From contig CAYPBP010000004.1 in the NCBI GenBank assembly GCA_964408995.1, forward strand, positions 16,618-80,617: a stretch of 64,000 bases of DNA. The letters run 5' to 3'. The DNA comes from an uncultured Gammaproteobacteria bacterium (GTDB lineage Bacteria > Patescibacteriota > Microgenomatia > UBA12405). The notes under the pieces were generated by a model. The model saw only the letters and a list, made by a program, of their open reading frames with translations. It did not search any database and was not told the origin of the DNA. The translations under genes were made by a program, and so were the position numbers. Each line of letters begins with the position of its first letter. Positions within the stretch are counted from its first letter, which is position 1. Shown piece by piece: positions 1 to 64,000 of the stretch.

Positions 1-415
1 CACCGTCACTGGTTAAACAAATAGTAGTTCGTTTTGGATCTCCTAGAGCTAGTCCACAAGCAAAAGAAAGGCCTTGACCAAGAGAACCAGAGGAATATTC
101 AACCCCAGGAACTTCAATGGAAACGTGACCTTGAAGAAATGAATCAAAAGAAGAATAACCATCTAATAATTTTTTTGGGAAATATTTGGCTTTAGACAAA
201 ACGACATAAAGGGCTTGAGCTAAGTGTCCGGCAGATAAAATAAAATGGTCTTTTTTTAAATCAAAAAGATTAGAAAAATAAACGGCAGTGATTAAATCCA
301 GTGAAGATAAACAACCACCAATGTGTCCCCCGTTTTTATAAGTCATATCTAATAAATCAAGTCTTAATTCTTTGGCTGTTTTCTGGAAGGGATGCGTTTT
401 TCTTAAAGTAAGCAT
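1..415 (-). CDS. Transketolase N-terminal subunit. The gene is partial and runs off the window start; its start codon is at 415..413.
   Basis: Manual translation of the minus strand gives MLTLRKTHPFQ...GGHIGGCLSSLDLITAVYF...ILSAGHLAQALY...SGSLGQGLSFACGLALG...LTSDG, the thiamine-diphosphate-binding N-terminal signature of transketolase. It is not in the ORF track because it is truncated by the window edge. Confidence 0.8.
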   Translation of the reverse strand, partial: MLTLRKTHPFQKTAKELRLDLLDMTYKNGGHIGGCLSSLDLITAVYFSNLFDLKKDHFILSAGHLAQALYVVLSKAKYFPKKLLDGYSSFDSFLQGHVSIEVPGVEYSSGSLGQGLSFACGLALGDPKRTTICLTSDG

Positions 416-489
416 TTACCTAGTATAAGATAAAGATCTCCATCGTGCCAGTAGCACAATGGCTTAATGAGATATAATAGCCAGTATCG

Positions 490-990
490 ATGGAAGACTT
501 TTATAAAAAATATCACTTGAGCGTTCAAGGCTTTGTAGCCCAAAAAATTGATGATGAAGGAGTGGCTGAAGAATTAACTAATGACATTATGATGGCAGCT
601 ATAATTTGCCGACCTAATTTTAATGGTGATTCGAGTGAGTTTAGTTGGATTTGTAGTATTGCTAAACATAAAATAATTGATTATTACCGAAAGAAAAAAC
701 TTAAAACTATTTTGTTTTCAGTGTCACCTGTCTTTGAAGAAATTGCTGATAAAGCCTTAACTCCAGAAAGAGATGCACTTAAAAATGAACTTAAAGATGA
801 AATAAAAAAAACATTTAAAGAATTAAGCAAAGGATATAAAGATATTTTGCGACTTAAATATATAGAGGGAATGAAAGTGAGTGAAATTGCAAAAACCTTA
901 AAGTTAACTATTAAAGGGGCTGAATCTAAACTAATTAGAGCTAAAAAGAAATTTAGAAAAGCGTGGAGTTATGATAAAAAAAAGAATTAA
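490..990 (+). CDS. ECF-type RNA polymerase sigma-70 family factor
   Basis: A region-2-like segment (FSWICSIAKHKIIDYYRKKK) and a region-4 HTH (YKDILRLKYIEGMKVSEIAKTLKLTIKGAESKLIRAKKKFRK). Confidence 0.75.
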   Translation: MEDFYKKYHLSVQGFVAQKIDDEGVAEELTNDIMMAAIICRPNFNGDSSEFSWICSIAKHKIIDYYRKKKLKTILFSVSPVFEEIADKALTPERDALKNELKDEIKKTFKELSKGYKDILRLKYIEGMKVSEIAKTLKLTIKGAESKLIRAKKKFRKAWSYDKKKN

Positions 991-1315
991 AAAAATAATA
1001 AAATTAGTTTTTTTGATAACTGTTAGACAGATTTGGAAACTGTTGTGCAATTTATATAATATTATTGAACAACCATTTTTGACACTTAAAAAGTTGATTA
1101 TAAAAGATAAAGATAAGTCACAAATGTTTTTAGTGGGAATAATTTTTTTGATGCCAATGTTTGCTTATGGAATAGCTAGAGTTGTTTCGGATTATTATCG
1201 ATATGGAATAATTCTTAATGGAGTAGGAATAGTTTTTTTGACAGCAATAAGTATTCAAATAATTTTTTTGAGTTATTTGGGGTATTGGCTTTGGAAAATA
1301 ATCAAAAGTAAATGA
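971..1315 (+). CDS. Small membrane protein with two C-terminal TM helices. Its position makes it a possible anti-sigma factor.
   Basis: It overlaps the sigma-factor stop by 20 nt and has hydrophobic C-terminal segments. No recognisable domain. Confidence 0.35.
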   Translation: MIKKRIKKIIKLVFLITVRQIWKLLCNLYNIIEQPFLTLKKLIIKDKDKSQMFLVGIIFLMPMFAYGIARVVSDYYRYGIILNGVGIVFLTAISIQIIFLSYLGYWLWKIIKSK

Positions 1316-1346
1316 TTTTGAAATAAGTGACGACTTAACTTCTACC

Positions 1347-1799
1347 ATGATTAAAAATAATAAAATTGATTTCAAAAGTAAGGATTATTTAGAATTTATA
1401 GATATTACTGATCAAGTAGAAGGGTTTGTTAAAGAAAGTGAAATAGAGAATGGAAATATTTTAGTTTTTTCTACTCATACAACATTAGCTATTTGTGTTA
1501 ATGAAAAAGAAAAAGGAATTGTGGCTGATTTTAAGAAATTGATGAGTAAAATGATTCCTAAAGAAAATTATTATCAACATAATGATTTGGAAGTTAGAAC
1601 TGAAAACTTAGTTTGCCAATCAGCTAGTTCTGATTGTTTGAATGGACATTCTCACTGCACCCAAATGTTAATGAGAAACTCAGAAACTATTCCAATAATT
1701 GAGGGAAAAATGGCATTGGGAGTATGGCAAAGAATTTTTGCTATTGAACTCGATTGTGCTAGGCCACGAAAAGTTTTACTACAAATAATTGGAGATTAG
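1347..1799 (+). CDS. YjbQ/UPF0047 family protein (secondary thiamine-phosphate synthase-like)
   Basis: Length about 150 aa, with the NGHSH and GVWQ motifs typical of the YjbQ family. Confidence 0.6.
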   Translation: MIKNNKIDFKSKDYLEFIDITDQVEGFVKESEIENGNILVFSTHTTLAICVNEKEKGIVADFKKLMSKMIPKENYYQHNDLEVRTENLVCQSASSDCLNGHSHCTQMLMRNSETIPIIEGKMALGVWQRIFAIELDCARPRKVLLQIIGD

Positions 1800-2851
1800 A
1801 TAGTTAGTTTATTAACTTCTTCCATTAAAGCAGATAAGATTTGATTTTCGGGAACTGTTTTTATTATTTTACCTTTGGCAAAAATAGCTCCACAACCTTT
1901 TCCACCAGCAACTCCAACATCAGCTTCCATGGCTTCACCTGGACCATTAACAACACAACCCATAACAGCCACTTTAATTGGTTTATCAACGTTTTTCAAA
2001 GCTTCTTCAACCTTGTTGGTTAAAGAAATTAAGTCTATTTCGGTTCGACCACAAGTTGGACAAGAAATTATATCTGGACCTCGTTGTCTTAGATTCAAAC
2101 TTTTTAAGATAGCCCAGCCAACTTTTACTTCTTCATTAACAGCAGCAGTTAAAGAAACACGTAGAGTTGATCCAATTCCCTCTTGAAGAAGAGTGCCGAT
2201 GCCAATTGAGTTTCTGATAGTTCCCATAAAAGCACTGCCAGCATGAGTTACTCCTAAATGAATTGGGTAATCAGTTTTGGTGGCCAAAAGTCGATAACCT
2301 TCAATCATTTGAGGAACGTCATTAAATTTTATGGAGACTAAAGTATTGTAAAAATTTAATTTTTCTAAAATACGAACATGTCTTAAAATGGACTCAACTG
2401 CGGCTTTGGGAGTTGGACCATATTTTTTGAATAAATCTTTTTCAATTGAACCAACATTAACACCAATTCTGATGGGAATATTTTTGTCTTTACAAGCATT
2501 AACAACAGCTTGAACTTTCTCTTCTGAGCCAATATTGCCAGGATTAATCCTAACTTTGTCAATGCCATTTTTGATTGATTCTAGAGCTAATAAATAGTCA
2601 AAGTGAATATCAGCAACTAGTGGAATGTGAATTTGTTTTTTAATATCACGAATGGCTTTAGCTGATTCCATATTAGGAACAGCAACTCGAATTATCTCAC
2701 AACCATCTGCTTCTAATTCTAAGATTTGTTTAACAGTGGCAGTGATATCTTTGGTATCAGTGTTACACATTGATTGAACTCTGATTGGGTTATCTCCACC
2801 AAGAATTAAGGAAGCAACTTTGACTTCTCTAGATTTATATTTTTTATTCAT
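1796..2851 (-). CDS. ispG: 4-hydroxy-3-methylbut-2-enyl diphosphate synthase (MEP pathway)
   Basis: 351 aa with a GcpE-like N-terminus (REVKVASLILGGDNPIRVQSMCNT) and the conserved CPTCGR Fe-S motif at the C-terminus. Confidence 0.9.
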   Translation of the reverse strand: MNKKYKSREVKVASLILGGDNPIRVQSMCNTDTKDITATVKQILELEADGCEIIRVAVPNMESAKAIRDIKKQIHIPLVADIHFDYLLALESIKNGIDKVRINPGNIGSEEKVQAVVNACKDKNIPIRIGVNVGSIEKDLFKKYGPTPKAAVESILRHVRILEKLNFYNTLVSIKFNDVPQMIEGYRLLATKTDYPIHLGVTHAGSAFMGTIRNSIGIGTLLQEGIGSTLRVSLTAAVNEEVKVGWAILKSLNLRQRGPDIISCPTCGRTEIDLISLTNKVEEALKNVDKPIKVAVMGCVVNGPGEAMEADVGVAGGKGCGAIFAKGKIIKTVPENQILSALMEEVNKLTI

Positions 2852-3695
2852 AACTTTTAATTGTTTTAATAACTTCTTCTAAAATTGATTCAGGAGTAGA
2901 AGCACCAGAACTAATAGCAACTTCTTGATGTCCTAAAAACCATTCTCTATTTAATTCTAAAGCATTATCGATAATATAACTGGTAGCACCATTAGATTGG
3001 GCTACTTGTTTAAGATTGTTAGAGTTAGCACTAATTGGAGAACCAACAATAATGACTAAACTACAAGTTTTAGATAATTCAATAATGGCATTTTGACGAT
3101 CAGTGGTGGCTTGGCAAATATGAGGTAAAATAGTAATTTTAGGATATTTATTTTTAATGAAATCAAGAGCATTTTGGGTTTCCAATAAAGAAAGGGTTGT
3201 TTGAGTCATAAGCACATAGTCTTGAGGGTCAGAAATATTTAAATTAAAAATATCGTCGATAATAACTGGAGTGATTAATGAAGGATTTTCACCAACAATA
3301 CCAATTGTTTCATCATGGGTAACGCTGTTACATAAAAAAATTATTTTTTTATTTTGACTAATAAATTGATTGACTGTTTGATGTGATTTTAAAACCAAAG
3401 GACAACTAGCATCAACAATAGTTAATTTCCTAGTTTTGGCTTGATTAAAAACCGAAGGTGGGGCTCCATGAGCCCTAATAATAACAATAGAATTTTTAGG
3501 GATTTGATCTATGGATTGAACAGTTTTGATATTTAATTCTGATTCTAACCAATCGACAACATGTTGGTTATGGACTAACTCGCCTAAAAAATAAATATTT
3601 TTTTGAAATTTTTGAGAAGTTTTTAAAGCTAAATCAATGGCTCGATTGACACCGAAACAAAAACCATGAGGAGAGGCAATATGAAGATTTAGCAT
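2844..3695 (-). CDS. ispH: 4-hydroxy-3-methylbut-2-enyl diphosphate reductase
   Basis: 283 aa LytB family protein (SPHGFCFGVNRAI, HNQHVV, and conserved Cys and His). It overlaps ispG by 8 nt, so the two form an operon. Confidence 0.9.
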   Translation of the reverse strand: MLNLHIASPHGFCFGVNRAIDLALKTSQKFQKNIYFLGELVHNQHVVDWLESELNIKTVQSIDQIPKNSIVIIRAHGAPPSVFNQAKTRKLTIVDASCPLVLKSHQTVNQFISQNKKIIFLCNSVTHDETIGIVGENPSLITPVIIDDIFNLNISDPQDYVLMTQTTLSLLETQNALDFIKNKYPKITILPHICQATTDRQNAIIELSKTCSLVIIVGSPISANSNNLKQVAQSNGATSYIIDNALELNREWFLGHQEVAISSGASTPESILEEVIKTIKSYE

Positions 3696-3702
3696 ATATA
3701 GC

Positions 3703-4710
3703 TTGTATTATACTAAAAAGTATATAATTACTATAATAAAGATGAAAAAGATAAGTTTTGATATTTTATATTGGATAATAGGAATATTTTTAGTAATTTC
3801 AGCATTGGTTTATGTGAAAGAAAGTTTAGTAACGTCATTGGCATTTTTTTCTTTGAGTTTGTTGATTTTACCAATTACAAAAACATTATTCTCTTTTTTG
3901 AAAAGTTCAATTAAATTTATTATTGGATTTTTAATTTTAATGATAGCTTTTTGGGCAATACCAGAAAATAAGGAAGAAGAAATCATACAAAACAAAATTG
4001 ATATTAAACCAACAGAAATAATAACTTCAATTCCAACAGTTAACTCTGAATTATTTTTAGTAACAAAAATAATTGATGGAGATACTTTGATGATTGATAT
4101 TAATGGCAAGGAGCAAGCTGTTAGACTAATTGGAATTGATACCCCAGAGGTTAAAGATTCCCGAAAAACAGTCCAATGTTTTGGAACTGAAGCCAGTGAA
4201 GAAGCAAGACAATTAATGGAAAATAAAAAAGTAAAGTTAGAGGCAGATATAACTCAAACCGATAAGGATATTTATAATCGATTATTAAGATATGTTTATT
4301 TAGAAGATGGAACTTTGATTAATAAAAAATTAATTGAGGAAGGATTTGGTTTTGAATATACTTACAAGATCCCCTACAAATTTCAAACAGAATTTAAAGA
4401 TGCCCAAAAAATGGCTGAAAGCAAAAAAGTAGGATTATGGGCTGATGGAGTTTGTTTAACACCAATACTAACTAAAGTTCCGACTATAACTAAAACCCAA
4501 ACAACAAAAAAAAATCAACCAATTGAGACAACCACAACACAAGATAAAACAATAAAAACAAATTCTAACTCTGGTTTTGTTTGTGATTGTAGTAAAAGTT
4601 GCACAAAAATTAGTTCTTGTGAAGAAGCTTATTTTCAATTAAACAACTGTGGATGTAGTGTTCGAGATAGTGATGGCGATGGTGTGCCTTGTGAAAGTTT
4701 GTGTAACTAA
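3703..4710 (+). CDS. Membrane-anchored thermonuclease (SNase-like) with a C-terminal Excalibur Ca-binding domain
   Basis: N-terminal TM helices, an SNase core (IIDGDTLMIDINGKEQAVRLIGIDTPE), a Thr-rich linker and a Cys-rich DSDGDGVPCE Excalibur motif. Confidence 0.75.
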   Translation: MYYTKKYIITIIKMKKISFDILYWIIGIFLVISALVYVKESLVTSLAFFSLSLLILPITKTLFSFLKSSIKFIIGFLILMIAFWAIPENKEEEIIQNKIDIKPTEIITSIPTVNSELFLVTKIIDGDTLMIDINGKEQAVRLIGIDTPEVKDSRKTVQCFGTEASEEARQLMENKKVKLEADITQTDKDIYNRLLRYVYLEDGTLINKKLIEEGFGFEYTYKIPYKFQTEFKDAQKMAESKKVGLWADGVCLTPILTKVPTITKTQTTKKNQPIETTTTQDKTIKTNSNSGFVCDCSKSCTKISSCEEAYFQLNNCGCSVRDSDGDGVPCESLCN

Positions 4711-4713
4711 AAA

Positions 4714-6276
4714 CTATTTAGAATCTTTGGCCAAGACATCGTGAGCTGAGCCTTCACGTAAAGTTAGTTGAGAAACTGGCCTTTTAACACTATCTTTTCT
4801 GAAACTGGATAAATCAAGACAACCACAATTACACATAGTAGATTTTGTCTTGTAAATTAATTCTTCTAGATTTTCTTTTAATCCACCAGCAAAAGGAACA
4901 TAGCTGTCTACCCCTTCTTCAAATTTAAGTGAATTTTTTCCACCAATGTCATATCTTTGCCAATTTTGAGCTTTATTTGATCCTTCACCCCAATATTCTT
5001 TCATAGGAGTACCATTGATGATAACTTTTGCACCTGGAGCTTCTTCAAAACGAGCAAAATAACGACCCATCATGACAAAATCGGCACCCATGGCTAGAGC
5101 CATAGTGACATTATTGTCAGTGACAATACCACCATCAGAACAAATAGGAATATAAATACCGGTTTTTTTAAAATAAAGATCTCTGGTTTTGGAAACTTCC
5201 ATAACAGCAGTGGCTTGACCACAACCGATACCTTTTTGCTCTCGAGTTATACAAATAGATCCACCACCAATTCCAACTTTAATAAAATCGGCTCCAGCGG
5301 CGGCTAAAAATTCAAAACCATTGGCAGCAACCACATTTCCGGCTCCGATTTTGACATCGTTACCATATTTTTTTCTAACAAAGGAAATAACATCTTTAGC
5401 ATATTCACTATAACCATCTGAAGAATCAATACATAAAACATCAACACCAGCAGCAACTAAAGCTGGGATTCTTTGTTCATAATCTCTGGTATTAATACCA
5501 GCACCAACCATAAATCTTTTTTGGTCATCTAACAATTCATTTCTGTTATCGACGTGTTGATCGTAATCTTTTCTAAAAACTAGTGATTCTAAATTACCTT
5601 TTTTATCAATAATTGGTAAAACATTTAATTTATGTTCCCAAATCATGGCATTGGCCTGGGAAAGTGAAATACCACTTTTGCCACAAATTAATTTTTCCAT
5701 AGGAGTCATAAATTTACTGATAGGAGTATTGTTTTCGATATAGCCAATCCTGTAGTCACGAGAAGTAACCAGTCCTAGCAATTTGCCATTAGACTTTCCA
5801 TTGTCGGTTATAGGAATAGTTGAGTGACCTTTTTGAGCTTTTAAATCAAGAACATTATCTAAAGTATCGGTTGCTTTTAAGTTGGAATCACTGGTAACAA
5901 AACCAGCTTTATATTTTTTGACTTTGGAAACCATTTCACATTGATCTTCTATAGTTTGAGAACCATAGATAAAAGAAAGACCACCTTGTTTGGCAAGAGC
6001 GACAGCTAAATTATCATCGGAAACCGCTTGCATGATAGCAGAAGTAACTGGAATGTTTAGTTTTAAAGGTTTAATTGAAGCATCTTTTTTAGAATATTTG
6101 GTTAAAAATGTTTCAAGTGAAACTTTGTCTGGAATACATTCTTTGGTGGTTAAGCCTGGTGATAATAAATATTCTCCAAAAGTTCTTGATTCTTCTACTA
6201 AATGATTGTCTATTGACATAATTGGGGGTTTTTTAGGTTTATTTTGGCTTTTCATTATTGATAGATTATACATCAA
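4714..6276 (-). CDS. guaB: Inosine-5-monophosphate dehydrogenase with CBS domains. The true start is possibly an internal Met.
   Basis: Catalytic loop [24 protein letters not shown], the CIDSSDGYS motif and a CBS pair. The first 20 codons overlap the divergent neighbour, so the start is uncertain. Confidence 0.9.
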
Positions 6277-6320
6277 AATTGAAAAATCTGGTTAAATTAG
6301 AGATAGGAGTAAAATTTGAT

Positions 6321-6911
6321 ATGAAAACACTAGTAATAATGATTCCAGGATTAGGAAATGATAGTGTTTATATTTATAATCCAATGTTGAATTGGTGGAG
6401 AAAAAAGGGAATAGAAATGCTTTTGTTTAAAACTGAATGGAGAAGTAAGGAAAATTATCAAAAAAAAATAAAAAGGTTATTGGATTTAATTGATGAAAAA
6501 TCGAAGAATAATAAAGTGTCATTAATTGGAATGAGTGCTGGGGGAAGTTTGGCTGTAAACGCTTTTAGTGAAAGAAAAGATAAGATTAATAAAGTGATAA
6601 CTGTTTGTTCTAGGCTTAGAATAGGAAAGATGAATGGTTTAAGTGGTTTTAAAAAAAGAGTTGAGGGCTATCCATCTTTTAAAGAATCAATTATAAAAAC
6701 TGAAGAAAAAGAAAAATTATTGGCTAAAAAAGAAAGACAACAAATTATGACTGTTCATGCTCTTTTTGGCGATCAATTGATAAAAGCGAATACGGCCATT
6801 ATTGATGGGGCAAGGAATATAACGGTAGCAACCATGGGACACAGAATTAGTATTGCTTCTAGTTTGACGATATTTTCAAAACCGTTAAGGGAATTTATTG
6901 TTGGGAAATAA
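6321..6911 (+). CDS. Alpha/beta hydrolase fold protein. The ORF track starts at 6258, but the start is more likely at MKTLVIMIPGLGND.
   Basis: A GxSxG nucleophile elbow (LIGMSAGGSL). The 6258 start would overlap guaB. Confidence 0.5.
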   Translation: MKTLVIMIPGLGNDSVYIYNPMLNWWRKKGIEMLLFKTEWRSKENYQKKIKRLLDLIDEKSKNNKVSLIGMSAGGSLAVNAFSERKDKINKVITVCSRLRIGKMNGLSGFKKRVEGYPSFKESIIKTEEKEKLLAKKERQQIMTVHALFGDQLIKANTAIIDGARNITVATMGHRISIASSLTIFSKPLREFIVGK

Positions 6912-6918
6912 AACGAGA

Positions 6919-6962
6919 AACGGCAGGTGTAGTATCTTAAAAAGAAACATTCACCTGCCGGC
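6919..6962. terminator. Bidirectional hairpin (CGGCAGGTG...CACCTGCCG) flanked by T/A tracts
   Basis: A 9-bp inverted repeat with a long loop between convergent genes. On the minus strand it is followed by TTTCTCGTTTTATTT. Confidence 0.4.
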
Positions 6963-6994
6963 GTAGATAAAAACAATAAAACTGAAAAAATAAA

Positions 6995-7321
6995 TTAAGA
7001 GAGAATGGTAATAAGGTCTTTGATTTCTTGATTCATTTTGGGTGTAGAGGTAGGAGTTTGAAGTTGTTTTAATTTGTTTTTGAAAAACCTAATAGCTTGA
7101 TCTGTTGGCTTTTTTAAGAAATAACTTTGATCACCTGGAACTGTCAGAACAGTTAAAGCGGTATCAATTGGACGCGGCATCTGTTTTGTTAAAAACCAAC
7201 CTCCGAGAAATATTAATTCCCCTGTTACCCTAACTGTTTTGACAAAAAAGAACTGGAGGTTAGATTTGCCTTGAATTCCAATTATAACCAAACTGTTTTC
7301 TGATGGAATAAAGTTGTTCAT
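6995..7321 (-). CDS. Small hypothetical protein, the first of three tandem small genes. The start is placed at MNNF.
   Basis: A GAAAGGAG Shine-Dalgarno lies 7 nt upstream of the ATG at 7321. The ORF-track start at 7375 would overlap the upstream gene. Confidence 0.4.
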   Translation of the reverse strand: MNNFIPSENSLVIIGIQGKSNLQFFFVKTVRVTGELIFLGGWFLTKQMPRPIDTALTVLTVPGDQSYFLKKPTDQAIRFFKNKLKQLQTPTSTPKMNQEIKDLITILS

Positions 7322-7572
7322 ATTAATGCTCCTTTCTTTTTTAATTCTTCTTTTTGGTCTTGATAACTTTGCCAATTGTGTAAAAGATAGCTTCTCTCGG
7401 ATTTTATATCACTTGTAAAATCAGTGAGCTTAAGCTTTTTCCTGCCGGGCTTGAAAATAATAGTAAAACTTGACTTAGACCTATCAAGAATACAATGTTT
7501 TACTTTGGTAATTTTGGATATATTGGACAGGTTGAATTTTCTACCAAAACATTTATATTCATCTGGAATCAT
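7318..7572 (-). CDS. Small hypothetical protein, paralogous to 7569..7817
   Basis: It shares KC.G, F.P.gKK..L.D and a C-terminal EELKKKGA with its neighbour. The DNA at both 3' ends is near-identical (ccctttcttttttaattcttc). Confidence 0.5.
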   Translation of the reverse strand: MIPDEYKCFGRKFNLSNISKITKVKHCILDRSKSSFTIIFKPGRKKLKLTDFTSDIKSERSYLLHNWQSYQDQKEELKKKGALI

Positions 7573-7817
7573 CTTTTTGCCCCTTTCTTTTTTAATTCTT
7601 CCTTAGTACGATATTTTTCGAGCTTGTCTTCCAATTTTCTTTTGGCAGAATATACTTCACTTCTTTGATCTGATAATCTGACTTTTTTGCCATTAGGAAA
7701 TAATTTGACATAAAAATGCGCTTTGTTCCAATTGAAAAAGTTACTTTTTATCTCACCGATGTCATAAACCTTAGGGAAAGATATAAATACACCTAAACAT
7801 TTCATACTGCTTTTCAT
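7569..7817 (-). CDS. Small hypothetical protein (tandem paralog)
   Basis: See 7318..7572. It overlaps the neighbour by 4 nt. Confidence 0.5.
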   Translation of the reverse strand: MKSSMKCLGVFISFPKVYDIGEIKSNFFNWNKAHFYVKLFPNGKKVRLSDQRSEVYSAKRKLEDKLEKYRTKEELKKKGAKR

Positions 7818-8166
7818 TTTTTACATTGTTCCTTTCTTAATTTCTTATATTTATTTTTTTGAATAAATGCCCAGTCTAGACACAAAAGTTTATGTCCAAG
7901 CTGAGCATTTATTCTCAGTTTTATTGATTTTTAAGGTACAAATTTACTAAGTTTAACCAGCTTTAGGCTATTTAATAAAATTAAGGGATTGTATTAGAAA
8001 ACAGGGATAAAATCAATCAAAGAATATATCTGAAACTGTTTTAGGTAGATAAAGAAATTAAAAAAATTGAGAGAAAGTTAACCCGCTTTGGGTTATTTTA
8101 ATAAAAGTGAGTGATTATATTCAAAATGGGTATAAAAGTCAAGTTATAGGATACTTTTTAGTTTTG

Positions 8167-8237
8167 AGACGCGGATGGGAGTTGAACCCATCTAGACGGT
8201 TTTGCAGACCGTTGTCTAACCGCTTGACTACCGCGTC
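8167..8237 (-). tRNA. tRNA-Cys (anticodon GCA)
   Basis: Minus-strand read GACGCGGTAGTCAAGCGGTTAGACAACGGTCTGCAAAACCGTCTAGATGGGTTCAACTCCCATCCGCGTC. It has a 7-bp acceptor stem, anticodon loop CTGCAAA and T-loop GGTTCAA. No CCA is encoded. Confidence 0.85.
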
Positions 8238-8239
8238 AG

Positions 8240-8497
8240 TTAGATTTGTAAAGAATTGCTAATTTGCAATTTTAAACTAATTTTAGCTTTTCCGCCAGAC
8301 TTTAGATATTTTTCTCTATTTTGAGCATCTTTTTTGTCTAAAAATGCTTCGTAATAAACTAATTTTACTGGCCTTCTATTTTTGGTTGATTTAACTAATC
8401 CTAATTGATGTTGTGAAATTCGCCTTTTTAAATTAGAACTATAACCAGTGTAAATTTTTTGATCTTTAAGACTTTTCAAAATGTAGACGTAGTACAC
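8240..8497 (-). CDS. GIY-YIG nuclease superfamily protein (UPF0213-like)
   Basis: MYYVYILKS...KIYTGYSSNLKRRISQH is a classic GIY-YIG signature. The gene lies directly upstream of tRNA-Cys. Confidence 0.8.
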   Translation of the reverse strand: MYYVYILKSLKDQKIYTGYSSNLKRRISQHQLGLVKSTKNRRPVKLVYYEAFLDKKDAQNREKYLKSGGKAKISLKLQISNSLQI

Positions 8498-8534
8498 ATT
8501 TAAATGATATCAAAAACTGAATTAAGGTTTTGCA

Positions 8535-8602
8535 CCCCGCCGCTGCGGGGTAACCGCTTGTCCCGCCGCTGCGGGGTAACCGCTTGTCCCGCCGCTGCGG
8601 GA
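8535..8602. repeat. 2.6 tandem copies of a 26-bp GC-rich unit (cccgccgctgcggggtaaccgcttgt), each containing a CCCGC-N4-GCGGG hairpin
   Basis: Read directly from the sequence. The GC content contrasts sharply with the AT-rich surroundings. It lies downstream of groEL. Confidence 0.8.
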
Positions 8603-8622
8603 TAGAGAGTAAGCCTATTTTA

Positions 8623-8654
8623 TCAAAAAACCCTCCAATTAAGGAGGGTTTTGA
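8623..8654 (-). terminator. Rho-independent terminator of groESL
   Basis: The hairpin CCCTCC AATTAA GGAGGG is flanked by A6 on one side and T4 on the other, so it can work in both directions. On the minus strand it is followed by TTTTTTGAT. Confidence 0.7.
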
Positions 8655-8735
8655 TTATTCAATTAATATCCTTCGATTCCTTCGATAAATTAATAACGAA
8701 GTTCACTCAGGATGATGAAATTTAATTAAATTTCA

Positions 8736-10406
<1,671 letters not shown>

Positions 10407-10417
10407 TTAATTAATAA

Positions 10418-10708
10418 TTATTTAATAATTGCCATTATATCGTCGAATTTTAATAATAATAATTCGACATTATCTTCTTTATATTCTTTACCACCCCATT
10501 CACGGTAAACAACGATGTCACCGACAAGGCATGGAGATTTAATTTCACGACCGTCTATAAAGACAGTATCGCCAACAGCGAGAACTTTACCTTGTTGAGG
10601 TTTGTCTTGATGGGTTTCTGGTAAAACGATACCAGAGGCAGTGGTTTTTTCTTGTTTTTGTGGCTCGACTAGAAGGTAGCCAGCAACAGGATGGATTTTG
10701 GTTGACAT
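10418..10708 (-). CDS. groES: Co-chaperonin GroES (Hsp10)
   Basis: 96 aa with the typical GroES mobile loop and beta-barrel motifs. It sits immediately upstream of groEL. Confidence 0.95.
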   Translation of the reverse strand: MSTKIHPVAGYLLVEPQKQEKTTASGIVLPETHQDKPQQGKVLAVGDTVFIDGREIKSPCLVGDIVVYREWGGKEYKEDNVELLLLKFDDIMAIIK

Positions 10709-10741
10709 AGTGTTTTTGAACGATTAAATAATAAATAATAA

Positions 10742-10768
10742 TTATCAGTCGAAATAGTCGACTGCTAA
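10742..10768 (-). promoter_or_regulatory. CIRCE-like inverted repeat (HrcA operator) TTATCAGTC-N9-GACTGCTAA
   Basis: A 9-N9-9 inverted repeat with one mismatch between the arms. It closely matches CIRCE TTAGCACTC-N9-GAGTGCTAA and lies 34 nt upstream of the groES start. Confidence 0.7.
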
Positions 10769-10769
10769 T

Positions 10770-10797
10770 ATTATAACCAGACTAAATATTTTATCAA
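10770..10797 (-). promoter_or_regulatory. Sigma-70-type promoter of groESL (-35 TTGATA, 16-nt spacer, -10 TATAAT)
   Basis: Minus-strand read TTGATAaaatatttagtctggtTATAAT, immediately upstream of the CIRCE-like element. Confidence 0.6.
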
Positions 10798-10885
10798 GGT
10801 GTAAAACCCTCCGTCCCGACTGAAGTCGAGGACACCTCCCTTGACAGGGAGGCTTTAAAAAAAATAATTGGATATAATAGATAGT

Positions 10886-11482
10886 ATGAATAAAGTAAAA
10901 GTTTTAATTGAAGGATTTGCTTATAAAAATGATAATTATAAAAAAGTATCCCCTAGCGTAGTTTTGATTGAGACTGATACCTTAAAAATAATTGTGGACC
11001 CTGGTTTAAATAGAAAAGATTTATTAGATGCACTAGAAAAAGAAAAATTAAAGACTGGTCAAATTGATTTTGTGGTTTTGACACATAATCATTTGGACCA
11101 TTCGGCCTTGGTTAGTGCTTTTGAAAAAGCAATAATTCTAGATGATGAACAGAAATATATACAAAATGGAGAAATATCGATGCAAGGAGAAAATATTTTA
11201 GGACAAGGAGTGGAAATAATATCAACCCCAGGTCATGATCCATTCCATTGCTCTGTTTTAATTAAAACTGAAGATATGGGAACAGTGGTGGTGGCAGGAG
11301 ATACTTTTTGGTGGAGAGATGGAAATGAACCAGAAAAAGATTTTGAAAGTTTGATTAATTTAAAAGATCCGTTTATAAAAGATGAAAAAGCTTTGATTGA
11401 AAGCCGAAAGAAAATTTTAGAAATTGCTGATTATATAATCCCCGGTCACGGAAAGATGTTTAAAAATTTAAATAAAAAATGA
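10886..11482 (+). CDS. MBL-fold metallo-hydrolase. The ORF track starts at a TTG at 10868; the ATG at 10886 is preferred.
   Basis: The HxHxDH motif (VLTHNHLDHSA) with downstream His and Asp residues. Confidence 0.8.
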   Translation: MNKVKVLIEGFAYKNDNYKKVSPSVVLIETDTLKIIVDPGLNRKDLLDALEKEKLKTGQIDFVVLTHNHLDHSALVSAFEKAIILDDEQKYIQNGEISMQGENILGQGVEIISTPGHDPFHCSVLIKTEDMGTVVVAGDTFWWRDGNEPEKDFESLINLKDPFIKDEKALIESRKKILEIADYIIPGHGKMFKNLNKK

Positions 11483-11988
11483 AAAATTTAATTTTTATTG
11501 GTGGAACAATGGGGGTTGGGAAAACAACAACTTCTAAATTATTAAAAAAACTTTTACCAAACTGTGTATTTTTAGATGGTGATTGGTGTTGGGATATGTC
11601 GCCCTTTAAAGTCGCACCTGAAACACAAAAACTAGTCGTCGACAATATTTGCTTTTTACTTAATAATTTTTTGAAATGTACAGAATTTGATAATGTTATT
11701 TTTTGTTGGGTGTTACATAAACAATCAATTATAGATGACATTATTTCTAGATTAGATTCAGATAATTACAATCTTTTTAATTATTCTTTAGTTTGCTCAC
11801 AAGAAGCTTTAAAACAAAGATTGCAAAAAGATGTTGAAAATAAACAAAGGGAGGAAGAAATTATCTCTAGAAGTATTGAAAGAATTGAAATGTATAATGA
11901 TTTGGATACAAAGAAAATTGATGTATCTATCATTACTCCACAAGAAACAGCAAAAATTATAGCTGATGAAGTATTAAAAAATAAATAG
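11479..11988 (+). CDS. P-loop NTPase, small nucleotide/nucleoside kinase-like
   Basis: A Walker A motif (IGGTMGVGKTT). The ATGA start-stop overlap with the upstream gene indicates an operon. Confidence 0.5.
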   Translation: MKNLIFIGGTMGVGKTTTSKLLKKLLPNCVFLDGDWCWDMSPFKVAPETQKLVVDNICFLLNNFLKCTEFDNVIFCWVLHKQSIIDDIISRLDSDNYNLFNYSLVCSQEALKQRLQKDVENKQREEEIISRSIERIEMYNDLDTKKIDVSIITPQETAKIIADEVLKNK

Positions 11989-12056
11989 AATTTGGGTTAA
12001 CAAAAAGAAAATTCCATAGTTAAAATTAAGGAAGTTAGTAAGTTATAATAAGCTGT

Positions 12057-13328
12057 ATGTCAAAAATAAAAAATATCTATGCCCGAGAAATCTTGGCTAG
12101 TGGCGGAGCCCCAAGTTTAGAAGTTACCGTCACCTTAGAATCTGGAGCTATTGGCGAAGCATCAGTTAGTTATGGTGCATCAGCTGGTTCAAAAGAAGCT
12201 ACTGTCCTTTTGGACGGAGATAAAACCAGATACGGCGGCAAAGGAATGCTAAATGCTATTGCCAATATTAATAATCAAATTAAAAATGCTTTGGTAGGAA
12301 TCGAAGCTGGTGAACAAAGAGCAATTGATAATAAAATGATTGAATTGGATGGAACTATAAACAAAGCAGTTTTGGGTGGAAATGCTATGTTGGGAGTGTC
12401 TTTGGCAGTGTGCCGTGCTCAAGCCTTGGAAGAAAACTTACCTTTATATAAATACTTAAGAAAAATTTATTCAATTAATGAAACTGAATGGAAATTACCA
12501 AAACCAATGATTGTGATGATTGAAGGTGGAAAACATGCTGATGAAACCACTGATTTACAAGAATTCATGATTGGAGCTATGGGAAACAAAAGTGCGGCCG
12601 AAAATGTACGAATGGAAATGGAAATTTATAGCGCTTTGAAAAATATTTTAAAAGGTGAGAAATTATCAACCAATGTAGGTAATGAAGGTGCTTTTGCTCC
12701 AAACGGAATAGCTTCTAATGAAAAACCCATTGAATACTTAGTCCAAGCTATTACTAATGCTGGATATACTCCAGGAGTGGATGCTGGGGTGGGAATTGAT
12801 GCCGCAGCTTCCGAATTTTATAATGAGGAAACTAAGAAATATGAATTGAAATTGGAAGGAAAAGAATTAACCAGCGAAGAGTTAATCGCCTATTACAAGC
12901 CTTGGATTGAAAAATATCCAATCGCCACCATGGAAGATATGTTGTCAGAATTTGATTGGGATAACTGGCCAAAAATGGTAGAAGCTATTAATGATAAATT
13001 TCCTTTGATTGCTGATGATTTAACAGTAACAAACACCGCTCTTTGGCAAAAAGCGATTGATATGAAAGCAGCTACAGCTATTTTAATTAAATTAAATCAA
13101 GCTGGAACTTTAACTGAAACTGTTGATTGTTGTTTACTCGCCAATGCTAATAATTTGTTAACCATGCCAAGTCATCGGGGTGGTGGTGAAACCAATGATA
13201 CTTTTATGGTTGATTTGGCAGTAGCTGTTAATTCGGCTTATATAAAAGTTGGACCAACTCGAGGAGAAAGAGTCTGTAAATATAATAGATTAATGAGAAT
13301 TGAAGAAGAGTTAAATAATGAAAAATAA
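12057..13328 (+). CDS. eno: Enolase (phosphopyruvate hydratase)
   Basis: 423 aa with the SHRGGGETNDTFMVDLAVA signature and the enolase N-terminal fold. Confidence 0.92.
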   Translation: MSKIKNIYAREILASGGAPSLEVTVTLESGAIGEASVSYGASAGSKEATVLLDGDKTRYGGKGMLNAIANINNQIKNALVGIEAGEQRAIDNKMIELDGTINKAVLGGNAMLGVSLAVCRAQALEENLPLYKYLRKIYSINETEWKLPKPMIVMIEGGKHADETTDLQEFMIGAMGNKSAAENVRMEMEIYSALKNILKGEKLSTNVGNEGAFAPNGIASNEKPIEYLVQAITNAGYTPGVDAGVGIDAAASEFYNEETKKYELKLEGKELTSEELIAYYKPWIEKYPIATMEDMLSEFDWDNWPKMVEAINDKFPLIADDLTVTNTALWQKAIDMKAATAILIKLNQAGTLTETVDCCLLANANNLLTMPSHRGGGETNDTFMVDLAVAVNSAYIKVGPTRGERVCKYNRLMRIEEELNNEK

Positions 13329-14850
13329 AAAAATTATTTTAATAGTTAGAGATGGTTGGGGTTATTCGACTAGCTCTTATGGTAACGCCATAATGGCAGC
13401 TAAAACTCCAAATAGCGATAATTATATAAATAATTACCCCACTTCCCTTTTGAAGTGCATTGGTGAGGAAGTAGGTAACCCAGATTCGGCTCAGGGCGGA
13501 AGTGAAGTTGGTCATTTAACTTTAGGGGCTGGAAGAATTGTGTGGCAACCTCAACAATTGATAAATAATGCAATTGAGGATGGTAGTTTTTTTACTAATC
13601 CAGCCCTTTTGGGAGCAATTGAAAATTGCAAAAAAAATGATTCAGCTCTACATTTGGCTGGTTTACTATCTGATGCTGGAGTCCACTCTGATATCAGTCA
13701 ACTTTATGCTTTATTAAAGTTGGTAAAAGATAATGGATTAACTAAAGTTTTTATCCATGTGATTACTGATGGCCGAGATGTAGGAGAAAAAACAGCTTTG
13801 GAATATATAGAAAAACTAGAAAACAAAATTAAAGAAATGGGAGTTGGCAAAATTGCTTCAGTGATTGGTCGATATTATGCTATGGATAGAGACACTAATT
13901 GGGAAAGAACTAAAGCTAGTTATGATTTGATGACCCAAGGAACAGGGTTTAAAGCCACAAGTGCTAGAGAAGCGGTTTTGAATGCATACGAAAGGGGTGA
14001 TAAAACTGATTATTATGTTCAAGCAACAACAATTGTAGAAAATGATAAAGCAGTGGCCTTGCTGACAGAAAAAGACTCTTTTGTTTGGTTTAATTTTAGA
14101 ACTGATAGATCTAGACAAATTACAGCCATGATGAAGAAACAAAGTTTGTGTCCGAAAGATTTTTGGGGCACAATTAATCCTTACTATGTAGGAATATGCC
14201 AATATGATGAAAGTTGGACCTTGCCAGTGGCTTTTTTATCAGAAAAAATTAAGAATAATTTAGCCCAAGTTTTGGCTGATAATAATAAAAGTGATTTAAG
14301 AGTGGCAGAGACGGAAAAATTTGCTCATGTGACTTTCTTTTTTAACTCTCAACAAGAAAAAGTATATGATGGAGAAGAAAGATTTATGGTGCCAAGTCCA
14401 AAAGTCGCCTCTTATGATTTGCAACCAGAAATGTCAGCTTATGGAGTAAAAGATAAAGTTTTAGAAAATATTGGAAAATATGATTTTACATTAATAAATT
14501 TTGCTAATGCTGACTTGGTTGGTCATGCTGGAATTTTTGAGGCTGCAGTTAAAGCCTCTGAAGTGGTTGATGAATGTGTGGGAGAAATTGTTAATAAAGC
14601 CCTTGAAAATGATTGTTATGTAATTGTGGGAGCTGATCATGGAAATGCCGAAGAAATGCTTTATGATGATGGCCAAAAAGATGCTTCTCATGGATTTAAT
14701 CCAGTCACCTATTCTTTGGTGGGTAAAGATTTAGAAGGAATTGAATTAAAGAAAAATGGTGGATTAAAAGATGTGGCGCCAACAATTTTGGAATTAATGG
14801 GAATTGAAAAACCACTAGAGATGACTGGAGAAAGCTTAATTGTTAGATGA
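13318..14850 (+). CDS. gpmI: 2,3-bisphosphoglycerate-independent phosphoglycerate mutase
   Basis: 510 aa with an alkaline-phosphatase-like core and the iPGM motifs (RDGWG, ADHGN). It overlaps eno by 11 nt. Confidence 0.9.
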   Translation: MKNKKIILIVRDGWGYSTSSYGNAIMAAKTPNSDNYINNYPTSLLKCIGEEVGNPDSAQGGSEVGHLTLGAGRIVWQPQQLINNAIEDGSFFTNPALLGAIENCKKNDSALHLAGLLSDAGVHSDISQLYALLKLVKDNGLTKVFIHVITDGRDVGEKTALEYIEKLENKIKEMGVGKIASVIGRYYAMDRDTNWERTKASYDLMTQGTGFKATSAREAVLNAYERGDKTDYYVQATTIVENDKAVALLTEKDSFVWFNFRTDRSRQITAMMKKQSLCPKDFWGTINPYYVGICQYDESWTLPVAFLSEKIKNNLAQVLADNNKSDLRVAETEKFAHVTFFFNSQQEKVYDGEERFMVPSPKVASYDLQPEMSAYGVKDKVLENIGKYDFTLINFANADLVGHAGIFEAAVKASEVVDECVGEIVNKALENDCYVIVGADHGNAEEMLYDDGQKDASHGFNPVTYSLVGKDLEGIELKKNGGLKDVAPTILELMGIEKPLEMTGESLIVR

Positions 14851-14886
14851 TATAATAGCCTATTATTAGGTTAATTAGAAAAATAT

Positions 14887-15120
14887 ATGAGTAATGATGA
14901 AAATTTTAAAGAACCCTTTGATTATAGTTTTTTGAATAATGTTAAAAGTATTTGTAGAGTAAATTTTTACGCTAGTACTAGTGAAACAGCAACGCTTACA
15001 CTACCGGAAGTGCCTGGATCTCGATTTTATGACGAAGATCGCCCAGAGTCTGAATGCAATGATTTAGATAGAGAAAAGTTTAAGAAACCTTTTGATTGGA
15101 GTTTTTTAAATAATGATTAA
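14887..15120 (+). CDS. Doubtful small ORF (77 aa) with an internal duplicated motif FKEPFDYSFLNN/FKKPFDWSFLNND
   Basis: The ORF is bracketed by a 37-nt DNA direct repeat (see findings) and has no clear RBS. It may not be translated. Confidence 0.25.
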   Translation: MSNDENFKEPFDYSFLNNVKSICRVNFYASTSETATLTLPEVPGSRFYDEDRPESECNDLDREKFKKPFDWSFLNND

Positions 15121-16312
15121 GATTTTAGCACCGGCGGGAAATTTTGAAAGCTTGATGGCAGCCATAAACGCCAAGGCTGATGAGGTTTATTTTGGAGTGG
15201 GAAGTTTGAATATGAGAGCTAGTAGTGCCAATAATTTTTCTATAAGTGATTTAGAAAAAATTGGTCAAATTTGTAAAAAAAATAAAGTAAAAAGTTGGGC
15301 AACTTTGAATACGGTGGTTTATGATGAAGAACTTGAAGAGATAAAAAAAATTTTAAAAGAAATTAAGAAAGCTCTAATTGATGGAGTAATTGCAACGGAC
15401 TTAGCTGTCATAAAAATGGCTAATAAATTAAAATTGGAAGTTTGTGTGTCAACCCAAATGTCAGTGTCTAATTTAGAAACTATTAAAACTTTAAGTAAAT
15501 GGGTAGATAGAATAGTTTTGGCTCGGGAATTGAATTTAGAACAAATTAAAAAAATAACCGAGGGAATTAAGAAAGAAAAGATTAAAGGAGCTAGTGGAAA
15601 GCTAATTGAGATTGAAGTTTTTGGACATGGAGCCATGTGTGTGGCAGTTTCGGGTCGATGTCAGATGAGTTTGTATAGTAATAATTTGTCAGCTAACCGA
15701 GGAAAGTGTGTCCAAATGTGTAGGAGAAAATATGAGGTAAAAGATATGGATAGTGGTAAAGAAATGGTTTTGGATAACAATTTGGTAATGAGTCGAAGTG
15801 ATTTATGCACCATCGGATTACTAGATAAATTAATTGAAAGTGGAATCTCAACTATTAAAATTGAGGGTCGAGCCAGAGGGGCTGACTATGTCGATTTGGT
15901 GGTTTCAGTTTATAAAAAAGCCATAAATTTAATTGAAAAAAATAATTATAAAAAAACTGAAAAAAAGAAATTATTAGACCAATTAAAGACGGTTTTTAAC
16001 CGAGGTTTTTCGTCTGGTTTTTATCTAGGAAGATCGACTGACGAGTGGGCATTGGGTGAAAATAATCGCGCTACAGAATTGAAACAATTAATTGGTCAAA
16101 TAGAGCACTTTTACCCGAAGCCTTCGGTTTGTCAAGTTGAAGTAAAAAGCGGGATTGAAGTTAAAAATGGAGATAAATATTTAATAATGGGACCAACGAC
16201 TGGAGTCATTAGAGGGACTTTTGAAGACATAAAAATGGATGACAAATTAACTTTCAAAATTTCTAAAAAAGCTAGAAAAAATGACAAGGTTTGGGTGATA
16301 AAATCTGTTTAA
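15113..16312 (+). CDS. Peptidase U32 family protein (PrtC/RlhA/UbiU-like, probable Fe-S enzyme)
   Basis: The N-terminus MIKILAPAGNFESL..ADEVYFG is a U32 hallmark. A conserved four-Cys cluster is present (CVAVSGRCQ...CVQMC). Confidence 0.85.
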   Translation: MIKILAPAGNFESLMAAINAKADEVYFGVGSLNMRASSANNFSISDLEKIGQICKKNKVKSWATLNTVVYDEELEEIKKILKEIKKALIDGVIATDLAVIKMANKLKLEVCVSTQMSVSNLETIKTLSKWVDRIVLARELNLEQIKKITEGIKKEKIKGASGKLIEIEVFGHGAMCVAVSGRCQMSLYSNNLSANRGKCVQMCRRKYEVKDMDSGKEMVLDNNLVMSRSDLCTIGLLDKLIESGISTIKIEGRARGADYVDLVVSVYKKAINLIEKNNYKKTEKKKLLDQLKTVFNRGFSSGFYLGRSTDEWALGENNRATELKQLIGQIEHFYPKPSVCQVEVKSGIEVKNGDKYLIMGPTTGVIRGTFEDIKMDDKLTFKISKKARKNDKVWVIKSV

Positions 16313-16325
16313 AATCCAATCTTCC

Positions 16326-16376
16326 CCCTGACCCCCTTCTTTAACAAGACGGGGGAAAAATATTTTTTATTTAAAA
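16326..16376. terminator. Hairpin CCCCC(T)TCTT-TAAC-AAGA(C)GGGGG with a flanking A5/T6 tract
   Basis: It lies between convergent genes. Confidence 0.4.
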
Positions 16377-16385
16377 TAAAATATT

Positions 16386-16781
16386 TTATTTATCTCGTAA
16401 ATAAAATTGTGTAGCGGCTCGGATAATGGTGGCACCGATGATGGCGATAAGAAAAATTGGATCGATAATTTGTTTAACAAAAGCTCCAATTAATAAAACA
16501 AAAATCATGAACCATAAAGCGTTTCTGTCGGCAATGGCCTCGTGAAGTCTTTCTCTTTCGTCTTTTTTAATTTGGGCCATAATATGGACAACGTCTATTA
16601 TTAATAGAGCAGCTATGACCATAGTAAAAATATTTTTAATATTTTGATCAATAGGAATTGAACTAATAATAACTATAGGGGCTACGAAGACAGTTATATA
16701 AAGCCAACCCTGCCAACAGTTTGGGGTTAATCCCCAACCAGTATACTTTCTAACATTGAACCATTTTGGATTTCCAATCAT
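16386..16781 (-). CDS. Integral membrane protein, hypothetical
   Basis: Four predicted TM segments and no known domain. It lies downstream of an XRE regulator. Confidence 0.5.
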   Translation of the reverse strand: MIGNPKWFNVRKYTGWGLTPNCWQGWLYITVFVAPIVIISSIPIDQNIKNIFTMVIAALLIIDVVHIMAQIKKDERERLHEAIADRNALWFMIFVLLIGAFVKQIIDPIFLIAIIGATIIRAATQFYLRDK

Positions 16782-16814
16782 ATTTAGTTTATTAGTTAAT
16801 TAGTAATTAGTTTA

Positions 16815-17006
16815 TTAGTTAAATAAAAATAATTTGTCAATTGATGTTTTAAGTGTTTTAGCTACATCATGAGCTAGTTTTAAAGATGGATTGTATTTGC
16901 CTTGTTCAAGAAAAACAATCGTTTCTCGCCTAACTCCAACCAAGTTAGCTAACTGGTCTTGAGTTAGATTTAATTTAGCTCGATATTCTTTTATTTTAGT
17001 TTTCAT
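16815..17006 (-). CDS. XRE-family HTH transcriptional regulator
   Basis: [39 protein letters not shown] is a canonical Cro/C1 HTH. Confidence 0.85.
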
Positions 17007-17063
17007 GTTATGTATTTATAACTATAAGTTAGAACTATCTAACACATTTGTCAAGAGAGTAAA

Positions 17064-18524
17064 TTAAATACAGCTGGAACGGAATTCGATTTTATTTTCA
17101 GGTAAATATAGTTTTTGATCGACATTTAATTCGTCAATGAACTCTTGATTGTGAGAAACAATTAAAAGTGCTCCTTGATAGGATTTAATTGAATCTAAAA
17201 TTAATCTTTGAGATAAAGGATCTAAATAAGTTGTAGGTTCATCTAGGACTAAAAAATTAAAATTTTGAGCCAAAAGACGAGCAATTGAAAGACGAGTTTT
17301 CTCTCCACCAGATAGACCAAAAACTTTTTGAAAAACTTTATCACCAACAAAAAGCATTTTACCTAGAAGTGATCTTATTTGGCTTTCGTTCATGCCACTT
17401 TCTAATTTTTTAATAGTTTCAAATAAAGTTATTTCTGGGTCTAAATCTGATAATTCCTGACAATAATAACCCCATTTTAACTTTTCGTCTCTGACAACTT
17501 CACCCGAATCTGGATCTAAATTACCTAGCAGAATTTTTATTAAAGTTGATTTGCCGGCTCCGTTAGGACCTAGAAGAGCAGTTTTTTGACCTCGTTTAAT
17601 GGTCAAATTTACTTGATTTAAAACTCGTTTTGAATTGAAAGACTTAGAAATATTTTTAGTAAACAAAGGTATCTCTCCAACCCAAATAGGCTCTGGCAAA
17701 ATTAATCTGATTCTTTTGGCCTCAGGAGGAAGAGAAGGCATATTTTCTTCTATTTTTTCAATTCTTCTTTGAAGATTTAACTTAGCCCTAACACCTTTTT
17801 CTGATTTAAAATGAGAGATTTTTAGTAAACCTTTTTTCATTTGAACTAAATGTTTTTGCTCAGTTTCAATTTGACGTTTTAATAAGTCTTCTTTTTCAGT
17901 TTTTAATTTTGAGAATTCATGATAATTACCACCATAAACATCAATTTGTTTAGTTTGAGGATTAATATAGAAAATCTTGTTTAAAGTTCCCCCTAGCAGA
18001 TCCAAATCATGGGAAATGATAATTAAAGTTCCTTTAAATCGATTAATAAAGCTCATTACCCATTTCTTACCATCATCGTCTAGAAAATTTGTTGGTTCAT
18101 CTAAGAGTAAAACTTTAGCTTGACTTAAAATGGCTCGGCATAAAGCTAATCTGGTTTTTTGACCACCACTTAAAACTTGAGGTTGGTCTTTTAAATCTAA
18201 TTTACCCAATCCAAGACCAGATAAAACTCTTTTAATTTCATATTCTGGATTATTATTTATATTAAGATATTCGAAAATATTTTTAGAATTGTCCATAACG
18301 GAATCGCTTTTAATTTCTTGGGGTACAAAAGTAATTTTTCCTTCAACTTTAATATGGCCGTCATCGGCCTGTTCTATTCCAGATAAAATTTTGAATAAAG
18401 TAGTTTTTCCAGAGCCATTAATACCAACAAGACCAACTTTTTCTCCATCGTTAATAGTAAAGCTCATATTGTCAAAAAGAGCTTTGTCTGTCCACTTAAA
18501 TGATAAATTCTCAACTTTAATCAT
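17064..18524 (-). CDS. ABC-F family ATPase with tandem ABC domains and no TMD
   Basis: Two Walker A motifs (GINGSGKTT, GPNGAGKST) and two LSGGQ signatures (LSGGQKTRL, LSGGEKTRL). Confidence 0.85.
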   Translation of the reverse strand: MIKVENLSFKWTDKALFDNMSFTINDGEKVGLVGINGSGKTTLFKILSGIEQADDGHIKVEGKITFVPQEIKSDSVMDNSKNIFEYLNINNNPEYEIKRVLSGLGLGKLDLKDQPQVLSGGQKTRLALCRAILSQAKVLLLDEPTNFLDDDGKKWVMSFINRFKGTLIIISHDLDLLGGTLNKIFYINPQTKQIDVYGGNYHEFSKLKTEKEDLLKRQIETEQKHLVQMKKGLLKISHFKSEKGVRAKLNLQRRIEKIEENMPSLPPEAKRIRLILPEPIWVGEIPLFTKNISKSFNSKRVLNQVNLTIKRGQKTALLGPNGAGKSTLIKILLGNLDPDSGEVVRDEKLKWGYYCQELSDLDPEITLFETIKKLESGMNESQIRSLLGKMLFVGDKVFQKVFGLSGGEKTRLSIARLLAQNFNFLVLDEPTTYLDPLSQRLILDSIKSYQGALLIVSHNQEFIDELNVDQKLYLPENKIEFRSSCI

Positions 18525-18622
18525 AATTATTGTCTATTATAAGGCAAAAAAGAAATTAATTAAGGAAATAATGATTACATTTGTAAATGTTTTGTTACTT
18601 AATATGGTAGAATCCAATATAA

Positions 18623-19444
18623 ATGAAGATTGGAAAAGATAAAAAAGAACTTTTAATTAGACTTTTGGAGGGATTGTTTTGGTTTTTACTTAAAATTGTT
18701 TTTATATGGCTTGTCGTAATTCAAATATTTGAAAGGCTTGATAAGAGATTGCCTTTCTTTTTTGCCCTAGTAGTAACCTATTTTATTTCCGCTTATGTTA
18801 TTTTGCCACAAGCTATTCGTTTAATCTTGCTTATATTAAGAAAAGGAAGGATCCCCCGTTTTACTAGAGGCAGAGATGGATTTCATGTTGATCCGGTGAA
18901 TATAATTTTTTTGGGAACTAAAAATCAATTACAAGATGTTTTTAAAAAGATTGGATGGCATCAGACAGACCCAATAACTATTAAAAGCTCTATAAAAATG
19001 ATTAAAACTTTTGTTTTAAATAAACCATACCCTAAGGCCCCTTTTAGATCATTATTTTTGTTTGGTAGAGAACAAGATTTGGGTTTTCAAGAACCGATTG
19101 GAAATAGCCCTCGAAAAAGACACCATATTAGGTTTTGGGCAACTAATAAAGATCAAATAATTGATCCTTTAGATATAAAATTTTGGACAAAGAAACATAA
19201 GATTGCTTACTCAGAAACCTTTATGTGGGTTGGGGCTGGGAGCGAAGATGTGGGATTTGGTTTGACTGTTAGCTACCAGCCTTCACATAAAGTGAATCAC
19301 AATGTAGATGAAGAAAGAGATTATATTTTATCCTCACTAAAAAAGGCAAAATGTATTAAAAAAATCAGCTATTATGATCCAGGCGAATTTAAAGTTGGAA
19401 AATATACTTCTGATGGACGAATTGCAGTGGCAGAATTGATTTAA
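18623..19444 (+). CDS. Membrane protein, possibly with an LssY-C-like domain
   Basis: Two N-terminal TM helices followed by DPVNIIFLGT...GWHQTD, which I recall as LssY-C-like. This is unverified. Confidence 0.35.
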   Translation: MKIGKDKKELLIRLLEGLFWFLLKIVFIWLVVIQIFERLDKRLPFFFALVVTYFISAYVILPQAIRLILLILRKGRIPRFTRGRDGFHVDPVNIIFLGTKNQLQDVFKKIGWHQTDPITIKSSIKMIKTFVLNKPYPKAPFRSLFLFGREQDLGFQEPIGNSPRKRHHIRFWATNKDQIIDPLDIKFWTKKHKIAYSETFMWVGAGSEDVGFGLTVSYQPSHKVNHNVDEERDYILSSLKKAKCIKKISYYDPGEFKVGKYTSDGRIAVAELI

Positions 19445-22233
19445 TTAGACTTTTTTACCGTTAAAGTGTCACCATTTTCTATAGAGACAGCTAAAGTTTT
19501 ACTTTTGATTTGATCTTCAAATAATTTTGGCCAGTTTGGAGCTGTAATTTTGATTTTATCGTTTATTTCTAAACCAGCTTCACGTCGTAGAACTTGAATT
19601 GATCTGACTAAATCACGATATTCCCCTTCGGCAATAAGCTCTGGGGTCAAATTAGTATCCAAAACAACAGCTAAATCTTCTTTTTTAGATTCAAAAACAA
19701 TTTCTTTAACATTAGTTTCCTGGGCAATGATATTAATTAAGTCTTGGCTTAATTTGAAATCTTGATTAATAGTGGCCTTGGCTAATGGTTGACGAAGTTT
19801 TAAGTTGAATTTTTGTCTTTGACCATGAATTAATTGACAGATATTTCTAACTGATTCCATGGCTTTTTCAAGATTAGGATTGATTAAATTTTTATCGGCT
19901 TTTGGCCAATCTTCTAAATGAACACTTTGATCAGAACTAGCAATATCAAAACCACAAAGGTTTTGATAAATAATTTCAGAAACAAAAGGGATAAAAGGAG
20001 TTAGGAATCGAGAAATTTGGTTAAAACAGAAATATAAAAGCTGGTTATTATCACTTCGATCACGACTACGACGAATGTACCAAGTGGATAAATCACTAAC
20101 AAAGTTTTCAATAGCTTTAGTGGCAGTTGAGGTGGTGTATTTATCTAAACTTTCAGTAGTTTTTTGGATAGTTGAATTTAGTCTGGACAAAAGCCAAAGA
20201 TCCATAGTGTTGGTAGTTTTTGGAGCAGTTTGATTGTCTTTATCTGGTTGCCAATTTTCCATGTTGGCATGTTGAGTGAAAAAACGATAAGAATTCCAAA
20301 GAATAAGGAGGAAATCTTTTTTAACTTGATCAGCAATATTGTAACCAAAATTGACACTGGTAAAAGCTTTTTGCTGACAATAAAGCCAACGCATTGGGTC
20401 AACACCCATTTTAGCTACAGCTTCATCGTAAGGAATACCATTTTTTTTGGTTTTACTCATCCTCTCACCTTTTTCATCTCTAACTTCAGCATAAGTAACG
20501 ACATTTTTGTATGGAGGAACATCTTCAAAAGTGACAGAAAAATAAAGCATGGAATAAAACCAAAGTCTAACTTGTTCGGTCATTTCCAAAACCATTTCAG
20601 CTGGGAACCATTTTTGCCAATAATCTTTATTATCTAAATACTTTAGGGTGGAAAAAGGAACTACACCAGCATCAAGCCAGACATCGCCGACATCAGGAAT
20701 ACGTTTAACGTTTTGACCGCATTTAGGACATTTGATCTCAATTTCATCAATCCAAGGACGATGAAAAGATGGAAGCCTTTCGACGAGTTCAGGGTTAACA
20801 GCTTTTTCTTGTAATTCTTCTTTGGAACCAATGACAACTAATTCGCCACAGTCACATTGATAGAAAGGCAGAGCTAAACCATAAAAACGTTTACGATTAA
20901 TCATCCAATCTTCCATTGAGTCGAGCCAATTTTGCATGCGACGACCAGCGTATTTAGGATGCCAATTTACTTTTTTGGCAGCTTCTTTTAATAAGGGACG
21001 GATTTTATCTGAATTAATAAACCAAGAATCTTCTAGTCGGAAGAGACATTTGGTTTTACAACGCCAACAATGAGGATAACGATGAGTAACTGATTCAGTT
21101 TTGAATAATAAATCTTTGGATTTTAGATAATCAAAAACCTTTTCATTAACATCGTGAGCATAGAGACCACTTAATTCACCATAACCTTCTAAGAAATGAC
21201 CAGCAGTATCAAGTGGAGCAATCATATCAGCTCCAAGTTTTTTACCTAATTCAAAATCTTCTTGACCACAACCAGGAGCAATGTGAACAACACCAGTACC
21301 ATCTTCTGGGCTGACTTCATCCCAATTAGTGATGTAGTGTTTAACTCCAATTTGTGCCGGAATATCATAAAGAGATTCATATTCTAGATTTAATAAAGTT
21401 TTAGCATCAATACTTTCATAATCAGTTAAAGCAAGTCGGTCGGCGGCAACCTTGGCAAGATATATAACACTGCCTTCGAATTTAGCTTTAACATATTCAA
21501 AATCAGTATTAATGGCTAACAAAACATTGGCTGATAAAGTCCAAGGAGTAGTGGTCCAAACTAAAACATATTCATTTTGACGATCTTTTAATTTGAATTT
21601 CAAATAAACTGAAGTATCAGTGTCCATTTGGTAACCATCGGCTTCTTCGTGCTGAGATAAACCAGTTTCACAACGAGGACACCAAGTGGTGGCTGATTTT
21701 TTCTTGATTAACCAACCTTTTTGCCAAACAGTTTTTAAAAAGTGCCAAATATAGAGATTGTTTGTTTGAGAATTGGTGTAATAAGAATCGTCCCAATCCA
21801 TAAACATGCCAAGACGTTTGGATTGTTCGGTTTGAATTTGACTATATTTATTGACTCGAGCCAAACAAGCATTAGTAAAATTATCCATGCCAAAATCTAA
21901 AATATCTTTTTTAGAGTTAAATCCGGATTCTTTTTCAACTTCGACTTCGACCCAAAGACCTTGGCAATCAAAACCATTTTGAAATCTTTGAGCAAAACCT
22001 TGGCTGTTTTTATAACGCTGGAAAACGTCTTTTAGAGCTCGACCCCTGGCATGATGAACACCCATGGGGTTATTGGCAGTGATAGGACCATCAATAAAAC
22101 TAAAAATCTTATCTGAAGAATCGTTTTTGTGAAGATATTTTTGGACCACATCGTGGGTATACCAAAAATCAACTAACTTGGTTTCCAGTTCGGGAAAGTT
22201 TGGTAATGATGGTAAATCTTTAAAGAATGACAT
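19441..22233 (-). CDS. ileS: Isoleucine-tRNA ligase
   Basis: 930 aa class I aaRS. It has the IleRS-specific WTTTPWTL motif, KMSKS as MSKTK, DVWLDAG and Zn-ribbon Cys pairs. The HIGH region is atypical (GVHHARG). Confidence 0.8.
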   Translation of the reverse strand: MSFFKDLPSLPNFPELETKLVDFWYTHDVVQKYLHKNDSSDKIFSFIDGPITANNPMGVHHARGRALKDVFQRYKNSQGFAQRFQNGFDCQGLWVEVEVEKESGFNSKKDILDFGMDNFTNACLARVNKYSQIQTEQSKRLGMFMDWDDSYYTNSQTNNLYIWHFLKTVWQKGWLIKKKSATTWCPRCETGLSQHEEADGYQMDTDTSVYLKFKLKDRQNEYVLVWTTTPWTLSANVLLAINTDFEYVKAKFEGSVIYLAKVAADRLALTDYESIDAKTLLNLEYESLYDIPAQIGVKHYITNWDEVSPEDGTGVVHIAPGCGQEDFELGKKLGADMIAPLDTAGHFLEGYGELSGLYAHDVNEKVFDYLKSKDLLFKTESVTHRYPHCWRCKTKCLFRLEDSWFINSDKIRPLLKEAAKKVNWHPKYAGRRMQNWLDSMEDWMINRKRFYGLALPFYQCDCGELVVIGSKEELQEKAVNPELVERLPSFHRPWIDEIEIKCPKCGQNVKRIPDVGDVWLDAGVVPFSTLKYLDNKDYWQKWFPAEMVLEMTEQVRLWFYSMLYFSVTFEDVPPYKNVVTYAEVRDEKGERMSKTKKNGIPYDEAVAKMGVDPMRWLYCQQKAFTSVNFGYNIADQVKKDFLLILWNSYRFFTQHANMENWQPDKDNQTAPKTTNTMDLWLLSRLNSTIQKTTESLDKYTTSTATKAIENFVSDLSTWYIRRSRDRSDNNQLLYFCFNQISRFLTPFIPFVSEIIYQNLCGFDIASSDQSVHLEDWPKADKNLINPNLEKAMESVRNICQLIHGQRQKFNLKLRQPLAKATINQDFKLSQDLINIIAQETNVKEIVFESKKEDLAVVLDTNLTPELIAEGEYRDLVRSIQVLRREAGLEINDKIKITAPNWPKLFEDQIKSKTLAVSIENGDTLTVKKSN

Positions 22234-22266
22234 ATTTGTTGGATTTAATTATGTCTGTATTATACC

Positions 22267-22731
22267 TTATATTTGGTTCATTACCTCAATTATGTGGCTA
22301 GTAGAAAAGGATGGAATTCTTTTAATAACTTCGACTAATTTGGCACCGACTAGTTTGGCTTGAGTTTTTTTAATTTCGGTTTTTTCGTCCCCTTTGGTGA
22401 TGGCAATTACTGATGGTTTAATTTCTTTTACTAAATCAGTATATTGTTGACCATTAATTTCTGGTAATAAAATTACCCAATCGACCATATCTAAATTAAT
22501 TAATATTTCAGCTCGATTTTGCTCTTTATTTATTGGTCTGTCATTACCTTTTAATTTTTTAATAGTGGCATCGGATTCTAGTAAAACAACTAAAGTTTTA
22601 CCCAGCTTTTTGGCTTTTTTCAAAAAACTAATGTGGCCCAAATGAAGAATATCAAAACAACCTCCGACCAAAACTATCTCTTGGTTTTTTTCGAGTTTGT
22701 TTAGTTGATTAATTTTGATGATATTGGACAT
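22267..22731 (-). CDS. Cytidylyl/adenylyltransferase of the RfaE domain II / HldE-C type
   Basis: VLVGGCFDILHLGHISFLKKAKKLGKTLVVLLESDATIKKLKGNDRPIN closely matches D-beta-D-heptose-1-P adenylyltransferase (HIGH-type nucleotidyltransferase). Confidence 0.7.
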   Translation of the reverse strand: MSNIIKINQLNKLEKNQEIVLVGGCFDILHLGHISFLKKAKKLGKTLVVLLESDATIKKLKGNDRPINKEQNRAEILINLDMVDWVILLPEINGQQYTDLVKEIKPSVIAITKGDEKTEIKKTQAKLVGAKLVEVIKRIPSFSTSHIIEVMNQI

Positions 22732-22775
22732 ATAGATTGGTAATGTATTATACCTTTTGGTATTATTAATTTATA

Positions 22776-23423
22776 ATGAAAAAGTTTATTAGATTGTACA
22801 AGCCTCAAATAATAGCCTGTAGCCCGTTTTTTGTTATAGCTTTGATTATTGTTGTTCTTCATCTATTCCTGCATCCTGTAAGAGTTCTTGATATGAGTAC
22901 AAGTATATTTTATATGGATGAAAAACACACTTTGGCAGCTTTATTTTTAACACTGACGTCATTTTTGGTTGGATATTTAATATTAGTTAACCTAGTTAAT
23001 AAAAAAAACAAAACTGAACGGTTAATTAACCTTTTTTATGGTTTGTTTTTTATTATTCTTTCTATTGATGAATATTTTGAAGTTCATGAATATGCTAATA
23101 CTCTTGTAAAGGCTGCTATTAAAAATGATGGAATTGGTAAATCATTGACTAATTGGTCTTGGATTTTTCCGTTATCATTAATAATTTTAGCTGTATTTGT
23201 ATTATTTATAGTAAAAATTAAAAATCTAAAGCCTAATGCCAGGCTACCTATTATTTTAGGAACACTGTCTTTTGGGTTGGTGTTAATCTTTGAATTATTG
23301 GGTGCGGCTACTTATGGAAACAATATTTATGTATATTTTGTAGCAATTGAAGAAGGTATGGAAATGATTGGAATTTCTTTCTTTTTACTTGCTGTTTTGG
23401 TGGAAAATAAAAAGATATTATAA
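22776..23423 (+). CDS. Integral membrane protein, hypothetical
   Basis: Multiple TM helices and no known motif. Confidence 0.45.
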   Translation: MKKFIRLYKPQIIACSPFFVIALIIVVLHLFLHPVRVLDMSTSIFYMDEKHTLAALFLTLTSFLVGYLILVNLVNKKNKTERLINLFYGLFFIILSIDEYFEVHEYANTLVKAAIKNDGIGKSLTNWSWIFPLSLIILAVFVLFIVKIKNLKPNARLPIILGTLSFGLVLIFELLGAATYGNNIYVYFVAIEEGMEMIGISFFLLAVLVENKKIL

Positions 23424-25178
23424 TTGTTTGTAGATTGATTCAATTTGATCAACCATTGATTTTATAGAGAATTTTTTTGAATCAATCATAGCCTGTTTTC
23501 CAATTTTATCTCGCAAATTTTTATCTATTAAAATTTTTTTTAATAGATTTGATAATTCTTGTGAATTTTTCGGATTTACAAGAAAACCGTTTTTATTATT
23601 TTTAATAAATTCTTTTGGTCCACCAGTATTAGAGGCAATTACTACTTTTCCGGCTGCCATAGCTTCTAAATACATTAGTCCAAAGGTTTCATATAATGCT
23701 GGCACACAAACAATATCTGCTCCAGAATAAAATTCTGGCATTTTATCTGGGCTAATTATTGGTATAAATTTTACATTTTTTTCCAGTTTTTTTTCTTTGA
23801 CTATTTCTTTTATAGTTATTTTTGTATTTGCTAATACTTTATTTGCACATACTTCGTTTGAAATACTTACTAATAAAAAATTATTAATTCCATTTTTTAT
23901 TAATTTCCCCAGAGCATCGAAAACTAATTTTAAATTCTTTTGTTTATTAAGTTCTCCATTGGTTAAACTAAATAACCTGGCTGGACTAAAAAGAATTATT
24001 CTTCCTTCTTTTCTAAATTTAGACATTGTATTTCCGACTTTTGCTTTTGAAAAAAGATTAGTATCAATTCCGTTATAAATTACATTTATTTTTTTAGCAT
24101 TTGTTCCTAATTTTTTCCACTCTTTTTTAACAAAATCACTAACACAAATTAAATAGTCCCATGGTAATTCCCTTAGTGGTTTTGTCACCTCACAATCTTT
24201 TAATTGAGCATTATGAGCATGTTCAATTATTGGAATTCCAGAATTTTTTACTGTTTTAAATATTTTTAATACTGTTTTGACTCCTATGGATTTATCTTTA
24301 CTTCCAGATGGATATGTTCCATTATGAAAATGAAAGATGTCTGGTTTATTTCTTTTTAAAATTTCAAACAAGTCGTAATCAACTTTTTGTTCATTCTGAA
24401 AATTTTTGGAATCAACATATTTTCTTCTAAATACTTTAATTCCAAAGACTTTTTCATCAGTCTCTTTTCCATCATCCAGTACTGATGTTAATACTGATAC
24501 TTCATATCCTCTTTTTACTAACTCCCGAGCTTGATTTAATAATATTGTTTCGGCTCCACCAACTTTAGGATAAAAAAACCAACTAAAAAACATTATTGAT
24601 CTGTTTTTATTTTTTTCTTTTAAAACGGGTAGTTCTTTAAAATAGTTGTGGCCAAAATTATCTTTATTTAAATTTATCCAATTTTTTAAAATAAAACTAT
24701 TAAACATAGCATGGCCTACTAATAAAATATTTTTTTTAGAATATTTATTAATAAATTTTCTTAAATCTAGATACCTTTTATCTAACAAATCTGGTTTTTC
24801 ACCTTTGGTGAAAACCCAATTTTGAAAATTATTTGATTGAACATTTTTATAATCATTTGGATATTTTTTTTGGGCTTGGGCTGATGTCATTCCACTAATT
24901 ATTCCAACATCAACTTCATTTAATAATTTAGTTTTAATTATTAGAATATTTTTTCCATAACTTTCTTTTTGTTGTTTTTGATAAATTTTTGCTGTTTGAT
25001 AAGCTCTTTTTAAATTACTACAAATTATTACATCAAATTGATATTTTCCAGCTATTTTTATAGCTTGTTTTTTTACTTCTTCTTTTCCTTTACTTATTAG
25101 TGATGTATCTATGCGACTACCAGCAAAAAAATTTTTTTGATTATGTTCAGATTTTGCATGTCTAACTAAAACAATCAT
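23418..25178 (-). CDS. Fusion protein: N-terminal histidine phosphatase (PGM-like) plus C-terminal GT4 glycosyltransferase
   Basis: The N-terminus MIVLVRHAKSEHN carries the RHG-motif family signature. The C-terminal half is a GT-B fold (EHAHN..., E..FGLMYLEAMAAGKVVIASNTGG). Confidence 0.7.
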   Translation of the reverse strand: MIVLVRHAKSEHNQKNFFAGSRIDTSLISKGKEEVKKQAIKIAGKYQFDVIICSNLKRAYQTAKIYQKQQKESYGKNILIIKTKLLNEVDVGIISGMTSAQAQKKYPNDYKNVQSNNFQNWVFTKGEKPDLLDKRYLDLRKFINKYSKKNILLVGHAMFNSFILKNWINLNKDNFGHNYFKELPVLKEKNKNRSIMFFSWFFYPKVGGAETILLNQARELVKRGYEVSVLTSVLDDGKETDEKVFGIKVFRRKYVDSKNFQNEQKVDYDLFEILKRNKPDIFHFHNGTYPSGSKDKSIGVKTVLKIFKTVKNSGIPIIEHAHNAQLKDCEVTKPLRELPWDYLICVSDFVKKEWKKLGTNAKKINVIYNGIDTNLFSKAKVGNTMSKFRKEGRIILFSPARLFSLTNGELNKQKNLKLVFDALGKLIKNGINNFLLVSISNEVCANKVLANTKITIKEIVKEKKLEKNVKFIPIISPDKMPEFYSGADIVCVPALYETFGLMYLEAMAAGKVVIASNTGGPKEFIKNNKNGFLVNPKNSQELSNLLKKILIDKNLRDKIGKQAMIDSKKFSIKSMVDQIESIYKQL

Positions 25179-26533
25179 TATTCTATAATGGCTAATAATT
25201 CAGCTAAAACACGAATAGTCTTATCAGCTGCTTCTTTGAGTTCTTTAGATTTTGGTCTATAAGCTACACTTAATTTTGCTTGTTTAAAAGCTGCTAAACT
25301 TTTGTCGTTTCCGGCAACCATAATGGTTTGCGAAGGTTTTACTTTTTGTGATTTTATAGCTTTATAAAAAGATTTAGAAAATCCCTCATCAAAAGTATCA
25401 TTCATCCAATTGATTGATTCTTCTTTTATTTTACCTGTATATTTACCTTTTTTCTTCTCTAAACATATTCCATCCCAAAAATGAATACCTAATCTGTTGG
25501 CGTAAACTTCTACGATTGGTGAAAAGTTTGAGCTGATTATTCCAACTTGATACTTTCTTCTTATTAATGCTTTAATTACTTCTTGGGCATAACGAACAAT
25601 TGGTAATTTAGAAACAATTTCTTCTACTGTAGAAACTTTGGTTTCAATGAATAGTTTTGCGTTCTTTGCGAGATATTCTCTAGCTGTTATTTTTCCTTTT
25701 TCTAAAGAATCATGATTTTTATTAATTTCTTCTTGAATTCCTAAAATTTTATATAATTCTCCAAGAGCAGACTCATTAATTAAAGTATTATCTAACGTAA
25801 ATAAAACTAATTTGTAATTATGACGAATTAGGCCAGCTTTAGAAATCATTGTTTCTAATACTTGCCGACTCATTTCTTTAACTGTTTCAGCTGAATTTTC
25901 TCTGTTGACTAAAGAGCCAATGTTAACTTCAACAATCCTTTGTTCTGATTCAATAGCATCAAAAAGTAAGCCAATATCTACTCCATACCTATCAGCAAAT
26001 TCAGCATTTATTAAAAAACTTTTTTTGGCACAAATTTGACCACTAATTGGTTGATCGAAATACATACTAGGGAATAGTATTTCCATCATTGGTTTTACTG
26101 CAAATTCTGTAACCCTACCTCTGGCTCGAGTAAAAGATCCTCTAGCCATGTCTACCTTATCTAATAATACTGGTTCTACAATTTTAAATATTTTTTGACT
26201 AGTTATATTGCCTAAATCAGCATCTAAGAATAAAATTATTTCATTTCTTGCTTTTTTAACCCCAGTTTTTAAAGCTAAACCCTTACCTCTGTTTTTATTT
26301 AATTTAATATATGTGAAACGTTCTTCGTTTTCAAATTGTTTTACTGCTATTTCTGTATCATCAGTACTCCCATCATCTATAAAAATTAGTTCATCCATTT
26401 GGGGAATTTTTAATAATTCTAAAACTACTTTTACAAAACGTGGGTTTTCATTATAAGAAGGTACAACAGCAGAAAATTTTTGTGAAACTTCTTTATCTAG
26501 TTCGTTAGTTAGAAGTTCATTTGAATTTAACAT
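25178..26533 (-). CDS. Fusion protein: N-terminal GT-A glycosyltransferase (GT2/GpgS-like) plus C-terminal HAD phosphatase
   Basis: VVPSYNE...IDDGSTDDT...RGKGLALK...FLDADL is a GT-A DxD-type fold. The C-terminus carries HAD motifs (LVLFTLDNTLI ... GNDKSL). Confidence 0.7.
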   Translation of the reverse strand: MLNSNELLTNELDKEVSQKFSAVVPSYNENPRFVKVVLELLKIPQMDELIFIDDGSTDDTEIAVKQFENEERFTYIKLNKNRGKGLALKTGVKKARNEIILFLDADLGNITSQKIFKIVEPVLLDKVDMARGSFTRARGRVTEFAVKPMMEILFPSMYFDQPISGQICAKKSFLINAEFADRYGVDIGLLFDAIESEQRIVEVNIGSLVNRENSAETVKEMSRQVLETMISKAGLIRHNYKLVLFTLDNTLINESALGELYKILGIQEEINKNHDSLEKGKITAREYLAKNAKLFIETKVSTVEEIVSKLPIVRYAQEVIKALIRRKYQVGIISSNFSPIVEVYANRLGIHFWDGICLEKKKGKYTGKIKEESINWMNDTFDEGFSKSFYKAIKSQKVKPSQTIMVAGNDKSLAAFKQAKLSVAYRPKSKELKEAADKTIRVLAELLAIIE

Positions 26534-26835
26534 CGTTTATTATAACATCTTATACAATAAAAATACAAAATATTGGCTAAAGTTTGAGGAAATATGTTAT
26601 AGATACTATTTCTGTATTCTATAAAATTGAAGCAGGAAATAAAAAATACTTTTATCGGACTGAGAATATTGAAAACATCAGGCCTACGTTTCACTACGGC
26701 CTGCGAAAGCGGAACATGTGGGTCTAGCACCATTCTGTCCCTATAACACCCACATTTGATTGTCTAATTTTACCATTCTATTCATCCTAAGGTTAGAGAG
26801 TAGAACTAAATTACCAATATAAATAATTAACCCTC

Positions 26836-26865
26836 TTGACAATAAATTAGCACTCGTTTTACAAT
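26836..26865 (+). promoter_or_regulatory. hsp20 promoter (-35 TTGACA, 18-nt spacer, -10 TACAAT) overlapping a CIRCE-like half-site TTAGCACTC
   Basis: Read directly from the sequence. A perfect CIRCE left arm lies at 26847-26855; the right arm is degenerate. Confidence 0.6.
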
Positions 26866-27021
26866 ACTGCTAGGTGGTTAGAAAAACCAATATAGCATTA
26901 GCCTGCGATAGTGGCTTAATAATCATCATTGCAGTCTCCTTGGTGGGGACGCCTACAATGTAAATTGGTGATCTTCTAACCACCTTAATTAATTATTTTT
27001 ATATTTAATAAGGAGGTAAAA

Positions 27022-27450
27022 ATGTCAGTCAACATTGTTCCTAAAAAAATGTTATCTTTTCCTTCTTTTTCTCTACCCAGTCTTTGGGATGAGGATGAAG
27101 ATTGGTTTATGACTCCATCCACTCAGAGTGGACTATCTGTTTACGAAGATGACAGTAAAGTATATATTGAAACAGCTATTCCAGGGATAAACCCTAAAGA
27201 TGTCGAGGTTACCTTTCAAGATGGCTATCTATGGGTAAGGGCTGAAACTAAAGAAGAGGAAAAAGATAAAAATAAAAAATATTACCGTCAAGCCAGCCAG
27301 TCATTTTCTTACCGTGTAGCTGTTCCCGGTGAAGTTGATTCCAATAAAGAACCGGAGGCAACATATAAACACGGAATGATGACAATTACTTTTAATAAAA
27401 TTCCGAAGTCTCAGCCAAAAAAAATACAAATAAAGACAATTGACGAATAA
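27022..27450 (+). CDS. Small heat shock protein, Hsp20/alpha-crystallin family
   Basis: An alpha-crystallin domain (VYIETAIPGINPKDVEVTFQDGYLWVRAE...) preceded by an AAGGAGG Shine-Dalgarno. Confidence 0.85.
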   Translation: MSVNIVPKKMLSFPSFSLPSLWDEDEDWFMTPSTQSGLSVYEDDSKVYIETAIPGINPKDVEVTFQDGYLWVRAETKEEEKDKNKKYYRQASQSFSYRVAVPGEVDSNKEPEATYKHGMMTITFNKIPKSQPKKIQIKTIDE

Positions 27451-27478
27451 AATTGTTTTGAAAAACTGTATTTTAAAC

Positions 27479-27506
27479 CCCGTTATATGACGGGATTTTT
27501 GTTTAT
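27479..27506 (+). terminator. Rho-independent terminator of hsp20
   Basis: CCCGT-TATATG-ACGGG followed by ATTTTTGTTTATT. Confidence 0.7.
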
Positions 27507-27610
27507 TACAGAAACTTGTCTTGGAAAATGTTGAATTTGGAGAATATACACCAACAAGTTAGGAAAATACTTGACTAGCACTCGGGTCGCACAGAACTTT
27601 GGCCGTTAGG

Positions 27611-27693
27611 CGGAAGGGATGGGAGTCGAACCCACATGCCATTTCTGACGCAGGTTTAGCAAACCTGTGGCTTACCATTCGCCGCACCCTTCC
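27611..27693 (-). tRNA. tRNA-Ser (anticodon GCU), class II with a long variable arm
   Basis: Reverse complement GGAAGGGTG...CAGGT TTGCTAA ACCTG CGTCAGAAATGGCATG TGGGTTCGACTCCCA TCCCTTCC G. It has a 7-bp acceptor stem and T-loop TTCGACT. Confidence 0.85.
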
Positions 27694-27749
27694 TTGTTGG
27701 ATGTGTTTTAGTATATCAAATTTTTATAAAATGCTTTATTATTATATTA

Positions 27750-28277
27750 ATGGAAGAACAAATGGATAAATTAATAAAAAGTATTAATGAAGAGAAGACG
27801 TTATTTGAGTGGGAATCAGCTGAAAGGTCTTATAAAAAAAGAGATAAAGACTTTTGGATAACAGTAGTGGCAATTTTGATTCTATTTTCTGTTATTTTAT
27901 TCTTTATAGAAGAGTTCTTTTTGATAGTAGCTTTGGTTTCAATATTATTTTTATATTATGTTTTAGCAACAGTTCCTCCAGAGAAAATTAAAAGTAAAAT
28001 TACCAACAGAGGCGTTTATTTTGGGGAAGCAGAGTACAAATGGGATATTTTGGCAAGATTTTGGTTTAAAAAGAATTTAGATAGTGAACTTTTGGAATTT
28101 GAGACTGAACTAAACTTCCCAAGACAAATCTCTTTGGTTATAAATACTGAAGAAAAAGAAGAAATCAAAAATGTCCTTTTGAAAAAATTACCATTGATTG
28201 AATCTTCACCTAACTTTATTGATAAATTAACAAAATGGTTTGGAGACAGATTACCTTTGGAAAAACGGGAAAAATAG
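27750..28277 (+). CDS. Membrane protein, hypothetical
   Basis: Two central TM helices and no known domain. Confidence 0.4.
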   Translation: MEEQMDKLIKSINEEKTLFEWESAERSYKKRDKDFWITVVAILILFSVILFFIEEFFLIVALVSILFLYYVLATVPPEKIKSKITNRGVYFGEAEYKWDILARFWFKKNLDSELLEFETELNFPRQISLVINTEEKEEIKNVLLKKLPLIESSPNFIDKLTKWFGDRLPLEKREK

Positions 28278-28304
28278 ATTTTTTTTGGTATAATTCACTT
28301 CGAT

Positions 28305-28378
28305 GTACTCGTAGCTCAATTGGATAGAGCATTGGTTTGCGGAACCAAAGGTTGGAGGTCCGAGCCCTCTCGAGTACA
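28305..28378 (+). tRNA. tRNA-Arg, apparent anticodon GCG
   Basis: GTACTCG TA GCTC AATTGGATA GAGC A TTGGT TTGCGGA ACCAA AGGTT GGAGG TCCGAGC CCTCT CGAGTAC A. The cloverleaf is good; G37 is consistent with Arg. Confidence 0.75.
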
Positions 28379-28439
28379 CTCAGTAAGTGTCGTTTGCGGT
28401 CCCGCAGCAGCGGGACGATTCCTTGTAGGCGCACTTAAT

Positions 28440-28751
28440 TTAATTAACTTCTTTAAGATTATCGACGTAGAGAACTTTACCACTGTACATACCAGAAACT
28501 TCAATATACTTTTTTATATAACTATCTAAGTTATATTTTTGGCTAGTAATAGTGGTGACTTCAGTTCCTGATTTTAAAAGATAACCTTCGGCTGTTTTAA
28601 TTATTAATTGACCAGTTAAAGTAGTAATACTTTTAGTTGGGCTTTTAGAAGTTGGCACAGTAGCAGGCTTGGCCACTAGGCTACAGCCACCTAGACAAAA
28701 TAAAGAAAATAAAAAGATAAAACTGATGGTGATTTTTTTAATATTTTTCAT
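28440..28751 (-). CDS. Small lipoprotein, hypothetical
   Basis: A signal peptide with lipobox LGGC (MKNIKKITISFIFLFSLFCLGGCS). Confidence 0.55.
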   Translation of the reverse strand: MKNIKKITISFIFLFSLFCLGGCSLVAKPATVPTSKSPTKSITTLTGQLIIKTAEGYLLKSGTEVTTITSQKYNLDSYIKKYIEVSGMYSGKVLYVDNLKEVN

Positions 28752-28810
28752 TAGAAAATGATAGCAAAAATAGATTAAAATGTCTTTTTGAGGTAAAATT
28801 CATTCTTAAT

Positions 28811-28894
28811 GGTGGGATGCACCGAATTGGTAAGGTACCCCGTTCGAAACGGGACGTTCGCAAGGACATGGGGGTCCGACTCCCTCTCCCACCG
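28811..28894 (+). tRNA. tRNA-Ser (anticodon CGA), class II
   Basis: GGTGGGA...CCCCG TTCGAAA CGGGA...long variable arm...GGGGG TCCGACT CCCTC TCCCACC G. One mismatch in the anticodon stem and an unusual T-loop. Confidence 0.6.
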
Positions 28895-28916
28895 CTTTAA
28901 TTTTGATAAAGTATAA

Positions 28917-29345
28917 TTGGCTATGGAAGAAAAACAAATTCAAATGGTTTTTATGGTGGCAGGAGTGATTATCCAAAAAGATAATAAATATCTTTTAGTC
29001 CAAGAAGGAAAAGGTGCAGCATATAAACTTTGGAATTTCCCAGCTGGAAAGGTGGATTTGGGAGAATCGATTGAAGAGGCAGCCGTTAGAGAAGCTTTTG
29101 AAGAAGTTGGATATAAAGTTGAATTAATTAAAAAAATAAGTGTTCATCAAAAATCAGTTGATGAACCAGTAAAACATATTTTTGAAGCTAAAGTAATAGG
29201 TGGAGAATTAAAAACTAAAAAAGGAGAAATTCTTGATGCTAAATGGTTTTCTTTTAAAGAAATTAAAAATATGGAAAATGAATTACGAAATGGTGAGTGG
29301 ATTATTGATGTAATAAATATTTTTGAGGCTTTGAAAAATGATTAA
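28917..29345 (+). CDS. NUDIX hydrolase
   Basis: The Nudix box GKVDLGESIEEAAVREAFEEVGY. Confidence 0.85.
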   Translation: MAMEEKQIQMVFMVAGVIIQKDNKYLLVQEGKGAAYKLWNFPAGKVDLGESIEEAAVREAFEEVGYKVELIKKISVHQKSVDEPVKHIFEAKVIGGELKTKKGEILDAKWFSFKEIKNMENELRNGEWIIDVINIFEALKND

Positions 29346-29970
29346 GGTAATTTATTTTGATTTTGGAGGGGTTTTGGTAAATTATGAAAAATTTTTACAT
29401 ACAATGTGTTCTGATTTTGGGTTAAATACTGATGATTTCTTTAAGTTCTACGACAAGTTTGATTATCTCGATATGTCTATTGGGAAAATTACAACTGATG
29501 AATTTTGGCAAAAGTGTATAGAAAAATTTAAGCTTAAAAATGCAGAAAATTATGATTTACTTAAATCTTGGGCATTGGATTATAGGATTATCAAACCAAT
29601 TAATGAACTAGTTTATTCATTGGAAAATAAAATAGATATGGGAATTATTTCCAATATTCCTTCTGGGACTTGGGAGTCTGCATTAAAATATGGAATGGTT
29701 CCAAATATTAAATATAAAAAAGTTTTTTTGTCTTACCAATTGGGTCTTCGTAAACCAGATCCTGAAATTTACAAAATTGTTCAAAAAGAATCAGGAGTTA
29801 AAGGTAAAGAGATTTTATTTGTTGATGATATAGAAGAAAACTTAGTGGTACCTCAAAGTTTAGGTTGGAAAACAGTGTTGTTTAATCAAAATAAAGCTGA
29901 AGAAGGGGTTAAAAAGATTAAAAATTTATTAAAAATAAATGAAAAAAGAACTATTTTATGCCACAAATAA
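29338..29970 (+). CDS. HAD-superfamily hydrolase (subfamily IA-like)
   Basis: Motif I IYFDFGGVL, with downstream motifs II and III and the DD motif (VDDIEENL). Confidence 0.75.
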   Translation: MIKVIYFDFGGVLVNYEKFLHTMCSDFGLNTDDFFKFYDKFDYLDMSIGKITTDEFWQKCIEKFKLKNAENYDLLKSWALDYRIIKPINELVYSLENKIDMGIISNIPSGTWESALKYGMVPNIKYKKVFLSYQLGLRKPDPEIYKIVQKESGVKGKEILFVDDIEENLVVPQSLGWKTVLFNQNKAEEGVKKIKNLLKINEKRTILCHK

Positions 29971-30568
29971 TCCTGGAAAGAGATTTGAGGCAATTAAACA
30001 TTTGGGTCATCACGGAATTAAGGTTACCACTCCAAGTGATTATGAAATAAATATTGATATTGAAGAAAGTGGAAATAGTTTAGAAGAAAATGCTATTTTA
30101 AAAGCAGAAGCTTATTCTGACTTAGTAACTGATACCTTAATTCTTTCGGATGATACAGGCTTAGAGATAGATGCCCTTAACGGAGAACCAGGGATTCATG
30201 TGAGACGTTGGAGGGATGGAGAAAATGCTATGACTGATGAAGAATTAATTGATTATTGTTTGGAAAGAATGAAAGGAATTCCAAAAAAAAAGAGAGGAGC
30301 TCAATTTAAGACCGTTTTGGCTTTGAATATCCCCGGTAAAGGAATAGAAATTTTTACTGGAATTTTGAGAGGCTATATTTTGGAAGAAGCATCACCTATT
30401 AGAGTTGAAGGTTTCCCTTTTAAATCTTTATTTTTTGTAGAAGAATGGAACATGCTTTTGGGAGATGCGATGGAGTTGCCAGTTGAGGATAAACAACATT
30501 TGTTGAACCATCGAGAAAAAGCTATGAATAAAGCTATTCCAAGAATTAGAGAATTACTAAAAGATTAG
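29939..30568 (+). CDS. rdgB: Non-canonical purine NTP pyrophosphatase (Ham1/RdgB family)
   Basis: LFYATNNPGKRFE...SDDTGLEIDALNGEPGIHVRRW is the Ham1 signature. Confidence 0.85.
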   Translation: MKKELFYATNNPGKRFEAIKHLGHHGIKVTTPSDYEINIDIEESGNSLEENAILKAEAYSDLVTDTLILSDDTGLEIDALNGEPGIHVRRWRDGENAMTDEELIDYCLERMKGIPKKKRGAQFKTVLALNIPGKGIEIFTGILRGYILEEASPIRVEGFPFKSLFFVEEWNMLLGDAMELPVEDKQHLLNHREKAMNKAIPRIRELLKD

Positions 30569-31896
30569 GCTTTTTTGTATATTTTATTAAGTAAATAAAG
30601 ACTGCCGGTGATGGCCACTAAATTTGAATCTTTTGTGGCTTTTTTGATAGCTAAATTGGGGTTGCTAATTATTTGATATTTATCAAAATTCAAATCTCTT
30701 AAGATTTTGATTAAATAATCTTGGGTCTGAGAAATAGCCACCATATCTTGATCGGTAACTATAAAACTCGTCAAAATAATTTTTTTAGCAATAGGAAGAA
30801 TTTCTTTTAGCATCTTTTTGGCTTCTTTTTTTTGTTTGAAAGCAACTACAAAAACAAAATCTTTTTGAGGAAAAGAAAATTTAAGACTTTTGATGAATGC
30901 AGACATTTTTTGAGGATTGTGAGCTCCATCATAAACAATAGTAGAGTTATTGGTCTTTGAAACATCCATACGACCAAGAAACTTGAAGTTGGCTAGAGTT
31001 TTTTTGACAATTTTTTGGTTAATTTGAAAATTATCACGATTACTAATTGTTTTTAAAACACTTAAGGCTAAAGCACTGTTTTCAACTTGATAGAGAGCAA
31101 TGGTGTTTATTAAAAGTTTTTTTAAAACTAAATTATCAAAACAATAAGTATAAGTTAAACCTTTTTTGGCTAATTTAATATTTTTATAATTTATCCCCTT
31201 TTTGATATAGGAGAGGGACGATTGATTGTCTTTGGCAGCTTTGTCGATAACTAATTTGGCGGCTTTTACTGGCCATAAAGACAAGACTGTATTTTGGGAT
31301 TTAATAATGCCAGCTTTTTGAATAGCAATTTTACCAATAGTACTACCTAAAACATTAGTATGATCTAGGCCAAGTTTGGTAATAACGGCGATTTTATTTT
31401 TAGAGTCAATGATATTAGTGCCATCCATTAACCCCCCCATACCAGTTTCTATAACAGCATAATCGACATGGTAATAATAAAAAGCAAGATAAAAGATGGC
31501 TACTAAAATTTCAAAATAAGTGGGATTGCCAAGACCACTAGTTTTAGTTTTTTCAATAGCAGGGATAACTTTATTTAATAAAAGAACAAAATCTTTTTGA
31601 CTGATTAGTTTATTGTTAATTTGAACTCTTTCTTTGATATCAAAAATGTGGGGAGAAACAGTTAGACCAGTTTTGAATCCATGATTGGCTAATAAGTGGC
31701 TTAAATAAGAAGCAGTAGAGCCTTTGCCAGAAGTGCCGGCAATATGAATGACGGGATAAGAATTTTGAGGATTGCCAAGGCAGTTTAAGATAAATTTTTG
31801 ACGACTAAGGCCAAGCTCTCCGGGATACCTGTATTTACCTTTGGGAATTGATTTATAAAGATATTCGAGGGCCTGTTTATAGTTTTGAATCTTCAT
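30565..31896 (-). CDS. folC: Folylpolyglutamate synthase/dihydrofolate synthase (Mur ligase family)
   Basis: P-loop HIAGTSGKGSTASYL, then GLTVSPHIFDIKERVQING, and the Mur ligase middle and C-terminal domains. Confidence 0.8.
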   Translation of the reverse strand: MKIQNYKQALEYLYKSIPKGKYRYPGELGLSRQKFILNCLGNPQNSYPVIHIAGTSGKGSTASYLSHLLANHGFKTGLTVSPHIFDIKERVQINNKLISQKDFVLLLNKVIPAIEKTKTSGLGNPTYFEILVAIFYLAFYYYHVDYAVIETGMGGLMDGTNIIDSKNKIAVITKLGLDHTNVLGSTIGKIAIQKAGIIKSQNTVLSLWPVKAAKLVIDKAAKDNQSSLSYIKKGINYKNIKLAKKGLTYTYCFDNLVLKKLLINTIALYQVENSALALSVLKTISNRDNFQINQKIVKKTLANFKFLGRMDVSKTNNSTIVYDGAHNPQKMSAFIKSLKFSFPQKDFVFVVAFKQKKEAKKMLKEILPIAKKIILTSFIVTDQDMVAISQTQDYLIKILRDLNFDKYQIISNPNLAIKKATKDSNLVAITGSLYLLNKIYKKA

Positions 31897-32563
31897 CTTT
31901 TACTGGTTTATTGAGCCAATTAATGCCTAAATAAACAAAAGGAGTAGTGAAAACTGACATAGTAGTTTTTAAAATCCAATAAGGCAAAATGATTCCCCAT
32001 AAAAAAGTTACATTATCTGAAAATGAGGTATTGAGAGAATAGAAAGCCACTGTTATAAAAATGAAAGTGTCAAAAAAGACAGCCAAGGTGTTAGAAAGAT
32101 TGTTTCTAAACCAAAGACCGTATTTGCTCATCTTTTGTTTTAATTTGTGGAAAACATTGATATCTAAGAAATTAGATATAGAAATAGCAATTAAACTAGC
32201 AATGGAAATTCTGATTGATTGGGAGAATATTTTGTTATAACTATCAACCATAGGTAAAAAACGGGTTGATGAAGGTAGGGCAATAGCAAAAGAAGAGAAT
32301 AAAATTATAAAGAAAATTATAGAAATTGAAATTTTAGCCAAATTTTTGGCTCGTTTATATCCATAAACTTCAGTAAAAATATCATTGATGGAAAAAATCC
32401 AAGGAATTAAAAACATACCCATAGCTCCAGTTAATTTAAGGCCAAAGATAGTAACTAGAGGAAAAGTTTTGGAACCCATTAATTCGGCAGCAACTAGACA
32501 AAAAATGTATACAGCAACTAAGAAATCAGACTTATATTGGTTTTGATTGGGTAACTTTTTCAT
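31877..32563 (-). CDS. YhhQ/VUT-family membrane protein (putative queuosine-precursor transporter)
   Basis: Six TM helices and the motif IFSINDIFTEVYGYKRAKN typical of YhhQ (DUF165). Confidence 0.5.
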   Translation of the reverse strand: MKKLPNQNQYKSDFLVAVYIFCLVAAELMGSKTFPLVTIFGLKLTGAMGMFLIPWIFSINDIFTEVYGYKRAKNLAKISISIIFFIILFSSFAIALPSSTRFLPMVDSYNKIFSQSIRISIASLIAISISNFLDINVFHKLKQKMSKYGLWFRNNLSNTLAVFFDTFIFITVAFYSLNTSFSDNVTFLWGIILPYWILKTTMSVFTTPFVYLGINWLNKPVKDEDSKL

Positions 32564-32622
32564 AAATGTTTTTTAAATTAATAAGGAATTATATCAAATG
32601 ATATTTTGTATAATATACAGAT

Positions 32623-33231
32623 ATGATTAAAGCTATAATTTTTGATTTTGGAAATGTTATCTGTCATTTTACTAATGAAATTCTTATTGAAAGAATCAGT
32701 AAGCTTTCGGGTAAAATAAAAGAAGAAGTCTTTGATTTGATTTATAAAGAATCTGAATTACCTAAAAAATATGAAACTGGATTAATAACTTCTCAAGAAT
32801 TTTATAGTGGATTATCAAAAGTTTTAGGTTTAAATGTGCCATATGAACAATTCAAAGAGATTTATTATAAAGATAAATTTACTCCAGTTGAAGGAACAAT
32901 GGATTTAATTAAAAAATTGCAAAAGAATTACAGAATTAATCTGTTATCTAACACTAGTGAATGGGATTTTGAATATATGAATAAAGTCGCCCCAATTATA
33001 AAAACTTTTGAGACAATAACTACTTCTTTTCAATCAAAATCAATGAAACCAGATAAAAAAATATTTTTAGATGCTTTGGGCAAATTGAAATTGAAGCCGA
33101 AAGATTGTGTTTACACTGATGATATTTTGGAATATGCAAAGGCAGCAAAAGATTTAGGAATGATAGGAATTCAATTTACCACCGCTAAAAAATTTGAAAA
33201 TGATTTAAAAAAGTTGGGAGTGAAGATTTGA
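32623..33231 (+). CDS. HAD-superfamily hydrolase
   Basis: Motif I IIFDFGNVI and the C-terminal DD motif (YTDDILEY). Confidence 0.7.
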   Translation: MIKAIIFDFGNVICHFTNEILIERISKLSGKIKEEVFDLIYKESELPKKYETGLITSQEFYSGLSKVLGLNVPYEQFKEIYYKDKFTPVEGTMDLIKKLQKNYRINLLSNTSEWDFEYMNKVAPIIKTFETITTSFQSKSMKPDKKIFLDALGKLKLKPKDCVYTDDILEYAKAAKDLGMIGIQFTTAKKFENDLKKLGVKI

Positions 33232-33263
33232 CATTTGGTAAAAAACCCTTAAAATAGCGCCAT

Positions 33264-33497
33264 ATGTCAAATAATAGAGAAAAATGTCCAAATAATAGTT
33301 ACCTTGGATCTGCCGATTGTTATGGTTGTTCGTGTGCCGATTTTAATGATCCTTTAAAAGATATCGTTTGTCGATGCCCAAAAGATATAAAGGATCCTCA
33401 AGGAATTGATAACTTAAAAAAAGGTTATGTGGAAGCTTCTCAAAGTCCAACCCAAAACGGATTTATTGAATATTTAAAAAATCTTCCACAAAAATAA
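33264..33497 (+). CDS. Small Cys-rich protein (6 Cys in 40 aa), hypothetical
   Basis: The pattern C-x10-CYGCSC-x11-CRC. Confidence 0.35.
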   Translation: MSNNREKCPNNSYLGSADCYGCSCADFNDPLKDIVCRCPKDIKDPQGIDNLKKGYVEASQSPTQNGFIEYLKNLPQK

Positions 33498-33815
33498 TTA
33501 TTTCTTTTTAAAAAGAGAAGTGAAATAAGGTAGGTGCCAAAGAGTGTGAAAAATGGCAACTAGAGCCATGACAATACCAGTCTCGACATGAATCCAAAGT
33601 ATTGATTGATACCAAGAAATGGAGAGTTTTAGGTCAATAAACATAGCTAAAATTAGGCCAATGATTCCGGAAATTAAAAAGGATATGAGTAAAATAATAT
33701 TCCATATACGACGATGAGTAATTAGAGAAATTTTTTGGGATTTAACTAAGTAACTAGAAATAAAATAAAAGTCAAAAACGATAAAAGATAGGAGAAAAAA
33801 ATAGTAATTATTCAT
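33498..33815 (-). CDS. Membrane protein, hypothetical
   Basis: Three TM helices. Confidence 0.4.
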   Translation of the reverse strand: MNNYYFFLLSFIVFDFYFISSYLVKSQKISLITHRRIWNIILLISFLISGIIGLILAMFIDLKLSISWYQSILWIHVETGIVMALVAIFHTLWHLPYFTSLFKKK

Positions 33816-33818
33816 AAA

Positions 33819-34181
33819 TTATTCTAGGGTAATAGCACTGGCAGGACAAATATTAATAGCCATCGATAAGTTTTGAGAATCTAAATTGGTTGATGAAATA
33901 ACAAAAGCTTTACCAGTATTAGGATTCATTTCAAAATGGGATGGATCAATTCTGGTACATTTACCACAACCAATACAACGAAGTGGTAGGACAGTTAATT
34001 TTTGAAGGTGAAGTGGATTAGAAGAGATTGTAGGTGATGGTTCTTTTGTTGGTGATAAGTTTGATTCTTCATCTAAAGAAATTTTTGGAGAACTAAAATC
34101 AGGTTTAATTATAGAAATAATAAAAGCAGTGATAGTACCAAAAACTAAAAATAAAGGTAAGAAAAGTTTTTTAATGGTCAT
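33819..34181 (-). CDS. 4Fe-4S ferredoxin-type protein with an N-terminal TM anchor
   Basis: CIGCGKCTRIDP ... CPASAI are two Fe-S cluster-binding motifs. Confidence 0.65.
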   Translation of the reverse strand: MTIKKLFLPLFLVFGTITAFIISIIKPDFSSPKISLDEESNLSPTKEPSPTISSNPLHLQKLTVLPLRCIGCGKCTRIDPSHFEMNPNTGKAFVISSTNLDSQNLSMAINICPASAITLE

Positions 34182-35554
34182 ATTAAGTTAACTTCTTCAA
34201 TAATTTTTTTTCTTTGCCAAGAACCTTGTTTGTATAAAGCAAAAGCCATACTAGCACTAATAACATTGGTAATTGGGAAAGAAAGCCAAATTCCTCTTAT
34301 GCCTAGACTGGTTTTTTGAGACAAAAAATAAGCCAAAGGGATTAAAACAAAGAATTGAGAAAAAATAGTCATAAACATGGTAGTGGTAGTTTTGCCAGCA
34401 GCTATAAAAACATTAGCAAAAGACATTTGAAGACCAACAAAACCAAAACCAACTGCAGCGGTTCTAATAAAAGCAGCACCGGTAGCAATGACTAATGGAT
34501 CATTGGGAATAAAGAAAGAAATAAATTGAGGAGCAAAAATGAAAACAATTAAAGATAAAAAAGACAAGATTGAAAAAGAAAGAACCGCGCTTAGTTTAGA
34601 AATTCGAATCGCTTCTTTGATATTTTTGGCACCAATATTTTGGCCAACCAGAGTACCATTGGCAACTGCTAGACCAATGCCAACCATAAAAATTACTTGA
34701 TTAATATTAGAAGCGGCACCATAAGAGGCCACAGCAACAGTACCAAAACCAGTAAATAGAGATATAACAAAAACCATAGCGAAATTTCTGGCTGATTGTT
34801 CGATTGATGAAGGCAAACCAATTAAAAAAGCTTTTTTAATGAATTTAAAATCAGGTATAAAGTCAGCTAGTTTTAAGTGGATTCCATGTTTGCCACCAAA
34901 TAAAATTGCCATACCAATAATGGCTGATAAAGCTTGAGTTATAAAAGTGGCCATAGCGGCACCCATAGGACCCATAGCCGGGATTCGCCCATAACCAAAA
35001 ATAAAAAGAGGGTCAAGAAAGAAATTTAAAATTACAGTAACGATAACTACATAAACTGGAATAATTGGTTTGCCAATTCCCCTCATAATTGACATGAAGA
35101 TGAAGAAAAAGAAATTGAAAATAATAGCAGCAAAAGAAATTCTTAGAAAACCAAGAGCATTAGAAAAAATTTCATCATTAGCTCCCATAAATTTAAGGAT
35201 ATTGGGAGCAAAAATCAAACCTAAAATACTAAAAATAAACGACAGAAAAACAACCATTAAAATGGTTTGAGCAGCAGAATGACTGACCATTTTGTTGTTT
35301 TTGGCACCAAAATATTGAGCCACAAAAGTAGATCCAGCCATGGCAAAACCAATACCAATTGAAAAAGCGAGAAAAATAATTGGAGCACAAATGGAAACAG
35401 AAGCTAAAGCGGCTCCGCCAAGACGACCAACCCAAAAAGAATCAGTCATCTGATATATGGATTGAAAAAGATTGGCCACAATAACAGGAATAGCTAAAGT
35501 AAAAATAATCTTTAGAATAGGCATTTTGATAATAGATTTGGCTTTGTTTATCAT
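34178..35554 (-). CDS. MATE-family efflux transporter
   Basis: 458 aa with 12 TM helices and MATE/NorM-like conserved segments (PIIVANLFQSIYQMTDSFWVGRLG). Confidence 0.8.
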   Translation of the reverse strand: MINKAKSIIKMPILKIIFTLAIPVIVANLFQSIYQMTDSFWVGRLGGAALASVSICAPIIFLAFSIGIGFAMAGSTFVAQYFGAKNNKMVSHSAAQTILMVVFLSFIFSILGLIFAPNILKFMGANDEIFSNALGFLRISFAAIIFNFFFFIFMSIMRGIGKPIIPVYVVIVTVILNFFLDPLFIFGYGRIPAMGPMGAAMATFITQALSAIIGMAILFGGKHGIHLKLADFIPDFKFIKKAFLIGLPSSIEQSARNFAMVFVISLFTGFGTVAVASYGAASNINQVIFMVGIGLAVANGTLVGQNIGAKNIKEAIRISKLSAVLSFSILSFLSLIVFIFAPQFISFFIPNDPLVIATGAAFIRTAAVGFGFVGLQMSFANVFIAAGKTTTTMFMTIFSQFFVLIPLAYFLSQKTSLGIRGIWLSFPITNVISASMAFALYKQGSWQRKKIIEEVNLI

Positions 35555-35654
35555 AATTTAAATCCCTCTCCTTCGACAGGCTCAGGATTCTCCCATTAAA
35601 GAAGGGAGATTTACAGTTTTTAATTTTAACACTTAATTAACTTATAATTGATTA

Positions 35655-36350
35655 ATGAAAACAATTTGGAAATGGATAATTTTAATAATTGAAATGGTAA
35701 TACTTTGGGGATTGATATTAAATTTTTTAAGGACGATGAGATTGGTGGATGTAAAAAGAATACCAATGGTGAAAGAAATAGTTGAATATATACCAGAATT
35801 GCCAACACCAACTCCAAAACCAACTATAATCATAACTCCAACTCCAATTGTAATAAAAAAAATAGTGACCCCAACTAAAAAACAAATAATAGACGATGGT
35901 GAACCTTGGGGAGTAGCAAAACAGATAGGTGAAGTAACTTGGACAATGAAAATTGGCGAGGATGAAAGAATGGCAACTCCTAGAGAAATTTTTGATGCTT
36001 TAAATGAATATCGAAGAGTCCATAATTCACAAATTTTAAATTGGGATGAGAAATTGTCTAATTATGCCCAGCAAAGAGCTCAATATTTGAATAGTATTAA
36101 ATCAGTCGATCAACATAAAGGTTTTAAAAACTTTTTAGAAAATGAAGATGGATTTAATAAAGTAGGCTTTACATCTCTTGGGGAAAATATTAGTTTTGGA
36201 TATAGATTGAATGGAGTTCATACAATTGAATGGATGTATGCTGGAGATAAACCTCACAACGATAACCAACTTAATACTAAATGGGATCATGTGGGAATTG
36301 GGGTTGATGGATTGGCTACTTGTTTAATTTTTGGAACTGGAAAATTTTGA
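35655..36350 (+). CDS. CAP/SCP/PR-1 domain protein, membrane-anchored with a Pro/Thr-rich linker
   Basis: EIFDALNEYRRVHN..., HKGF and WMYAGDKPHNDN...WDHVGIGV are CAP motifs. Confidence 0.75.
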   Translation: MKTIWKWIILIIEMVILWGLILNFLRTMRLVDVKRIPMVKEIVEYIPELPTPTPKPTIIITPTPIVIKKIVTPTKKQIIDDGEPWGVAKQIGEVTWTMKIGEDERMATPREIFDALNEYRRVHNSQILNWDEKLSNYAQQRAQYLNSIKSVDQHKGFKNFLENEDGFNKVGFTSLGENISFGYRLNGVHTIEWMYAGDKPHNDNQLNTKWDHVGIGVDGLATCLIFGTGKF

Positions 36351-36365
36351 TATACTTAATTTAAT

Positions 36366-36926
36366 ATGAACAAAACACAACAAAACCTCCTAAAAGCATT
36401 TGCTGGTGAGAGCCAAGCCAGAAATAAGTATTACATGTTTGCCAAAATGGCTCGAAAAGAAAATTTAGAATGGGTAGCTCGAGTCTTTGAAGAAACAGCT
36501 GACCAAGAAAGAGCTCACGCTGAAGAAGAGTTTGAAATGATTAAAGATTTGGTAACTGTTGAAGAAAATTTGGGAATTGGACCATTTAGTAAAAATACTT
36601 TAGAGAATTTAAGAATGGCTGCCGCTGGTGAACATCATGAATGGACAGAAATGTATCCATCTTTTGAAGAACAAGCCAAAATTGATGGAGATACTGAGGC
36701 TGAGAGATTATTTAGAGAAGTTAGAGAGGTCGAAGAAAAACATGAAGAAAGATATTTGATTATTGCCACTCATATGGATGCCAATACTCTTTACAATCGA
36801 GATGTAGAACTAGAATGGAAATGTGTTAATTGTGGTTATATCCATAAAGGAAAAACTCCCCCACAAACTTGTCCTGTATGTAAAAAACCATATACTTGGT
36901 ATCAACCATTAGGACTGGTAAGATAA
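36366..36926 (+). CDS. Rubrerythrin
   Basis: A ferritin-like diiron domain (E..E..H repeats) plus a C-terminal rubredoxin-like CxxC...CxxC. Confidence 0.88.
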   Translation: MNKTQQNLLKAFAGESQARNKYYMFAKMARKENLEWVARVFEETADQERAHAEEEFEMIKDLVTVEENLGIGPFSKNTLENLRMAAAGEHHEWTEMYPSFEEQAKIDGDTEAERLFREVREVEEKHEERYLIIATHMDANTLYNRDVELEWKCVNCGYIHKGKTPPQTCPVCKKPYTWYQPLGLVR

Positions 36927-36932
36927 TTAATA

Positions 36933-37475
36933 GTGATTATTTTTAAAAAATATAAAGATTTAACTCTATTTTTTTCGGGAATAATATTGGCTTTTATTTT
37001 GTCAACATTGCCTTGGGTAAATAATTTTTTAGCTAGTCTCCATACTTTTGGTTATATAGGAGCATTAATTGGAGGAATCTTTTATGTTTACAGTTTTACT
37101 GTGGGAATTGGAATAATGATTATTGTAATCTTGTCTAAAAGTTTACCTGTCTTACCATTAGTTTTGATTTCTAGTTTTGGATCAATGCTTGGTGATACTT
37201 TATTATTTAAATTAACAAAAGATAATTTAAAAGATGAACTTTTGGAAATTTATAAAATAATTGATAAAAAACAAATAATAAAAAGAACTTTATATCATCG
37301 AAAATTAAAGTGGATATTACCAATTTTAGGAATAACTATAGTTGCAAGTCCTCTATCTAATGAACTTGGAATAATGTTACTAGGAGTTAGTGATATAAAG
37401 AAAAGATATTTTATGCCAGCTAGTTTTGTGCTTAATGGAACTGGTCTTTATTTATTAATAATGGCAATAACTTAA
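36933..37475 (+). CDS. Membrane protein, possibly DedA/VTT-like
   Basis: TM helices and a GSMLGDTLLFKLTK segment resembling the DedA motif. Weak. Confidence 0.3.
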   Translation: MIIFKKYKDLTLFFSGIILAFILSTLPWVNNFLASLHTFGYIGALIGGIFYVYSFTVGIGIMIIVILSKSLPVLPLVLISSFGSMLGDTLLFKLTKDNLKDELLEIYKIIDKKQIIKRTLYHRKLKWILPILGITIVASPLSNELGIMLLGVSDIKKRYFMPASFVLNGTGLYLLIMAIT

Positions 37476-38866
37476 TGAGAATTAATTCGATTGGAATAGA
37501 TAATTTACCAAAATCTCCAAAATTAAGAGAAATGATAGGGCCAAGTTTTGTTTTACTGGGAATGGGTTTAGGGAGTGGTGAATTAATTATGTGGCCATTT
37601 TTGGCAGCTAATTATGGTTTGGGTATCGTTTGGGCAGCAGTTTTAGGTATTACTTTTCAATTTTTTATTAACATGGAAATTGAAAGATACACTTTAGTAA
37701 CTGGTGAAAGTGTGTTTGTTGGTTTGGCTAGAAAATTTAGAATTTTATCTCCAATTTGGTTTATTTTATCAACAATTATTCCTTGGATGTGGCCAGGAAT
37801 AATTTTATCTTCAGCAACTATTTTTGCAGCTATATTTGGATTTAATAGAGCTAATTTAATAGCAATTATAATGTTAATTTTGGTTGGATTGATATTGAGT
37901 TTAGGGAAAGTGGTTTACAAAACCCAAGAAGTAATTCAAAAAACTTTGATATATTTTGGAGTTCCTTTTATTTTATTAATAGCTATTTATTTTGCCAAGG
38001 GTAGTGATTGGCAAAGTTTAGCTAATGGTTTTATGGGACAAGGAGATGGATTTTGGCTAATCCCCTCTGGTTTGTCTTTAATAACTTTTTTGGGAGCTTT
38101 TGCTTATTCTGGAGCTGGAGGAAATTTGAACCTAGCCCAGTCCTTTTATATTCGAGAAAAAGAATATGGAATGGGAAAATATGGGGGCAAAATAACTAGT
38201 TTATTGAAAAAGAATGATGAAAATTTTAATTTAGAAGGGAAAACTTTTGAGATAAATAAAGAGAATCTTTCTGTTTTTAAAGATTGGTGGAAAAAGATAA
38301 ATACAGAACATCTTTTAGTCTTTTGGCTTACGGGGGCAATTACAATTATTTTTCTTAGTCTTTTAGCTTTTTCAACTGTTTATAAACAAACTGAAGGTTT
38401 GGCTGGAATTAATTTTTTGTTTAAAGAAGCTAGTGTGATTTCTAGTAATACAATCCCCGTGTTAGGATCAACCTTTTTAATATTAGTGGTGATGATGTTG
38501 TTTTCAACTCAATTATCAGTAATGGATGCTACCAGTCGAATTACTTCAGAAAATTTAATCATTATGAATCAAGATAAGTTTAAAATTAAAAATTTATCTA
38601 AATATTATTTCTTGTTTTTGTGGACTCAGATATCTTTGGCAATAATGATTTTATTGTTTGGTTTTAAAGAACCAATGCAATTGGTAATTATTAGTGCCTT
38701 TTTAAATGCAATGACAATGTTGGTTTATTCGATTGCAATCTTGTGGTTAAATCAAAAAACACTGGCCAAGGAATTAAGACCAAAAATTTGGAGAAGATTA
38801 ATTTTGTTGATTATAATTATTTTCTTTGCAATTTTTAGTTGGGTGACATTGTTTAGAAGAGAATAA
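37475..38866 (+). CDS. Polytopic membrane transporter (possibly distant Nramp/APC-superfamily)
   Basis: About 11 TM helices. The N-terminal GPSFVLLGMGLGSGELIMWPFL is reminiscent of Nramp TM1 but lacks the DPGN motif. Confidence 0.3.
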   Translation: MRINSIGIDNLPKSPKLREMIGPSFVLLGMGLGSGELIMWPFLAANYGLGIVWAAVLGITFQFFINMEIERYTLVTGESVFVGLARKFRILSPIWFILSTIIPWMWPGIILSSATIFAAIFGFNRANLIAIIMLILVGLILSLGKVVYKTQEVIQKTLIYFGVPFILLIAIYFAKGSDWQSLANGFMGQGDGFWLIPSGLSLITFLGAFAYSGAGGNLNLAQSFYIREKEYGMGKYGGKITSLLKKNDENFNLEGKTFEINKENLSVFKDWWKKINTEHLLVFWLTGAITIIFLSLLAFSTVYKQTEGLAGINFLFKEASVISSNTIPVLGSTFLILVVMMLFSTQLSVMDATSRITSENLIIMNQDKFKIKNLSKYYFLFLWTQISLAIMILLFGFKEPMQLVIISAFLNAMTMLVYSIAILWLNQKTLAKELRPKIWRRLILLIIIIFFAIFSWVTLFRRE

Positions 38867-38925
38867 AAAAGATAGGAAACACTACTTTTGTTTTGGTTTG
38901 AAGATTTATTTAGATATAATAGAGC

Positions 38926-39435
38926 ATGGTTATCAAAGAAGAAGAAAAATTGTATGACGAGAGATCAGCCGGTGGATTGGTCTATAAAATAGAAAATAAC
39001 AAAGTGTTTTGGCTTTTAATTAAAACTATTTCCAACTTTAAGAGTGATAAAAATAAGAAAAAAGAAACTGATGGAGCGATTTATAAATTCCCCAAAGGTC
39101 ATTTAAAACAAAATGAGTTTTTAAAGGAGGCCGCCCTAAGAGAAGTGGAAGAAGAAGGCCGAGTCAAAGCCAAAGTGGTTCTTAAGTTGGGTTCAAATGA
39201 TTATATTATTTGGGACAGGGAAGAAAGAAAAAAAATCATTAAAAAAGTTACTTTCTTTTTGATGGAATATGCTGGTGAAAGTAATTTGAAATATTATGAT
39301 ACAGAAATGGTTTTGGAAAGAACTTGGTTTAGTTTTGAAGAAGCCAGTAAGGTTTTGGCATATGAAAGTGAAAAACTGCTTTTAAAAAAGGCCAAAGTTC
39401 AATTGGAAAAAATCAAAACCCCTCTGTCTCGATAA
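38926..39435 (+). CDS. NUDIX hydrolase
   Basis: The Nudix box GHLKQNEFLKEAALREVEEEGRV. Confidence 0.8.
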   Translation: MVIKEEEKLYDERSAGGLVYKIENNKVFWLLIKTISNFKSDKNKKKETDGAIYKFPKGHLKQNEFLKEAALREVEEEGRVKAKVVLKLGSNDYIIWDREERKKIIKKVTFFLMEYAGESNLKYYDTEMVLERTWFSFEEASKVLAYESEKLLLKKAKVQLEKIKTPLSR

Positions 39436-39485
39436 ATCGAGACATCTCCCCTTGAGGAAAGGGAGACTTATTTATTTTTAATAAA

Positions 39486-39962
39486 ATGACAAAAGAAAAT
39501 ATTATTGAAGGAGTAGAAAAAGTAAAACTACAAAAAAAAGATCATAGCCAACGAGGTTTAGAATTTGGAAGAGATTTAGATAATGAAGAATTTTTAGGTC
39601 TTTTGGATGGAATAGGTGGTGGTTTAGAACAAAGAACAATAGAAGATAGAGCAAGACGTATATTAACCCTAGATGCTTATGAAGCAACAAAAGCTATAGC
39701 CGAAGAAATTATAGAAAAGACAGACGAACTAGAAAAAGGTGAACAACCAGGAATAGAATATTATGAAAAAGGTTTTGACCTTGGAAGAAAGTCGAGTAGT
39801 CGTAATTTATCATCTTTTTTGGAAGGAATGAGCAATGGATTGGAGATTAAAACATTAAATGATAGGATTAATACTGTAAATAATGAAATTGATGAAAAAA
39901 TTGATCTAAGAGTAATGATTAAAGATTGGGCAGAAAGATTAAAAAATACTCACTATCAGTAA
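39486..39962 (+). CDS. Hypothetical protein (acidic, helical)
   Basis: A good ORF with no recognisable motif. Confidence 0.4.
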   Translation: MTKENIIEGVEKVKLQKKDHSQRGLEFGRDLDNEEFLGLLDGIGGGLEQRTIEDRARRILTLDAYEATKAIAEEIIEKTDELEKGEQPGIEYYEKGFDLGRKSSSRNLSSFLEGMSNGLEIKTLNDRINTVNNEIDEKIDLRVMIKDWAERLKNTHYQ

Positions 39963-39996
39963 AGTTAGATAATAAGATATAATATCCCTACCTATT

Positions 39997-40080
39997 GGAG
40001 GAGTCGGATAGTGGTTCATTCCACAGACCTGGAAAGTCTGCGCTGTAAAAAGCTCGTGAGTTCGAATCTCACCTCCTCCG
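39997..40080 (+). tRNA. tRNA-Ser (anticodon GGA), class II
   Basis: GGAGGAG...CAGAC CTGGAAA GTCTG CGCTGTAAAAAGCTCG TGAGTTCGAATCTCA CCTCCTCC G. A TATAAT box lies 15 nt upstream. Confidence 0.85.
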
Positions 40081-40308
40081 CCGTATTTGAGTTGTTCCGT
40101 ATAGTTACGTGTAATATAGGCGATGCTACTCCTTCGAACTTTTCTTTTTTGTTCCTGTTAGGTTCAAATTTGGTTCCAGACTCACCACCTAACAGTGATG
40201 ATACTAAATATTTTATACTCATATGTTTGGCAGCCTTTAATAATAGACATATGGAAATAATAAAAAGTATTTGCAAATATATTAAAGACAGTATAGTAGA
40301 ATACTATT

Positions 40309-41331
40309 ATGCGTAGAGATAAATTTTCACAATATTTTTTGTTCTTTTGTTTAATAGCTTTTATAATTTTGGTCTTTTTTATTTTTCGTCCATTTTTAAA
40401 CCCATTAATTATGGCTGCTGTTTTTGCTGTTATGTTTGAACCAATTTATTTAAAATTAACAAAATGGACTAAGGGCCATTCTTCAATTTCAGCCCTTTTA
40501 GTCACTATTATTTCGATAATAGTGGTAATAATACCAATATCTTTTTTGGCAAAGACAATTTTAAAAGAAACAACTGACATATATAAAAATTTAAGTGGTC
40601 GCAACGTCGTAGAAATAATAGAAAAGACAATTGTTAATGCTAAAGTAGTTTTTCCTAACTTAGAAACTATTGAATTAGATCTCAACAAATATATTGGTCA
40701 AGGGTTAGAATCATTAGTTCAAAATATTGGAGGAATATTTTCTAGTTTTGCTGCTATTATTCTAAATTTTTTTGTATTTTTGATGGCACTTTATTTCTTT
40801 TTAAGAGATGGGGAGAAATTTGAAAAATATTTTATAAAACTAAGCCCTCTTAATGATCAAGATGATTTGTCCATAATTTCGCGACTTAAATTAGCGATAC
40901 ATGCAACAATAGGTGGAAATCTTGCTATTGGGGTAATTCAGGGAATACTTACAGGTATAGGATTTGTCATATTTGGAGTACCTAACCCGGTTTTATGGGG
41001 TAGTATAGCAGCTATTGCTGCCCTTTTGCCTGGAGTCGGTACTGCTTTGGTTCTTACACCAGCCATAATATATTTATTTATAATTGGTAATATTTATAGT
41101 GGAATTGGGTTAATTATTTGGGGGATGGCTGCTGTCGGTTTGATAGATAATTTTTTAGGTCCAAGTTTGATTGGTTATGGAATGAAATTGCATCCTTTGA
41201 TTGTTTTTATCTCAGTGCTTGGAGGAGTAATTATTTTCGGTCCTCTTGGTTTTATATTTGGACCATTGACTATTAGTGTTTGCCTAGCTTTAGTGGATAT
41301 ATATTTTTCAATAAGAAAGGTTAAATTATAA
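40309..41331 (+). CDS. AI-2E family transporter (PerM/YhhT-like, UPF0118)
   Basis: 340 aa with 8 TM helices and the typical AI-2E N-terminal and C-terminal conserved segments. Confidence 0.7.
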   Translation: MRRDKFSQYFLFFCLIAFIILVFFIFRPFLNPLIMAAVFAVMFEPIYLKLTKWTKGHSSISALLVTIISIIVVIIPISFLAKTILKETTDIYKNLSGRNVVEIIEKTIVNAKVVFPNLETIELDLNKYIGQGLESLVQNIGGIFSSFAAIILNFFVFLMALYFFLRDGEKFEKYFIKLSPLNDQDDLSIISRLKLAIHATIGGNLAIGVIQGILTGIGFVIFGVPNPVLWGSIAAIAALLPGVGTALVLTPAIIYLFIIGNIYSGIGLIIWGMAAVGLIDNFLGPSLIGYGMKLHPLIVFISVLGGVIIFGPLGFIFGPLTISVCLALVDIYFSIRKVKL

Positions 41332-41396
41332 GGATAGAATAGTTTTGGACTCACATGCTCCGTCAAGTTTTACATTCAGAGAAATGAGACTGATTG

Positions 41397-41876
41397 TCAC
41401 CAAAAAAAGATTAATATTAATATGATAAAAACTGTAATAAAAATAATCAATCTTTTTTTATAAGTTAATGTTTTTTTAGTTTCTTCCCAATGAATTTTTT
41501 TGCTTAACCAAAGGACGATAAAATTAAATATTGGAAAAAATAAAAATAGAACACAACTAAGAAATAAAGAAAGTAAAGGAAATAAAATAAAGTCAAAAAT
41601 TGAATTTGAAGAAAGGAATATCTGAATTAATAATAATATTATCGATACTAATAAAGTAAGAAGCCAGCTTGCTTTTTTACTTTTGTTAGAGATAAATTCA
41701 TTGAGGATAAAAGGAACCCTGATTATAAAAAATAACCCAAATAATAATCCGAAGAAACCAAATTCTGAATTTTCATTCCCAGGTTTTGAACTTATATAGC
41801 TAAAAACTATCATAATAAGAAAAAGCCAAAAAATAAGATCAAAAGAAAGAATATATTTAATTATCTTTTTCAACAT
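41397..41876 (-). CDS. Membrane protein paralogous to the N-terminal domain of 61694..62917
   Basis: The first 12 aa are near-identical (MLKKIIKYILSF). It shares blocks (VPFILNEFISNKSKK, PLLSLF, KKTLTY) with the SIMPL-domain protein at 61694. Confidence 0.6.
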   Translation of the reverse strand: MLKKIIKYILSFDLIFWLFLIMIVFSYISSKPGNENSEFGFFGLLFGLFFIIRVPFILNEFISNKSKKASWLLTLLVSIILLLIQIFLSSNSIFDFILFPLLSLFLSCVLFLFFPIFNFIVLWLSKKIHWEETKKTLTYKKRLIIFITVFIILILIFFW

Positions 41877-41895
41877 TAAGCAATAATAGCATTTA
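41842..41895 (-). repeat. IR-L, a 54-bp repeat inverted relative to 61675..61728 (52/54 identical), spanning the start codon
   Basis: Reverse complement taaatgctattattgcttaATGTTGAAAAAGATAATTAAATATATTCTTTCTTT versus plus strand taaatgctattattgcttaATGTTAAAAAAGATAATTAAATATATTTTTTCTTT. Confidence 0.85.
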
Positions 41896-41911
41896 ATCAG
41901 AGCTATATTAT

Positions 41912-43240
41912 TTATTTAACTTTGAATATTTGCTTGTCTTTAATCACAAATTTTGTCTTAAAAAGGCTTAGGATCTCTTGTTTTTCTTCTGAAAAACCAG
42001 TTTTTAGAACGTGAACGATATAATCTTTCATTCTTTCTTTATCTGACTTCTCTTTTATTATTGGATAGTCCATAATTTCAAATTGTTGGGTAAACATCTC
42101 TTGATGAAGAACATCCTCTCTTAATCGGTGATAATGTTCAATTTCCTCTCTTATTTTCTTATTAATAGCATCTTGATCAAACTCTATTTCGTCAATTTTA
42201 GACAATAGTTGATTAATTAAGTCATCTTCAGTGATATAAGGCTGGGTACAGTCATAATTTACTGATCGGCCGCAATGATAATAGACATATCGGTTAACTT
42301 TTCCATTAGTTAAATTCTTGTATTTCTCTTCAGCAGTTATTCCCCCTCCACATTGGCCACATTTAAATAAACCTTTGAAAGGAAAAACTTGTTTATTCCA
42401 GGATCTTGATGGGGCGATTAATTGTATTTGAGTTTTATCAAAAATTTCTTTAGTTATAATTGGTTTATGTTTTCCTTTGTAGAATTTACCTCCAAATTCA
42501 AATTCACCATAATAAAATGGATTTTTTAAGATTCGATAAATTTCTCCAATAGCTACTCTTTTACCAACTTTGGTTTTAAAACCACTTTTGTCTAGCCAAT
42601 ATTTAATCGTTCGTCCACTTTGGCCTTGATTGGCAGCTCTTTCAAATATTTCTTTAACAATTGGAGCTCTTTTTCTGTCAATTTCAATACAAGAAATTCT
42701 ATTTTCAGTTAATTTGTTAATATAACCAATTGGAGCTGATCCTGGCCTCCATCCTGCCTCACATTTAGCTCTAAGGCCTCTTTTAACGTTAATACCTCGA
42801 TTATCATTTTCTAGTTTGGCTTGAGAGCATAAAATCATTAAAAGAAACTTTTCATTTGGATTATTGGAAAATGATTGAGAAAAAGTTCGGATAATTTGTA
42901 GTTTCCTTTGATCCATTAAATCTACTAATGTTCCAAGATCGCCAGCATTTCTACTTAATCGGTCTGGTGCCCAAGTTAAAATGGCATCAAATTCTCCATT
43001 TCGGATATCAATTAAAAGTTTATTGAAGATTGGTCTTAACCCTGATGATTTAGCTGAATGGCTTTCTTGTCTAACTTCTTTAATAAATAATCCATCCCTG
43101 TTGGCTAAATCTTTCATCTCTTTAATTTGAGAATCGATTGACATAGCCTGTCGCTCGTCAGATTCGGTCGATTTTCGAGCATAAAGACAATAGTTTAACC
43201 GCTCATTTTCTTGGATAGTTCCATTTTTTTCATTTTTCAT
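41912..43240 (-). CDS. Large serine recombinase (resolvase/invertase catalytic domain, recombinase domain and Zn ribbon)
   Basis: YCLYARKSTESDERQAMSIDSQ (catalytic Ser motif), DRLSRN, and CGQCGGG...YYHCG as the Zn ribbon. Confidence 0.85.
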   Translation of the reverse strand: MKNEKNGTIQENERLNYCLYARKSTESDERQAMSIDSQIKEMKDLANRDGLFIKEVRQESHSAKSSGLRPIFNKLLIDIRNGEFDAILTWAPDRLSRNAGDLGTLVDLMDQRKLQIIRTFSQSFSNNPNEKFLLMILCSQAKLENDNRGINVKRGLRAKCEAGWRPGSAPIGYINKLTENRISCIEIDRKRAPIVKEIFERAANQGQSGRTIKYWLDKSGFKTKVGKRVAIGEIYRILKNPFYYGEFEFGGKFYKGKHKPIITKEIFDKTQIQLIAPSRSWNKQVFPFKGLFKCGQCGGGITAEEKYKNLTNGKVNRYVYYHCGRSVNYDCTQPYITEDDLINQLLSKIDEIEFDQDAINKKIREEIEHYHRLREDVLHQEMFTQQFEIMDYPIIKEKSDKERMKDYIVHVLKTGFSEEKQEILSLFKTKFVIKDKQIFKVK

Positions 43241-43282
43241 GATGGGACTATACCGCAGTAAAAATACTTATCAACTAGATGA

Positions 43283-44095
43283 TTATTCTTTACCATTTAA
43301 AATGTTTTCATTTGGCATTTTCCCATTATTCAATTTTTTCCAAAAGTCATACAATTTATCTTGTATTTCTTTAGGATTTTCTTCTTCTTTTCCAAAAAAC
43401 ATTGAAACCCATAGAATCGATTGAGACGCGGTGATTAAAGCCATTGAAATATCACCCTCAGCAATGCGTTCAAGTATCTCTTGATCAGATGATCCCTGTG
43501 TCCAAACATCAATAGAAGAAACATGATTTTTTCTATTTCCATGCATATATTCCTTCAATACAATTTGTTTTTGAAAATCTGGCATGTTAGTTTTTTGAGC
43601 AATAAAATCAATCATTCCTTCAATATCTAATCCTGCCCAGTTTTTTCTTCCTTTAGTTTCTTTTGATAATTTTAAATATTTTTCTTCAACTTCATTTCTG
43701 AAATTATCATCGACATGTAATTTGTTAAAATCTAAAAAATCGATATCAGCTTTATCTTCTACAGCAATATAATCTATTAATCTTTTAGAATATTTCGCCT
43801 TACCCTTAAGATTTATATAAACCATAGCAATACTATCTTCAAAGATTCTTCTTGATAAATCTAAAATTGATCCAGAAAAAACAATTAAATTCCCTCTATC
43901 TATTTTTATTTGATCAATCAAAACCAACATTGTTTGCATTGTGAAAAAATCTTTTCTAATAACACCTTCAAGGATCTGACCGAATAATTCTTTACACGTG
44001 TTTTTCTTCGGTATTAAAGGGTATATTATTTCGTATATTTCTTGAAATTTAAGATACAAACTATAGAAATCATTATCTTCAAACTTTTTTTTCAT
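43283..44095 (-). CDS. Hypothetical protein (island cargo)
   Basis: A 270-aa ORF with no recognisable motif. Confidence 0.4.
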   Translation of the reverse strand: MKKKFEDNDFYSLYLKFQEIYEIIYPLIPKKNTCKELFGQILEGVIRKDFFTMQTMLVLIDQIKIDRGNLIVFSGSILDLSRRIFEDSIAMVYINLKGKAKYSKRLIDYIAVEDKADIDFLDFNKLHVDDNFRNEVEEKYLKLSKETKGRKNWAGLDIEGMIDFIAQKTNMPDFQKQIVLKEYMHGNRKNHVSSIDVWTQGSSDQEILERIAEGDISMALITASQSILWVSMFFGKEEENPKEIQDKLYDFWKKLNNGKMPNENILNGKE

Positions 44096-44124
44096 CTCTA
44101 ATTTTATAACAAGAATTAAAAAAA

Positions 44125-44823
44125 TTAAATTTTTGTATCTAAAAGTCGACTAACAATACTTTCTACTTCCTCTTCTGTAATACCAAATTTAGTAGCTGTC
44201 TCTTTGGTTGATTTGGTTTCAGCTTCATAACTATCTGAAACACTTTCATATTTTTTATAAAGACTCATAGAATATTCATAAATTTCTTTTTCTCTGTCTG
44301 TTCCAGACACTTCCTTTTCTTGTGGTCCTAATTCTGGAGTTATTGTAATAGCTTTTCCATTTATTGCCTTTATCGAATCTTTACTTACTTCCCAAGTAAA
44401 AATTTGATCAAGACCTAGTGTTCTAAAAGAATAATCAACATTATATATTCCATCACTATTTAAAGATGCAGACCAACTTCCAGTTTTAGTAGTTGGATCA
44501 GCTTTCATTCCCTTTAATACTAAATTCTCTAAGTAAACAGAAACAGCCATTCCTTTTGTTGATTTATCTATGGTTTTTAAATCATTTTTTATTTCATAAT
44601 TTTTCAACATTGAAATTGCATCACTCTTAGTTAGAGATTCTGCTTTTTTAATTGATTTAGGCGTTGATGCTTGGTTTGCCACTTGTTCTTCTTTATATTG
44701 TTTTCCTTTCTCAAAAGCTTCTTTTGCATCTTTATTGCCAATATTTGAAATAGTTGTTAGTAATAATATAACCAAAAAAGCAGAAACTATTTTATGTCTT
44801 AAAAACCAATTCTTCTTTTTCAT
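44125..44823 (-). CDS. Secreted or membrane-anchored hypothetical protein
   Basis: An N-terminal signal/anchor (MKKKNWFLRHKIVSAFLVILLLTTISNI). Confidence 0.4.
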   Translation of the reverse strand: MKKKNWFLRHKIVSAFLVILLLTTISNIGNKDAKEAFEKGKQYKEEQVANQASTPKSIKKAESLTKSDAISMLKNYEIKNDLKTIDKSTKGMAVSVYLENLVLKGMKADPTTKTGSWSASLNSDGIYNVDYSFRTLGLDQIFTWEVSKDSIKAINGKAITITPELGPQEKEVSGTDREKEIYEYSMSLYKKYESVSDSYEAETKSTKETATKFGITEEEVESIVSRLLDTKI

Positions 44824-44950
44824 ATTTTTTATAAATTGTTAATTCAACATCATACTAACTGTGGCTTAGCACAAAGTCAAGGCTATGTTGTGCCTCTTTG
44901 CTAAGTCTGACTTAGTAGAGTATTGGTTTAACTTTTCATAGTCTTTTGGT

Positions 44951-45166
44951 ATGAGAAGTAATGCCAAATTAACCAAAACTATTTGTAAAAGAATTAAAAA
45001 ATATAGAAGTGACAGAGGTTTAACTCAGGAAGATTTAGCCGAAAAAGTTAGAGTTAGTCGAGTTTATATTGGCTATGTCGAGCAAGGCCGAAATACTCCA
45101 TCTTTGGAAGTTTTAGAAAAAATAGCTAAGTCTTTAAAGGTAGATGTTGGTGACCTTCTGAAATAA
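44951..45166 (+). CDS. XRE-family HTH regulator (candidate island repressor)
   Basis: LTQEDLAEKVRVSRVYIGYVEQGRNTPSLEVLEKIAKSL. Confidence 0.8.
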   Translation: MRSNAKLTKTICKRIKKYRSDRGLTQEDLAEKVRVSRVYIGYVEQGRNTPSLEVLEKIAKSLKVDVGDLLK

Positions 45167-45920
45167 ATATTAATTTCGGAAAGTATTTATAAAGATTTTT
45201 AATTATTTCCCCTCTTATTATTATCCTTTGATTTTCATAAATTACATTTGAAAAAATATTGTCTTGAATGTAATCTAAGTGTTCTTCTATTGTTTCTAAT
45301 ATTCTTTTTTCAAAAAATGTTTTTAAATAACTTTCTATAATAAAACCTTTCATAAATGGATCAACTGGAAAAGCTGACTTAAGGTTTATCTTCCTACAAT
45401 GTTTTCTAATTCCAGATAAGTCATGTAAACATTTAAAAAAATATAAATTTTCTTTTCCAAAGACATTGTCAAATAAATAATTATTAATCAATAAATCTAC
45501 TGTTATTGATAAAAAAAGATCCAACTCAAAATAAAGATAAAAACAAATATCTGAATATGTTGCTATTTTACCTAATACAACTGAATAAATTTTCATTTTA
45601 TGAACTTTTAATTTTGGATTTTTATTTATTTCATATCTATAAATCAATATAGAAATCTCATTGACTAATGCTAAAAATGTTAAATAATGAATTTTTGCCT
45701 CTAAATCTTCCAATTGAATCATTTTTATTAATTCAACCCATTGGTTAGTTTCACATCTATCACTTTCTTCTGTTTCACCAATCATTTCTTTTATTTCATC
45801 CATTCTGAAAATAGGAGCAGAATTATCTACTCTATAATAATTAGAAAAGATAAGGGATATCTTTTCTTTTGGCAAAAATTGTGGTTGTTTTATCTTTTTT
45901 TTAATTGTATTTGGTTTCAT
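45126..45920 (-). CDS. Hypothetical protein
   Basis: A 264-aa ORF. Its 3' end overlaps the XRE gene convergently by 40 nt. Confidence 0.35.
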   Translation of the reverse strand: MKPNTIKKKIKQPQFLPKEKISLIFSNYYRVDNSAPIFRMDEIKEMIGETEESDRCETNQWVELIKMIQLEDLEAKIHYLTFLALVNEISILIYRYEINKNPKLKVHKMKIYSVVLGKIATYSDICFYLYFELDLFLSITVDLLINNYLFDNVFGKENLYFFKCLHDLSGIRKHCRKINLKSAFPVDPFMKGFIIESYLKTFFEKRILETIEEHLDYIQDNIFSNVIYENQRIIIRGEIIKNLYKYFPKLIFISEGHQHLPLKT

Positions 45921-46432
45921 AATTTTTTTTTAAAAGCAGAAAACTTGGATAAAACTTCAATCTTTTTAGCCTCATTTTCATGATCTTTAATCTGACTTGA
46001 ACTATTAATAATTGATCTAAGGATATAAAAGAAAAACCTAGGAATTTTTCCTTTTATTACATTCTTGGATATTAACTGAAGTGCAGTTTCTGGATTTGAA
46101 GAAATAACAGTTTTTATTAGTTCTTGTTTATCTTTTTCAGAAAGATAAACTTTATTATTTGAATAACTAGGGTGATGATTATTAAGCCAATAAATAATTG
46201 CTGTCATATTTTTATCTTTAATAGCAGATATTAACTGTGATTCGGCGATGTCATTAATAAAAAGGTTGCCATATTTAATGGCTTCATCAGTTTTTTGCTT
46301 AAATTCTTTATTATTAGCGCGCCATCTATAATAACTAGCTCGACTGATATTGGTTATTTCACATGTTATCTGAACGATTGGTGTCTTTTTCAATTGTTCA
46401 ATTAATAGTTTTTTATCCTCATCGATTTTCAT
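45917..46432 (-). CDS. Small HTH-containing protein (IS3-OrfA / phage small-terminase-like SRASYYRW motif)
   Basis: ITCEITNISRASYYRWRANNKEF resembles HTH_Tnp/Psq-type motifs. It lies downstream of the ParB-methyltransferase gene, as in phage packaging modules. Confidence 0.35.
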   Translation of the reverse strand: MKIDEDKKLLIEQLKKTPIVQITCEITNISRASYYRWRANNKEFKQKTDEAIKYGNLFINDIAESQLISAIKDKNMTAIIYWLNNHHPSYSNNKVYLSEKDKQELIKTVISSNPETALQLISKNVIKGKIPRFFFYILRSIINSSSQIKDHENEAKKIEVLSKFSAFKKKL

Positions 46433-47742
46433 ATTTCTTTAGTTTTTGAAAATGATTGATAATTATTGACATATACAACATCATTATTAGTTATTTTTTT
46501 ATATCGAGAAATTATGAGATCACAAAATATTGGTTCAACTTCAGCCATCAGACATTTTCGTTTTAATTGTTCACAGCTACACATAGTTGAACCTGAGCCG
46601 GCAAATAAATCTAAAACTGTGTCTCCAACTCTAGTGCATCTTCTTATGGCTTTTTCGTGGAGAGTAGGACTCTTTTCAGTTGGATGAGTATATTCATTTC
46701 CAGGCAATCTTTTTATTAACCAAATATTTAATAAATCAAGAATATTGTCGATTGTTTGATTACCTGAGCCAATTTCTTTATTCATAATTTCGTTTAGATT
46801 CTTGGGATTTTCAGAAATTGGTGCTTTACCAATTGTTCCATAGACACACGCCTCGTAACTTTTATTAAAGGCAGTATTTGGTGTGGGTGAAAATCCGTTT
46901 TTTATCCATAAGCATACCCGTTTATTTTTTATTCCAATTTCCTTATACAAATCTTGAATTAAACCGATATTACACTCATCACTCCAAAAAAATATATGAC
47001 AATCTAATTTAGAAATAACTAATGCATTTTCAATTGTTTTTTTTAAAAAACTTCTATATTCTTTATCTGTTTTATTATCATTAGTCTTTCCTCCATATGT
47101 TCCCTTACCTCCAATCCCCTTATTATAATCAAGTGAAATGTTAAACGGAGGATCACAATAAACCATAGATACCTCTTTATTTGATGTCAGTTGATTAACA
47201 ACTGACAAGTCGGTACTATCACCACAAATCAACAGATGAGGACCAAGTTGAACAATATCGCCTAATTTAGTTCTTGGTTCCTTAATCTTTTCAATCTCTC
47301 TCTGCGTATCAAAATTATCATCTTCTGTGTCTAAATTTTTGTCCCAAATTTTTGATAAATCGCTATTATCAAAACCAATATTCATCAGCATTTCAACGTC
47401 GAAATTTTTTAATAAATCAAAATTCCACGTGCCAGTATTACGATTTAACCTAAGGTTCAACTCTTTTTCTCTTTCAATGTCTGGAATATTTATATAAATA
47501 ACTGGTATTTCCTTATACCCAAGCTGTTTAGCTATTTCTAGACGAAAATTTCCACCAATTACAATTCCTTGGCGATTCTCAGCAGAATTCACCAAAATTG
47601 GATCAACTATTCCAAAACGTTCAATACTCTCCTTGAGATTGTCTGATTGTTCCTTGCTCCAATGTCTTGGATTGTATTCGGGATTTTTTAAATTATTAAT
47701 ACGAACATTCTCTATCTTTATTTTCTCGTTTTTATCAGTCAT
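46429..47742 (-). CDS. ParB-like nuclease domain fused to an N6-adenine/N4-cytosine DNA methyltransferase (phage-type ParB-MTase)
   Basis: The N-terminus carries ParB motifs (GIVDPILV...VIGGNFRLEIAKQLG). The methyltransferase has motif IV DPPF (VYCDPPFNI) and a C-terminal motif I FAGSGST, the beta-class order. Confidence 0.8.
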   Translation of the reverse strand: MTDKNEKIKIENVRINNLKNPEYNPRHWSKEQSDNLKESIERFGIVDPILVNSAENRQGIVIGGNFRLEIAKQLGYKEIPVIYINIPDIEREKELNLRLNRNTGTWNFDLLKNFDVEMLMNIGFDNSDLSKIWDKNLDTEDDNFDTQREIEKIKEPRTKLGDIVQLGPHLLICGDSTDLSVVNQLTSNKEVSMVYCDPPFNISLDYNKGIGGKGTYGGKTNDNKTDKEYRSFLKKTIENALVISKLDCHIFFWSDECNIGLIQDLYKEIGIKNKRVCLWIKNGFSPTPNTAFNKSYEACVYGTIGKAPISENPKNLNEIMNKEIGSGNQTIDNILDLLNIWLIKRLPGNEYTHPTEKSPTLHEKAIRRCTRVGDTVLDLFAGSGSTMCSCEQLKRKCLMAEVEPIFCDLIISRYKKITNNDVVYVNNYQSFSKTKEI

Positions 47743-47796
47743 TGCGACCTCCTAATTCAATAAATAAAGCTCAGAGCCTTTCTAGTATCTCTGACT

Positions 47797-47882
47797 TATC
47801 TATCTCATTAGGTATTGCTAGAAACCTACATAAAAACATGGAATTATCTATCTATTATCTTTTGAAATTTCTTATCTATCTC
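47797..47882. promoter_or_regulatory. Three direct repeats of (C/A)TTATCTATCT in the divergent promoter region between the ParB-methyltransferase gene and the endonuclease gene
   Basis: Copies at 47797-47808, 47844-47855 and 47871-47882, read directly from the sequence. Confidence 0.45.
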
Positions 47883-48023
47883 TTATTCTTATCAATCTAT
47901 TTATTGTCGAACTAAACAATTGTACAACTTCTTAAGAAGAAAAGCTAATATGTAAAATCATCAAATTATTTTTTCAAATTAAATTTTGATTAGCAGTTTT
48001 AAAATCTTGATGGCGGTATAATT

Positions 48024-49448
48024 GTGGCAGAAACTATTAATCTAAATAAAATGATTGATAAATATCAAACAAAAAATCAAATTTTAAAAAAAGCAGAAAC
48101 AATTAAAAATAAATCTTTGCGCGAGGTAATTTCTAATGAAGCAATTAAAAATATTGAAAATCAAATCAGCGGATATGGTTTAAAACGTAAGGGTTTTTTA
48201 GGTGATTTAATAGAAAAATATTTTTTTGATATTAATCCAGGAAATATTAGTAAACCAGATTTTAATGTTGCTGGAGTTGAACTAAAAACTACTCCATTAA
48301 AAAGCCACTCACAAAAACAATATGTATCAAAAGAAAGATTAGTTTTTTCAATGATTAACTATGAATCTATTATTGATGAAAAATGGGAATCAAGTTCTTT
48401 CTTAAAGAAGAATAAATCATTATTATTAATGTTTTATTTGTGGATACAAAATCAAAGTATTCTTGAATATAAATTCAAACTTATTCATTTATTAGATTTA
48501 ATTGATGATATTTCTGATGAAGATAAATTTCAAATTCAAAAAGATTGGGAATACATCGTTGCAAAAATTAAAAGAGGTGAAGCCCATTTATTGTCTGAAG
48601 GTGATACATACTATCTTGGAGCTTCTACAAAAGCCACTAATAGCCAAGCAGTACGTAATCAACCATTAAATAATACGCCAGCAAAACCAAGAGCATTTTC
48701 ACTTAAACAGCAGTATATTAATTATCTTATTCAAACAAAATTACTTGGTAACACAATAAATACTGATTCTATATTCAAAAAACAAAGAAGATTAGAAACA
48801 ATTGAAGACGTAATTAAACAAAAATTCTCATTATTTATTGGAAAAACTGATAAAGAAATTTTAACTAGACTAAATTCTAATTTAGGTAAAAAATCAAAAA
48901 GCTATAAGCGATTAATTGTGAATAAAATTCTTGGAGTAAAATCCAATAAGATTGAGGAATTAGATAAAGCAAATGTAACACTTAGAGTTTTGACCTTGGA
49001 ACATACAGGTAATTTAAGAGAATCAATTTCATTTCCTGCTTTTGACTATAAGGATTTAGTGACACAAGTTTGGTATGACGATATAAAAGAAATAATGTCT
49101 GATTTTCATTTACAACTTGAAACTAAAAAATTTTTATTTGTCGTTTTTCAAAAACAAAAAGGAACAAAAAATATAATTTTAAAGAAAATAATATTTTGGA
49201 ATTTTCCAATGAGTGATATTGGTGAAGCTAAAAATGTGTGGCAAAAAACTGTTAATTGTATTAACGAAAATCGTTACAATGATTTACCAAAAACAAAGGA
49301 CAGTAAAATAGCACATGTACGCCCTCATGGAAAAAACTCTAAAGATACAATAGAAACTCCACAACACACACAAGAAATGAAGCGTTGTTTCTGGTTAAAT
49401 GCTAAATATATACAAAATGCCATAAATAACGATGAAAATGAAGCTTGA
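48024..49448 (+). CDS. Type II restriction endonuclease of the Sau3AI/MutH family (predicted GATC-specific)
   Basis: KGFLGDLIEKYF...KPDFNVAGVELKTTPL matches the MutH/Sau3AI catalytic D-x6-E-x-K block (DFAALGVELKTIP in MutH). The 474-aa two-domain size resembles Sau3AI. The GTG start at 48024 is uncertain; an alternative ATG lies at 48051. Confidence 0.75.
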   Translation: MAETINLNKMIDKYQTKNQILKKAETIKNKSLREVISNEAIKNIENQISGYGLKRKGFLGDLIEKYFFDINPGNISKPDFNVAGVELKTTPLKSHSQKQYVSKERLVFSMINYESIIDEKWESSSFLKKNKSLLLMFYLWIQNQSILEYKFKLIHLLDLIDDISDEDKFQIQKDWEYIVAKIKRGEAHLLSEGDTYYLGASTKATNSQAVRNQPLNNTPAKPRAFSLKQQYINYLIQTKLLGNTINTDSIFKKQRRLETIEDVIKQKFSLFIGKTDKEILTRLNSNLGKKSKSYKRLIVNKILGVKSNKIEELDKANVTLRVLTLEHTGNLRESISFPAFDYKDLVTQVWYDDIKEIMSDFHLQLETKKFLFVVFQKQKGTKNIILKKIIFWNFPMSDIGEAKNVWQKTVNCINENRYNDLPKTKDSKIAHVRPHGKNSKDTIETPQHTQEMKRCFWLNAKYIQNAINNDENEA

Positions 49449-49479
49449 TCAATTTGTTTTTATTTGTTAGAATGGCTTT

Positions 49480-50760
49480 ATGAAAAGAATAAAAGTTGTT
49501 GAATTGTTTGCTGGTGTTGGTGGTTTCCATCTTGGTTTTGAAAGAGCAAATAAAAAACTTCGGTTGAAAAAGAATGAAGGATACGAAATTGTATGGGGAA
49601 ATCAATGGGAACCTTCAACAAAAATACAACATGCTTTTGATGTTTATAAAAATCATTTTGTTAAAGCTATAAATCAATATTCTAATACTGATATACATGA
49701 AGTAGTTGAAAAACATTTTAATAAAATTCCCAAACATAATTTACTTGTTGGTGGATTTCCATGTCAAGATTATTCTGTAGCACGTACATTAACCCAAGCA
49801 AAAGGAATTCAAGGAAAAAAAGGTGTTCTATGGTGGGATATAAAAAACATTTTAGAAAAGTCTGGAGACGATAGTCCAGATTATTTAATGTTAGAAAATG
49901 TGGATAGATTACTTAAATCACCCGTAAAACAAAGAGGTCGTGATTTTGCTATTATGTTGTCTTCTCTGGCAAAACTCGGATACGCTGTTGAGTGGAGAGT
50001 AATTAATGCTGCTGATTATGGAATGCCACAGCGAAGAAGGAGAACTTACATTCTTGGCTATAAAAGAGGAACGGACTTATATTCGAAGTTAAAAGAAAAT
50101 AAAGGAATTAAATGGATTAACGAAAAAGGTGTTTTTGCTAAATCATTTCCAATTATTAATATTAAAAATGAGATAAAACCATTTTTAATAGATAAAGATA
50201 TTTTAAAAATAAATGATAATTTTAATAAGAATTCGAGAAAAACTCCATTTGAAATATCAGGATTAATGATAGACAGAGAAATATACACGACAAAAATAAT
50301 TCCAAATTATAATGGTCAAAAAACAATAATAAAAGATATTCTTGATGATGAAAAAGATGTCCCAAAAGAATTTTATATTGATAAATCTAGTTTACCTATA
50401 TGGAAAAAACTTAAAGGTGCTAAAAATGAAAAAAGGAAAACTAAAGATGGATTTGAATATAATTATAGTGAAGGAGGGATGGTATTTCCAGATAAATTAG
50501 ATGGTCCTTCTAGGACAATAGTTACAGGAGAAGGAGGATCATCCCCTTCTAGGTTTAAACATGTTATTAACATAAATGGAAAAAAAAGAAGATTAACACC
50601 TAACGAACTAGAAGCTTTAAATATGTTTCCAAAAGGTCATACTGCACTAGAGAAATCAGTAGTTAAAAGAGCTTTTTTTATGGGAAATGCACTTGTCGTC
50701 GGGGTGATAACTAGATTAGGAGTAGAACTTTTTAAAGAAATAAATAAAAATAGCGCATAA
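49480..50760 (+). CDS. DNA (cytosine-5)-methyltransferase
   Basis: Motif I ELFAGVGGF, motif IV GGFPCQDYS, the ENV motif (LMLENVDRL), QRRRR and motif X GNALVV. Confidence 0.9.
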   Translation: MKRIKVVELFAGVGGFHLGFERANKKLRLKKNEGYEIVWGNQWEPSTKIQHAFDVYKNHFVKAINQYSNTDIHEVVEKHFNKIPKHNLLVGGFPCQDYSVARTLTQAKGIQGKKGVLWWDIKNILEKSGDDSPDYLMLENVDRLLKSPVKQRGRDFAIMLSSLAKLGYAVEWRVINAADYGMPQRRRRTYILGYKRGTDLYSKLKENKGIKWINEKGVFAKSFPIINIKNEIKPFLIDKDILKINDNFNKNSRKTPFEISGLMIDREIYTTKIIPNYNGQKTIIKDILDDEKDVPKEFYIDKSSLPIWKKLKGAKNEKRKTKDGFEYNYSEGGMVFPDKLDGPSRTIVTGEGGSSPSRFKHVININGKKRRLTPNELEALNMFPKGHTALEKSVVKRAFFMGNALVVGVITRLGVELFKEINKNSA

Positions 50761-50843
50761 TGTTTTTATTCCTAATTTTAATGTTGTAGTTAATCTTATA
50801 TTTTCATGATATCCTTTGTTATTAATAATAATGATTCAAATGT

Positions 50844-52106
50844 ATGAATAAACAACAGAGAATAGATGAATTAATAAAAATAAAAAATGATAATAGTTCA
50901 GTGGTAAAATCGGGAATAACTATAAGATATGATGGTGAGTTTAAAACATTTACAACTCATAAAATACCTTTAGAATGTTTAATTTACAATAAGTACAATG
51001 GAAGGATTGGTGCAGCTATTAAATCCTATGAAAAACAATTCAGAGAATTAGATCCAGAAAATAGTAAAGATAAGGATATAATCATTGATTTTCTTTGGAA
51101 ATCAAAAAAAGACAGAAATGAAAAAACTGAAAGAAGCCTTGCCACAGATCATCAAGTTACCTATGGTGTTGTGACAAAAGACGGAATAATTATTGATGGT
51201 AATAGAAGAGCCATGTTATTAAATAAGATTTATAACGAAAGAGACTTATGGCAAAAACAAGGCATTGATGTAGACCACTGTAAATACTTCGAAGCAATAA
51301 TTCTGGATGAAGAATTTGGAGCTAAAGAAATTATGAAGTTGGAGACAACCCTACAAATGGGTCAAGATGAGAAACTTGATTACAACGCCATTGAAAAATA
51401 TCTAAAATGTAAAGACCTGTTGAGTGTCGGATACAGCGAACAAGATATTTCTACAATGATGAGTGAAAGAATTGGTGAAATAAAAAAATACCAATCAAGG
51501 CTTAAAACAATGGAGAGTTATTTGAATTACTGGTCATATGACGGCTTATATACAATGTTAGACAAGCGAGAAGATCAATTCATAACTTTAAATAAATTTT
51601 TATCAACTTATAAAAATGGTAATGGTGCAGCAGATTGGCCATATCAAGACTTTGATGTTAGTGAACTTGAGCAGATAGCTTACAACTATATTCGTGCAGA
51701 ATATGAAGGTAAAGAGTTTAGAAAATTATTTGAGATATTCAAAAAAGGAGATATTTGGAAAAGGTTTAAAGAACGTTATAATAATGCAACTGAAAACTAC
51801 AAAGAACAATTAGTATCTGAAATAAGAGAAAGTACCCCTGATGAGGATATTTCAGAACAGTTAATAGCAAGAGACACAAAATTTAAAGAAACATTAACTA
51901 AAGAATTTGTAGAAAGCATTATTTGGAGTGACGCCCATCTTCGTGAATCAAAAGAAATTGACAAACCATTTGAGCTATTAACTAAATGTATAAACTATTT
52001 AAATAGCATAGATACTAACAGTGATGGTTTTAGTGAGAGTGGAATATATGAAAAAATTGTGGAAATTAACAAAAAATCTTTTGAACTAAAAAAAATGTTT
52101 GACTAG
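50844..52106 (+). CDS. ParB/Srx-fold domain protein, first gene of the putative defence operon
   Basis: KIPLECLIYNKYNGRIG corresponds to ParB box I (...NPR). VTYGVVTKDGIIIDGNRRAMLL corresponds to ParB box II (GxRR, as in DGQHR/DGQQR of DndB/DUF262). Confidence 0.55.
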   Translation: MNKQQRIDELIKIKNDNSSVVKSGITIRYDGEFKTFTTHKIPLECLIYNKYNGRIGAAIKSYEKQFRELDPENSKDKDIIIDFLWKSKKDRNEKTERSLATDHQVTYGVVTKDGIIIDGNRRAMLLNKIYNERDLWQKQGIDVDHCKYFEAIILDEEFGAKEIMKLETTLQMGQDEKLDYNAIEKYLKCKDLLSVGYSEQDISTMMSERIGEIKKYQSRLKTMESYLNYWSYDGLYTMLDKREDQFITLNKFLSTYKNGNGAADWPYQDFDVSELEQIAYNYIRAEYEGKEFRKLFEIFKKGDIWKRFKERYNNATENYKEQLVSEIRESTPDEDISEQLIARDTKFKETLTKEFVESIIWSDAHLRESKEIDKPFELLTKCINYLNSIDTNSDGFSESGIYEKIVEINKKSFELKKMFD

Positions 52107-52111
52107 AATTT

Positions 52112-54073
52112 ATGAACCAAATTTCATTAGATATTGATAAGAATTCAAGTCAACTAATCATTTCTGAAAAAACACCAAATTTTATTCCAAAAGCTAGATT
52201 GTATTTAGAGAATTATTTATCAGCTTCATTAGATAATAATAAATATTTAATACCATACACAGAAACAAATAAATCAATAACTCTTCAAAAAATATCTGAA
52301 TATATTAAGAGGTTTGGATACGAACCAAGATATTCTGAACAATTAGAATGTGAATTTAACCAAATAATAATAGAGGAAAATAATTTCATTAAATTTTCCG
52401 ATAAAGCTGAAAAAATTAGAAACAATAATATTGTAAGTGATGAATTATCAAATTTTATCTCTGTTTTAGAAAGTAAAATGGTTAGAAAGCCATATAAATT
52501 GCAATTATTATCTTCTTTTCATCTTGCATTTTCACAAAATGCATGTAATTTTTCTGTCCCAGGTGCTGGTAAAACAACAGTAGTTTATGGTGCTCTTACA
52601 TACTTGAAATCGTTACCTGACGAGGATAAAAAACATATTGACAAACTATTAGTGATAGGACCTTTAAGTTCTTTTGGTCCATGGGAACAAGAATATGAAA
52701 AATGTTTCAATAGAAAACCAATATCAAAAAGAATTACAAGTAATTTAAGCAAAGGACAAAAAGATGCTATTTTATTTAATCCAGAAAACATAGAATTAAT
52801 CTTAATATCATATCAAGGAGTTATTTCTTCTCAAAAGAATATAAAGTATTTTCTAAAAAATAATAAAGTAATGGTAGTGTTAGACGAAGCACATAAAATC
52901 AAAAATACTAATAGTGGTTTATGGGCAGAGACAATATTGTCATTATCAGAGTTTTGCAAATCTAGAGTTGTTTTAACTGGAACTCCTGTTCCAAACGGAT
53001 ATCAAGATTTATATAACTTATATAAGTTTATTTGGCCTCAAAACAATGTTCTTGGTTTTAATAAATTTCAATTAAAATCACTTACAACCAGTCCAAACCA
53101 GAATATTATTAAAGAATTAATTTTAAGAGCATCACCATTTTTTATTAGAATAACTAAAAAAGATTTAGGCTTACCAAAACCAATAGAGAATAGTCCTATT
53201 TTTTGCAAGATGGGTCAGCAACAGAAAGAAATATACGATTATATAAATGATATATATATGAAATATTTATCTAAACAAAGTTCAAATAATAATTTTTTTG
53301 CTTCGTTACAAAAAGCAAGAATTATTCGTCTCATGCAACTGGCTACCAATCCAAATTTATTAAAAAAACCACTTGATACATTTTATAGAGAACAAGGAAT
53401 CCCTGATAATATTTATATTGACGATACTGAGATAAAAGAAAAAATCTCAAAATATAGTGAGATTCCTGCAAAGTTTATTACTGTCGGTGAAATTATAATT
53501 AATATTTTGAAAAATAGTAGTGAAAAAGTTATAGTTTGGTCAAACTTTATTCAAAATATTAAAGATTTTCAGCAATATTTGCATACTTTGAATATTAATT
53601 CAAAATTATTATATGGAGATATTCCAGTAGATAAAGATGATGATTTACATGATGAAGAAACTAGAGAATCAATTGTTCGAGAGTTTCATAACCCAAATTC
53701 ATCATTTAGAGTAATAATCGCAAACCCATTTGCGGCATCAGAATCGATTTCGTTACACAAAGCTTGTCATAATGCTATTTATATGGATAGAACTTTTAAT
53801 GCAGCTAATTTTATTCAATCGAAAGATCGCATTCATAGAGTAGGTTTAAATGCAGACGATAAAATTAATTATTATTATATAGTTTCAGAGAACACAATAG
53901 ACCTAAGAATTCATGAGAGATTAATTATAAAAGAAAAAAGGATGTTGGAAATTATAGAAAGTCAAGAAATACCATTATTTAAAGAAAACGATTCAGATAC
54001 AGGTACAATAAATGATATAAAAGCAATATTAAACGAATATGAGTATAAATCTAAAGCAAATCATAAATCTTAG
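52112..54073 (+). CDS. SNF2-family (SF2) helicase/ATPase
   Basis: Walker A GAGKTT, DEAH box VVLDEAHKIKN, motif III LTGTPVPNG and motif VI QSKDRIHRVG. Confidence 0.8.
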   Translation: MNQISLDIDKNSSQLIISEKTPNFIPKARLYLENYLSASLDNNKYLIPYTETNKSITLQKISEYIKRFGYEPRYSEQLECEFNQIIIEENNFIKFSDKAEKIRNNNIVSDELSNFISVLESKMVRKPYKLQLLSSFHLAFSQNACNFSVPGAGKTTVVYGALTYLKSLPDEDKKHIDKLLVIGPLSSFGPWEQEYEKCFNRKPISKRITSNLSKGQKDAILFNPENIELILISYQGVISSQKNIKYFLKNNKVMVVLDEAHKIKNTNSGLWAETILSLSEFCKSRVVLTGTPVPNGYQDLYNLYKFIWPQNNVLGFNKFQLKSLTTSPNQNIIKELILRASPFFIRITKKDLGLPKPIENSPIFCKMGQQQKEIYDYINDIYMKYLSKQSSNNNFFASLQKARIIRLMQLATNPNLLKKPLDTFYREQGIPDNIYIDDTEIKEKISKYSEIPAKFITVGEIIINILKNSSEKVIVWSNFIQNIKDFQQYLHTLNINSKLLYGDIPVDKDDDLHDEETRESIVREFHNPNSSFRVIIANPFAASESISLHKACHNAIYMDRTFNAANFIQSKDRIHRVGLNADDKINYYYIVSENTIDLRIHERLIIKEKRMLEIIESQEIPLFKENDSDTGTINDIKAILNEYEYKSKANHKS

Positions 54074-55055
54074 GTCACTTGGTAATCCAGAATTGACGAA
54101 AAAAATAATCAAAACTGTTTATCATTCAAGTAATCCTTTAAAGTTAAGTGATTTAATAATCATATGCAAATTAAGTGGTTATACATTTATTGATGTGGTT
54201 GAGAATAACATCAATATATTAGACCAATTGGGATTATTAAAAATAAATGGAGAGTTTGTAACGATTGGTAAAATCGAAGTAAAACACAACGAAGTTATTT
54301 ATGGAGATATTATTAAATTATTTTTGGATGAAATAACAAATATGGGGAAGTTGTTCGATATATTTAAACCAGAAGGAATATTTTTTGATAATAAATCTCA
54401 ACTCATAGGAATAAAACAAAATTATTTATCATTGAAACATTCTCAAATTAGAGATTTTTTAATTAATTTTGGTTTTTACTCTTCTAACATTGACAAATAT
54501 GATTATTTTATTGACAAGAAGTATGAAGATTACTTCAAAAACATTGTTAGTCTTTCAAAAAAAAAGGAGATTGCGAAAATTAATAAAAAAAATTTTACAT
54601 TAGAACAGTTAAACAGAATATTAGATATTAGAAATGAAATGGGTATGGAAGGTGAAAAAATTGCACTAGAATTTGAATTACTACGATTAGTTGGACATTC
54701 CTTAATCCAGGATATAAAAATTATTTCCGATATAAGTGTTAATAGAGGATATGACATTGTGTCTTTTGATGGACCAGAATCAAAAGAAATAGATAGATAT
54801 ATAGAAGTAAAGTCGTATAGAAATCAACCTAGATTTTTTTGGAGTGAAAATGAGGTCAGAACAGCTGAAAGATTAAGTGAAAAATACTATATATATTTGG
54901 TTAATTTAAGTGATAATAACCATGGAAATAATATTATTATAATCAAAGACCCATTTAAGCACGTATTTGAATCAGTAAACTGGAAAATATCTACAAGTAC
55001 TTGGGAAGTTAATAAAATTAATAATAAATATATTCAACAAACTAATGAATTTTAA
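54039..55055 (+). CDS. DUF3883-like (PD-(D/E)xK-type) domain protein
   Basis: The C-terminus GEKIALEFELLRLVGH...NRGYDIVSFDG...RYIEVKSY...FWSENEVRTAE...YYIYLV matches the DUF3883 pattern as I recall it. It overlaps the SNF2 gene by 35 nt in another frame. Confidence 0.6.
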   Translation: MSINLKQIINLRSLGNPELTKKIIKTVYHSSNPLKLSDLIIICKLSGYTFIDVVENNINILDQLGLLKINGEFVTIGKIEVKHNEVIYGDIIKLFLDEITNMGKLFDIFKPEGIFFDNKSQLIGIKQNYLSLKHSQIRDFLINFGFYSSNIDKYDYFIDKKYEDYFKNIVSLSKKKEIAKINKKNFTLEQLNRILDIRNEMGMEGEKIALEFELLRLVGHSLIQDIKIISDISVNRGYDIVSFDGPESKEIDRYIEVKSYRNQPRFFWSENEVRTAERLSEKYYIYLVNLSDNNHGNNIIIIKDPFKHVFESVNWKISTSTWEVNKINNKYIQQTNEF

Positions 55056-55092
55056 TAAAACTTTTTTTATCTGAATATCTAAATCAAAAAAA

Positions 55093-56619
55093 ATGAACAT
55101 TACCGCTTCAAAACTTTATAATTACATTCAATGTGAACATCGAATTTGGAGAGATATTTATGGCCCACAAGATGAAAAATCTAAGGATACAAATCCTTTT
55201 GTCCAAATGCTTTGGGATAAAGGTGTAGCTCATGAAGAAAACATTGTTGAAGGTTTAGGTCAGATTCTTAATTTAAAAGATGTCGGTACAGAAGAAGAAA
55301 AAATTCAAAAAACTATTGATGCAATGAAAATGGGTGTACCCCTTATTTACCAAGGAGTACTAAGAAATGGTGACTTGTTAGGTATCCCAGATTTACTACA
55401 AAATAATGGCGATGGAACATATTTACCTATCGATATTAAAAGTGGAATGGGAATAGAAGGTGTTGATGAAGAAAATGATAATGATGGAAAATATAAAAAG
55501 CATTATGCTGTTCAATTAGCACTTTATGTTGAAGTATTAATTGCAAATGGGTTTGCTAAAGAACATAAAGGAATGATTATTGATATTGATTCGGAAAAAG
55601 TAATTTATGACCTTGATCAAGAAATGGGGGCTAGAAATCCAATAACTTGGTGGCAGTATTATCAAGAAATAAAACTAAAGGCTACTAGTTTATTGCTAAA
55701 CGAAACTCAAAACAAACCAGCATATTCTGGTAAATGTAAACTATGTCCTTGGTATAAAAGTTGTAAAGATTGGATAAATAAAAAACATGATCCAAGTGCA
55801 ATTTTCTATGTAGGTCGGGCAATGAGAGATACTTTATTTAAAGATTTAGAAATAGAAAGTTATGAAGATATTATTAATATTGATGTTGAACAAGCACTAG
55901 AAAAAAAGAATAAAGAAAAAGGGTTTTTGTATCGAATTGGCAAAGACAGCTTAGAAAAATGCATTAAAAGAGCAAATGTAACAAATAATATTAAAAAACC
56001 AGTTGTTTATATTACCCCCGTCTTTCCAAAAACTTCTTACGAATTATTTTTTGATATTGAAGATGATCCAACTCAGTCTTTTATTTATTTACATGGTGTA
56101 TATGAAAGATCTCCAAAAGAAGAAAGATATGTTTCGTTTGTAGCTGAAGAAAAAACAGGTGCTTCCGAAAAAGAAGCTTGGCTTAATTTTTGGATTTATA
56201 TTAGATCATTACCTAAAGACGATTTTACTGTTTACTATTATTCTCACCACGAAAAAACAACTTACAAAAAAATGAGTCAAAAATATCCTGGGGTAGTAAG
56301 TGATGAAGAGTTAGAATGGTTTTTTAGTCCTGGAAAAGCGGTTGATTTATATTCTGATGTTATTCTAAAAAATACGGATTGGCCTCTAATGAGTTATTCA
56401 CTGAAAGATATTGCTCAATATTTAGACTTTAGTTGGAGAGACAAATCCCCTTCAGGTGCTATGTCAATCGAATGGTTTAATAAATATTTAGAAACTAAGG
56501 ATAAAAAAGATATGGATAGAATTTTGCTTTATAATGAAGATGATTGTAAAGCCACTATGGTTATTAAAGATTTTTTGATATTTCAAGCGATTAAGGAAAA
56601 TAATTATGAAAACAATTAA
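55093..56619 (+). CDS. Cas4/RecB-like Fe-S PD-(D/E)xK nuclease fused to an RNase-H-like (PolB-type) 3'-5' exonuclease domain (TM0106/YprB-like)
   Basis: An N-terminal Cys (YIQCEHRIW), then PIDIKSG (DxK), QLALYVEVL (QxxxY) and the C-terminal triad CKLCPWYKSC. The C-terminus FFDIEDDPTQSFIYLHGV resembles an Exo I motif. Confidence 0.6.
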   Translation: MNITASKLYNYIQCEHRIWRDIYGPQDEKSKDTNPFVQMLWDKGVAHEENIVEGLGQILNLKDVGTEEEKIQKTIDAMKMGVPLIYQGVLRNGDLLGIPDLLQNNGDGTYLPIDIKSGMGIEGVDEENDNDGKYKKHYAVQLALYVEVLIANGFAKEHKGMIIDIDSEKVIYDLDQEMGARNPITWWQYYQEIKLKATSLLLNETQNKPAYSGKCKLCPWYKSCKDWINKKHDPSAIFYVGRAMRDTLFKDLEIESYEDIINIDVEQALEKKNKEKGFLYRIGKDSLEKCIKRANVTNNIKKPVVYITPVFPKTSYELFFDIEDDPTQSFIYLHGVYERSPKEERYVSFVAEEKTGASEKEAWLNFWIYIRSLPKDDFTVYYYSHHEKTTYKKMSQKYPGVVSDEELEWFFSPGKAVDLYSDVILKNTDWPLMSYSLKDIAQYLDFSWRDKSPSGAMSIEWFNKYLETKDKKDMDRILLYNEDDCKATMVIKDFLIFQAIKENNYENN

Positions 56620-57859
56620 AGTATCAATACAAGATGTAAACACACTATTACTTCTAGAGGATGGTCAAAAAGGAGACATAATTGATCTTAAGTCTATTCA
56701 TGATACAGATATTGATAAAACAACAATTGATAATCTTATAAAAGAAATCAGGAACGATGAGTTTAATACACAATTAGAGTCGGCAAAACGGAATATTGAA
56801 AAAGAAAAGTCTCTTGAAGCAGAAATCAAAGAGAAGGATATTATAAATAAAGCTAAAGAGGCACTTACAAAGAAAGATCAGGAAATCATAGCTCTCAACA
56901 TAAAAGTCGAAAACATCGCAAAGCAGGTTGAATCGGATGCTAAGATCAAAGCCCTGGAAGAGAAAAAATATTTAGAGGATGAGTATAGACAAAAAATATC
57001 CGAAAAGGATACCGAGGTTCAAGAAATTAAACATCAAAAAGAACTAAGCGATCAAAAATATCAAGATCAACTCAAAGCAAGCGAAACTGCTTTAGTTTCA
57101 CTAAAAGAAATGCGCTCCAGAATGAGCACTAAGATGATTGGTGAATCATTAGAGACTCACTGTGAGAATGAATTTAATAAACTTCGACCACTTGCCTTTC
57201 CTAATGCTAAATTTAATAAAGATAATCAGATATCGGACTCTGGATCTAAAGGTGATTATGTTTATCGAGAGTCAGACGATGATGGCAACGAAATTCTATC
57301 AATTATGTTTGAAATGAAAAATGAAGATAATGCAACTACTACTAAGAAAAAGAATAAGGACTTTTTCAAAGAATTGGACAAAGACCGACGTGAGAAAAAC
57401 TGTGAATATGCGGTTTTGGTTAGCCTTCTTGAAAAAGATAATGAATACTATGACGATATAGTTAATGTCTCTGATTATCCCAACATGTATTCTATCCGAC
57501 CTCAACATTTTATAACTATAATTGGCTTTTTGCGCCAAGGTAATCTAAAATCCCAAGAATTGAGAAAAACTATTTTTATTCTTAAGAATCAAAATATCGA
57601 TGTAACTAATTTTGAGGCTAATATGAATGCATTTAAAGATGCCTTTGATAGAAACTATAATTTAGCTTCAGAACAATTTAGTGACGCTATTAAAGAAATC
57701 GACATTACTATTAAGCACCTTAATAAAGTGAGGGAGAACTTACTTAAATCTGATAACAACCTAAGGCTAGCCAACAGTAAAACATCAGAATTAACAATAA
57801 AAAAATTAACGGCTAATAGTCCGAGTGTTGCCAAGGCATTTGAGGATAATACTAAATAG
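56606..57859 (+). CDS. Coiled-coil protein with a C-terminal PD-(D/E)xK-like region (DUF2130/RmuC-like)
   Basis: A long coiled coil followed by GESLE...F...KGDYVYRE...ILSIMFEMKNE (D...ExK). The overall pattern is as in DUF2130/RmuC. It overlaps the upstream gene by 14 nt. Confidence 0.5.
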   Translation: MKTIKVSIQDVNTLLLLEDGQKGDIIDLKSIHDTDIDKTTIDNLIKEIRNDEFNTQLESAKRNIEKEKSLEAEIKEKDIINKAKEALTKKDQEIIALNIKVENIAKQVESDAKIKALEEKKYLEDEYRQKISEKDTEVQEIKHQKELSDQKYQDQLKASETALVSLKEMRSRMSTKMIGESLETHCENEFNKLRPLAFPNAKFNKDNQISDSGSKGDYVYRESDDDGNEILSIMFEMKNEDNATTTKKKNKDFFKELDKDRREKNCEYAVLVSLLEKDNEYYDDIVNVSDYPNMYSIRPQHFITIIGFLRQGNLKSQELRKTIFILKNQNIDVTNFEANMNAFKDAFDRNYNLASEQFSDAIKEIDITIKHLNKVRENLLKSDNNLRLANSKTSELTIKKLTANSPSVAKAFEDNTK

Positions 57860-58032
57860 TAAAAGATTACTATAACTGGTCACGATTGTTATTTTTGTAA
57901 TTATAAAAAAGTAACTTAAGAGATTGAATAAGACTTTATTTTAAAATAAATTGAGTAATTTTATTCATAGTAGTAAGATAGGCCAATAGATTAGCTGGTA
58001 GTTTGATCTAATAAATAATTTTGATTAAATAA

Positions 58033-59850
58033 GTGGCACAAATATATCCAGACATAAAAAATATTAATAAGTTAAAGGTCCGACCTACTTCAGGAGAATG
58101 TCAACTTTTAAATTTTTTAATAAAAAATCTTTCTAATGATTTTGAGGTATATTTTCAACCTTATATTAACGGAGATAGACCAGATATAGTTATTGTAAAA
58201 AAGAATTCAGGAGTTTTAATTATTGAAGTTAAAGATTGGAATTTGGGTAGTTACGAAATTGATAGTAATAAAAATTGGTATTTAAAGAAAATACAAAATA
58301 ATAGAGGACAAAAACAGATTATTAAATCACCCATATCTCAGGTTAAAGAATATAAAAATAATCTTTACAATCTACATATTGAAAATTTATTAGAAAGAAA
58401 GATAAATGACCCAAAATATTTTTCAATTGTTAATTGTGCTGTGTATTTTAGTAATGCTACCAAAAATGAAATTAATATTTTTTTTGAAAAAGAATTTAAA
58501 ACAGAAAATCAAGATCTGAAATATATTGATTTATTAGGAAAAGATGATTTAACTTTAGAAAAATTTAATAAAGTTTTATCAAAACGTCGATTAAACACAA
58601 AATCACATTTATTTGATGAAGAATTATATAACAGTTTTAAAAGGTTTTTCCAACCTCCAATTCACACTTTGGAGGAAGGAACTGAAATTAAATATTCTCC
58701 AAAACAAACTGAATTATCACAAAGCATGGTGGTTCAACAAAAAATTAAAGGTTTTGCTGGAAGTGGAAAAACTATACTTCTTGCCAAAAGAGCAGTTAAT
58801 TCCCATAAAAGAACCTCTTCAAAAGTCTTGATTTTAACCTACAATATAAGTCTTAAGAATTATATACACGATAAAATAAGTGATGTAAGGGAAGAATTTG
58901 AATGGAAATATTTTAATATTTCTAATTATCATCAATTTATTAATTCTGAAACAAATAACTTAAACATTTGTATTAAAAAACTTGAATCTTATGAAGACTT
59001 AAATTTATTTAATGGTTATGAAAATCAAATAGAAAAATATAAAACTATATTAATAGATGAAGTACAAGATTACAGAACACAATGGATACAAATACTGAAG
59101 AAATATTTTCTTGATGAAGATGGAGAGTTTGTAGTTTTTGGAGACGAAAAACAAAATATTTATAAAAGAATTTTAGATCAAGACAAAAAACCAAATACTA
59201 CTATTCCAGGTAGATGGATTGAGTTAAAAGAGTCTTTTAGACTAAGCGAAAAAATAATACATTTATCAACTAGATTTCAAAAATATTTCTTTAAAGAAAA
59301 ATATGATCTGGATGTAACCGAAAACATTGAACAGCATACTTTATTTTCTGAAGAGAATATAAAACATTATTTTTTCAAAAAAAAAGAATTATTACCAATA
59401 ATTAGCCAAATATCAAAAATAATAAAAGAAAAGAAAATCCATCCTAATAATATTTGTTTTCTTTCATCTAAAAAAGAAATATTAAGAGATATTGATTTTG
59501 AAATAAGAAACTCTTTTAAAGAACACACTAAAACAACGTTTGCAACAAAAGAAAGGTTTGAATCTCTAAAAAAAGAAAATGATATTAATTTTAAAAAAGT
59601 ATTAAAAGGTATTGATAAAAACAAGAAATTTAATTTTTGGATGAATGATGGAACAATGAAATTATCAACAATACATAGCTTTAAAGGATGGGAAATACCA
59701 ACACTATTCTTAATTATAAATAATAATGATGATGTTGATGAATTAATTTACACTGCTATAACAAGATGTAGATACAATTTGTTCATTATCAATATTGGAA
59801 ATCAAAAATATTATGATTTTTTTGAAAAAAATAAAGATTTGTTAAATTAA
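58033..59850 (+). CDS. NERD-domain nuclease fused to an SF1 (UvrD/AAA_19-like) helicase
   Basis: The N-terminus GECQLLNFL...GDRPDIVIVKKNSGVLIIEVKDW is a NERD domain. It has Walker A GFAGSGKT, Walker B ILIDEVQDY and a C-terminal UvrD_C-like GWEIPTLFLI. Confidence 0.7.
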   Translation: MAQIYPDIKNINKLKVRPTSGECQLLNFLIKNLSNDFEVYFQPYINGDRPDIVIVKKNSGVLIIEVKDWNLGSYEIDSNKNWYLKKIQNNRGQKQIIKSPISQVKEYKNNLYNLHIENLLERKINDPKYFSIVNCAVYFSNATKNEINIFFEKEFKTENQDLKYIDLLGKDDLTLEKFNKVLSKRRLNTKSHLFDEELYNSFKRFFQPPIHTLEEGTEIKYSPKQTELSQSMVVQQKIKGFAGSGKTILLAKRAVNSHKRTSSKVLILTYNISLKNYIHDKISDVREEFEWKYFNISNYHQFINSETNNLNICIKKLESYEDLNLFNGYENQIEKYKTILIDEVQDYRTQWIQILKKYFLDEDGEFVVFGDEKQNIYKRILDQDKKPNTTIPGRWIELKESFRLSEKIIHLSTRFQKYFFKEKYDLDVTENIEQHTLFSEENIKHYFFKKKELLPIISQISKIIKEKKIHPNNICFLSSKKEILRDIDFEIRNSFKEHTKTTFATKERFESLKKENDINFKKVLKGIDKNKKFNFWMNDGTMKLSTIHSFKGWEIPTLFLIINNNDDVDELIYTAITRCRYNLFIINIGNQKYYDFFEKNKDLLN

Positions 59851-59897
59851 TTCTTTAAAATCCAGCCATAAGTTTATTTAAATGTTAATATTGCTTA

Positions 59898-61640
59898 ATG
59901 GTAAAAAGGATAATTAATAAAATTATGTCTAAGTTAAAAATAATAATAATCTTATTTTCTTTAGTATTGATAAGTGTGTTTTTACTATTATTCCCTGCTT
60001 TTTATTTTAATAAGCTTGAATTTCAAATGAAATCAATTTATTCATCAATAGAATCTGTTAAAGGGGCATCTTTTGATAATGTTGAGCAAAGAAGTGGTCG
60101 AGAAGGAGGTCTAAAATCAAACGAAGAATATGAATATTATTCTGGTCTAATTAATGAGAATTTAAATAAAATGGATTCTCTTATTAATGACCATCAGAAT
60201 CTATTAGAAAAACAAGCTAAGATTACTTTTCTTTTGCCACCAAAATATAAAAAATACTACGGTCTTAAAAAGGAAGCCTTTGATAAGTATTATTTATCAT
60301 TAAGAGATTATAAAAAAGTCAAAGAATCTGAGAGTATTTTTTATTATGTATTAACAGAGCAAATCAAGTTCTCTAGTTTCATGAGAGATACTAGTGGTGG
60401 TAAAGATATAAGTATAGATTCTTTAAAAGAAGTAATTAACAAACTTCAAAAACTACAAATAAGTATTAAAGAAAATTTTGAAAAAGGTCTTTTAACTGAA
60501 AATTTTAATGATAAAGTGCCTAAAAAAATAAGTGTTTTTATTAGTGTTTACAATGTCGTGTTAGATTGGAAAGAAAAATTAGTTACAGATGATGAATTTT
60601 GGAATAAAATACTAAAAATAATAGACAACGATAATAATAACAAAGGTTATGATGTAGTAGAAATTATTTATGACTCAAGAATTAAAATTACTGATGTTAA
60701 AGGAAAAGAATGGATAAATCTTTATGACACATCAATAGAATTATCAAATAAAGCATCAGAATATTATTATAGTAATAAACTTTCTGATGATAATTTAAGT
60801 AAAATACTGTCAATTTATAATAAAAATTATCCTGAAAATAAAGAAAATAAAAACGATACAAAAATAGAAGAAAAATATATTGATTTAAACGGTGATGGTC
60901 AACAAGAAGTCCTACAGATAACAAGTAAAAATAGTAATGAAGCATATCCAGAGCTTATTTTGATTGCTTTTGATAAAAACAAGAAAGAAATTGGTAGATT
61001 ACCAGATAATTTTCCTGCCATAGATATACCTTTATCTAATACAGCCAGAGTATATACTCCAATTAAAAAAGATAAAAAACAATTTGTAAGTCTTGAATTT
61101 ATTCTTGGACCACATTCATCAGAGACCATGTTTTTTGGTTTATTCAAGTCGAAAGATGGAAATATGGGTATCATTCCAGTATGTTTAACTGATGATGTTG
61201 AAGATGCTAGAGATTGTTTATTTTGGTCTGGTGAAGTTGGTGATTTATGGGCTGATGATTATGATAAAGATGGGGTATTGGAAGTAGTGGAAATGGTTGA
61301 TGAATATCCAAAAGATGGACCATTAACTGATGAAATTAAAAATATCACCAATGAAACATTTGGAAAATTAGGCCAAAAAGCTAGTGATGGTGCTTTAAGG
61401 GTTTTAAAAAGAGAACAAGGTGGTAGAGGAAATAAGGTTATTTGGGCAATCTATAAATATAATGACAAATATTTTGAGAAACAATTAGGAAAAGATTACG
61501 ATAAATATTATGTTTTAGCGAAAGATCAGATTAGTAGTCTGTGGACTAAATATCCAAAAATAATTAAAAAGAGTGAGATAAGTAAAGATTCGTTGGAATA
61601 CAATGAATTTTTAAGAAACTATTGGCATGGAAATATGTAA
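59898..61640 (+). CDS. Membrane-anchored hypothetical protein whose 5' leader and N-terminus resemble 61694 and 41876
   Basis: One TM helix then a large low-complexity extracytoplasmic region. The 5' 46 nt are about 83% identical to IR-R. Confidence 0.45.
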   Translation: MVKRIINKIMSKLKIIIILFSLVLISVFLLLFPAFYFNKLEFQMKSIYSSIESVKGASFDNVEQRSGREGGLKSNEEYEYYSGLINENLNKMDSLINDHQNLLEKQAKITFLLPPKYKKYYGLKKEAFDKYYLSLRDYKKVKESESIFYYVLTEQIKFSSFMRDTSGGKDISIDSLKEVINKLQKLQISIKENFEKGLLTENFNDKVPKKISVFISVYNVVLDWKEKLVTDDEFWNKILKIIDNDNNNKGYDVVEIIYDSRIKITDVKGKEWINLYDTSIELSNKASEYYYSNKLSDDNLSKILSIYNKNYPENKENKNDTKIEEKYIDLNGDGQQEVLQITSKNSNEAYPELILIAFDKNKKEIGRLPDNFPAIDIPLSNTARVYTPIKKDKKQFVSLEFILGPHSSETMFFGLFKSKDGNMGIIPVCLTDDVEDARDCLFWSGEVGDLWADDYDKDGVLEVVEMVDEYPKDGPLTDEIKNITNETFGKLGQKASDGALRVLKREQGGRGNKVIWAIYKYNDKYFEKQLGKDYDKYYVLAKDQISSLWTKYPKIIKKSEISKDSLEYNEFLRNYWHGNM

Positions 61641-61674
61641 AATATTAATTCTGTAAGCAAATTTATATTTTAAA

Positions 61675-61728
61675 TAAATGCTATTATTGCTTAATGTTAA
61701 AAAAGATAATTAAATATATTTTTTCTTT
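61675..61728 (+). repeat. IR-R, the partner of IR-L (41842..41895)
   Basis: See IR-L. Confidence 0.85.
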
Positions 61729-62917
61729 CCACCCTACTTTATATTTTTTTATTGCCACAGTAGTTTTTAACTACATGGGAACTAAAACTGGAGAAGCAGC
61801 TGGTTATTTTGCCGAATTAGGAATCCTGTCTGGACTACTGTTTATGGTTTTAGTTCCTTCTGCTCTTAATGAATTTCTTGCTAATAATACTAAGAAAGTA
61901 GATTGGTTAATAGTTCTTCTAGCATCAATTATATTAGCGGCAGTAATGACTCTTCTTCCAGATTCAGTTTTTACTTTTGTTACAATGCCACTACTGGCCT
62001 TGTTCTTTGGTTTTATTATCTTTTTATTTTATCCACTATTTAGTCTTGTTCTTTGGTTATTTAACAAGATCCCTTTTAAAAAGATTCCTTTGAAAAAAAT
62101 TGAGAAAACATTAACCTATGAAAATATTTCATTAGAGTATAATAATTTTATGGAAATGATTAAAAAAATATTCAAAAATGTAACCCCAAATCTACTATTT
62201 ATTGGAGCCATAATTCTTTTGAGCACAATAATCTGGTCAAATGCTTTTTCTAAAAAAGAAATTAAAACATATAAAAATGCAGTTTCTGTTATTGGTGTAT
62301 CAACTAAAGATGTAGTTTCTGATAAAGCAATTTGGGTAATAACAATATCCAGAAAGAGTCTTGATAGATCCAAAAATATTAAAGAATTAACTGTTGATGA
62401 AAAATTAGTTAGAGAACACATTATTAACCTTGGTTTTGATAAACAAATACTTGGTTCTTCACGAATTGGTGTTGATACAATCTACAAAGCAAAAGAAAGT
62501 GGTTATGGTAATACTACAGAAATTGAAAATTATGAAACAAAATCAACTTTCACTATAGAAACAAAAGATGTTTACAAAGTTGGTGAAGGAGTTAATAAAT
62601 TAAGATTATATTGTGAAGAAAAAGGGATTGGTTTAATTGATAATAGAGCCGAATATACCTATACAAATTATGAATCTGAGAAAATACCTTTACTTAAAAT
62701 AGCTATATCTGATGCACAAGATAGAGCTAATGCTTTAGTTAATGCTTCTAGTGGAGTTTCTAAAACTTCAATTGGAAAAATATTAAGTGCTCAACAGGGT
62801 GTATTCCAAGTTAATAGCAAGAACGACAAGGATGTTGATGATTATGGTAACTTTGATACAACATCTATCGAAAAGACTATTAGAGCCACTGTGAGAGTCG
62901 ATTTTAATGCCGAATAG
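61694..62917 (+). CDS. Membrane protein with a C-terminal SIMPL (DUF541)-like domain
   Basis: An N-terminal multi-TM domain paralogous to 41397..41876. The C-terminus AQDRANALVNASSGVSKTSIGKILSAQQG resembles the SIMPL family. Confidence 0.5.
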   Translation: MLKKIIKYIFSFHPTLYFFIATVVFNYMGTKTGEAAGYFAELGILSGLLFMVLVPSALNEFLANNTKKVDWLIVLLASIILAAVMTLLPDSVFTFVTMPLLALFFGFIIFLFYPLFSLVLWLFNKIPFKKIPLKKIEKTLTYENISLEYNNFMEMIKKIFKNVTPNLLFIGAIILLSTIIWSNAFSKKEIKTYKNAVSVIGVSTKDVVSDKAIWVITISRKSLDRSKNIKELTVDEKLVREHIINLGFDKQILGSSRIGVDTIYKAKESGYGNTTEIENYETKSTFTIETKDVYKVGEGVNKLRLYCEEKGIGLIDNRAEYTYTNYESEKIPLLKIAISDAQDRANALVNASSGVSKTSIGKILSAQQGVFQVNSKNDKDVDDYGNFDTTSIEKTIRATVRVDFNAE

Positions 62918-62937
62918 TTAATAAAGGTTATTATTTA

Positions 62938-63915
62938 ATGTTTAAAAAAATAACTAGAATTTTATCTTTAATTGTTTTTATATTTGTTGTATCTAGTACT
63001 TTGATTTGGTTCTATTTAAATAAAGATGTAGAAACAGTAACAGAAGATACTGTAAATCTAATTACTGAAGACTTTGCAAAAGAAAAGCCTAAATCTGAAA
63101 AAATTTTTGATTATGGTAGTGAAGCTAGCAATGACCATATTGTTTTTAATATTGGCAAATTTGATTTTGAGTTTAATAGAGTAAAAGATTTAATGGACAC
63201 AAAGCTTGTTGTTAAAAATGGAACAAAAATATTAATTTCTAAAAAATACCCAAATGCTGTGTCCTCAATCTATAAAATTTTATTTAAAGATAAAAACATT
63301 ATTTTAGTGAATTATTATTCCGGTGGAGCACATTGTTGTTATATGGTAATTCCTTATCTTATTGATGGTGAAAAAGTTATTGAAGGAACAGAATTAGACC
63401 TTGGGAACATAGATATATTCTTCAAAGTTGATCCTTTTTTTATTAAGGATGACAAACTCTTTGTATTATCTCGTGATGATAGGTTTGCATATTTTGAAAT
63501 GAGCTATGCTGATTCTTCAAACACAATGTTTTTTACTAGTTTTCATGAATTATCACTTGAACCTTTAGGGTTTATAAATAGAAGCGAATTGTTTGTTGAT
63601 CATTACAAAGAACTCTACACTGGAGCTAGTAAGGATTTAAAAGAAAAAATAACTCAAGAAAATTGTGCTAAAGATGAAATAACCAAACAACCAATTTTTG
63701 GAAATTTGGTTTTAAAACATATTTATGGATTGTTAGCAGGAATTAATAGAAATAGGCTTAAATTAGAAATGTCAGGTGATTGGTGGTGTTTTCCTGGAAA
63801 AAATTTGGATGAAATTGAAGAGAAAATTTATAAATCCTTAACAGAAAGTGGAGAAAGTGAAGATTTTGCTGGTGAAAATATACAGAAAAATTATGGAAAG
63901 ATAATTGGGCAATAA
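62938..63915 (+). CDS. Membrane-anchored hypothetical protein
   Basis: An N-terminal TM helix and no recognisable domain. Confidence 0.4.
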   Translation: MFKKITRILSLIVFIFVVSSTLIWFYLNKDVETVTEDTVNLITEDFAKEKPKSEKIFDYGSEASNDHIVFNIGKFDFEFNRVKDLMDTKLVVKNGTKILISKKYPNAVSSIYKILFKDKNIILVNYYSGGAHCCYMVIPYLIDGEKVIEGTELDLGNIDIFFKVDPFFIKDDKLFVLSRDDRFAYFEMSYADSSNTMFFTSFHELSLEPLGFINRSELFVDHYKELYTGASKDLKEKITQENCAKDEITKQPIFGNLVLKHIYGLLAGINRNRLKLEMSGDWWCFPGKNLDEIEEKIYKSLTESGESEDFAGENIQKNYGKIIGQ

Positions 63916-64000
63916 AAGATTAATTATGTAGATAAATTTCTAGTCTAGTGTTTAAAAATTCTTTTAAAGCTTTTATTGTAGATCGAATAACTACTATAAA

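Follow-up and report, generated by a model that had tools for sequence, protein, structure and literature searches.

A GpgS-like glycosyltransferase with a degenerate HAD domain and a histidine phosphatase-GT4 fusion in a putative three-activity module of Patescibacteria

Two adjacent genes in the window (the whole 64,000-nucleotide stretch of DNA that was analysed) each join a glycosyltransferase to a phosphatase-fold domain, which raises the question of whether each protein is a self-contained synthase-phosphatase or whether the two belong to a single pathway. A preliminary description took the first view, and placed a neighbouring nucleotidyltransferase (NT) in the same two-step osmolyte or glycan-precursor pathway. 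Its open reading frames, both fusions and the NT, were confirmed, all on the - strand. The features of the locus are as follows.

22267-22731, - strand: RfaE-II-like nucleotidyltransferase (NT), 154 aa; HLGH motif, residues 30-33
22776-23423, + strand: 215-aa hydrophobic ORF within the span of the finding, opposite in strand to the NT and the fusion genes
23418-25178, - strand: gene 2, His-phosphatase-GT4 fusion, 586 aa
23421-24599, - strand: GT4 domain of gene 2 (retaining, GT-B fold), residues about 194-586
24651-25178, - strand: His_Phos_1 domain of gene 2, residues 1-176
25176-25180, - strand: TAATG stop/start overlap of gene 1 and gene 2
25178-26533, - strand: gene 1, fusion of GT81 (GpgS-like) and degenerate HAD-IB, 451 aa
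25193-25816, - strand: pseudo-HAD domain of gene 1 (HAD-IB, SerB-like fold), residues 240-447
25796-25798, - strand: Thr246 codon of gene 1, in place of the HAD nucleophile Asp
25820-26488, - strand: GT81 GT-A domain of gene 1, residues 16 to about 238-248

The two fusion genes share a one-base overlap (TAATG), a sign of translational coupling. The reading preferred here, which as a whole is given a probability of roughly 0.55, is that the overlapping genes (26533-23418, - strand) constitute a single operon encoding a three-activity module, and that this operon makes a soluble glycoside of the glycosyl-glycerate type. The donor, acceptor and product named below are predictions, and this holds for the whole clade. 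Structures predicted with AF2 have a pLDDT of 89.4 for gene 1 and of 83.3 for gene 2, in which a linker (residues 169-191) is disordered.

The N-terminal domain of gene 1 matches Glycos_transf_2 in Pfam (1.3e-23), and its best NCBIfam model is GpgS (PRK13915, 1.9e-37), with 129 bits against an equivalog cut-off of 262; like the SerB and rfaE_dom_II matches given below, this one lies under the curated NCBIfam cut-off. Against PDB sequences it scores 84 bits with Mtb GpgS, 50 with MpgS and at most 30 with DPM synthase or ArnC. The alignment with Mtb GpgS (4y6n, E 6.9e-23) spans the GRVTE and QPxSG motifs, and the top Foldseek matches of the modelled domain are GpgS structures (E 2e-17, TMt ~0.7), with ~28-31% identity to the mycobacterial enzymes. 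The DxD motif is DAD at residues 104-106 and the acceptor loop is R138-G-R-V-T-E143; D104, D106, R140 and T142 are the same in all 31 sequences compared. In MtGpgS, the residues of this loop, V186 and T187, contact the carboxylate of 3-PGA (PMC2581804). Judged by its sequence, the GT-A domain is a GpgS-like member of GT81, so that of the earlier label “GpgS/Dpm1-like” the first half stands and the second does not. A Dpm1/WcaA-like GT-A was rejected on the low DPM synthase and ArnC scores and on the Foldseek ranking. In the alignment, the metal-ligand His (H258 in Mtb) is replaced by Asn in the window's subclade. This change and the sub-cut-off GpgS score are counted against the preferred reading.

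The C-terminal domain of gene 1 retains an intact HAD fold, with a TMt of 0.80-0.85 to PSP in Foldseek. It matches Hydrolase in Pfam (1.1e-08), SerB as the best NCBIfam model (5.2e-26) and M. jannaschii PSP (1f5s, E 2e-16). Its motif I reads FTLDNTL and its motif IV reads VAGNDK; the translation LVLFTLDNT places Thr246 where the nucleophile Asp belongs, and phmmer aligns this residue with D11 of M. jannaschii PSP (residues 240-447 against 5-207). Because the nucleophile is Thr246 and the Mg-ligand aspartates of motif IV are lost, the fused HAD-IB domain cannot, by its sequence, work as a classical HAD phosphatase, while some non-canonical activity of a Thr-containing HAD is conceivable. Among 110 full-length homologues, the nucleophile column holds T in 84, A in 7, D in 6, S in 5 and N in 4, and the Asp occurs only in five archaeal-type sequences and in one further protein (P0091). 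Motif loss is seen in all but one of 105 aligned Patescibacteria homologues, and motif IV is degenerate in every aligned Patescibacteria member, its acidic residues being gone in the window copy. These 105 copies have a mean pairwise identity of 41% and share the clade-specific invariants Y315, E318, W376, K438 and T439. The dead domain is retained under selection, and its role is presumably structural, binding or regulatory.

More than 120 clusters at 90% identity share the GT81-HAD architecture. Its archaeal-type members (DPANN, Elusimicrobia), uncharacterised proteins of 430 aa, have the two-domain GT81-HAD-IB build of the window protein, with 35-38% full-length identity to it, but they retain the canonical DxD and GDGxxD (FDFDKTLI and VGDGKSD) that the window copy lacks. 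They are presumably true bifunctional enzymes. Unlike the window gene, they are monocistronic, in unrelated surroundings that contain neither a His-phosphatase nor a GT4. Since these homologues retain a canonical HAD and stand alone, the ancestral fusion was probably a synthase-phosphatase. Such stand-alone proteins, and the pairing of a glycosyltransferase with a phosphatase-fold domain in each window protein, speak for the earlier model of two self-contained enzymes with an active phosphatase each, plus the NT. For the window this model is nonetheless quite unlikely, as the supposed working pair of GT-A and HAD has neither the nucleophile nor the acidic residues of motif IV. A phosphatase domain without catalytic residues is what the preliminary description itself had named as evidence against its proposal.

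The surroundings of related genes suggest where the missing activity lies. Among 23 unique Patescibacteria loci, a GT4 is found in 21 and a His-phosphatase in 19, almost always directly downstream of GT81-HAD; in the other four, the fetched DNA contains no His-phosphatase. At the canonical-HAD loci (DPANN, Elusimicrobia, Planctomycetota and others), neither a His-phosphatase nor a GT4 lies within ~8 kb in any of 26 cases. This complementarity between HAD loss and His-phosphatase amounts to essentially a single phylogenetic event in Patescibacteria, the 23 loci not being independent, which weighs against the preferred reading. GT81 without HAD has been paired independently with His_Phos_1 in Clostridia (L061, L060), in the DPANN archaeon Iainarchaeum (L050) and in another archaeon (L051). 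The task of the dead HAD thus appears to have been taken over by the His-phosphatase.

Relatives encode the His-phosphatase separately, in a gene between GT81-HAD and GT4, and therefore the window locus is read as one three-activity module rather than as two parallel synthase/phosphatase units; the phosphatase adjoins GT81-HAD as a gene of its own and is not intrinsic to GT4. Gene 2 joins two genes that are adjacent in relatives. The joined form is rare, with only five clusters at 50% identity among 1.84 billion representatives, scattered among unfused relatives and carrying differing linkers. It recurs in separate assemblies at 73-76% identity (P0122, P0123) and in four further proteins at 37-42% identity (P0138, P0342, P0343, P0345). 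This recurrence in independent assemblies, and that of GT81-HAD in its many clusters, shows that neither fusion is an assembly artefact. At one unfused locus (L001), the His-phosphatase and GT4 genes overlap by 11 nt, which together with the five fusion clusters counts as functional coupling in favour of the preferred reading.

The phosphatase domain of gene 2 (His_Phos_1, 1.8e-27 in Pfam) has the complete catalytic set R6, H7, N13, R58, E88 and H156, which supports the earlier interpretation on this point, and 19 cluster-linked homologues have the set without exception. Its best PDB matches are PspA (4ij5, 3e-11) and dPGMs; Mtb GpgP (4pz9) matches at 4e-4 only, and the window domain is not its orthologue. 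The GT4 domain matches Glycos_transf_1 (7.4e-35) and Glyco_transf_4 (2.7e-21) in Pfam, carries the EX7E motif at E497-E505, and has HepE, BshA, SPS, GlgM and MshA as its top Foldseek matches. Its orthologue family is restricted to this gene cluster, the next relatives having less than 30% identity. It could be supposed that a housekeeping phosphatase or mutase and a general cell-envelope GT4 lie here by chance, unrelated to the GT81 product, as both families are large and functionally diverse and neither domain reaches an equivalog cut-off. This is very improbable given that the gene order is kept down to 42% identity, that the genes overlap, that the His-phosphatase/GT4 fusion is found in several separate lineages, that both partners are missing from all 26 canonical-HAD loci, and that dPGM matches cover only residues 2-118 of the ~176-aa phosphatase domain.

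The NT does not belong to this module. It matches CTP_transf_like in Pfam (5.9e-17), rfaE_dom_II in NCBIfam (5.5e-35; 120 bits against a cut-off of 181.5) and HldC (5x9q, 2.6e-17). Only one of 86 related loci (L009) has a homologue close to the module, more than 1000 standalone homologues exist in Patescibacteria, with unrelated surroundings in the two contexts examined, and the 215-aa + strand ORF stands between the NT and the fusion genes. The NT is an unrelated, widespread Patescibacteria gene, contrary to its earlier inclusion, and its absence from the other 85 loci weighs further against the model of two self-contained enzymes. The intervening ORF, which has no Pfam or NCBIfam match and no homologue in the 86 related loci, is likewise judged not to be part of the module.

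In the preferred reading, GT81 would first glycosylate 3-phosphoglycerate with the hexose of an NDP-sugar, as homology suggests, giving a glycosyl-3-phosphoglycerate as with GpgS and MpgS. The His-phosphatase domain would then dephosphorylate it, a role suggested by gene order, by the complementary distribution and by the repeated fusion, and would be a non-orthologous substitute that parallels mycobacterial GpgP (Rv2419c); the M. tuberculosis GPG phosphatase is itself a histidine phosphatase (PMC3240985). Finally, GT4 would attach a second sugar, acting either on the phosphorylated intermediate, with later dephosphorylation, or on the dephosphorylated glycosylglycerate. The former order would resemble MggA/MggB in Petrotoga and Rhodopirellula, where MggA, a GT4, glycosylates GPG ahead of a dedicated phosphatase (PMC3736172). 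Either route would lead to a diglycosyl-glycerate like mannosylglucosylglycerate (MGG) or glucosylglucosylglycerate (GGG). The phosphorylated-intermediate logic proposed earlier fits in general terms.

Alternatively, the His-phosphatase might act upstream and produce D-glycerate from 3- or 2-phosphoglycerate. GT81 would have switched to this non-phosphorylated acceptor, in a single-step route like that of the Rhodothermus mannosylglycerate synthase. The pathway could then do without a product phosphatase, and the decay of the HAD would be accounted for. The closest solved relatives of the phosphatase do include phosphoglycerate mutases, which bind phosphoglycerates, and the Val/Thr of GRVTE bind the carboxylate in both GpgS (3-PGA) and MgS (D-glycerate). 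This scheme is improbable: it requires both a switch of acceptor and the gain of an upstream enzyme, where the preferred reading needs a single replacement; Mtb GpgP, the sole characterised His-phosphatase of such a pathway, hydrolyses neither 3-PGA nor 2-PGA; and repeated fusion with GT4 rather than GT81 better suits a late step.

A fairly unlikely reading is that the product, instead of being a free compatible solute, serves as the reducing-end primer of an oligosaccharide, a polysaccharide or another glycoconjugate. Many Patescibacteria loci carry further GT4/GT2 genes after the module, and in Berkelbacteria-type loci GT81-HAD heads larger multi-glycosyltransferase clusters; in CP011213 the genes that come next are GT4 and GT2, then a pyruvyl transferase and a GlgA-like GT5, and after these a second GT2 and an epimerase. 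Such clusters fit a glycan primer as well as a free solute. Also close to the module in L001 are a fusion of GT2 with a methyltransferase and a GH31-like gene, and there is a precedent in mycobacterial glucosylglycerate (GG), which primes methylglucose lipopolysaccharide, MGLP (PMC3240985, PMC2581804). Among the window ORFs scanned, however, the GT4 is the only extra glycosyltransferase, and there is no polymerase or flippase; in archaea and Clostridia the module consists of just one or two genes; and an MscS mechanosensitive channel adjoins the GT81/His_Phos_1 pair in L050, which points to osmoregulation.

If the preferred reading is true, the module is a variant of the glucosylglycerate-type pathway in ultra-small Patescibacteria, with the HAD phosphatase replaced by a His-phosphatase. 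The mycobacterial pathway (GpgS, Rv1208; GpgP, Rv2419c) likewise combines GT81 with a histidine-phosphatase fold rather than a HAD phosphatase; its GpgS shares the DxD and the GRVTE loop with the window GT81, and further glycosyl transfer onto the product is likely common to both. The mycobacterial genes are unlinked and unfused, whereas those of the window are linked and fused; the window GT81 differs in its degenerate HAD, its Asn and its low identity, and the phosphatases are non-orthologous. The MGG pathway of Petrotoga mobilis and Rhodopirellula baltica runs from GpgS through MggA (GT4) to the MggB phosphatase, with the same component logic as the window (PMC3736172). MggA, a retaining GT4, is likened to the window GT4 by role and not by sequence, and MggB is HAD-like while the window phosphatase is a histidine phosphatase. 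A further likeness to this pathway is seen in two relatives (L002, L093), in which the module is flanked by genes for a ManC-like NDP-sugar pyrophosphorylase and a PGM/PMM. Fusions of the two activities are also found elsewhere. Dehalococcoides MgsD (MpgS/MpgP) is reportedly a bifunctional synthase-phosphatase fusion for a sugar solute, and SPS-SPP-like proteins join a glycosyltransferase to a HAD-fold domain, which in many SPS proteins is catalytically inactive like that of the window. The families differ, with GT81 and HAD-IB in the window, GT55 and HAD-IIB in the MgsD type, and GT4 and S6PP in the SPS type; and unlike these fusions, the window pairs its dead HAD with a recruited phosphatase of another superfamily.

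The module consists of two fusion genes on the reverse strand of a window with about 30% G+C, whose closest relatives are metagenome-assembled genomes (MAGs) of Microgenomates-type Patescibacteria, such as Shapirobacteria and Roizmanbacteria. The three reverse-strand ORFs of the preliminary description are all present with strong domain calls, and a fourth ORF lies on the forward strand between the nucleotidyltransferase and the two fusion genes:

22267-22731, reverse strand: RfaE-II-like nucleotidyltransferase (NT), 154 aa
22776-23423, forward strand: hydrophobic ORF, 215 aa
23418-25178, reverse strand: histidine phosphatase-GT4 fusion, 586 aa (His_Phos_1 at residues 2-176, GT4 at 203-586)
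25178-26533, reverse strand: GT-A-HAD fusion, 451 aa (GT-A at residues 16-248, HAD at 240-447)

A one-base overlap (TAATG) joins the two fusion genes into one translationally coupled operon.

The GT-A domain belongs to the GT81 family. Its best NCBIfam model is glucosyl-3-phosphoglycerate synthase (GpgS, PRK13915; 1.9e-37), and the closest matches among solved structures are mycobacterial GpgS (E 7e-23) and, next, the Rubrobacter synthase MpgS (2e-12). Foldseek searches with the AlphaFold model (pLDDT 89.4) also rank GpgS structures first (E 2e-17, TMt ~0.7). The alignment to GpgS extends through the family-specific C-terminal half, with its GRVTE, QPxSG and YGVEIGLL motifs. The DxD motif for metal and nucleotide-sugar binding is present as DAD at residues 104-106, aligned to D134-S-D136 of the M. 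tuberculosis enzyme, with D104 and D106 invariant. The acceptor loop is present as R138-G-R-V-T-E143, with R140 and T142 invariant across the family. In the structure of M. tuberculosis GpgS, the backbone nitrogen of Val186 and the side chain of Thr187 hold the carboxylate of 3-phosphoglycerate (3-PGA), while the phosphate end of this acceptor is disordered (PMC2581804). The second metal ligand, a histidine in most other GT81 family members (H258 in M. tuberculosis, H217 in MgS), is replaced by Asn (IGSLVNRENS) in the window and in about 15 sequences closely related to it. A Dpm1- or ArnC-like identity was rejected, as Dpm1-, ArnC- and GtrB-type matches reach at most 30 bits compared to 84 for GpgS. 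The earlier labelling of this domain as GpgS-like thus holds at the family level, by model, structures and motifs, and does not extend to equivalog status: GpgS is the top-scoring family, but the score of 129 bits falls short of the curated cut-off of 262. The domain is a candidate synthase using NDP-hexose and 3-PGA.

The HAD domain of the same protein keeps an intact HAD-IB phosphoserine phosphatase (PSP) fold, with a Rossmannoid core and a C1 cap (TMt 0.80-0.88 to M. jannaschii PSP and H. pylori SerB), but has lost catalytic residues. Motif I reads F-T246-L-D248-N-T compared to F-D11-F-D13-S-T in M. jannaschii PSP, so that the nucleophile Asp is replaced. Across 110 full-length homologues aligned with MAFFT, the nucleophile column contains T in 84, A in 7, S in 5, N in 4 and D in only 6. 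Five of these six Asp-bearing sequences (P0116-P0120) are of the archaeal type, which likewise retains the canonical Mg2+-binding motif IV (GDGxxD) as VGDGKSD. Motif IV is VAGNDK in the window and VANSxK in the clade consensus, and is degenerate in every Patescibacteria member aligned. The Ser/Thr of motif II is kept (S334; the column is S in 97 of the 110 sequences). The domain is not decaying freely: more than 100 clusters retain it at full length, and it has a mean pairwise identity of 41% (60% for the GT81 domain) and features clade-specific invariant residues (Y315, E318, W376, K438 and T439) that differ from the archaeal type. These residue patterns identify it as a putative conserved pseudo-phosphatase. 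Database names such as "HAD-IB family phosphatase" and "phosphoserine phosphatase" probably mislabel the members of more than 100 Patescibacteria protein clusters.

The other phosphatase of the module retains its active site. The window domain matches His_Phos_1 at 1.8e-27 (Pfam), and its branch 1 catalytic set of R6, H7, N13, R58, E88 and H156, comprising the RHG-type motif, second Arg, Glu acid and second His, is invariant in 19 cluster-linked homologues. Loss of catalytic residues from the phosphatase domains, which the preliminary description had named as evidence against its own model, is thus seen in the HAD domain only. The domain is assigned as a phosphatase-type member of its superfamily because it is short (~176 aa), matches dPGMs only over residues 2-118, has PspA phosphatase as its closest solved relative, and matches the M. 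tuberculosis phosphatase GpgP at only E 4e-4. A true dPGM was rejected, since the full-length dPGM core, with its C-terminal region, is ~230-250 aa, the matches are partial and pgm_1 (TIGR01258) reaches 56 bits, below its cut-off of 81.7. Orthology to GpgP (Rv2419c) was also rejected, as its structure 4pz9 (23 bits) ranks 29th behind PspA and the dPGMs. The domain is thus predicted to be an analogue of GpgP, not its orthologue.

The GT4 domain has a GT-B fold with an EX7E motif (E497-x7-E505), and it matches Glycos_transf_1 and Glyco_transf_4 in Pfam and GT4 structures at TMt ~0.8 in Foldseek. Its orthologue family is restricted to this gene cluster, with the next relatives below 30% identity. 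Among its structural neighbours are BshA, whose acceptor is malate, SPS, GlgM and MshA, as well as HepE, WaaG and PimA. This mixture of the last three with enzymes of small anionic or phosphorylated acceptors is not diagnostic of acceptor type.

The histidine phosphatase and GT4 form a single ORF in the window and its nearest relatives, and are separate genes overlapping by 11 nt in L001, a relative with 65% identity. Among 1.84 billion representatives searched exhaustively with phmmer, the end-to-end fusion was found in only five 50%-identity clusters. The fused clusters are scattered among unfused sisters in neighbour-joining trees without support values, and their linkers differ, which suggests recurrent fusion. 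In two of the remaining fused lineages (L087 and L093), the upstream gene also ends in a degenerate HAD domain.

Gene neighbourhoods were compared in Pfam-annotated examples and in 80 loci of species-representative genomes, using phmmer and then profile HMMs. The Patescibacteria order is GT81-HAD, a His_Phos_1 gene of ~190-225 aa, and GT4. The histidine phosphatase is found in 19 of 23 unique Patescibacteria loci, nearly always directly downstream, and the GT4 in 21 of the 23; one locus (L011) has a weak histidine phosphatase match (25 bits) placed after the GT4. In contrast, neither gene was found within ~8 kb in the 26 loci with a canonical DxD HAD, a set drawn from Woese-, Pace-, Nano-, Aenigm- and Iainarchaeota, Elusimicrobia, Endomicrobia, a Gemmataceae planctomycete and Thermoanaerobaculia. 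In archaea, the GT81-HAD gene is monocistronic and surrounded by unrelated genes. The absence of HAD catalytic residues and the occurrence of a histidine phosphatase thus complement each other; this pattern is largely one phylogenetic event and not 23 independent ones.

The pairing of GT81 with histidine phosphatase is independently supported by GT81 genes without a HAD domain. In a Clostridia locus (L061), such a gene is followed after 13 nt by a His_Phos_1 gene, and in a Bacillota locus (L060) a GT2 gene stands between GT81 and the downstream His_Phos_1. In a DPANN Candidatus Iainarchaeum MAG (L050:6765-9651), an MscS mechanosensitive channel gene directly precedes a HAD-less GT81 gene and a His_Phos_1 gene, an adjacency that ties the module to osmoregulation in this archaeon. 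A further archaeon (L051) has a weak His_Phos match (31 bits) ~0.8 kb beyond its GT81, GT2 and GT4 genes.

Near-identical 430-aa GT81-HAD-IB proteins with canonical HAD motifs are found in DPANN archaea and in Elusimicrobia/Endomicrobia, including Endomicrobiaceae (L028-L049, L075, L082), a distribution suggesting that a putative single-polypeptide glucosylglycerate synthase has been transferred between Archaea and Bacteria. Some MAG titles in this set, such as "Gammaproteobacteria" and "Methanosarcinales", look mislabelled. GT81 proteins of 470-830 aa with varied C-terminal extensions are found in Planctomycetota, Burkholderiales, Leeia, Paucibacter and others (L053-L079), and some of these extensions contain a canonical DMDGTL HAD motif.

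The preliminary description had also placed the NT in the same pathway, a claim that its distribution does not bear out. Its best family is HldE domain II/RfaE-II (TIGR02199; 120 bits against a cut-off of 181.5), with an HLGH motif, and database names for the family conflict (rfaE domain II, FAD synthetase, glycerol-3-phosphate cytidylyltransferase). It lies near the module in only 1 of 86 loci (L009), more than 1000 standalone homologues (including P0222-P0341) occur in Patescibacteria, which are organisms without LPS, and the homologue contexts are unrelated in both cases examined. The NT was therefore rejected as a cluster member. The model of two active bifunctional enzymes acting with the NT fails, being contradicted both by this distribution and by the HAD residues.

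Other genes near the module differ between loci. ManC-like pyrophosphorylase and PGM/PMM genes flank it in L002 and L093, and both L002 and L006 have GalT-like genes ahead of it; these neighbours fit a local supply of nucleotide sugars. In L001, a 432-aa GT2-methyltransferase fusion (613-1911) and an 892-aa GH31-like protein are encoded nearby and are reminiscent of methylated glucan metabolism. LssY_C and IleRS genes lie beside the module in the window (18623-22233) and also in relative L005, where their order is rearranged; the position of the GT4 gene also differs between the two.

An Hsp20 small heat-shock gene (27022-27450, forward strand) is divergent from the operon across a 488-bp spacer (26534-27021), in which the best promoter-like site (TTGACA-18-TACAAT, 26836-26865) points toward Hsp20. 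It is possible that the two are under shared stress regulation. A consensus scan of 22-27.1 kb was uninformative, with 26 promoter-like sites compared to 29.3 expected and 4 terminator-like sites compared to 1.9 expected. An Rfam scan of 18-30 kb found no riboswitch or other RNA element, only three tRNA genes (27611-27693, reverse; 28305-28378, forward; 28811-28894, forward), which lie among small ORFs past the Hsp20 gene. Further along the window, a low-GC stretch (0.23-0.30) at 41912-59850 resembles a mobile or defence island. It also encodes SNF2 helicase, NOV_C, RNase_H_2 and DUF2130 proteins, in addition to the following:

41912-43240: large serine recombinase
46429-47742: ParB_N-N6/N4 DNA methylase fusion
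48024-50760: MutH-like endonuclease adjoining a Dcm C5-methylase
58033-59850: NERD-UvrD helicase

In the proposed pathway, the GT81 domain would form a glycosyl-3-phosphoglycerate, the histidine phosphatase would strip its phosphate and the GT4 would add a second hexose, the last two steps occurring in either order. The retained dead HAD domain might, for example, bind or hand over the phosphorylated intermediate. A histidine phosphatase acting upstream, yielding D-glycerate for a one-step synthase, would be less parsimonious. It is plausible that the product is a glycan primer, much as glucosylglycerate primes MGLP; this role fits best in Berkelbacteria, where many more glycosyltransferase genes lie downstream, but the window itself contains no further glycosyltransferase. 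The most far-reaching reading joins these elements into one history, to which we give about one chance in four. Patescibacteria would have inherited a bifunctional GT81-HAD glucosylglycerate synthase, like those that DPANN archaea and Elusimicrobia still have, and changed its wiring: the HAD domain would have lost its activity while staying in place, the GT4 would glycosylate the phosphorylated intermediate, and the final dephosphorylation would fall to a recruited histidine phosphatase that was repeatedly fused to the GT4. The product would be an undescribed diglycosyl-glycerate, and the pathway the first dedicated compatible-solute or stress-metabolite pathway recognized in these ultra-small symbionts. 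All claims beyond the sequence-level facts are predictions.

If true, this would be a clean natural case of pseudoenzyme formation and non-orthologous displacement within one operon, in which the role of a HAD phosphatase domain that has died passes to a histidine phosphatase, and the latter is then repeatedly fused to the next enzyme. It would also provide a testable stress-metabolite hypothesis for organisms of almost unknown physiology. Moreover, the 430-aa proteins of the archaeal type are candidates for a glucosylglycerate synthase on a single polypeptide, and may serve biocatalysis.

Solutes of the glucosylglycerate family, and the enzymes that make them, have been described from only a small number of cultivated organisms. 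Full-text literature searches naming these enzymes or solutes yielded no account of this pathway in Patescibacteria or DPANN, and none of a GT81-HAD-IB fusion. Four points did not turn up in these searches and appear to be new: the GT81-HAD-IB architecture itself, the change of its HAD domain to a pseudo-phosphatase throughout Patescibacteria, the recruitment of a histidine phosphatase in complement to it, and the repeated fusion of the latter to GT4. The pathway type, a glycosyl-glycerate made via a phosphorylated intermediate, is already known. In M. tuberculosis, the dephosphorylation step is carried out by a histidine phosphatase and not by a HAD enzyme (PMC3240985). In Petrotoga and Rhodopirellula, the GT4 enzyme MggA (mannosylglucosyl-3-phosphoglycerate synthase) acts on phosphorylated glucosyl-3-phosphoglycerate, and a dedicated phosphatase acts last (PMC3736172). 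The window GT4 resembles MggA in GT4 family and gene context only. We infer that an MggA-like order would give a reason to silence the phosphatase of the first enzyme and to tie a new one to the GT4.

What the first reader, a model, noticed from the sequence alone, without database searches (positions are those of the whole stretch)
26866..27024. Structured 150-nt leader of hsp20 with an anti-Shine-Dalgarno segment: candidate RNA thermometer, plus a CIRCE half-site in the promoter
Downstream of a strong promoter (TTGACA-18-TACAAT), the leader contains an 11-bp perfect long-range helix: GGTGGTTAGAA at 26873-26883 pairs with TTCTAACCACC at 26974-26984. An adjacent 6-bp helix (ACCAAT at 26885-26890 with ATTGGT at 26964-26969) extends it. 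The enclosed domain carries UCUCCUU at 26934-26940, which is complementary to the Shine-Dalgarno AAGGAGG at 27010-27016. Sequestering the SD this way is the general logic of ROSE/fourU-type thermometers found in front of small heat-shock genes. The promoter also overlaps a perfect CIRCE left arm (TTAGCACTC), suggesting dual HrcA and RNA-structure control.
Basis: seen in the sequence. Interest (0 to 1): 0.55.

Follow-up and report, generated by a model that had tools for sequence, protein, structure and literature searches.

The report
Conserved structured leader of hsp20 mRNA

Summary
The helices, promoter, Shine-Dalgarno sequence (SD) and CIRCE arm are all present; two coordinates are off by one. 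The CIRCE is complete (26847-26873, 15 of 18 bases), not a half-site. A second CIRCE precedes groES-groEL.

The leader at 26872-26986 is a real RNA domain. Its fold z-score is -3.67. Homologous copies occur in eight other Patescibacteria lineages, always in an hsp20 leader. Helices P1, P2, P3, P5 and a core hairpin are kept by compensatory changes. No Rfam family matches.

The proposed anti-SD (UCUCCUU) is the 5' strand of a variable hairpin. That hairpin is absent in one relative and reads UCUUU in others. It never pairs with the SD in the ensemble at 15-55 C. A ROSE/fourU-type zipper is not supported.

A different logic is suggested but not proven. The 5' strand of P1 (AAGGUGG) mimics the SD. 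It can also pair with a conserved internal linker (AAUCAYC). That would free the anti-SD-like 3' strand of P1 (CCACCUU) to mask the SD.

This second fold is predicted for nascent transcripts and has one compensatory change. At equilibrium the first fold wins in this window.

Verdict: a new cis-regulatory leader family, with its mechanism still open.

The parts
26836..26865 (+). Sigma-70-type promoter: TTGACA (26836-41), 18-nt spacer, TACAAT (26860-65)
   Evidence: 11 of 12 matches. The same TTGACA-CIRCE-(-10) layout is seen in nearly all orthologous hsp20 loci.
26847..26873 (+). Complete, degenerate CIRCE operator TTAGCACTC-N9-TACTGCTAG. It overlaps the spacer, the -10 box and the predicted transcription start.
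   Evidence: 3 mismatches, 0.02 matches expected by chance; 58 of 80 orthologous loci have a CIRCE with at most 4 mismatches, against 0 of 76 control stretches with at most 5.
26872..26986 (+). Structured leader domain of a new RNA family, starting at the predicted +1 of the hsp20 mRNA
   Evidence: closed domain, z=-3.67; covariance-model hits at 125-131 bits here and 28-131 bits in 8 other lineages; 93.6% of cells paired, against 33-52% when the partners are slid. The transcription start is inferred from the -10 box only.
26872..26883 (+). P1 5' strand AGGUGGUUAGAA, an SD mimic (GGUGG versus the SD's GGAGG)
   Evidence: The outer 7 bp are almost invariant. The inner pair A:U changes to G:C in 3 lineages.
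26974..26985 (+). P1 3' strand UUCUAACCACCU, which is anti-SD-like (CCACCUU)
   Evidence: It can pair with UAAGGAGG with one A-A mismatch at -7.0 kcal/mol.
26886..26891 (+). P2 5' strand ACCAAU; partner AUUGGU at 26964-26969
   Evidence: A:U changes to G:C in 3 lineages. In L086 (not in alignment A6), P2 reads ACUAG:CUAGU, i.e. C:G replaced by U:A (read from the sequence).
26895..26899 (+). P3 5' strand GCAUU; partner AAUGU at 26957-26961
26900..26933 (+). Most conserved core, with two competing pairings. The first is AGCC (26900-03) with GGCU (26913-16). The second is a nested hairpin, UGCGAU (26904-09) with AUUGCA (26928-33) plus GUGG (26911-14) with UCAU (26923-26). The linker AAUCAUC (26921-27) lies inside the core.
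   Evidence: The exact 21-base core GCATTAGCCTGCNNTAGTGGCTT is found only in hsp20 leaders in metagenomes, 7 of 7 hits.
26920..26927 (+). Alternative partner of the P1 5' strand: UAAUCAUC pairs with GGUGGUUA (26873-80) in fold B
   Evidence: this is the predicted fold of 60-102-nt nascent transcripts; 84.8% of cells paired, with U:A changing to C:G in L094. RNAalifold consensus of the first 62 nt.: -7.8 kcal/mol, the 4.9th percentile of random 14-mers.
26934..26950 (+). Variable hairpin P5, GUCUCC-UUGGU-GGGGAC.
   Evidence: C:G changes to U:A in 3 lineages. It is expanded in L091 and absent in L086.
27010..27016 (+). Shine-Dalgarno AAGGAGG, 5 nt before the ATG at 27022
   Evidence: no pairing with 26935-41 at any temperature. 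There is partial weak pairing with UCCU at 27039-42 in the CDS.
27022..27450 (+). hsp20 (142 aa)
27479..27504 (+). Terminator-like hairpin plus T-run after hsp20
10742..10768 (-). Second CIRCE in the window, between a TTGATA-17-TATAAT promoter and groES-groEL (groEL at 8736-10394, minus strand)

Best explanation
The stretch 26872-26986 is a member of a previously undescribed, lineage-restricted family of cis-acting leader RNAs. The family is found only at the 5' end of hsp20 mRNAs in some Patescibacteria (Microgenomates/Shapirobacteria-like). Transcription comes from a sigma-70-type promoter overlapped by a complete CIRCE operator, so HrcA presumably represses it (inferred).

Fold A is the most stable fold. 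The RNA forms a closed domain of P1 (12 bp), P2, P3, a conserved core hairpin and a variable hairpin P5. The SD is left single-stranded.

I think the domain most likely acts as a conformational switch on translation initiation and on 5'-end protection. The 5' strand of P1 (AAGGUGG) mimics the SD. The 3' strand of P1 (CCACCUU, or ACCUCCU-ACCACCUU in relatives) is an anti-SD.

Fold B is the alternative. While the RNA is being made, the SD mimic first pairs with a conserved internal linker (AAUCAYC). This leaves the anti-SD strand free to mask the real SD through a weak helix with one mismatch. Refolding into fold A puts the anti-SD back on the mimic and frees the SD. Refolding should be faster at higher temperature.

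Shown: the family, its fold-A helices, its exclusive link to hsp20, and the CIRCE.
Inferred: the transcription start, fold B, SD masking, and temperature as the trigger.
For: Family and fold A:
- z=-3.67.
- Nine distinct homologous leaders were found: the window, L001, L002, L081, L018, L091, L094, L095 and L086.
- 93.6% of cells are paired, against 33-52% in slid controls. Seven pairs change on both sides.
- No Rfam match in any member.
- The core motif occurs only in hsp20 leaders in metagenomes, 7 of 7 hits.
- The -10 box is followed by 6 nt and then AAGGUGG in all members, so P1 starts at about +1.

CIRCE.

Switch:
- In 8 of 9 members the 60-nt nascent transcript is predicted to pair P1a with the linker. 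In 7 of 9 it still does just before P1b is made.
- RNAalifold on an independent alignment of the first 62 nt gives the same hairpin.
- The linker positions that pair only in fold B are conserved. In L094 a U-to-C change in P1a is compensated by A-to-G in the linker, while the same change leaves a C-A mismatch in P1.
- AGCC:GGCU, which is compatible with fold B only, also has a compensatory change.
- With the 5' hairpin of fold B enforced, the SD pairs with the P1 3' strand with probability 0.83 in the window and 0.99 in L091 and L095.
- In L018 and L095 an SD-masked, fold-B-like structure is the full-leader MFE. By ensemble free energy it is favoured by 3.6 kcal/mol in L095 and level with fold A in L018.
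- Direct-path barrier estimates for B to A fall from at most 15 kcal/mol at 25 C to at most 9.7 at 45 C.
Against: - In this window fold A is about 6 kcal/mol more stable than fold B. The difference does not change between 25 and 55 C. At equilibrium the SD is therefore never masked, and no thermometer behaviour is predicted.
- Fold B rests on one compensatory event among 8-9 sequences. The RNAalifold covariation term for it is about zero.
- Each fold-B helix alone is only mildly unusual: 4.9th percentile for P1a:linker and 8.5th for P1b:SD.
- Part of the P1a:linker complementarity follows from the linker also pairing with GUGG in fold A.
- There is no cognate-specific co-evolution between the 3' half of the domain and the translation start region.
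- L086 lacks fold B.
- Long and short hsp20 leaders have the same predicted SD accessibility, medians 0.355 and 0.33.
- Barrier estimates are upper bounds from a heuristic.
- There are no transcript, probing or expression data.
Confidence: 0.35

Rival explanations
1. Static 5'-terminal stabiliser. The domain always adopts fold A. Its job is to bury the 5' end of the hsp20 mRNA in a long helix, protecting it from 5'-end-dependent RNases. This would extend mRNA life once HrcA repression is lifted. The SD is constitutively free, and fold B is only a transient folding intermediate.
For: - P1 begins at the predicted +1 in all members.
- Fold A is the MFE and leaves the SD unpaired.
- About a quarter of CIRCE-controlled hsp20 genes (15 of 58) carry long leaders from unrelated sequence families. 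Most of these begin with a 5'-proximal hairpin. This fits a requirement for structure rather than sequence.
- 5'-terminal stem-loops are established stabilisers (ompA in E. coli, several B. subtilis mRNAs; from my own knowledge).
Against: - A simple hairpin would be enough. This model does not explain the near-invariant 45-nt core, the conserved unpaired linker, or the compensatory change that maintains P1a:linker at the expense of P1.
- It also does not explain why both strands of P1 look like SD and anti-SD.
Confidence: 0.25
2. Aptamer for a trans-acting factor, either a protein or a small ligand. Binding to the conserved core and junction stabilises fold A, in the manner of a riboswitch-like ON switch, or recruits a regulator. 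Temperature is not sensed directly.
For: - The 21-base core and junction nucleotides are conserved far beyond what the helices require.
- The architecture is a P1-closed multi-helix domain whose P1 3' strand is an anti-SD. This is the layout of translational ON riboswitches (from my own knowledge).
- A possible pseudoknot is compatible with the alignment.
Against: - The motif is found only in front of hsp20. Metabolite riboswitches usually control several genes.
- It is absent from very close relatives. Hsp20 is 92% identical between L086, which has the domain, and L085, which lacks it.
- No Rfam aptamer matches.
- There is no candidate ligand or protein.
Confidence: 0.15
3. One reading: a zipper-type thermometer (ROSE/fourU logic) in which UCUCCUU at 26935-41 pairs with the SD at low temperature and melts on heat shock.
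For: Within this leader, UCUCCUU is the best single complement to the SD, at -9.4 to -9.6 kcal/mol. The gene is a small heat-shock gene.
Against: - The pairing probability is about 0 at 15-55 C.
- The segment is locked in hairpin P5 in both folds.
- The sequence is not conserved: UCUCUUU, UCUUUUA and UCUUAAU in relatives, and absent in L086.
- The complementarity is within chance for a 100-nt leader.
- No ROSE or fourU match.
Confidence: 0.03
4. Functionless insertion: the remnant of a small inverted-repeat (MITE-like) element that landed between the CIRCE and the SD.
For: - The domain has terminal inverted repeats (P1).
- Presence and absence are patchy among hsp20 genes that are 87-92% identical.
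- The neighbourhood is rich in tRNA genes and varies between close relatives.
Against: - Only one copy exists in 64 kb and in about 560 kb of related loci outside hsp20 leaders.
- All 7 metagenome hits share the same context and orientation.
- The internal helices are kept by compensatory changes, and the core is more conserved than the termini.
- No target-site duplication is visible at the ends.
Confidence: 0.07
5. Independent or processed small RNA. The domain is released as a roughly 115-nt sRNA, either by termination at the U-rich tract after P1 or by processing, and acts in trans.
For: P1 is followed by U-rich sequence: UUUUUU in L081 and UUAAUUAAUUAUUUUU in the window.
Against: - The scan finds no terminator on the plus strand at the end of P1.
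- The U-tract is not conserved: CCACCUUGCAUUAG in L095 and L018.
- hsp20 has no promoter of its own downstream of the domain.
Confidence: 0.05

Closest known systems
RNA thermoswitches of cold-shock mRNAs (S. aureus cspB/cspC, PMC8034633; E. coli cspA)
   Same: Both have a 5' UTR with two mutually exclusive folds. A long helix sequesters an anti-RBS sequence in the open state. In the other state the anti-RBS masks the RBS.
   Different: - Those control cold-shock genes and are experimentally shown. Here the gene is a heat-shock gene and the switch is only predicted.
- There is no sequence or structural homology.
- The computed equilibrium here does not shift with temperature, so any temperature response would have to be kinetic.
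ROSE and fourU RNA thermometers of small heat-shock genes
   Same: Both lie in the 5' UTR of an hsp20-family gene. Both share the general idea of controlling SD access through RNA structure.
   Different: - In ROSE and fourU the SD sits inside the 3'-most hairpin, paired to U(U/C)GCU or UUUU. Here the SD lies about 25 nt outside the structured domain and is unpaired in the stable fold.
- Rfam models do not match.
CIRCE/HrcA operator
   Same: The inverted repeat TTAGCACTC-N9-GAGTGCTAA lies at the promoters of hsp20 and groESL. It is conserved in orthologues.
   Different: - The copy at hsp20 in this window is degenerate in the right arm (15 of 18).
- It overlaps the -10 box rather than lying downstream of the transcription start.
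- hrcA itself was not found among the window ORFs tested.
Translational ON riboswitches (for example the adenine add riboswitch; own knowledge)
   Same: A P1-closed multi-helix domain in which formation of P1 removes an SD-complementary strand from the SD.
   Different: No ligand is known. The element is associated with a single gene. No aptamer family matches.
5'-terminal stabiliser structures (ompA 5' stem-loop; STAB-SD of B. thuringiensis cryIIIA; own knowledge)
   Same: A helix, and an SD-like sequence, at the very 5' end of an mRNA.
   Different: Those are short and simple. This is a 115-nt domain with a conserved core.

Membership tests
ROSE thermometer | Match to the Rfam ROSE covariance models | tested here: not met
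   No hit at the gathering threshold, nor at E up to 10 on 26500-27100.
ROSE thermometer | SD enclosed in the 3'-terminal hairpin and paired with U(U/C)GCU | tested here: not met
   The SD at 27010-16 lies 25 nt downstream of the domain. It has no leader partner in the MFE or the ensemble.
fourU thermometer | Four U residues paired with AGGA of the SD in a short hairpin that melts with temperature | tested here: not met
   No Rfam hit. Local U:SD pairs have probability at most 0.18. SD accessibility does not rise between 15 and 55 C.
CIRCE/HrcA operator | 9-bp inverted repeat TTAGCACTC-N9-GAGTGCTAA | tested here: met
   26847-26873 matches 15 of 18 bases, with 0.02 matches expected by chance.
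CIRCE/HrcA operator | Located at promoters of chaperone genes and conserved in orthologues | tested here: met
   A second copy precedes groES-groEL. 58 of 80 orthologous hsp20 loci carry a CIRCE, against 0 of 76 controls.
CIRCE/HrcA operator | hrcA encoded in the genome | not tested
   21 window ORFs were scanned and none is HrcA. The rest of the genome is not available.
RNA thermoswitch (csp-type) | Two mutually exclusive conserved folds | tested here: inconclusive
   Both folds keep 87-94% of cells paired, and each has compensatory changes. Fold B rests on very few events.
RNA thermoswitch (csp-type) | RBS masked in one fold | tested here: inconclusive
   Predicted in fold B: 0.83 in the window and 0.99 in L091 and L095, but only 0.16-0.26 in L081, L086 and L094.
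RNA thermoswitch (csp-type) | Temperature shifts the balance between the folds | tested here: not met
   The computed free-energy difference (A minus B) in the window is -6.8, -6.2, -6.0 and -6.4 kcal/mol at 25, 37, 45 and 55 C. Only the estimated barriers depend on temperature. This needs an experiment.
Metabolite riboswitch | Aptamer recurring upstream of several functionally linked genes | tested here: not met
   All copies are in hsp20 leaders.
MITE-like insertion | Multiple dispersed copies and a target-site duplication | tested here: not met
   There is a single copy. The flanks CTA and TTA are not a duplication.
Intrinsic terminator / attenuator | GC-rich hairpin directly followed by a T-run on the coding strand | tested here: not met
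   No plus-strand terminator site at 26985. The U-tract is not conserved.

The most novel reading that the evidence does not exclude
The leader is a kinetically controlled, one-way heat sensor. Each new hsp20 mRNA is born in an OFF fold: the SD mimic is captured by the internal linker, and the freed anti-SD strand masks the real SD. Heat speeds up strand exchange into the much more stable ON fold. That fold releases the SD and also locks the 5' end into a protective 12-bp helix. Transcripts made before or during the stress are then switched on irreversibly. This would be a new RNA family and a new type of thermosensing logic for a heat-shock gene, layered on HrcA/CIRCE control, in the candidate phyla radiation. 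I know of no cis-regulatory RNA characterised in that group, and two full-text literature searches found none.
Probability: 0.15. Interest if true: 0.75.

Novelty: new variant of a known kind. Interest (0 to 1): 0.45.

Why it matters
I know of no experimentally characterised cis-regulatory RNA in candidate-phyla-radiation bacteria, which have tiny genomes and few recognisable regulators. Two full-text literature searches for thermometers or CIRCE/HrcA in this group returned nothing.

This leader is a conserved 115-nt family with no match in Rfam, tied to a single stress gene. It gives a concrete, testable case of RNA-level control stacked on the classical HrcA/CIRCE circuit.

About a quarter of CIRCE-controlled hsp20 genes in these lineages have acquired long structured leaders from several unrelated families. 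This suggests a recurrent selective need that is not yet understood.

If the partner-swap switch is real, it would add a heat-inducible, kinetically driven counterpart to the cold-shock thermoswitches.

Tried and rejected
1. Rfam, at the gathering threshold on the whole window, at E up to 10 on 26500-27100, and at E up to 0.5 on six related loci. Only tRNAs and noise were found.

2. Rejected by MFE, centroid and partition function at five temperatures and by lack of conservation.

3. A coding reading of the domain. There is a 30-codon GTG ORF from 26874. It is rejected because the closest relative has a 1-nt deletion that creates an early stop.

4. A general link between long leaders and SD masking. 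Predicted SD accessibility is the same for 43 short and 20 long leaders.

5. Extension of fold B into the first codons. In the window ACAAUGU at 26955-61 is complementary to ACAUUGU at 27033-39, and relatives have similar pairs. Cognate pairs are no better than non-cognate ones, so this was dropped.

6. Relatedness of the other long-leader families (L005; L010, L015 and L022; L013, L017 and L028; and others) to this one. Two covariance models do not detect them, and their architectures differ.

7. Structure-aware MAFFT modes were not installed. A plain MAFFT alignment misplaces P2 and gave a misleading RNAalifold result.

8. Three further Hsp20 look-ups chosen to enlarge the family returned only short leaders.

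9. Numbers for L094 are unreliable because my pattern for its linker failed.

10. Two literature searches for thermometers or CIRCE in Patescibacteria returned nothing.
Full report
**Context.** The window is AT-rich and comes from a Patescibacteria (CPR) genome. The closest Hsp20 proteins and loci are from Shapirobacteria and Microgenomates-type metagenome bins. The ORF 27022-27450 is an Hsp20 (PF00011, E=4e-15). A terminator-like hairpin follows it at 27479-27494. A 488-nt intergenic region precedes it.

**Observation check.** The promoter TTGACA-18-TACAAT (26836-26865) matches 11 of 12 positions. The 11-bp helix is at 26873-83 and 26974-84, as stated. The SD is at 27010-16.

An inverted repeat of this length is not rare in the window on its own: there are 62 of at least 11 nt within 150 nt. 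But the leader as a whole folds better than all 200 dinucleotide shuffles. Its MFE is -45.6 kcal/mol and z is -3.67.

**CIRCE.** TTAGCACTC (26847-55) is followed after 9 nt by TACTGCTAG (26865-73). The full CIRCE pattern therefore matches with 3 mismatches. Only one other such match exists in the window, at 10742-10768, and 0.02 are expected by chance.

That second site lies between a TTGATA-17-TATAAT promoter and groES-groEL on the minus strand.

Among 80 orthologous hsp20 loci, 58 have a CIRCE with at most 4 mismatches within 260 nt of the start codon. None of 76 control stretches has fewer than 6. The operator is real and complete. At hsp20 it overlaps the spacer, the -10 box and the predicted start, so it is not part of the transcript. 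hrcA was not among the 21 window ORFs scanned.

**A discrete leader module.** The distance from the CIRCE to the ATG is bimodal: 18-79 nt in 43 loci and 105-181 nt in 15. The long leaders belong to several unrelated sequence families.

The family present in this window was found in nine distinct lineages. These are the window, L001 (same as L087), L002 (L088), L081-84 (L089, L090, L093), L018, L091, L094, L095, and a shorter form in L086 (L092).

An exact search of public metagenome contigs for the 21-base core GCATTAGCCTGCNNTAGTGGCTT gave seven hits. All lie in hsp20 leaders, in the same orientation. Viral contigs gave none.

Two covariance models (R1 and R2) found no further copy. They were run over the 64-kb window and about 500 kb of related loci (564 kb in all). 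Apart from the nine leaders, only weak reverse-strand echoes of the long helices appeared.

Presence is patchy. Hsp20 of L086, which has the domain, and of L085, which lacks it, are 92% identical. L095 has the domain while L101 and L102, at 87% identity, lack it. No Rfam family matches any member.

**Fold A.** Single-sequence folds and the model-guided alignment A6 agree on the following helices (window coordinates):
- P1: 26872-83 with 26974-85.
- P2: 26886-91 with 26964-69.
- P3: 26895-99 with 26957-61.
- A core hairpin: 26904-09 with 26928-33, plus 26911-14 with 26923-26.
- P5: 26934-39 with 26945-50.

On A6, 93.6% of cells form standard pairs, against 33-52% when the partners are slid by 1-3 columns. 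Seven pairs show changes on both sides. A6 was fitted to this structure, so it leans towards it. Even so, the main compensations are visible in the raw sequences:
- P1 inner AGAA:UUCU becomes AGGA:UCCU.
- P2 A:U becomes G:C. In L086, P2 reads ACUAG:CUAGU.
- P5 CC:GG becomes UU:AA.

In every member the -10 box is followed by 6 nt and then AAGGUGG. The helix P1 should therefore begin at about +1 of the mRNA (inferred).

UCUCCUU is the 5' strand of P5.
- P5 is the least conserved element. It reads GUCUCU/GGAGAC in L002, GUCUU/AAGAC in L018 and GUCUU/AGGAC in L094.
- It carries a 13-nt insertion in L091 and is deleted in L086.
- In the partition function of the full leader plus 33 nt of CDS, the SD never pairs with 26935-41 at 15, 25, 37, 45 or 55 C.
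- The mean unpaired probability of the SD is 0.42 at 15 C and 0.32 at 55 C, so it does not open with heat. Its only partners are weak local ones, such as UCCU at 27039-42.
- The UCUCCUU:SD duplex (-9.4 kcal/mol) sits at the 1.7th percentile of random 17-mers. That is unremarkable for a 100-nt leader.

**A second, competing fold (fold B).** Three purine tracts resemble each other: P1a (AAGGUGG), the core (AGUGG) and the SD (AAGGAGG). Two pyrimidine tracts can pair with them: the linker AAUCAYC(UU) and P1b (CCACCUU, preceded by ACCUCCU in L091 and L095).

The evidence for fold B is as follows:
- For nascent transcripts of 60 nt, P1a is predicted to pair with the linker in 8 of 9 members. The inner part is then either CCA:UGG plus GCA:UGC, or AGCC:GGCU. 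The pairing persists until just before P1b is made in 7 of 9.
- RNAalifold on an independent MAFFT alignment of the first 62 nt returns the same hairpin.
- On A6 this hairpin keeps 87.4% of cells paired, against 33-57% when slid.
- In L094 a U-to-C change in P1a is matched by A-to-G in the linker, giving U:A to C:G. The same change creates a C-A mismatch in P1.
- AGCC:GGCU, which excludes the upper core stem of fold A, also shows A:U to G:C in L094.
- The upper stem of fold A shows G:U, G:C and A:U.
- Both folds therefore carry some comparative support.
- With the fold-B 5' hairpin enforced, the SD pairs with P1b with probability 0.83 in the window, 0.58-0.78 in L001 and L002, and 0.99 in L091 and L095. 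It is only 0.16-0.26 in L081, L086 and L094.
- In L018 and L095 an SD-masked, fold-B-like structure is the full-leader MFE. By ensemble free energy it is favoured by 3.6 kcal/mol in L095 and level with fold A in L018.

**Limits of the switch model.**
- In this window fold A is about 6 kcal/mol more stable. The difference is flat between 25 and 55 C, so equilibrium thermodynamics predicts a permanently open SD.
- The model therefore needs kinetic trapping. Direct-path estimates, which are upper bounds, give a B-to-A barrier for the domain alone of at most 15.0, 11.5 and 9.7 kcal/mol at 25, 37 and 45 C. Once the SD is paired the values are 27, 22 and 19.5. These are compatible with temperature-accelerated refolding but do not prove it.
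- Fold B rests on one or two compensatory events. Its covariation term is about zero.
- Its helices are individually only at the 5th to 8th percentile of random segments.
- The 3' half of the domain is no more complementary to its own translation start region than to those of other members.
- L086 lacks fold B.
- Across all hsp20 loci, long leaders do not lower predicted SD accessibility.

**Assessment.** I am confident (about 0.9) that this is a genuine, conserved, hsp20-specific structured leader RNA of an undescribed family, sitting behind a complete CIRCE-controlled promoter.

My best mechanistic reading is a partner-swap switch controlling SD access and 5'-end protection (0.35). It is followed by:
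- a static 5' stabiliser (0.25);
- a factor-binding aptamer (0.15);
- a neutral insertion (0.07);
- a released sRNA (0.05);

The closest described systems in logic are the cspB/cspC thermoswitches of S. aureus. There, a long hairpin holds an anti-RBS in the open state (PMC8034633). However, this element shares no homology with them, serves a heat-shock gene, and is untested.

Noticed in passing
window 26700-26760 (+); also L001 about 1900-1985, L083 about 2110-2180, L089 about 4745, L028 2702-2745, L013 about 4140: A GC-rich box of about 45 nt is conserved across distant relatives. The consensus is GGCGGAGCAT(T/G)(G/T)GGGTCTGGAACC-N4-TGTCC(C/T)TATAAC. It lies upstream of the hsp20 promoter here and in L028, but downstream of hsp20 in L001 and L083. 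In L083 it occupies the position that a tRNA-Ser gene holds in the sister contig L081. Part of it resembles the T-arm region of tRNA-Ser(gct). There is no Rfam or ARAGORN hit. It could be a tRNA-derived remnant, a recombination site or an unknown small RNA.
   Followed up: partly
window 10742-10768 (-) and 8736-10708 (-): A second CIRCE (TTAGCAGTCGACTATTTCGACTGATAA on the minus strand) lies between a TTGATA-17-TATAAT promoter and groES-groEL. Here the operator is downstream of the -10 box and so is transcribed, unlike at hsp20.
   Followed up: partly
window 27571-27604 (+): The box TTGACTAGCACTCGGGTCGCACAGAACTTTGGCC abuts the 3' end of tRNA-Ser(gct) (27609-27693, minus strand). The same box precedes the conserved GC-rich motif in L083 and L089. 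It looks like a promoter reading antisense into the tRNA, or like part of a recombination site.
   Followed up: no
window 26788-26810 (+): The box AAGGTTAGAGAGTAGAACTAA lies 25-50 nt upstream of the -35 of hsp20. It is conserved in L001, L087 and L081 (AAGGTTGGGGAGTAGAACTAAC and GTAAGGGAGTAGAATTA). It may be an upstream promoter element or a regulator binding site.
   Followed up: no
window 23418-26533 (-): Two fusion genes are transcribed divergently from hsp20. One is a GT2 glycosyltransferase fused to a HAD phosphatase (25178-26533). The other is a histidine phosphatase fused to a GT4/GT1 glycosyltransferase (23418-25178). The domain content resembles glycosyl-glycerate-type compatible-solute synthesis, which would make this a small stress locus.
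   Followed up: no
L010, L015, L022; L013, L017, L028; L005, L035, L045, L058, L059, L060, L062, L063 (100-180 nt upstream of hsp20): At least six other unrelated families of long structured leaders lie between the CIRCE and the SD of hsp20 in other Patescibacteria. Some have explicit SD-complementary segments: UUACCUCCUCC in L010 and L015, and a terminal SD hairpin in L063.
   Followed up: partly
window 10800-10850 (+): A GC-rich hairpin, CCTCCC-TTGACA-GGGAGG, with a neighbouring GTCCCGACTGAAGTCGAGGAC stem. It lies in the AT-rich spacer between the groES promoter and a metallo-beta-lactamase-fold gene. Its function is unknown.
   Followed up: no
L081-L084: Contigs carrying the identical Hsp20 protein share their upstream genes but have four different downstream neighbourhoods. 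The downstream side of hsp20, next to the tRNA genes, therefore appears to be a rearrangement hot spot.
   Followed up: no

Follow-up and report, generated by a model that had tools for sequence, protein, structure and literature searches.

The window, a stretch of 64,000 nt from a Patescibacteria (CPR) bacterium, carries a strain-variable defence island between two head-to-head paralogous genes, and therefore a near-perfect 54-bp inverted repeat frames the island (Table 1). On balance, the two arms of this repeat are probably the homologous 5′ ends of the flanking paralogues, each consisting of a promoter and the first 12 codons. The two genes face away from each other across the island, one (m159, 159 aa) representing the membrane domain alone and the other (407 aa) the same domain fused to SIMPL.

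Table 1. Positions of the island, its flanks and its inverted repeat in the window
Feature	Position	Strand	Remarks
tRNA-Ser(GGA)	39997..40082	+	ARAGORN, Rfam; conserved landmark of the LSR clade
~125-nt block directly after the tRNA	40083..40207	+	host-side; aligns with L014-L018, conservation ends at ~40207
AI-2E/PerM-type transporter	40309..41331	+	Pfam PF01594, E = 5.6e-56; between tRNA block and m159
m159	41397..41876	-	stand-alone copy of four-helix membrane N-domain; left conserved flank
IR-L	41842..41895	-	extended -10-like box TGCTATTAT 6 nt before ATG, ATG, codons 1-12
Large serine recombinase (LSR), phage-integrase type	41912..43240	-	Pfam Resolvase, Recombinase, Zn_ribbon_recom; ends 16 nt from left arm
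Putative LSR-proximal attachment junction	41921..41950	-	module end, last ~10 codons of LSR gene
Two uncharacterised genes (270 aa, 232 aa)	43283..44823	-	inside LSR module; both identical in L001
71-aa XRE-type helix-turn-helix ORF	44951..45166	+	repressor-like; opposite strand within module
264-aa uncharacterised gene	45126..45920	-	occupies the large-terminase place of relatives
171-aa HTH protein, small-terminase-like	45917..46432	-	phrog_309, E = 1.2e-5; beside ParB-methylase in 37/80 loci
ParB-N-domain/N6-N4 DNA methyltransferase fusion	46429..47742	-	Pfam; phrog_498, E = 6e-88; first gene of module; 37/80 loci
Iteron-like direct repeats (CTTATCTATCTC and variants)	47795..47899	.	divergent intergenic region; candidate far end of ~6-kb module
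Type II restriction-modification pair	48024..50760	+	MutH/Sau3AI-like endonuclease and C5 cytosine methylase; Pfam, PADLOC (REase_II E = 6e-73; MTase_II E = 2e-162)
Defence-type gene string	50844..59850	+	Pfam, PADLOC; 420-aa uncharacterised protein, SNF2 helicase, NOV_C/PD-T4-1-like protein, Cas4-like PD-(D/E)XK + RNase-H-like nuclease, DUF2130, NERD+UvrD helicase
Third, weaker leader/start copy	59873..59930	+	type-2 leader, MVKRI...; direct orientation; 81% identical to IR-R
580-aa membrane-anchored protein (p580)	59898..61640	+	third leader copy at start; no family match
IR-R	61675..61728	+	same box as IR-L, ATG, codons 1-12; left edge is homology breakpoint vs other strains
407-aa gene	61694..62917	+	membrane N-domain fused to SIMPL/DUF541 (Pfam); right conserved flank
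325-aa membrane-anchored protein	62938..63915	+	degenerate version of arm leader/start; conserved flank; 96% identical in L003

As a sequence-only reading of this DNA had stated, IR-R and the reverse complement of IR-L are identical at 52 of 54 positions, with perfect stretches of 24 and 21 nt. The composition described there was also reconfirmed: both arms consist of a 19-nt leader followed by 35 nt of coding sequence, with ATGs at 41876 (minus strand) and 61694 (plus strand) and the common peptide MLKKIIKYI(L/F)SF. Between 38 and 64 kb, no other inverted repeat was longer than 53 nt and none exceeded ~81% identity, so the match is far beyond chance. Past the 54 nt it runs on at 78% over 117 nt because the two genes are paralogous. 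This paralogy is limited to the first ~143 residues of the 407-aa protein, with SIMPL/DUF541 making up the remainder. m159 and residues 1-143 are 46% identical over 145 aligned residues and 42% identical without the first 12, in line with the ~40% given earlier for the part outside the arm. Homologues of the 407-aa protein are mostly 251-aa SIMPL-only proteins, and an unfused 260-aa relative starts with MLEMFKK, which aligns with the internal MEMIKK of the fusion. m159 lies directly 3′ of the LSR gene on the same strand, 16 nt (not 17) separating the latter from the arm, and the 407-aa gene lies directly 3′ of the 580-aa gene; the repeats thus mark the last-gene starts of two divergent strings.

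The third copy of the motif was found, as reported, at the start of the 580-aa gene and in direct orientation, at an identity slightly below the earlier ~83%, and it never shares more than 12 contiguous identical bases with IR-R. At the same position, L003 has an unrelated 204-aa gene (p204), whose leader shares 92% identity over 38 nt with this type-2 leader. The presence of this leader and MVKRI before two unrelated genes, p580 and L003 p204, looks like a portable junction and counts against our preferred reading. With three copies within 64 kb, and only three representatives of the membrane N-domain among 1.84 billion proteins, the motif is not drawn from a large dispersed family, in agreement with the earlier reading.

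Comparison with other strains confirmed the proposal that the arms are the edges of a variable segment. On the right, homology of L003 (97% identical) and of L004 and L005 (83%) to the window starts exactly at 61669-61675, and upstream of it these strains carry unrelated defence genes. On the left, L002 is identical to the window through m159, shows no difference between 41887 and 41950 and is 8% divergent inside the LSR gene from 41951; m159 is identical in L001 and L002. In four independent comparisons, no breakpoint is more than ~6 nt away from the edge where the leader meets the island, and a site-specific event at this edge would give the same breakpoints. This counts against the 5′ ends of paralogues as an explanation, with a force limited by the intergenic spacers of only 20-60 nt. 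Also counting against it, m159 is closer to the L004/L005 alleles (53-55% identical) than to the 407-aa gene of its own genome, and its history therefore involves transfer or unequal rates.

The LSR is an integrase of the phage type (phrog_95, E = 7e-67); among solved structures, SPbeta SprA/YokA comes closest, and the catalytic serine aligns. Relatives were found at at least 385 Patescibacteria loci (GTDB species genomes), usually near a tRNA gene. The LSRs that are 72-77% identical (L014, L016, L017, L018), together with L034 and L035, have a convergent tRNA-Ser(GGA) at a distance of 0.2-2.9 kb. The tRNA located 1.8 kb outside the island, whose span ends at 40082 and not at 40080, had been dismissed earlier; this has to be revised, since all the 72-77% identical LSRs sit by tRNA-Ser(GGA), and the linkage follows the LSR clade. 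The block directly after the tRNA had no Rfam match, and its consensus fold is weak (-4 kcal/mol, almost no covariation). Around 68-71% identical orthologues of the transporter, neighbour genes were not conserved.

Homology of the window to related elements stops at 41921-41928. Similarly, the modules of L017 and L018, which are 96% identical, stop 27 nt before the LSR stop codon, and in other pairs of related elements the limit lies 10-36 nt before it. We infer from this an attachment junction within the final ~10 codons of the LSR gene, outside the repeat. Upstream of the LSR, ParB-methylase and TerS-like genes occur at 37 of 80 related loci, and IMG/VR contigs show the same gene order as the module. 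TerL (phrog_38) is encoded by 27 of the 80 relatives and is absent from the window. The XRE protein occurs in 19 of 80 loci (55-83% identity among those listed), and the DNA of the ORF is conserved at 74-78% in relatives. By likeness to one locus pair, L017/L018, in which the shared module stops 134 nt before the start of the ParB-methylase gene and different restriction genes follow, the far end of the module probably lies near the iteron-like repeats. The island would contain two components. One is an integrative module of phage origin, ~6 kb long and partly decayed (ParB-methylase, small-terminase-like protein, XRE repressor, two to three uncharacterised genes and large serine integrase); the other is a 13.6-kb string of anti-phage genes.

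Alternatively, integrase backbone and defence cargo could form a single 19.8-kb LSR-borne island (~41925-61674) inserted in the short divergent spacer between the head-to-head paralogues. The two leaders would then be host sequence flanking the attachment site, to which they give a natural two-fold symmetry. We judge this possible but rather unlikely. The edges of strain variation coincide with the arms on both sides, the LSR-proximal junction is only ~30-55 nt from IR-L, and the attP sites of LSRs are known to consist of a short core with inverted repeats on its two sides (PMC5499854). In several relatives (L017, L018, L023, L024, L058), restriction-modification genes adjoin the ParB-methylase gene, and the cargo may therefore belong to the element. 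However, in L017/L018, the one informative pair, the shared element ends before the restriction genes. A shared attP arm would further predict conservation of the 25-40 nt just inside 61675, whereas the window, L003, L004 and L005 show no such conservation. An inner symmetry candidate (AAGCAAAT, at both ends) and a terminal motif candidate were no better than chance, and the 72-77% identical LSRs have the tRNA in common but not the flanking genes, which are unrelated.

That the arms are the 5′ ends of paralogues would also account for their conservation. In every allele, 6 nt separate the box TGCTATTAT from the ATG. TATAAT-like boxes occur 5-11 nt before many start codons in this genome, and a Shine-Dalgarno-like site precedes only 6 of 52 long ORFs. 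Counting against this, the leader lacks a -35 box and for this reason went undetected in a two-hexamer promoter scan. Judging from its sequence, the leader is probably a promoter whose extended -10-like box is spaced as for leaderless transcripts, as is common in this genome, where most mRNAs would be leaderless or have a very short leader. The N-terminal peptide recurs in P0155, a distant stand-alone homologue (MLRKIIDFIFSL), and is conserved throughout the small protein family. Identity across the 54 nt is 91-98% for most pairs of orthologues or paralogues, with window versus L003 (~89%) as the exception. It does not depend on how far the gene bodies have diverged, the remaining domain being 50-80% identical. 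The synonymous sites of the arm are no more conserved than those in the rest of the gene: at identical residues, the same codon is used in 8 of 10 cases in the arm and in 32 of 53 elsewhere (Fisher p = 0.21). The earlier argument that such local conservation marks a recombination substrate is not supported by these data; ordinary purifying selection on both leader and peptide would keep the arms near-identical.

RecA-dependent homogenisation of the 54-nt patch within the genome, by recent gene conversion or homologous recombination, would make the repeat a functionless by-product of paralogy and might allow a rare RecA-mediated inversion. At 24 and 21 nt, the perfect stretches in the arms come close to the minimum length for RecA-mediated exchange, and at the nucleotide level the contrast between arm (96%) and gene body (~60-66%) is sharp. 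We nevertheless consider this improbable, since the 54 nt are equally conserved between orthologues of different strains and species, where intragenomic conversion cannot act, and the L004 allele is no less similar to the window's arm than IR-L is. The peptide kept in distant homologues likewise points to selection.

Least likely of all is a programmed, shufflon-like switch in which the 54-bp arms are recombination sites at which the LSR or another recombinase flips the 19.8-kb segment, the direct third copy permitting deletion of the 580-aa gene. The arms are near-perfect inverted repeats of att-site length beside a recombinase gene, they bound the strain-variable segment, and a portable-looking leader precedes unrelated genes. 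Moreover, defence-island recombinases can act as invertases, PinQ being an example (PMC12529663). However, the family of this LSR consists of integrases, the ends of whose elements lie elsewhere, and neither an m159-like gene nor an inverted repeat was found after the LSR at the 80 related loci, which speaks against its proposed role as an invertase. Two near-identical sites would be an unusual substrate, as serine integrases act on a pair of unlike sites, attP and attB, and attL x attR recombination needs a directionality factor (PMC5737554). The arms lack internal dyad symmetry (best 12/20, reached by 65% of shuffles), and the third copy shares only short identical runs with IR-R. Both contigs crossing the LSR-side junction (L001, L002) are in the window's orientation, and none of the four crossing the 402/407 gene start (L003-L006, other cargo) has an LSR upstream. 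Finally, the promoter swapping once suggested is not supported. Each arm contains both the promoter-like box and the start codon, with the gene body beyond it, and a flip would therefore put each gene back behind an equivalent box and ATG and change little.

Hin, Gin, Cin and PinQ, the Rci shufflon and Mycoplasma vsa/hsd also combine inverted repeats at gene 5′ ends with an adjacent serine recombinase and a defence context. However, their recombinases are small serine invertases or tyrosine enzymes, and a flip there repositions a promoter or alternative coding segments, whereas here the enzyme is a large serine integrase and inversion would leave the promoter and start of each gene unchanged. 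With the elements of phiC31, Bxb1 and SPbeta SprA, the locus shares the three-domain integrase with its aligned catalytic serine, the position of its gene at the very element end and the lack of long direct repeats at the ends. Unlike in those elements, no attP/attB core was identified, the att junction apparently lies inside the integrase's 3′ codons, and the module has lost the large terminase gene and has no structural genes. Phage satellites and decayed prophages (PICI-like elements, P4-like hotspots) are similar in having a small module with integrase, repressor and packaging-related genes (TerS-like here, TerL in relatives) beside variable defence genes. Here, however, the resemblance comes from gene content only, and no helper phage, capsid-redirecting genes or induction evidence are known.

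The closest parallel to the arrangement that we favour is found in defence islands and integration hotspots, often tRNA-linked and integrase-associated, in which restriction-modification, helicase and nuclease sets vary between strain-conserved flanks. As there, an integrase lies at one edge and a tRNA gene close by; the differences are that here the flanks are head-to-head paralogues and the host is a member of the Patescibacteria. The strain comparison suggests that strains exchange the content between the two flanking genes, both of which stay.

We compared the window with close relatives found on short contigs from public read sets (Logan), as the sequence-only reading had asked, and found different content between conserved flanks in related strains. 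On the right side, contig L003 matched the window at 96.8% identity up to position 64000, starting exactly at 61675, and the homology of contigs L004 and L005 started at 61669-61671. The cargo upstream of the 407-type gene comprised an Eco57I-like methylase, a PD-(D/E)XK nuclease, a helicase, an SLFN/AlbA_2 protein and a 204-aa protein in L003, a type I R-M system, GmrSD and an HTH protein in L004, and DUF2779 in L005. On the left side, contig L002 showed no difference from the window over 41359-41885, one at 41886 and none through 41950; beyond this point, within the gene of the large serine recombinase (LSR), there were 42 differences in 504 nt, and its LSR was 8% divergent. The right edges of L003-L005 and the left identity of L002 therefore mark the two repeat-bearing genes as conserved flanks, between which the content was exchanged. 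We lean, with some reserve, toward the view that paralogous promoter-plus-start regions flank a defense hotspot that contains an integrative module of phage origin in a decayed state. Downstream of the 402/407-aa gene, L003 (8973-10300) and L005 (1804-2794) harbored separate small ORFs on different strands matching the FtsK alpha, gamma and motor domains, which may be pieces of a single broken FtsK gene or belong to another mobile element.

The genome has a G+C content of about 30%, and its named relatives are Candidatus Roizmanbacteria and Shapirobacteria (Patescibacteria/CPR). Between the arms of the repeat lie two divergent strings of genes (see the table). This island is enriched in known defense gene families, with PADLOC matches to REase_II, MTase_II, a ZorD/DrmD-like SNF2 protein, a PD-T4-1-like protein, a Cas4-like protein and NERD+UvrD. 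The roughly 330 nt around the 71-aa XRE-type ORF retained 74-78% identity in distant relatives, and the protein itself was found in 19 of 80 related LSR loci. The iteron-like repeats may be binding sites for a protein of the module.

Features of the island and its surroundings (positions within the window)
Feature	Position	Strand	Remarks
Conserved block, ~125 nt	40083-40207		Directly after tRNA-Ser(GGA); conserved across genera (L014, L016, L017 and L018, all related LSR loci)
159-aa gene	41397-41876	-	Left flank
Left arm	41842-41895	-	54-bp repeat, start of the 159-aa gene
LSR gene	41912-43240	-	
Minus string	47742 down to 41912	-	ParB-N/DNA-methylase fusion, 171-aa HTH protein (weak small-terminase match), three unknowns, LSR
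XRE-type HTH ORF, 71 aa	44951-45166	+	Overlaps the start of a 264-aa gene on the opposite strand
Iteron-like direct repeats, TTATCTATCT-type, four copies	47707-47899		Ahead of the ParB-methylase gene and reaching into its start
Plus string	48024 onward	+	MutH/Sau3AI-like endonuclease and C5 methylase, SNF2 helicase, NOV_C/PD-T4-1-like protein
Plus string, continued	to 61640	+	Cas4-like and RNase-H-like nuclease, DUF2130, NERD+UvrD helicase, 580-aa membrane-anchored unknown
580-aa gene	59898-61640	+	
Right arm	61675-61728	+	54-bp repeat, start of the 407-aa gene
407-aa gene	61694-62917	+	Right flank

The presence of a large serine recombinase next to the left arm was borne out. The 442-aa ORF, which ends 16 nt from that arm, has a Resolvase + Recombinase + Zn_ribbon_recom architecture: a resolvase catalytic domain (PF00239, E = 2.5e-22, residues 19-163) is followed by recombinase and zinc-ribbon domains (PF07508, E = 3e-16; PF13408, E = 8e-11). 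Its YARKS motif aligned to YLRRS of SprA/YokA (9dxh), catalytic serine included, SPbeta SprA being its closest solved relative, and it matched the phrog_95 integrase with E = 7e-67. The LSR is a phage-type serine integrase. A scan with one genome per species yielded at least 385 relatives at 50-77% identity, nearly all from Patescibacteria, and a literature search on Patescibacteria and serine recombinases found no paper. We analyzed the neighborhood of 80 of these loci. The ParB-methylase and the TerS-like gene were located upstream of the LSR in 37 of the 80, and in 27 loci a gene of about 520 aa matching the large terminase (phrog_38, E = 4e-78) stood between them and the LSR. This gene is missing from the window. 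The order of the module genes was the same in viral contigs from IMG/VR, and the small ORFs of the module gave no family match. No candidate for a recombination directionality factor came to light. The window does not harbor an intact prophage: besides the lack of TerL, there was one weak TerS-like match, and a search for structural phage genes among the window ORFs found none. In the 80 loci, no m159-like gene (that is, like the 159-aa gene) followed the LSR, the same-strand genes in this position being unrelated to it. Some contigs hold two or three copies of the integrase, and on one viral contig (L107, 64-2623) two copies are convergent and back to back; on CAZIZX010000003.1 (L018, L024 and L032) two modules face each other across a tRNA cluster.

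To locate the ends of the module, we relied on pairs of related loci. The modules of L017 (1997-7314) and L018 (1079-7311) were 93-96% identical, whereas the tRNA flanks of their hosts were only 76% identical, which indicates recent transfer. On the LSR side, their homology ended 27 nt short of the stop codon, and on the other side it ran to a point 134 nt upstream of the ParB-methylase gene; the flanks outside the shared module were unrelated on both sides. In nine further pairs, homology ended 10-36 nt before the LSR stop codon. The homology of the window to relatives ended at 41921-41928, in agreement with the L002 comparison. From these pairwise end points together with L002, we infer that the LSR-side junction lies within the final codons of the LSR gene, probably at about 41921-41950, some 30-55 nt from the left arm and outside it. 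Since homology ends before the stop codon, the last codons of the integrase would be supplied by the flank. In the window, the 3' end of the LSR gene reads ...AAGTTAAATAAATAATATAGCTCTGAT and is followed by the leader and the body of the 159-aa gene. In several pairs, such as L083/L090 (94% identical), the common part was restricted to the integrase gene and about 40 nt upstream; the integrase gene appears to be transferred or recombined as one piece. Two resemblances had been spotted by eye: an inner symmetry at both ends (AAGCAAAT plus TTAAATAAAT) was no better than shuffles, and a resemblance to the terminal 25-mer of L017/L018 was no better than random genomic matches. Neither of them pointed to a shared core or to a far junction.

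By analogy with L017/L018, the one pair of loci used for this placement, the far end of the module may lie near 47.8-48.0 kb, in a divergent intergenic region with iteron-like repeats. The module would then span about 6 kb, and the 13.6-kb defense string would be a separate neighbor. This placement speaks against a single LSR-borne island of 19.8 kb that landed between the paralogues. In favor of such an element, restriction-modification genes adjoin the ParB-methylase gene in several relatives. We regard it as a serious rival, albeit an unlikely one.

The sequence-only reading had discounted the tRNA gene outside the island, and this was premature. In most of the 47 loci scanned, a convergent tRNA gene was found within a few kb (usually 0.2-3 kb) after the LSR, and its identity tracked the LSR clade: Ser(GGA) in the window and in the relatives at 72-77% identity, and Ser(GCT), Glu or Lys elsewhere. 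As a rule, the module also neighbors restriction-modification genes. The host gene before the tRNA and a block of about 125 nt after it were also conserved. The invariant stretches of this block include TTGTTCCTGTT and GTTCCAGAC; it matched no Rfam family and its consensus fold was weak. Its role might be regulatory, or it might encode an RNA on the opposite strand or be targeted by the integrase. No partial copy of the tRNA or of this block was found elsewhere in the window. The tRNAs Ser(GCT), Arg(GCG), Ser(CGA) and Ser(GGA) (27609-28895 and 39997-40082) are syntenic with relatives such as L016 (7861-11476); this set spans 12 kb in the window and about 3.5 kb in L016.

We then turned to the arms themselves. 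As claimed from the sequence alone, the reverse complement of the left arm is identical to the right arm at 52 of 54 positions, a weaker similarity (78%) running on to 117 nt. No other inverted repeat comparable to this pair was detected between 38 and 64 kb. Each arm consists of a 19-nt leader and the opening 35 coding bases of its gene; the body is marked by TTTCTTTCCACCCTAC... in the 407-aa gene and by TTTCTTTTGATCTTAT... in the 159-aa gene. The proposed third copy was also recovered, at 59873-59930, with 81% identity and in direct orientation relative to the right arm. Within the 64-kb window, the exact 12-mer TATTGCTTAATG was confined to these three places, and a profile search gave only very weak matches beyond them. 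Exact-pattern scans of GTDB species genomes and of JGI metagenomes returned 0 matches each, with neither extra copies nor an empty site there; the lineage is represented only by short Logan contigs. The 325-aa gene at 62938 carries a degenerate form of the leader.

The leader is made of TGCTATTAT followed by 6 nt and the ATG, which points to an extended -10 box at a leaderless distance and hence to a predicted promoter role. The leader was passed over by a two-hexamer promoter scan, and neither arm had a terminator-like hairpin nearby. A Shine-Dalgarno-like site preceded only 6 of the 52 ORFs of at least 150 aa in the whole window, and TATAAT-like hexamers occurred 5-11 nt ahead of many start codons. 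This pattern suggests that leaderless or very short-leader mRNAs may be widespread in this organism. The 54 nt were 91-98% identical in most pairs of orthologues or paralogues, no matter whether the rest of the domain stood at 50% or 80%, and the arm peptide was found again as MLRKIIDFIFSL in a distant homologue (P0155). The codon was the same for 8 of the 10 identical residues of the arm and for 32 of the 53 elsewhere in the domain (Fisher p = 0.21); the DNA identity of the arms can thus be attributed to a conserved peptide and codon bias. The local conservation had been taken as a sign that the arms are kept as a recombination substrate. The leader box, the conservation across pairs and the codon test instead point to ordinary selection as the probable cause of their likeness.

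Were a recombination site kept in all of these strains, however, the conservation pattern would be identical. The leader-plus-start motif would then be a genuine recombination site in this lineage, either a symmetric landing pad of the LSR island allowing a 19.8-kb flip or a cassette junction at which membrane-protein and defense genes are exchanged. In line with the latter version, the genes headed by type-1 and type-2 leaders are unrelated from strain to strain. The 38-nt type-2 leader (the weaker third copy) and the MVKRI start that follows are 92% identical between the 580-aa gene of the window (59873-59915) and the 204-aa gene of L003 (5850-5887), and the two proteins, both membrane anchored and encoded just upstream of the 407-aa gene, are unrelated. 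We consider a recombination site very improbable in either version, and likewise gene conversion or homologous recombination between the paralogues.

The 159-aa protein shares 46% identity with residues 1-143 of the 407-aa protein (66% at the DNA level), compared to 53-55% (protein) and 73-74% (DNA) with the L004 and L005 alleles. In the L003 allele (6488-6800, against 61675-61990 of the window), the leader and the first 300 nt or so were about 10% divergent and the remainder about 2%, in a gene otherwise ~98-100% identical between the two strains, suggesting a homologous crossover within the 407-type gene between the window and L003 strains. Beyond residue 143, the 407-aa protein consists of a SIMPL/DUF541 domain, and the majority of its homologues are 251-aa SIMPL-only proteins. 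A 260-aa relative (L095, 3516-4298; 78% identical) is unfused and without the membrane domain, and its start, MLEMFKK, corresponds to MEMIKK inside the 407-aa protein. The latter therefore joins SIMPL/DUF541 to a rare four-helix membrane domain in a lineage-specific fusion. Indeed, when 1.84 billion representative proteins were scanned in full with HMMER, the membrane domain was matched three times, once by the 159-aa protein and twice by stand-alone proteins (175 and 124 aa). A word-indexed search with the 159-aa protein retrieved only itself, a search with the 325-aa protein retrieved only a 2.3-kb contig, and no record of the exact 407-aa and 580-aa proteins was found. More distant SIMPL and PerM relatives showed no synteny with the window. 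The 159-aa gene comes after the LSR gene, and the 407-aa gene after the 580-aa gene, each pair on one strand.

Finally, we found no support for a programmed inversion of the segment between the arms, which we consider very improbable. Inverted sites do flank the segment, as the 52/54 repeat shows, but the adjacent enzyme is an integrase-type LSR rather than a dedicated invertase. The ends of its module lie away from the arms, and none of the 80 related loci had inverted repeats between the region downstream of the LSR and the 6 kb upstream. Serine integrases use two different sites, and attL x attR recombination needs a directionality factor (PMC5737554), and internal dyad symmetry is the general rule for their sites (PMC5499854). 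The arms, in contrast, are near-identical, and att-like internal dyad symmetry of the 54-bp motif was rejected, none being found. A flip had been proposed to swap the paralogue behind each promoter. However, both arms already contain the promoter-like box and the ATG, and the gene bodies are outside the segment, so that each gene would keep the same start and both joins would be regenerated save for residue 10 (L/F). Furthermore, contigs L001 and L002 span the LSR-side junction in the orientation of the window, and L003-L006 span the 402/407 gene start without the LSR upstream. A rare inversion, including RecA-mediated exchange across the perfect stretches of 24 and 21 nt, could occur. Of the proposed invertible or shufflon-like island, what stands is that the arms bound a variable segment beside a recombinase; its invertible or shufflon-like nature is not favored.

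Recombination between the arms, should it occur, would make the locus a rare example of an entire defense island being inverted by a large serine recombinase, and the motif as a recombination site, in either version, would represent a new kind of LSR site usage in a CPR bacterium. The ordinary reading, if right, adds another defense-gene hotspot, this one from Patescibacteria/CPR, where mobile elements have been little characterized. Along with it come a compact ParB-methylase/TerS/TerL/XRE/large-serine-integrase module that neighbors tRNA genes across hundreds of CPR genomes, evidence for an attachment junction within the integrase's own 3' end, and evidence that this genome may rely on leaderless or short-leader promoters.
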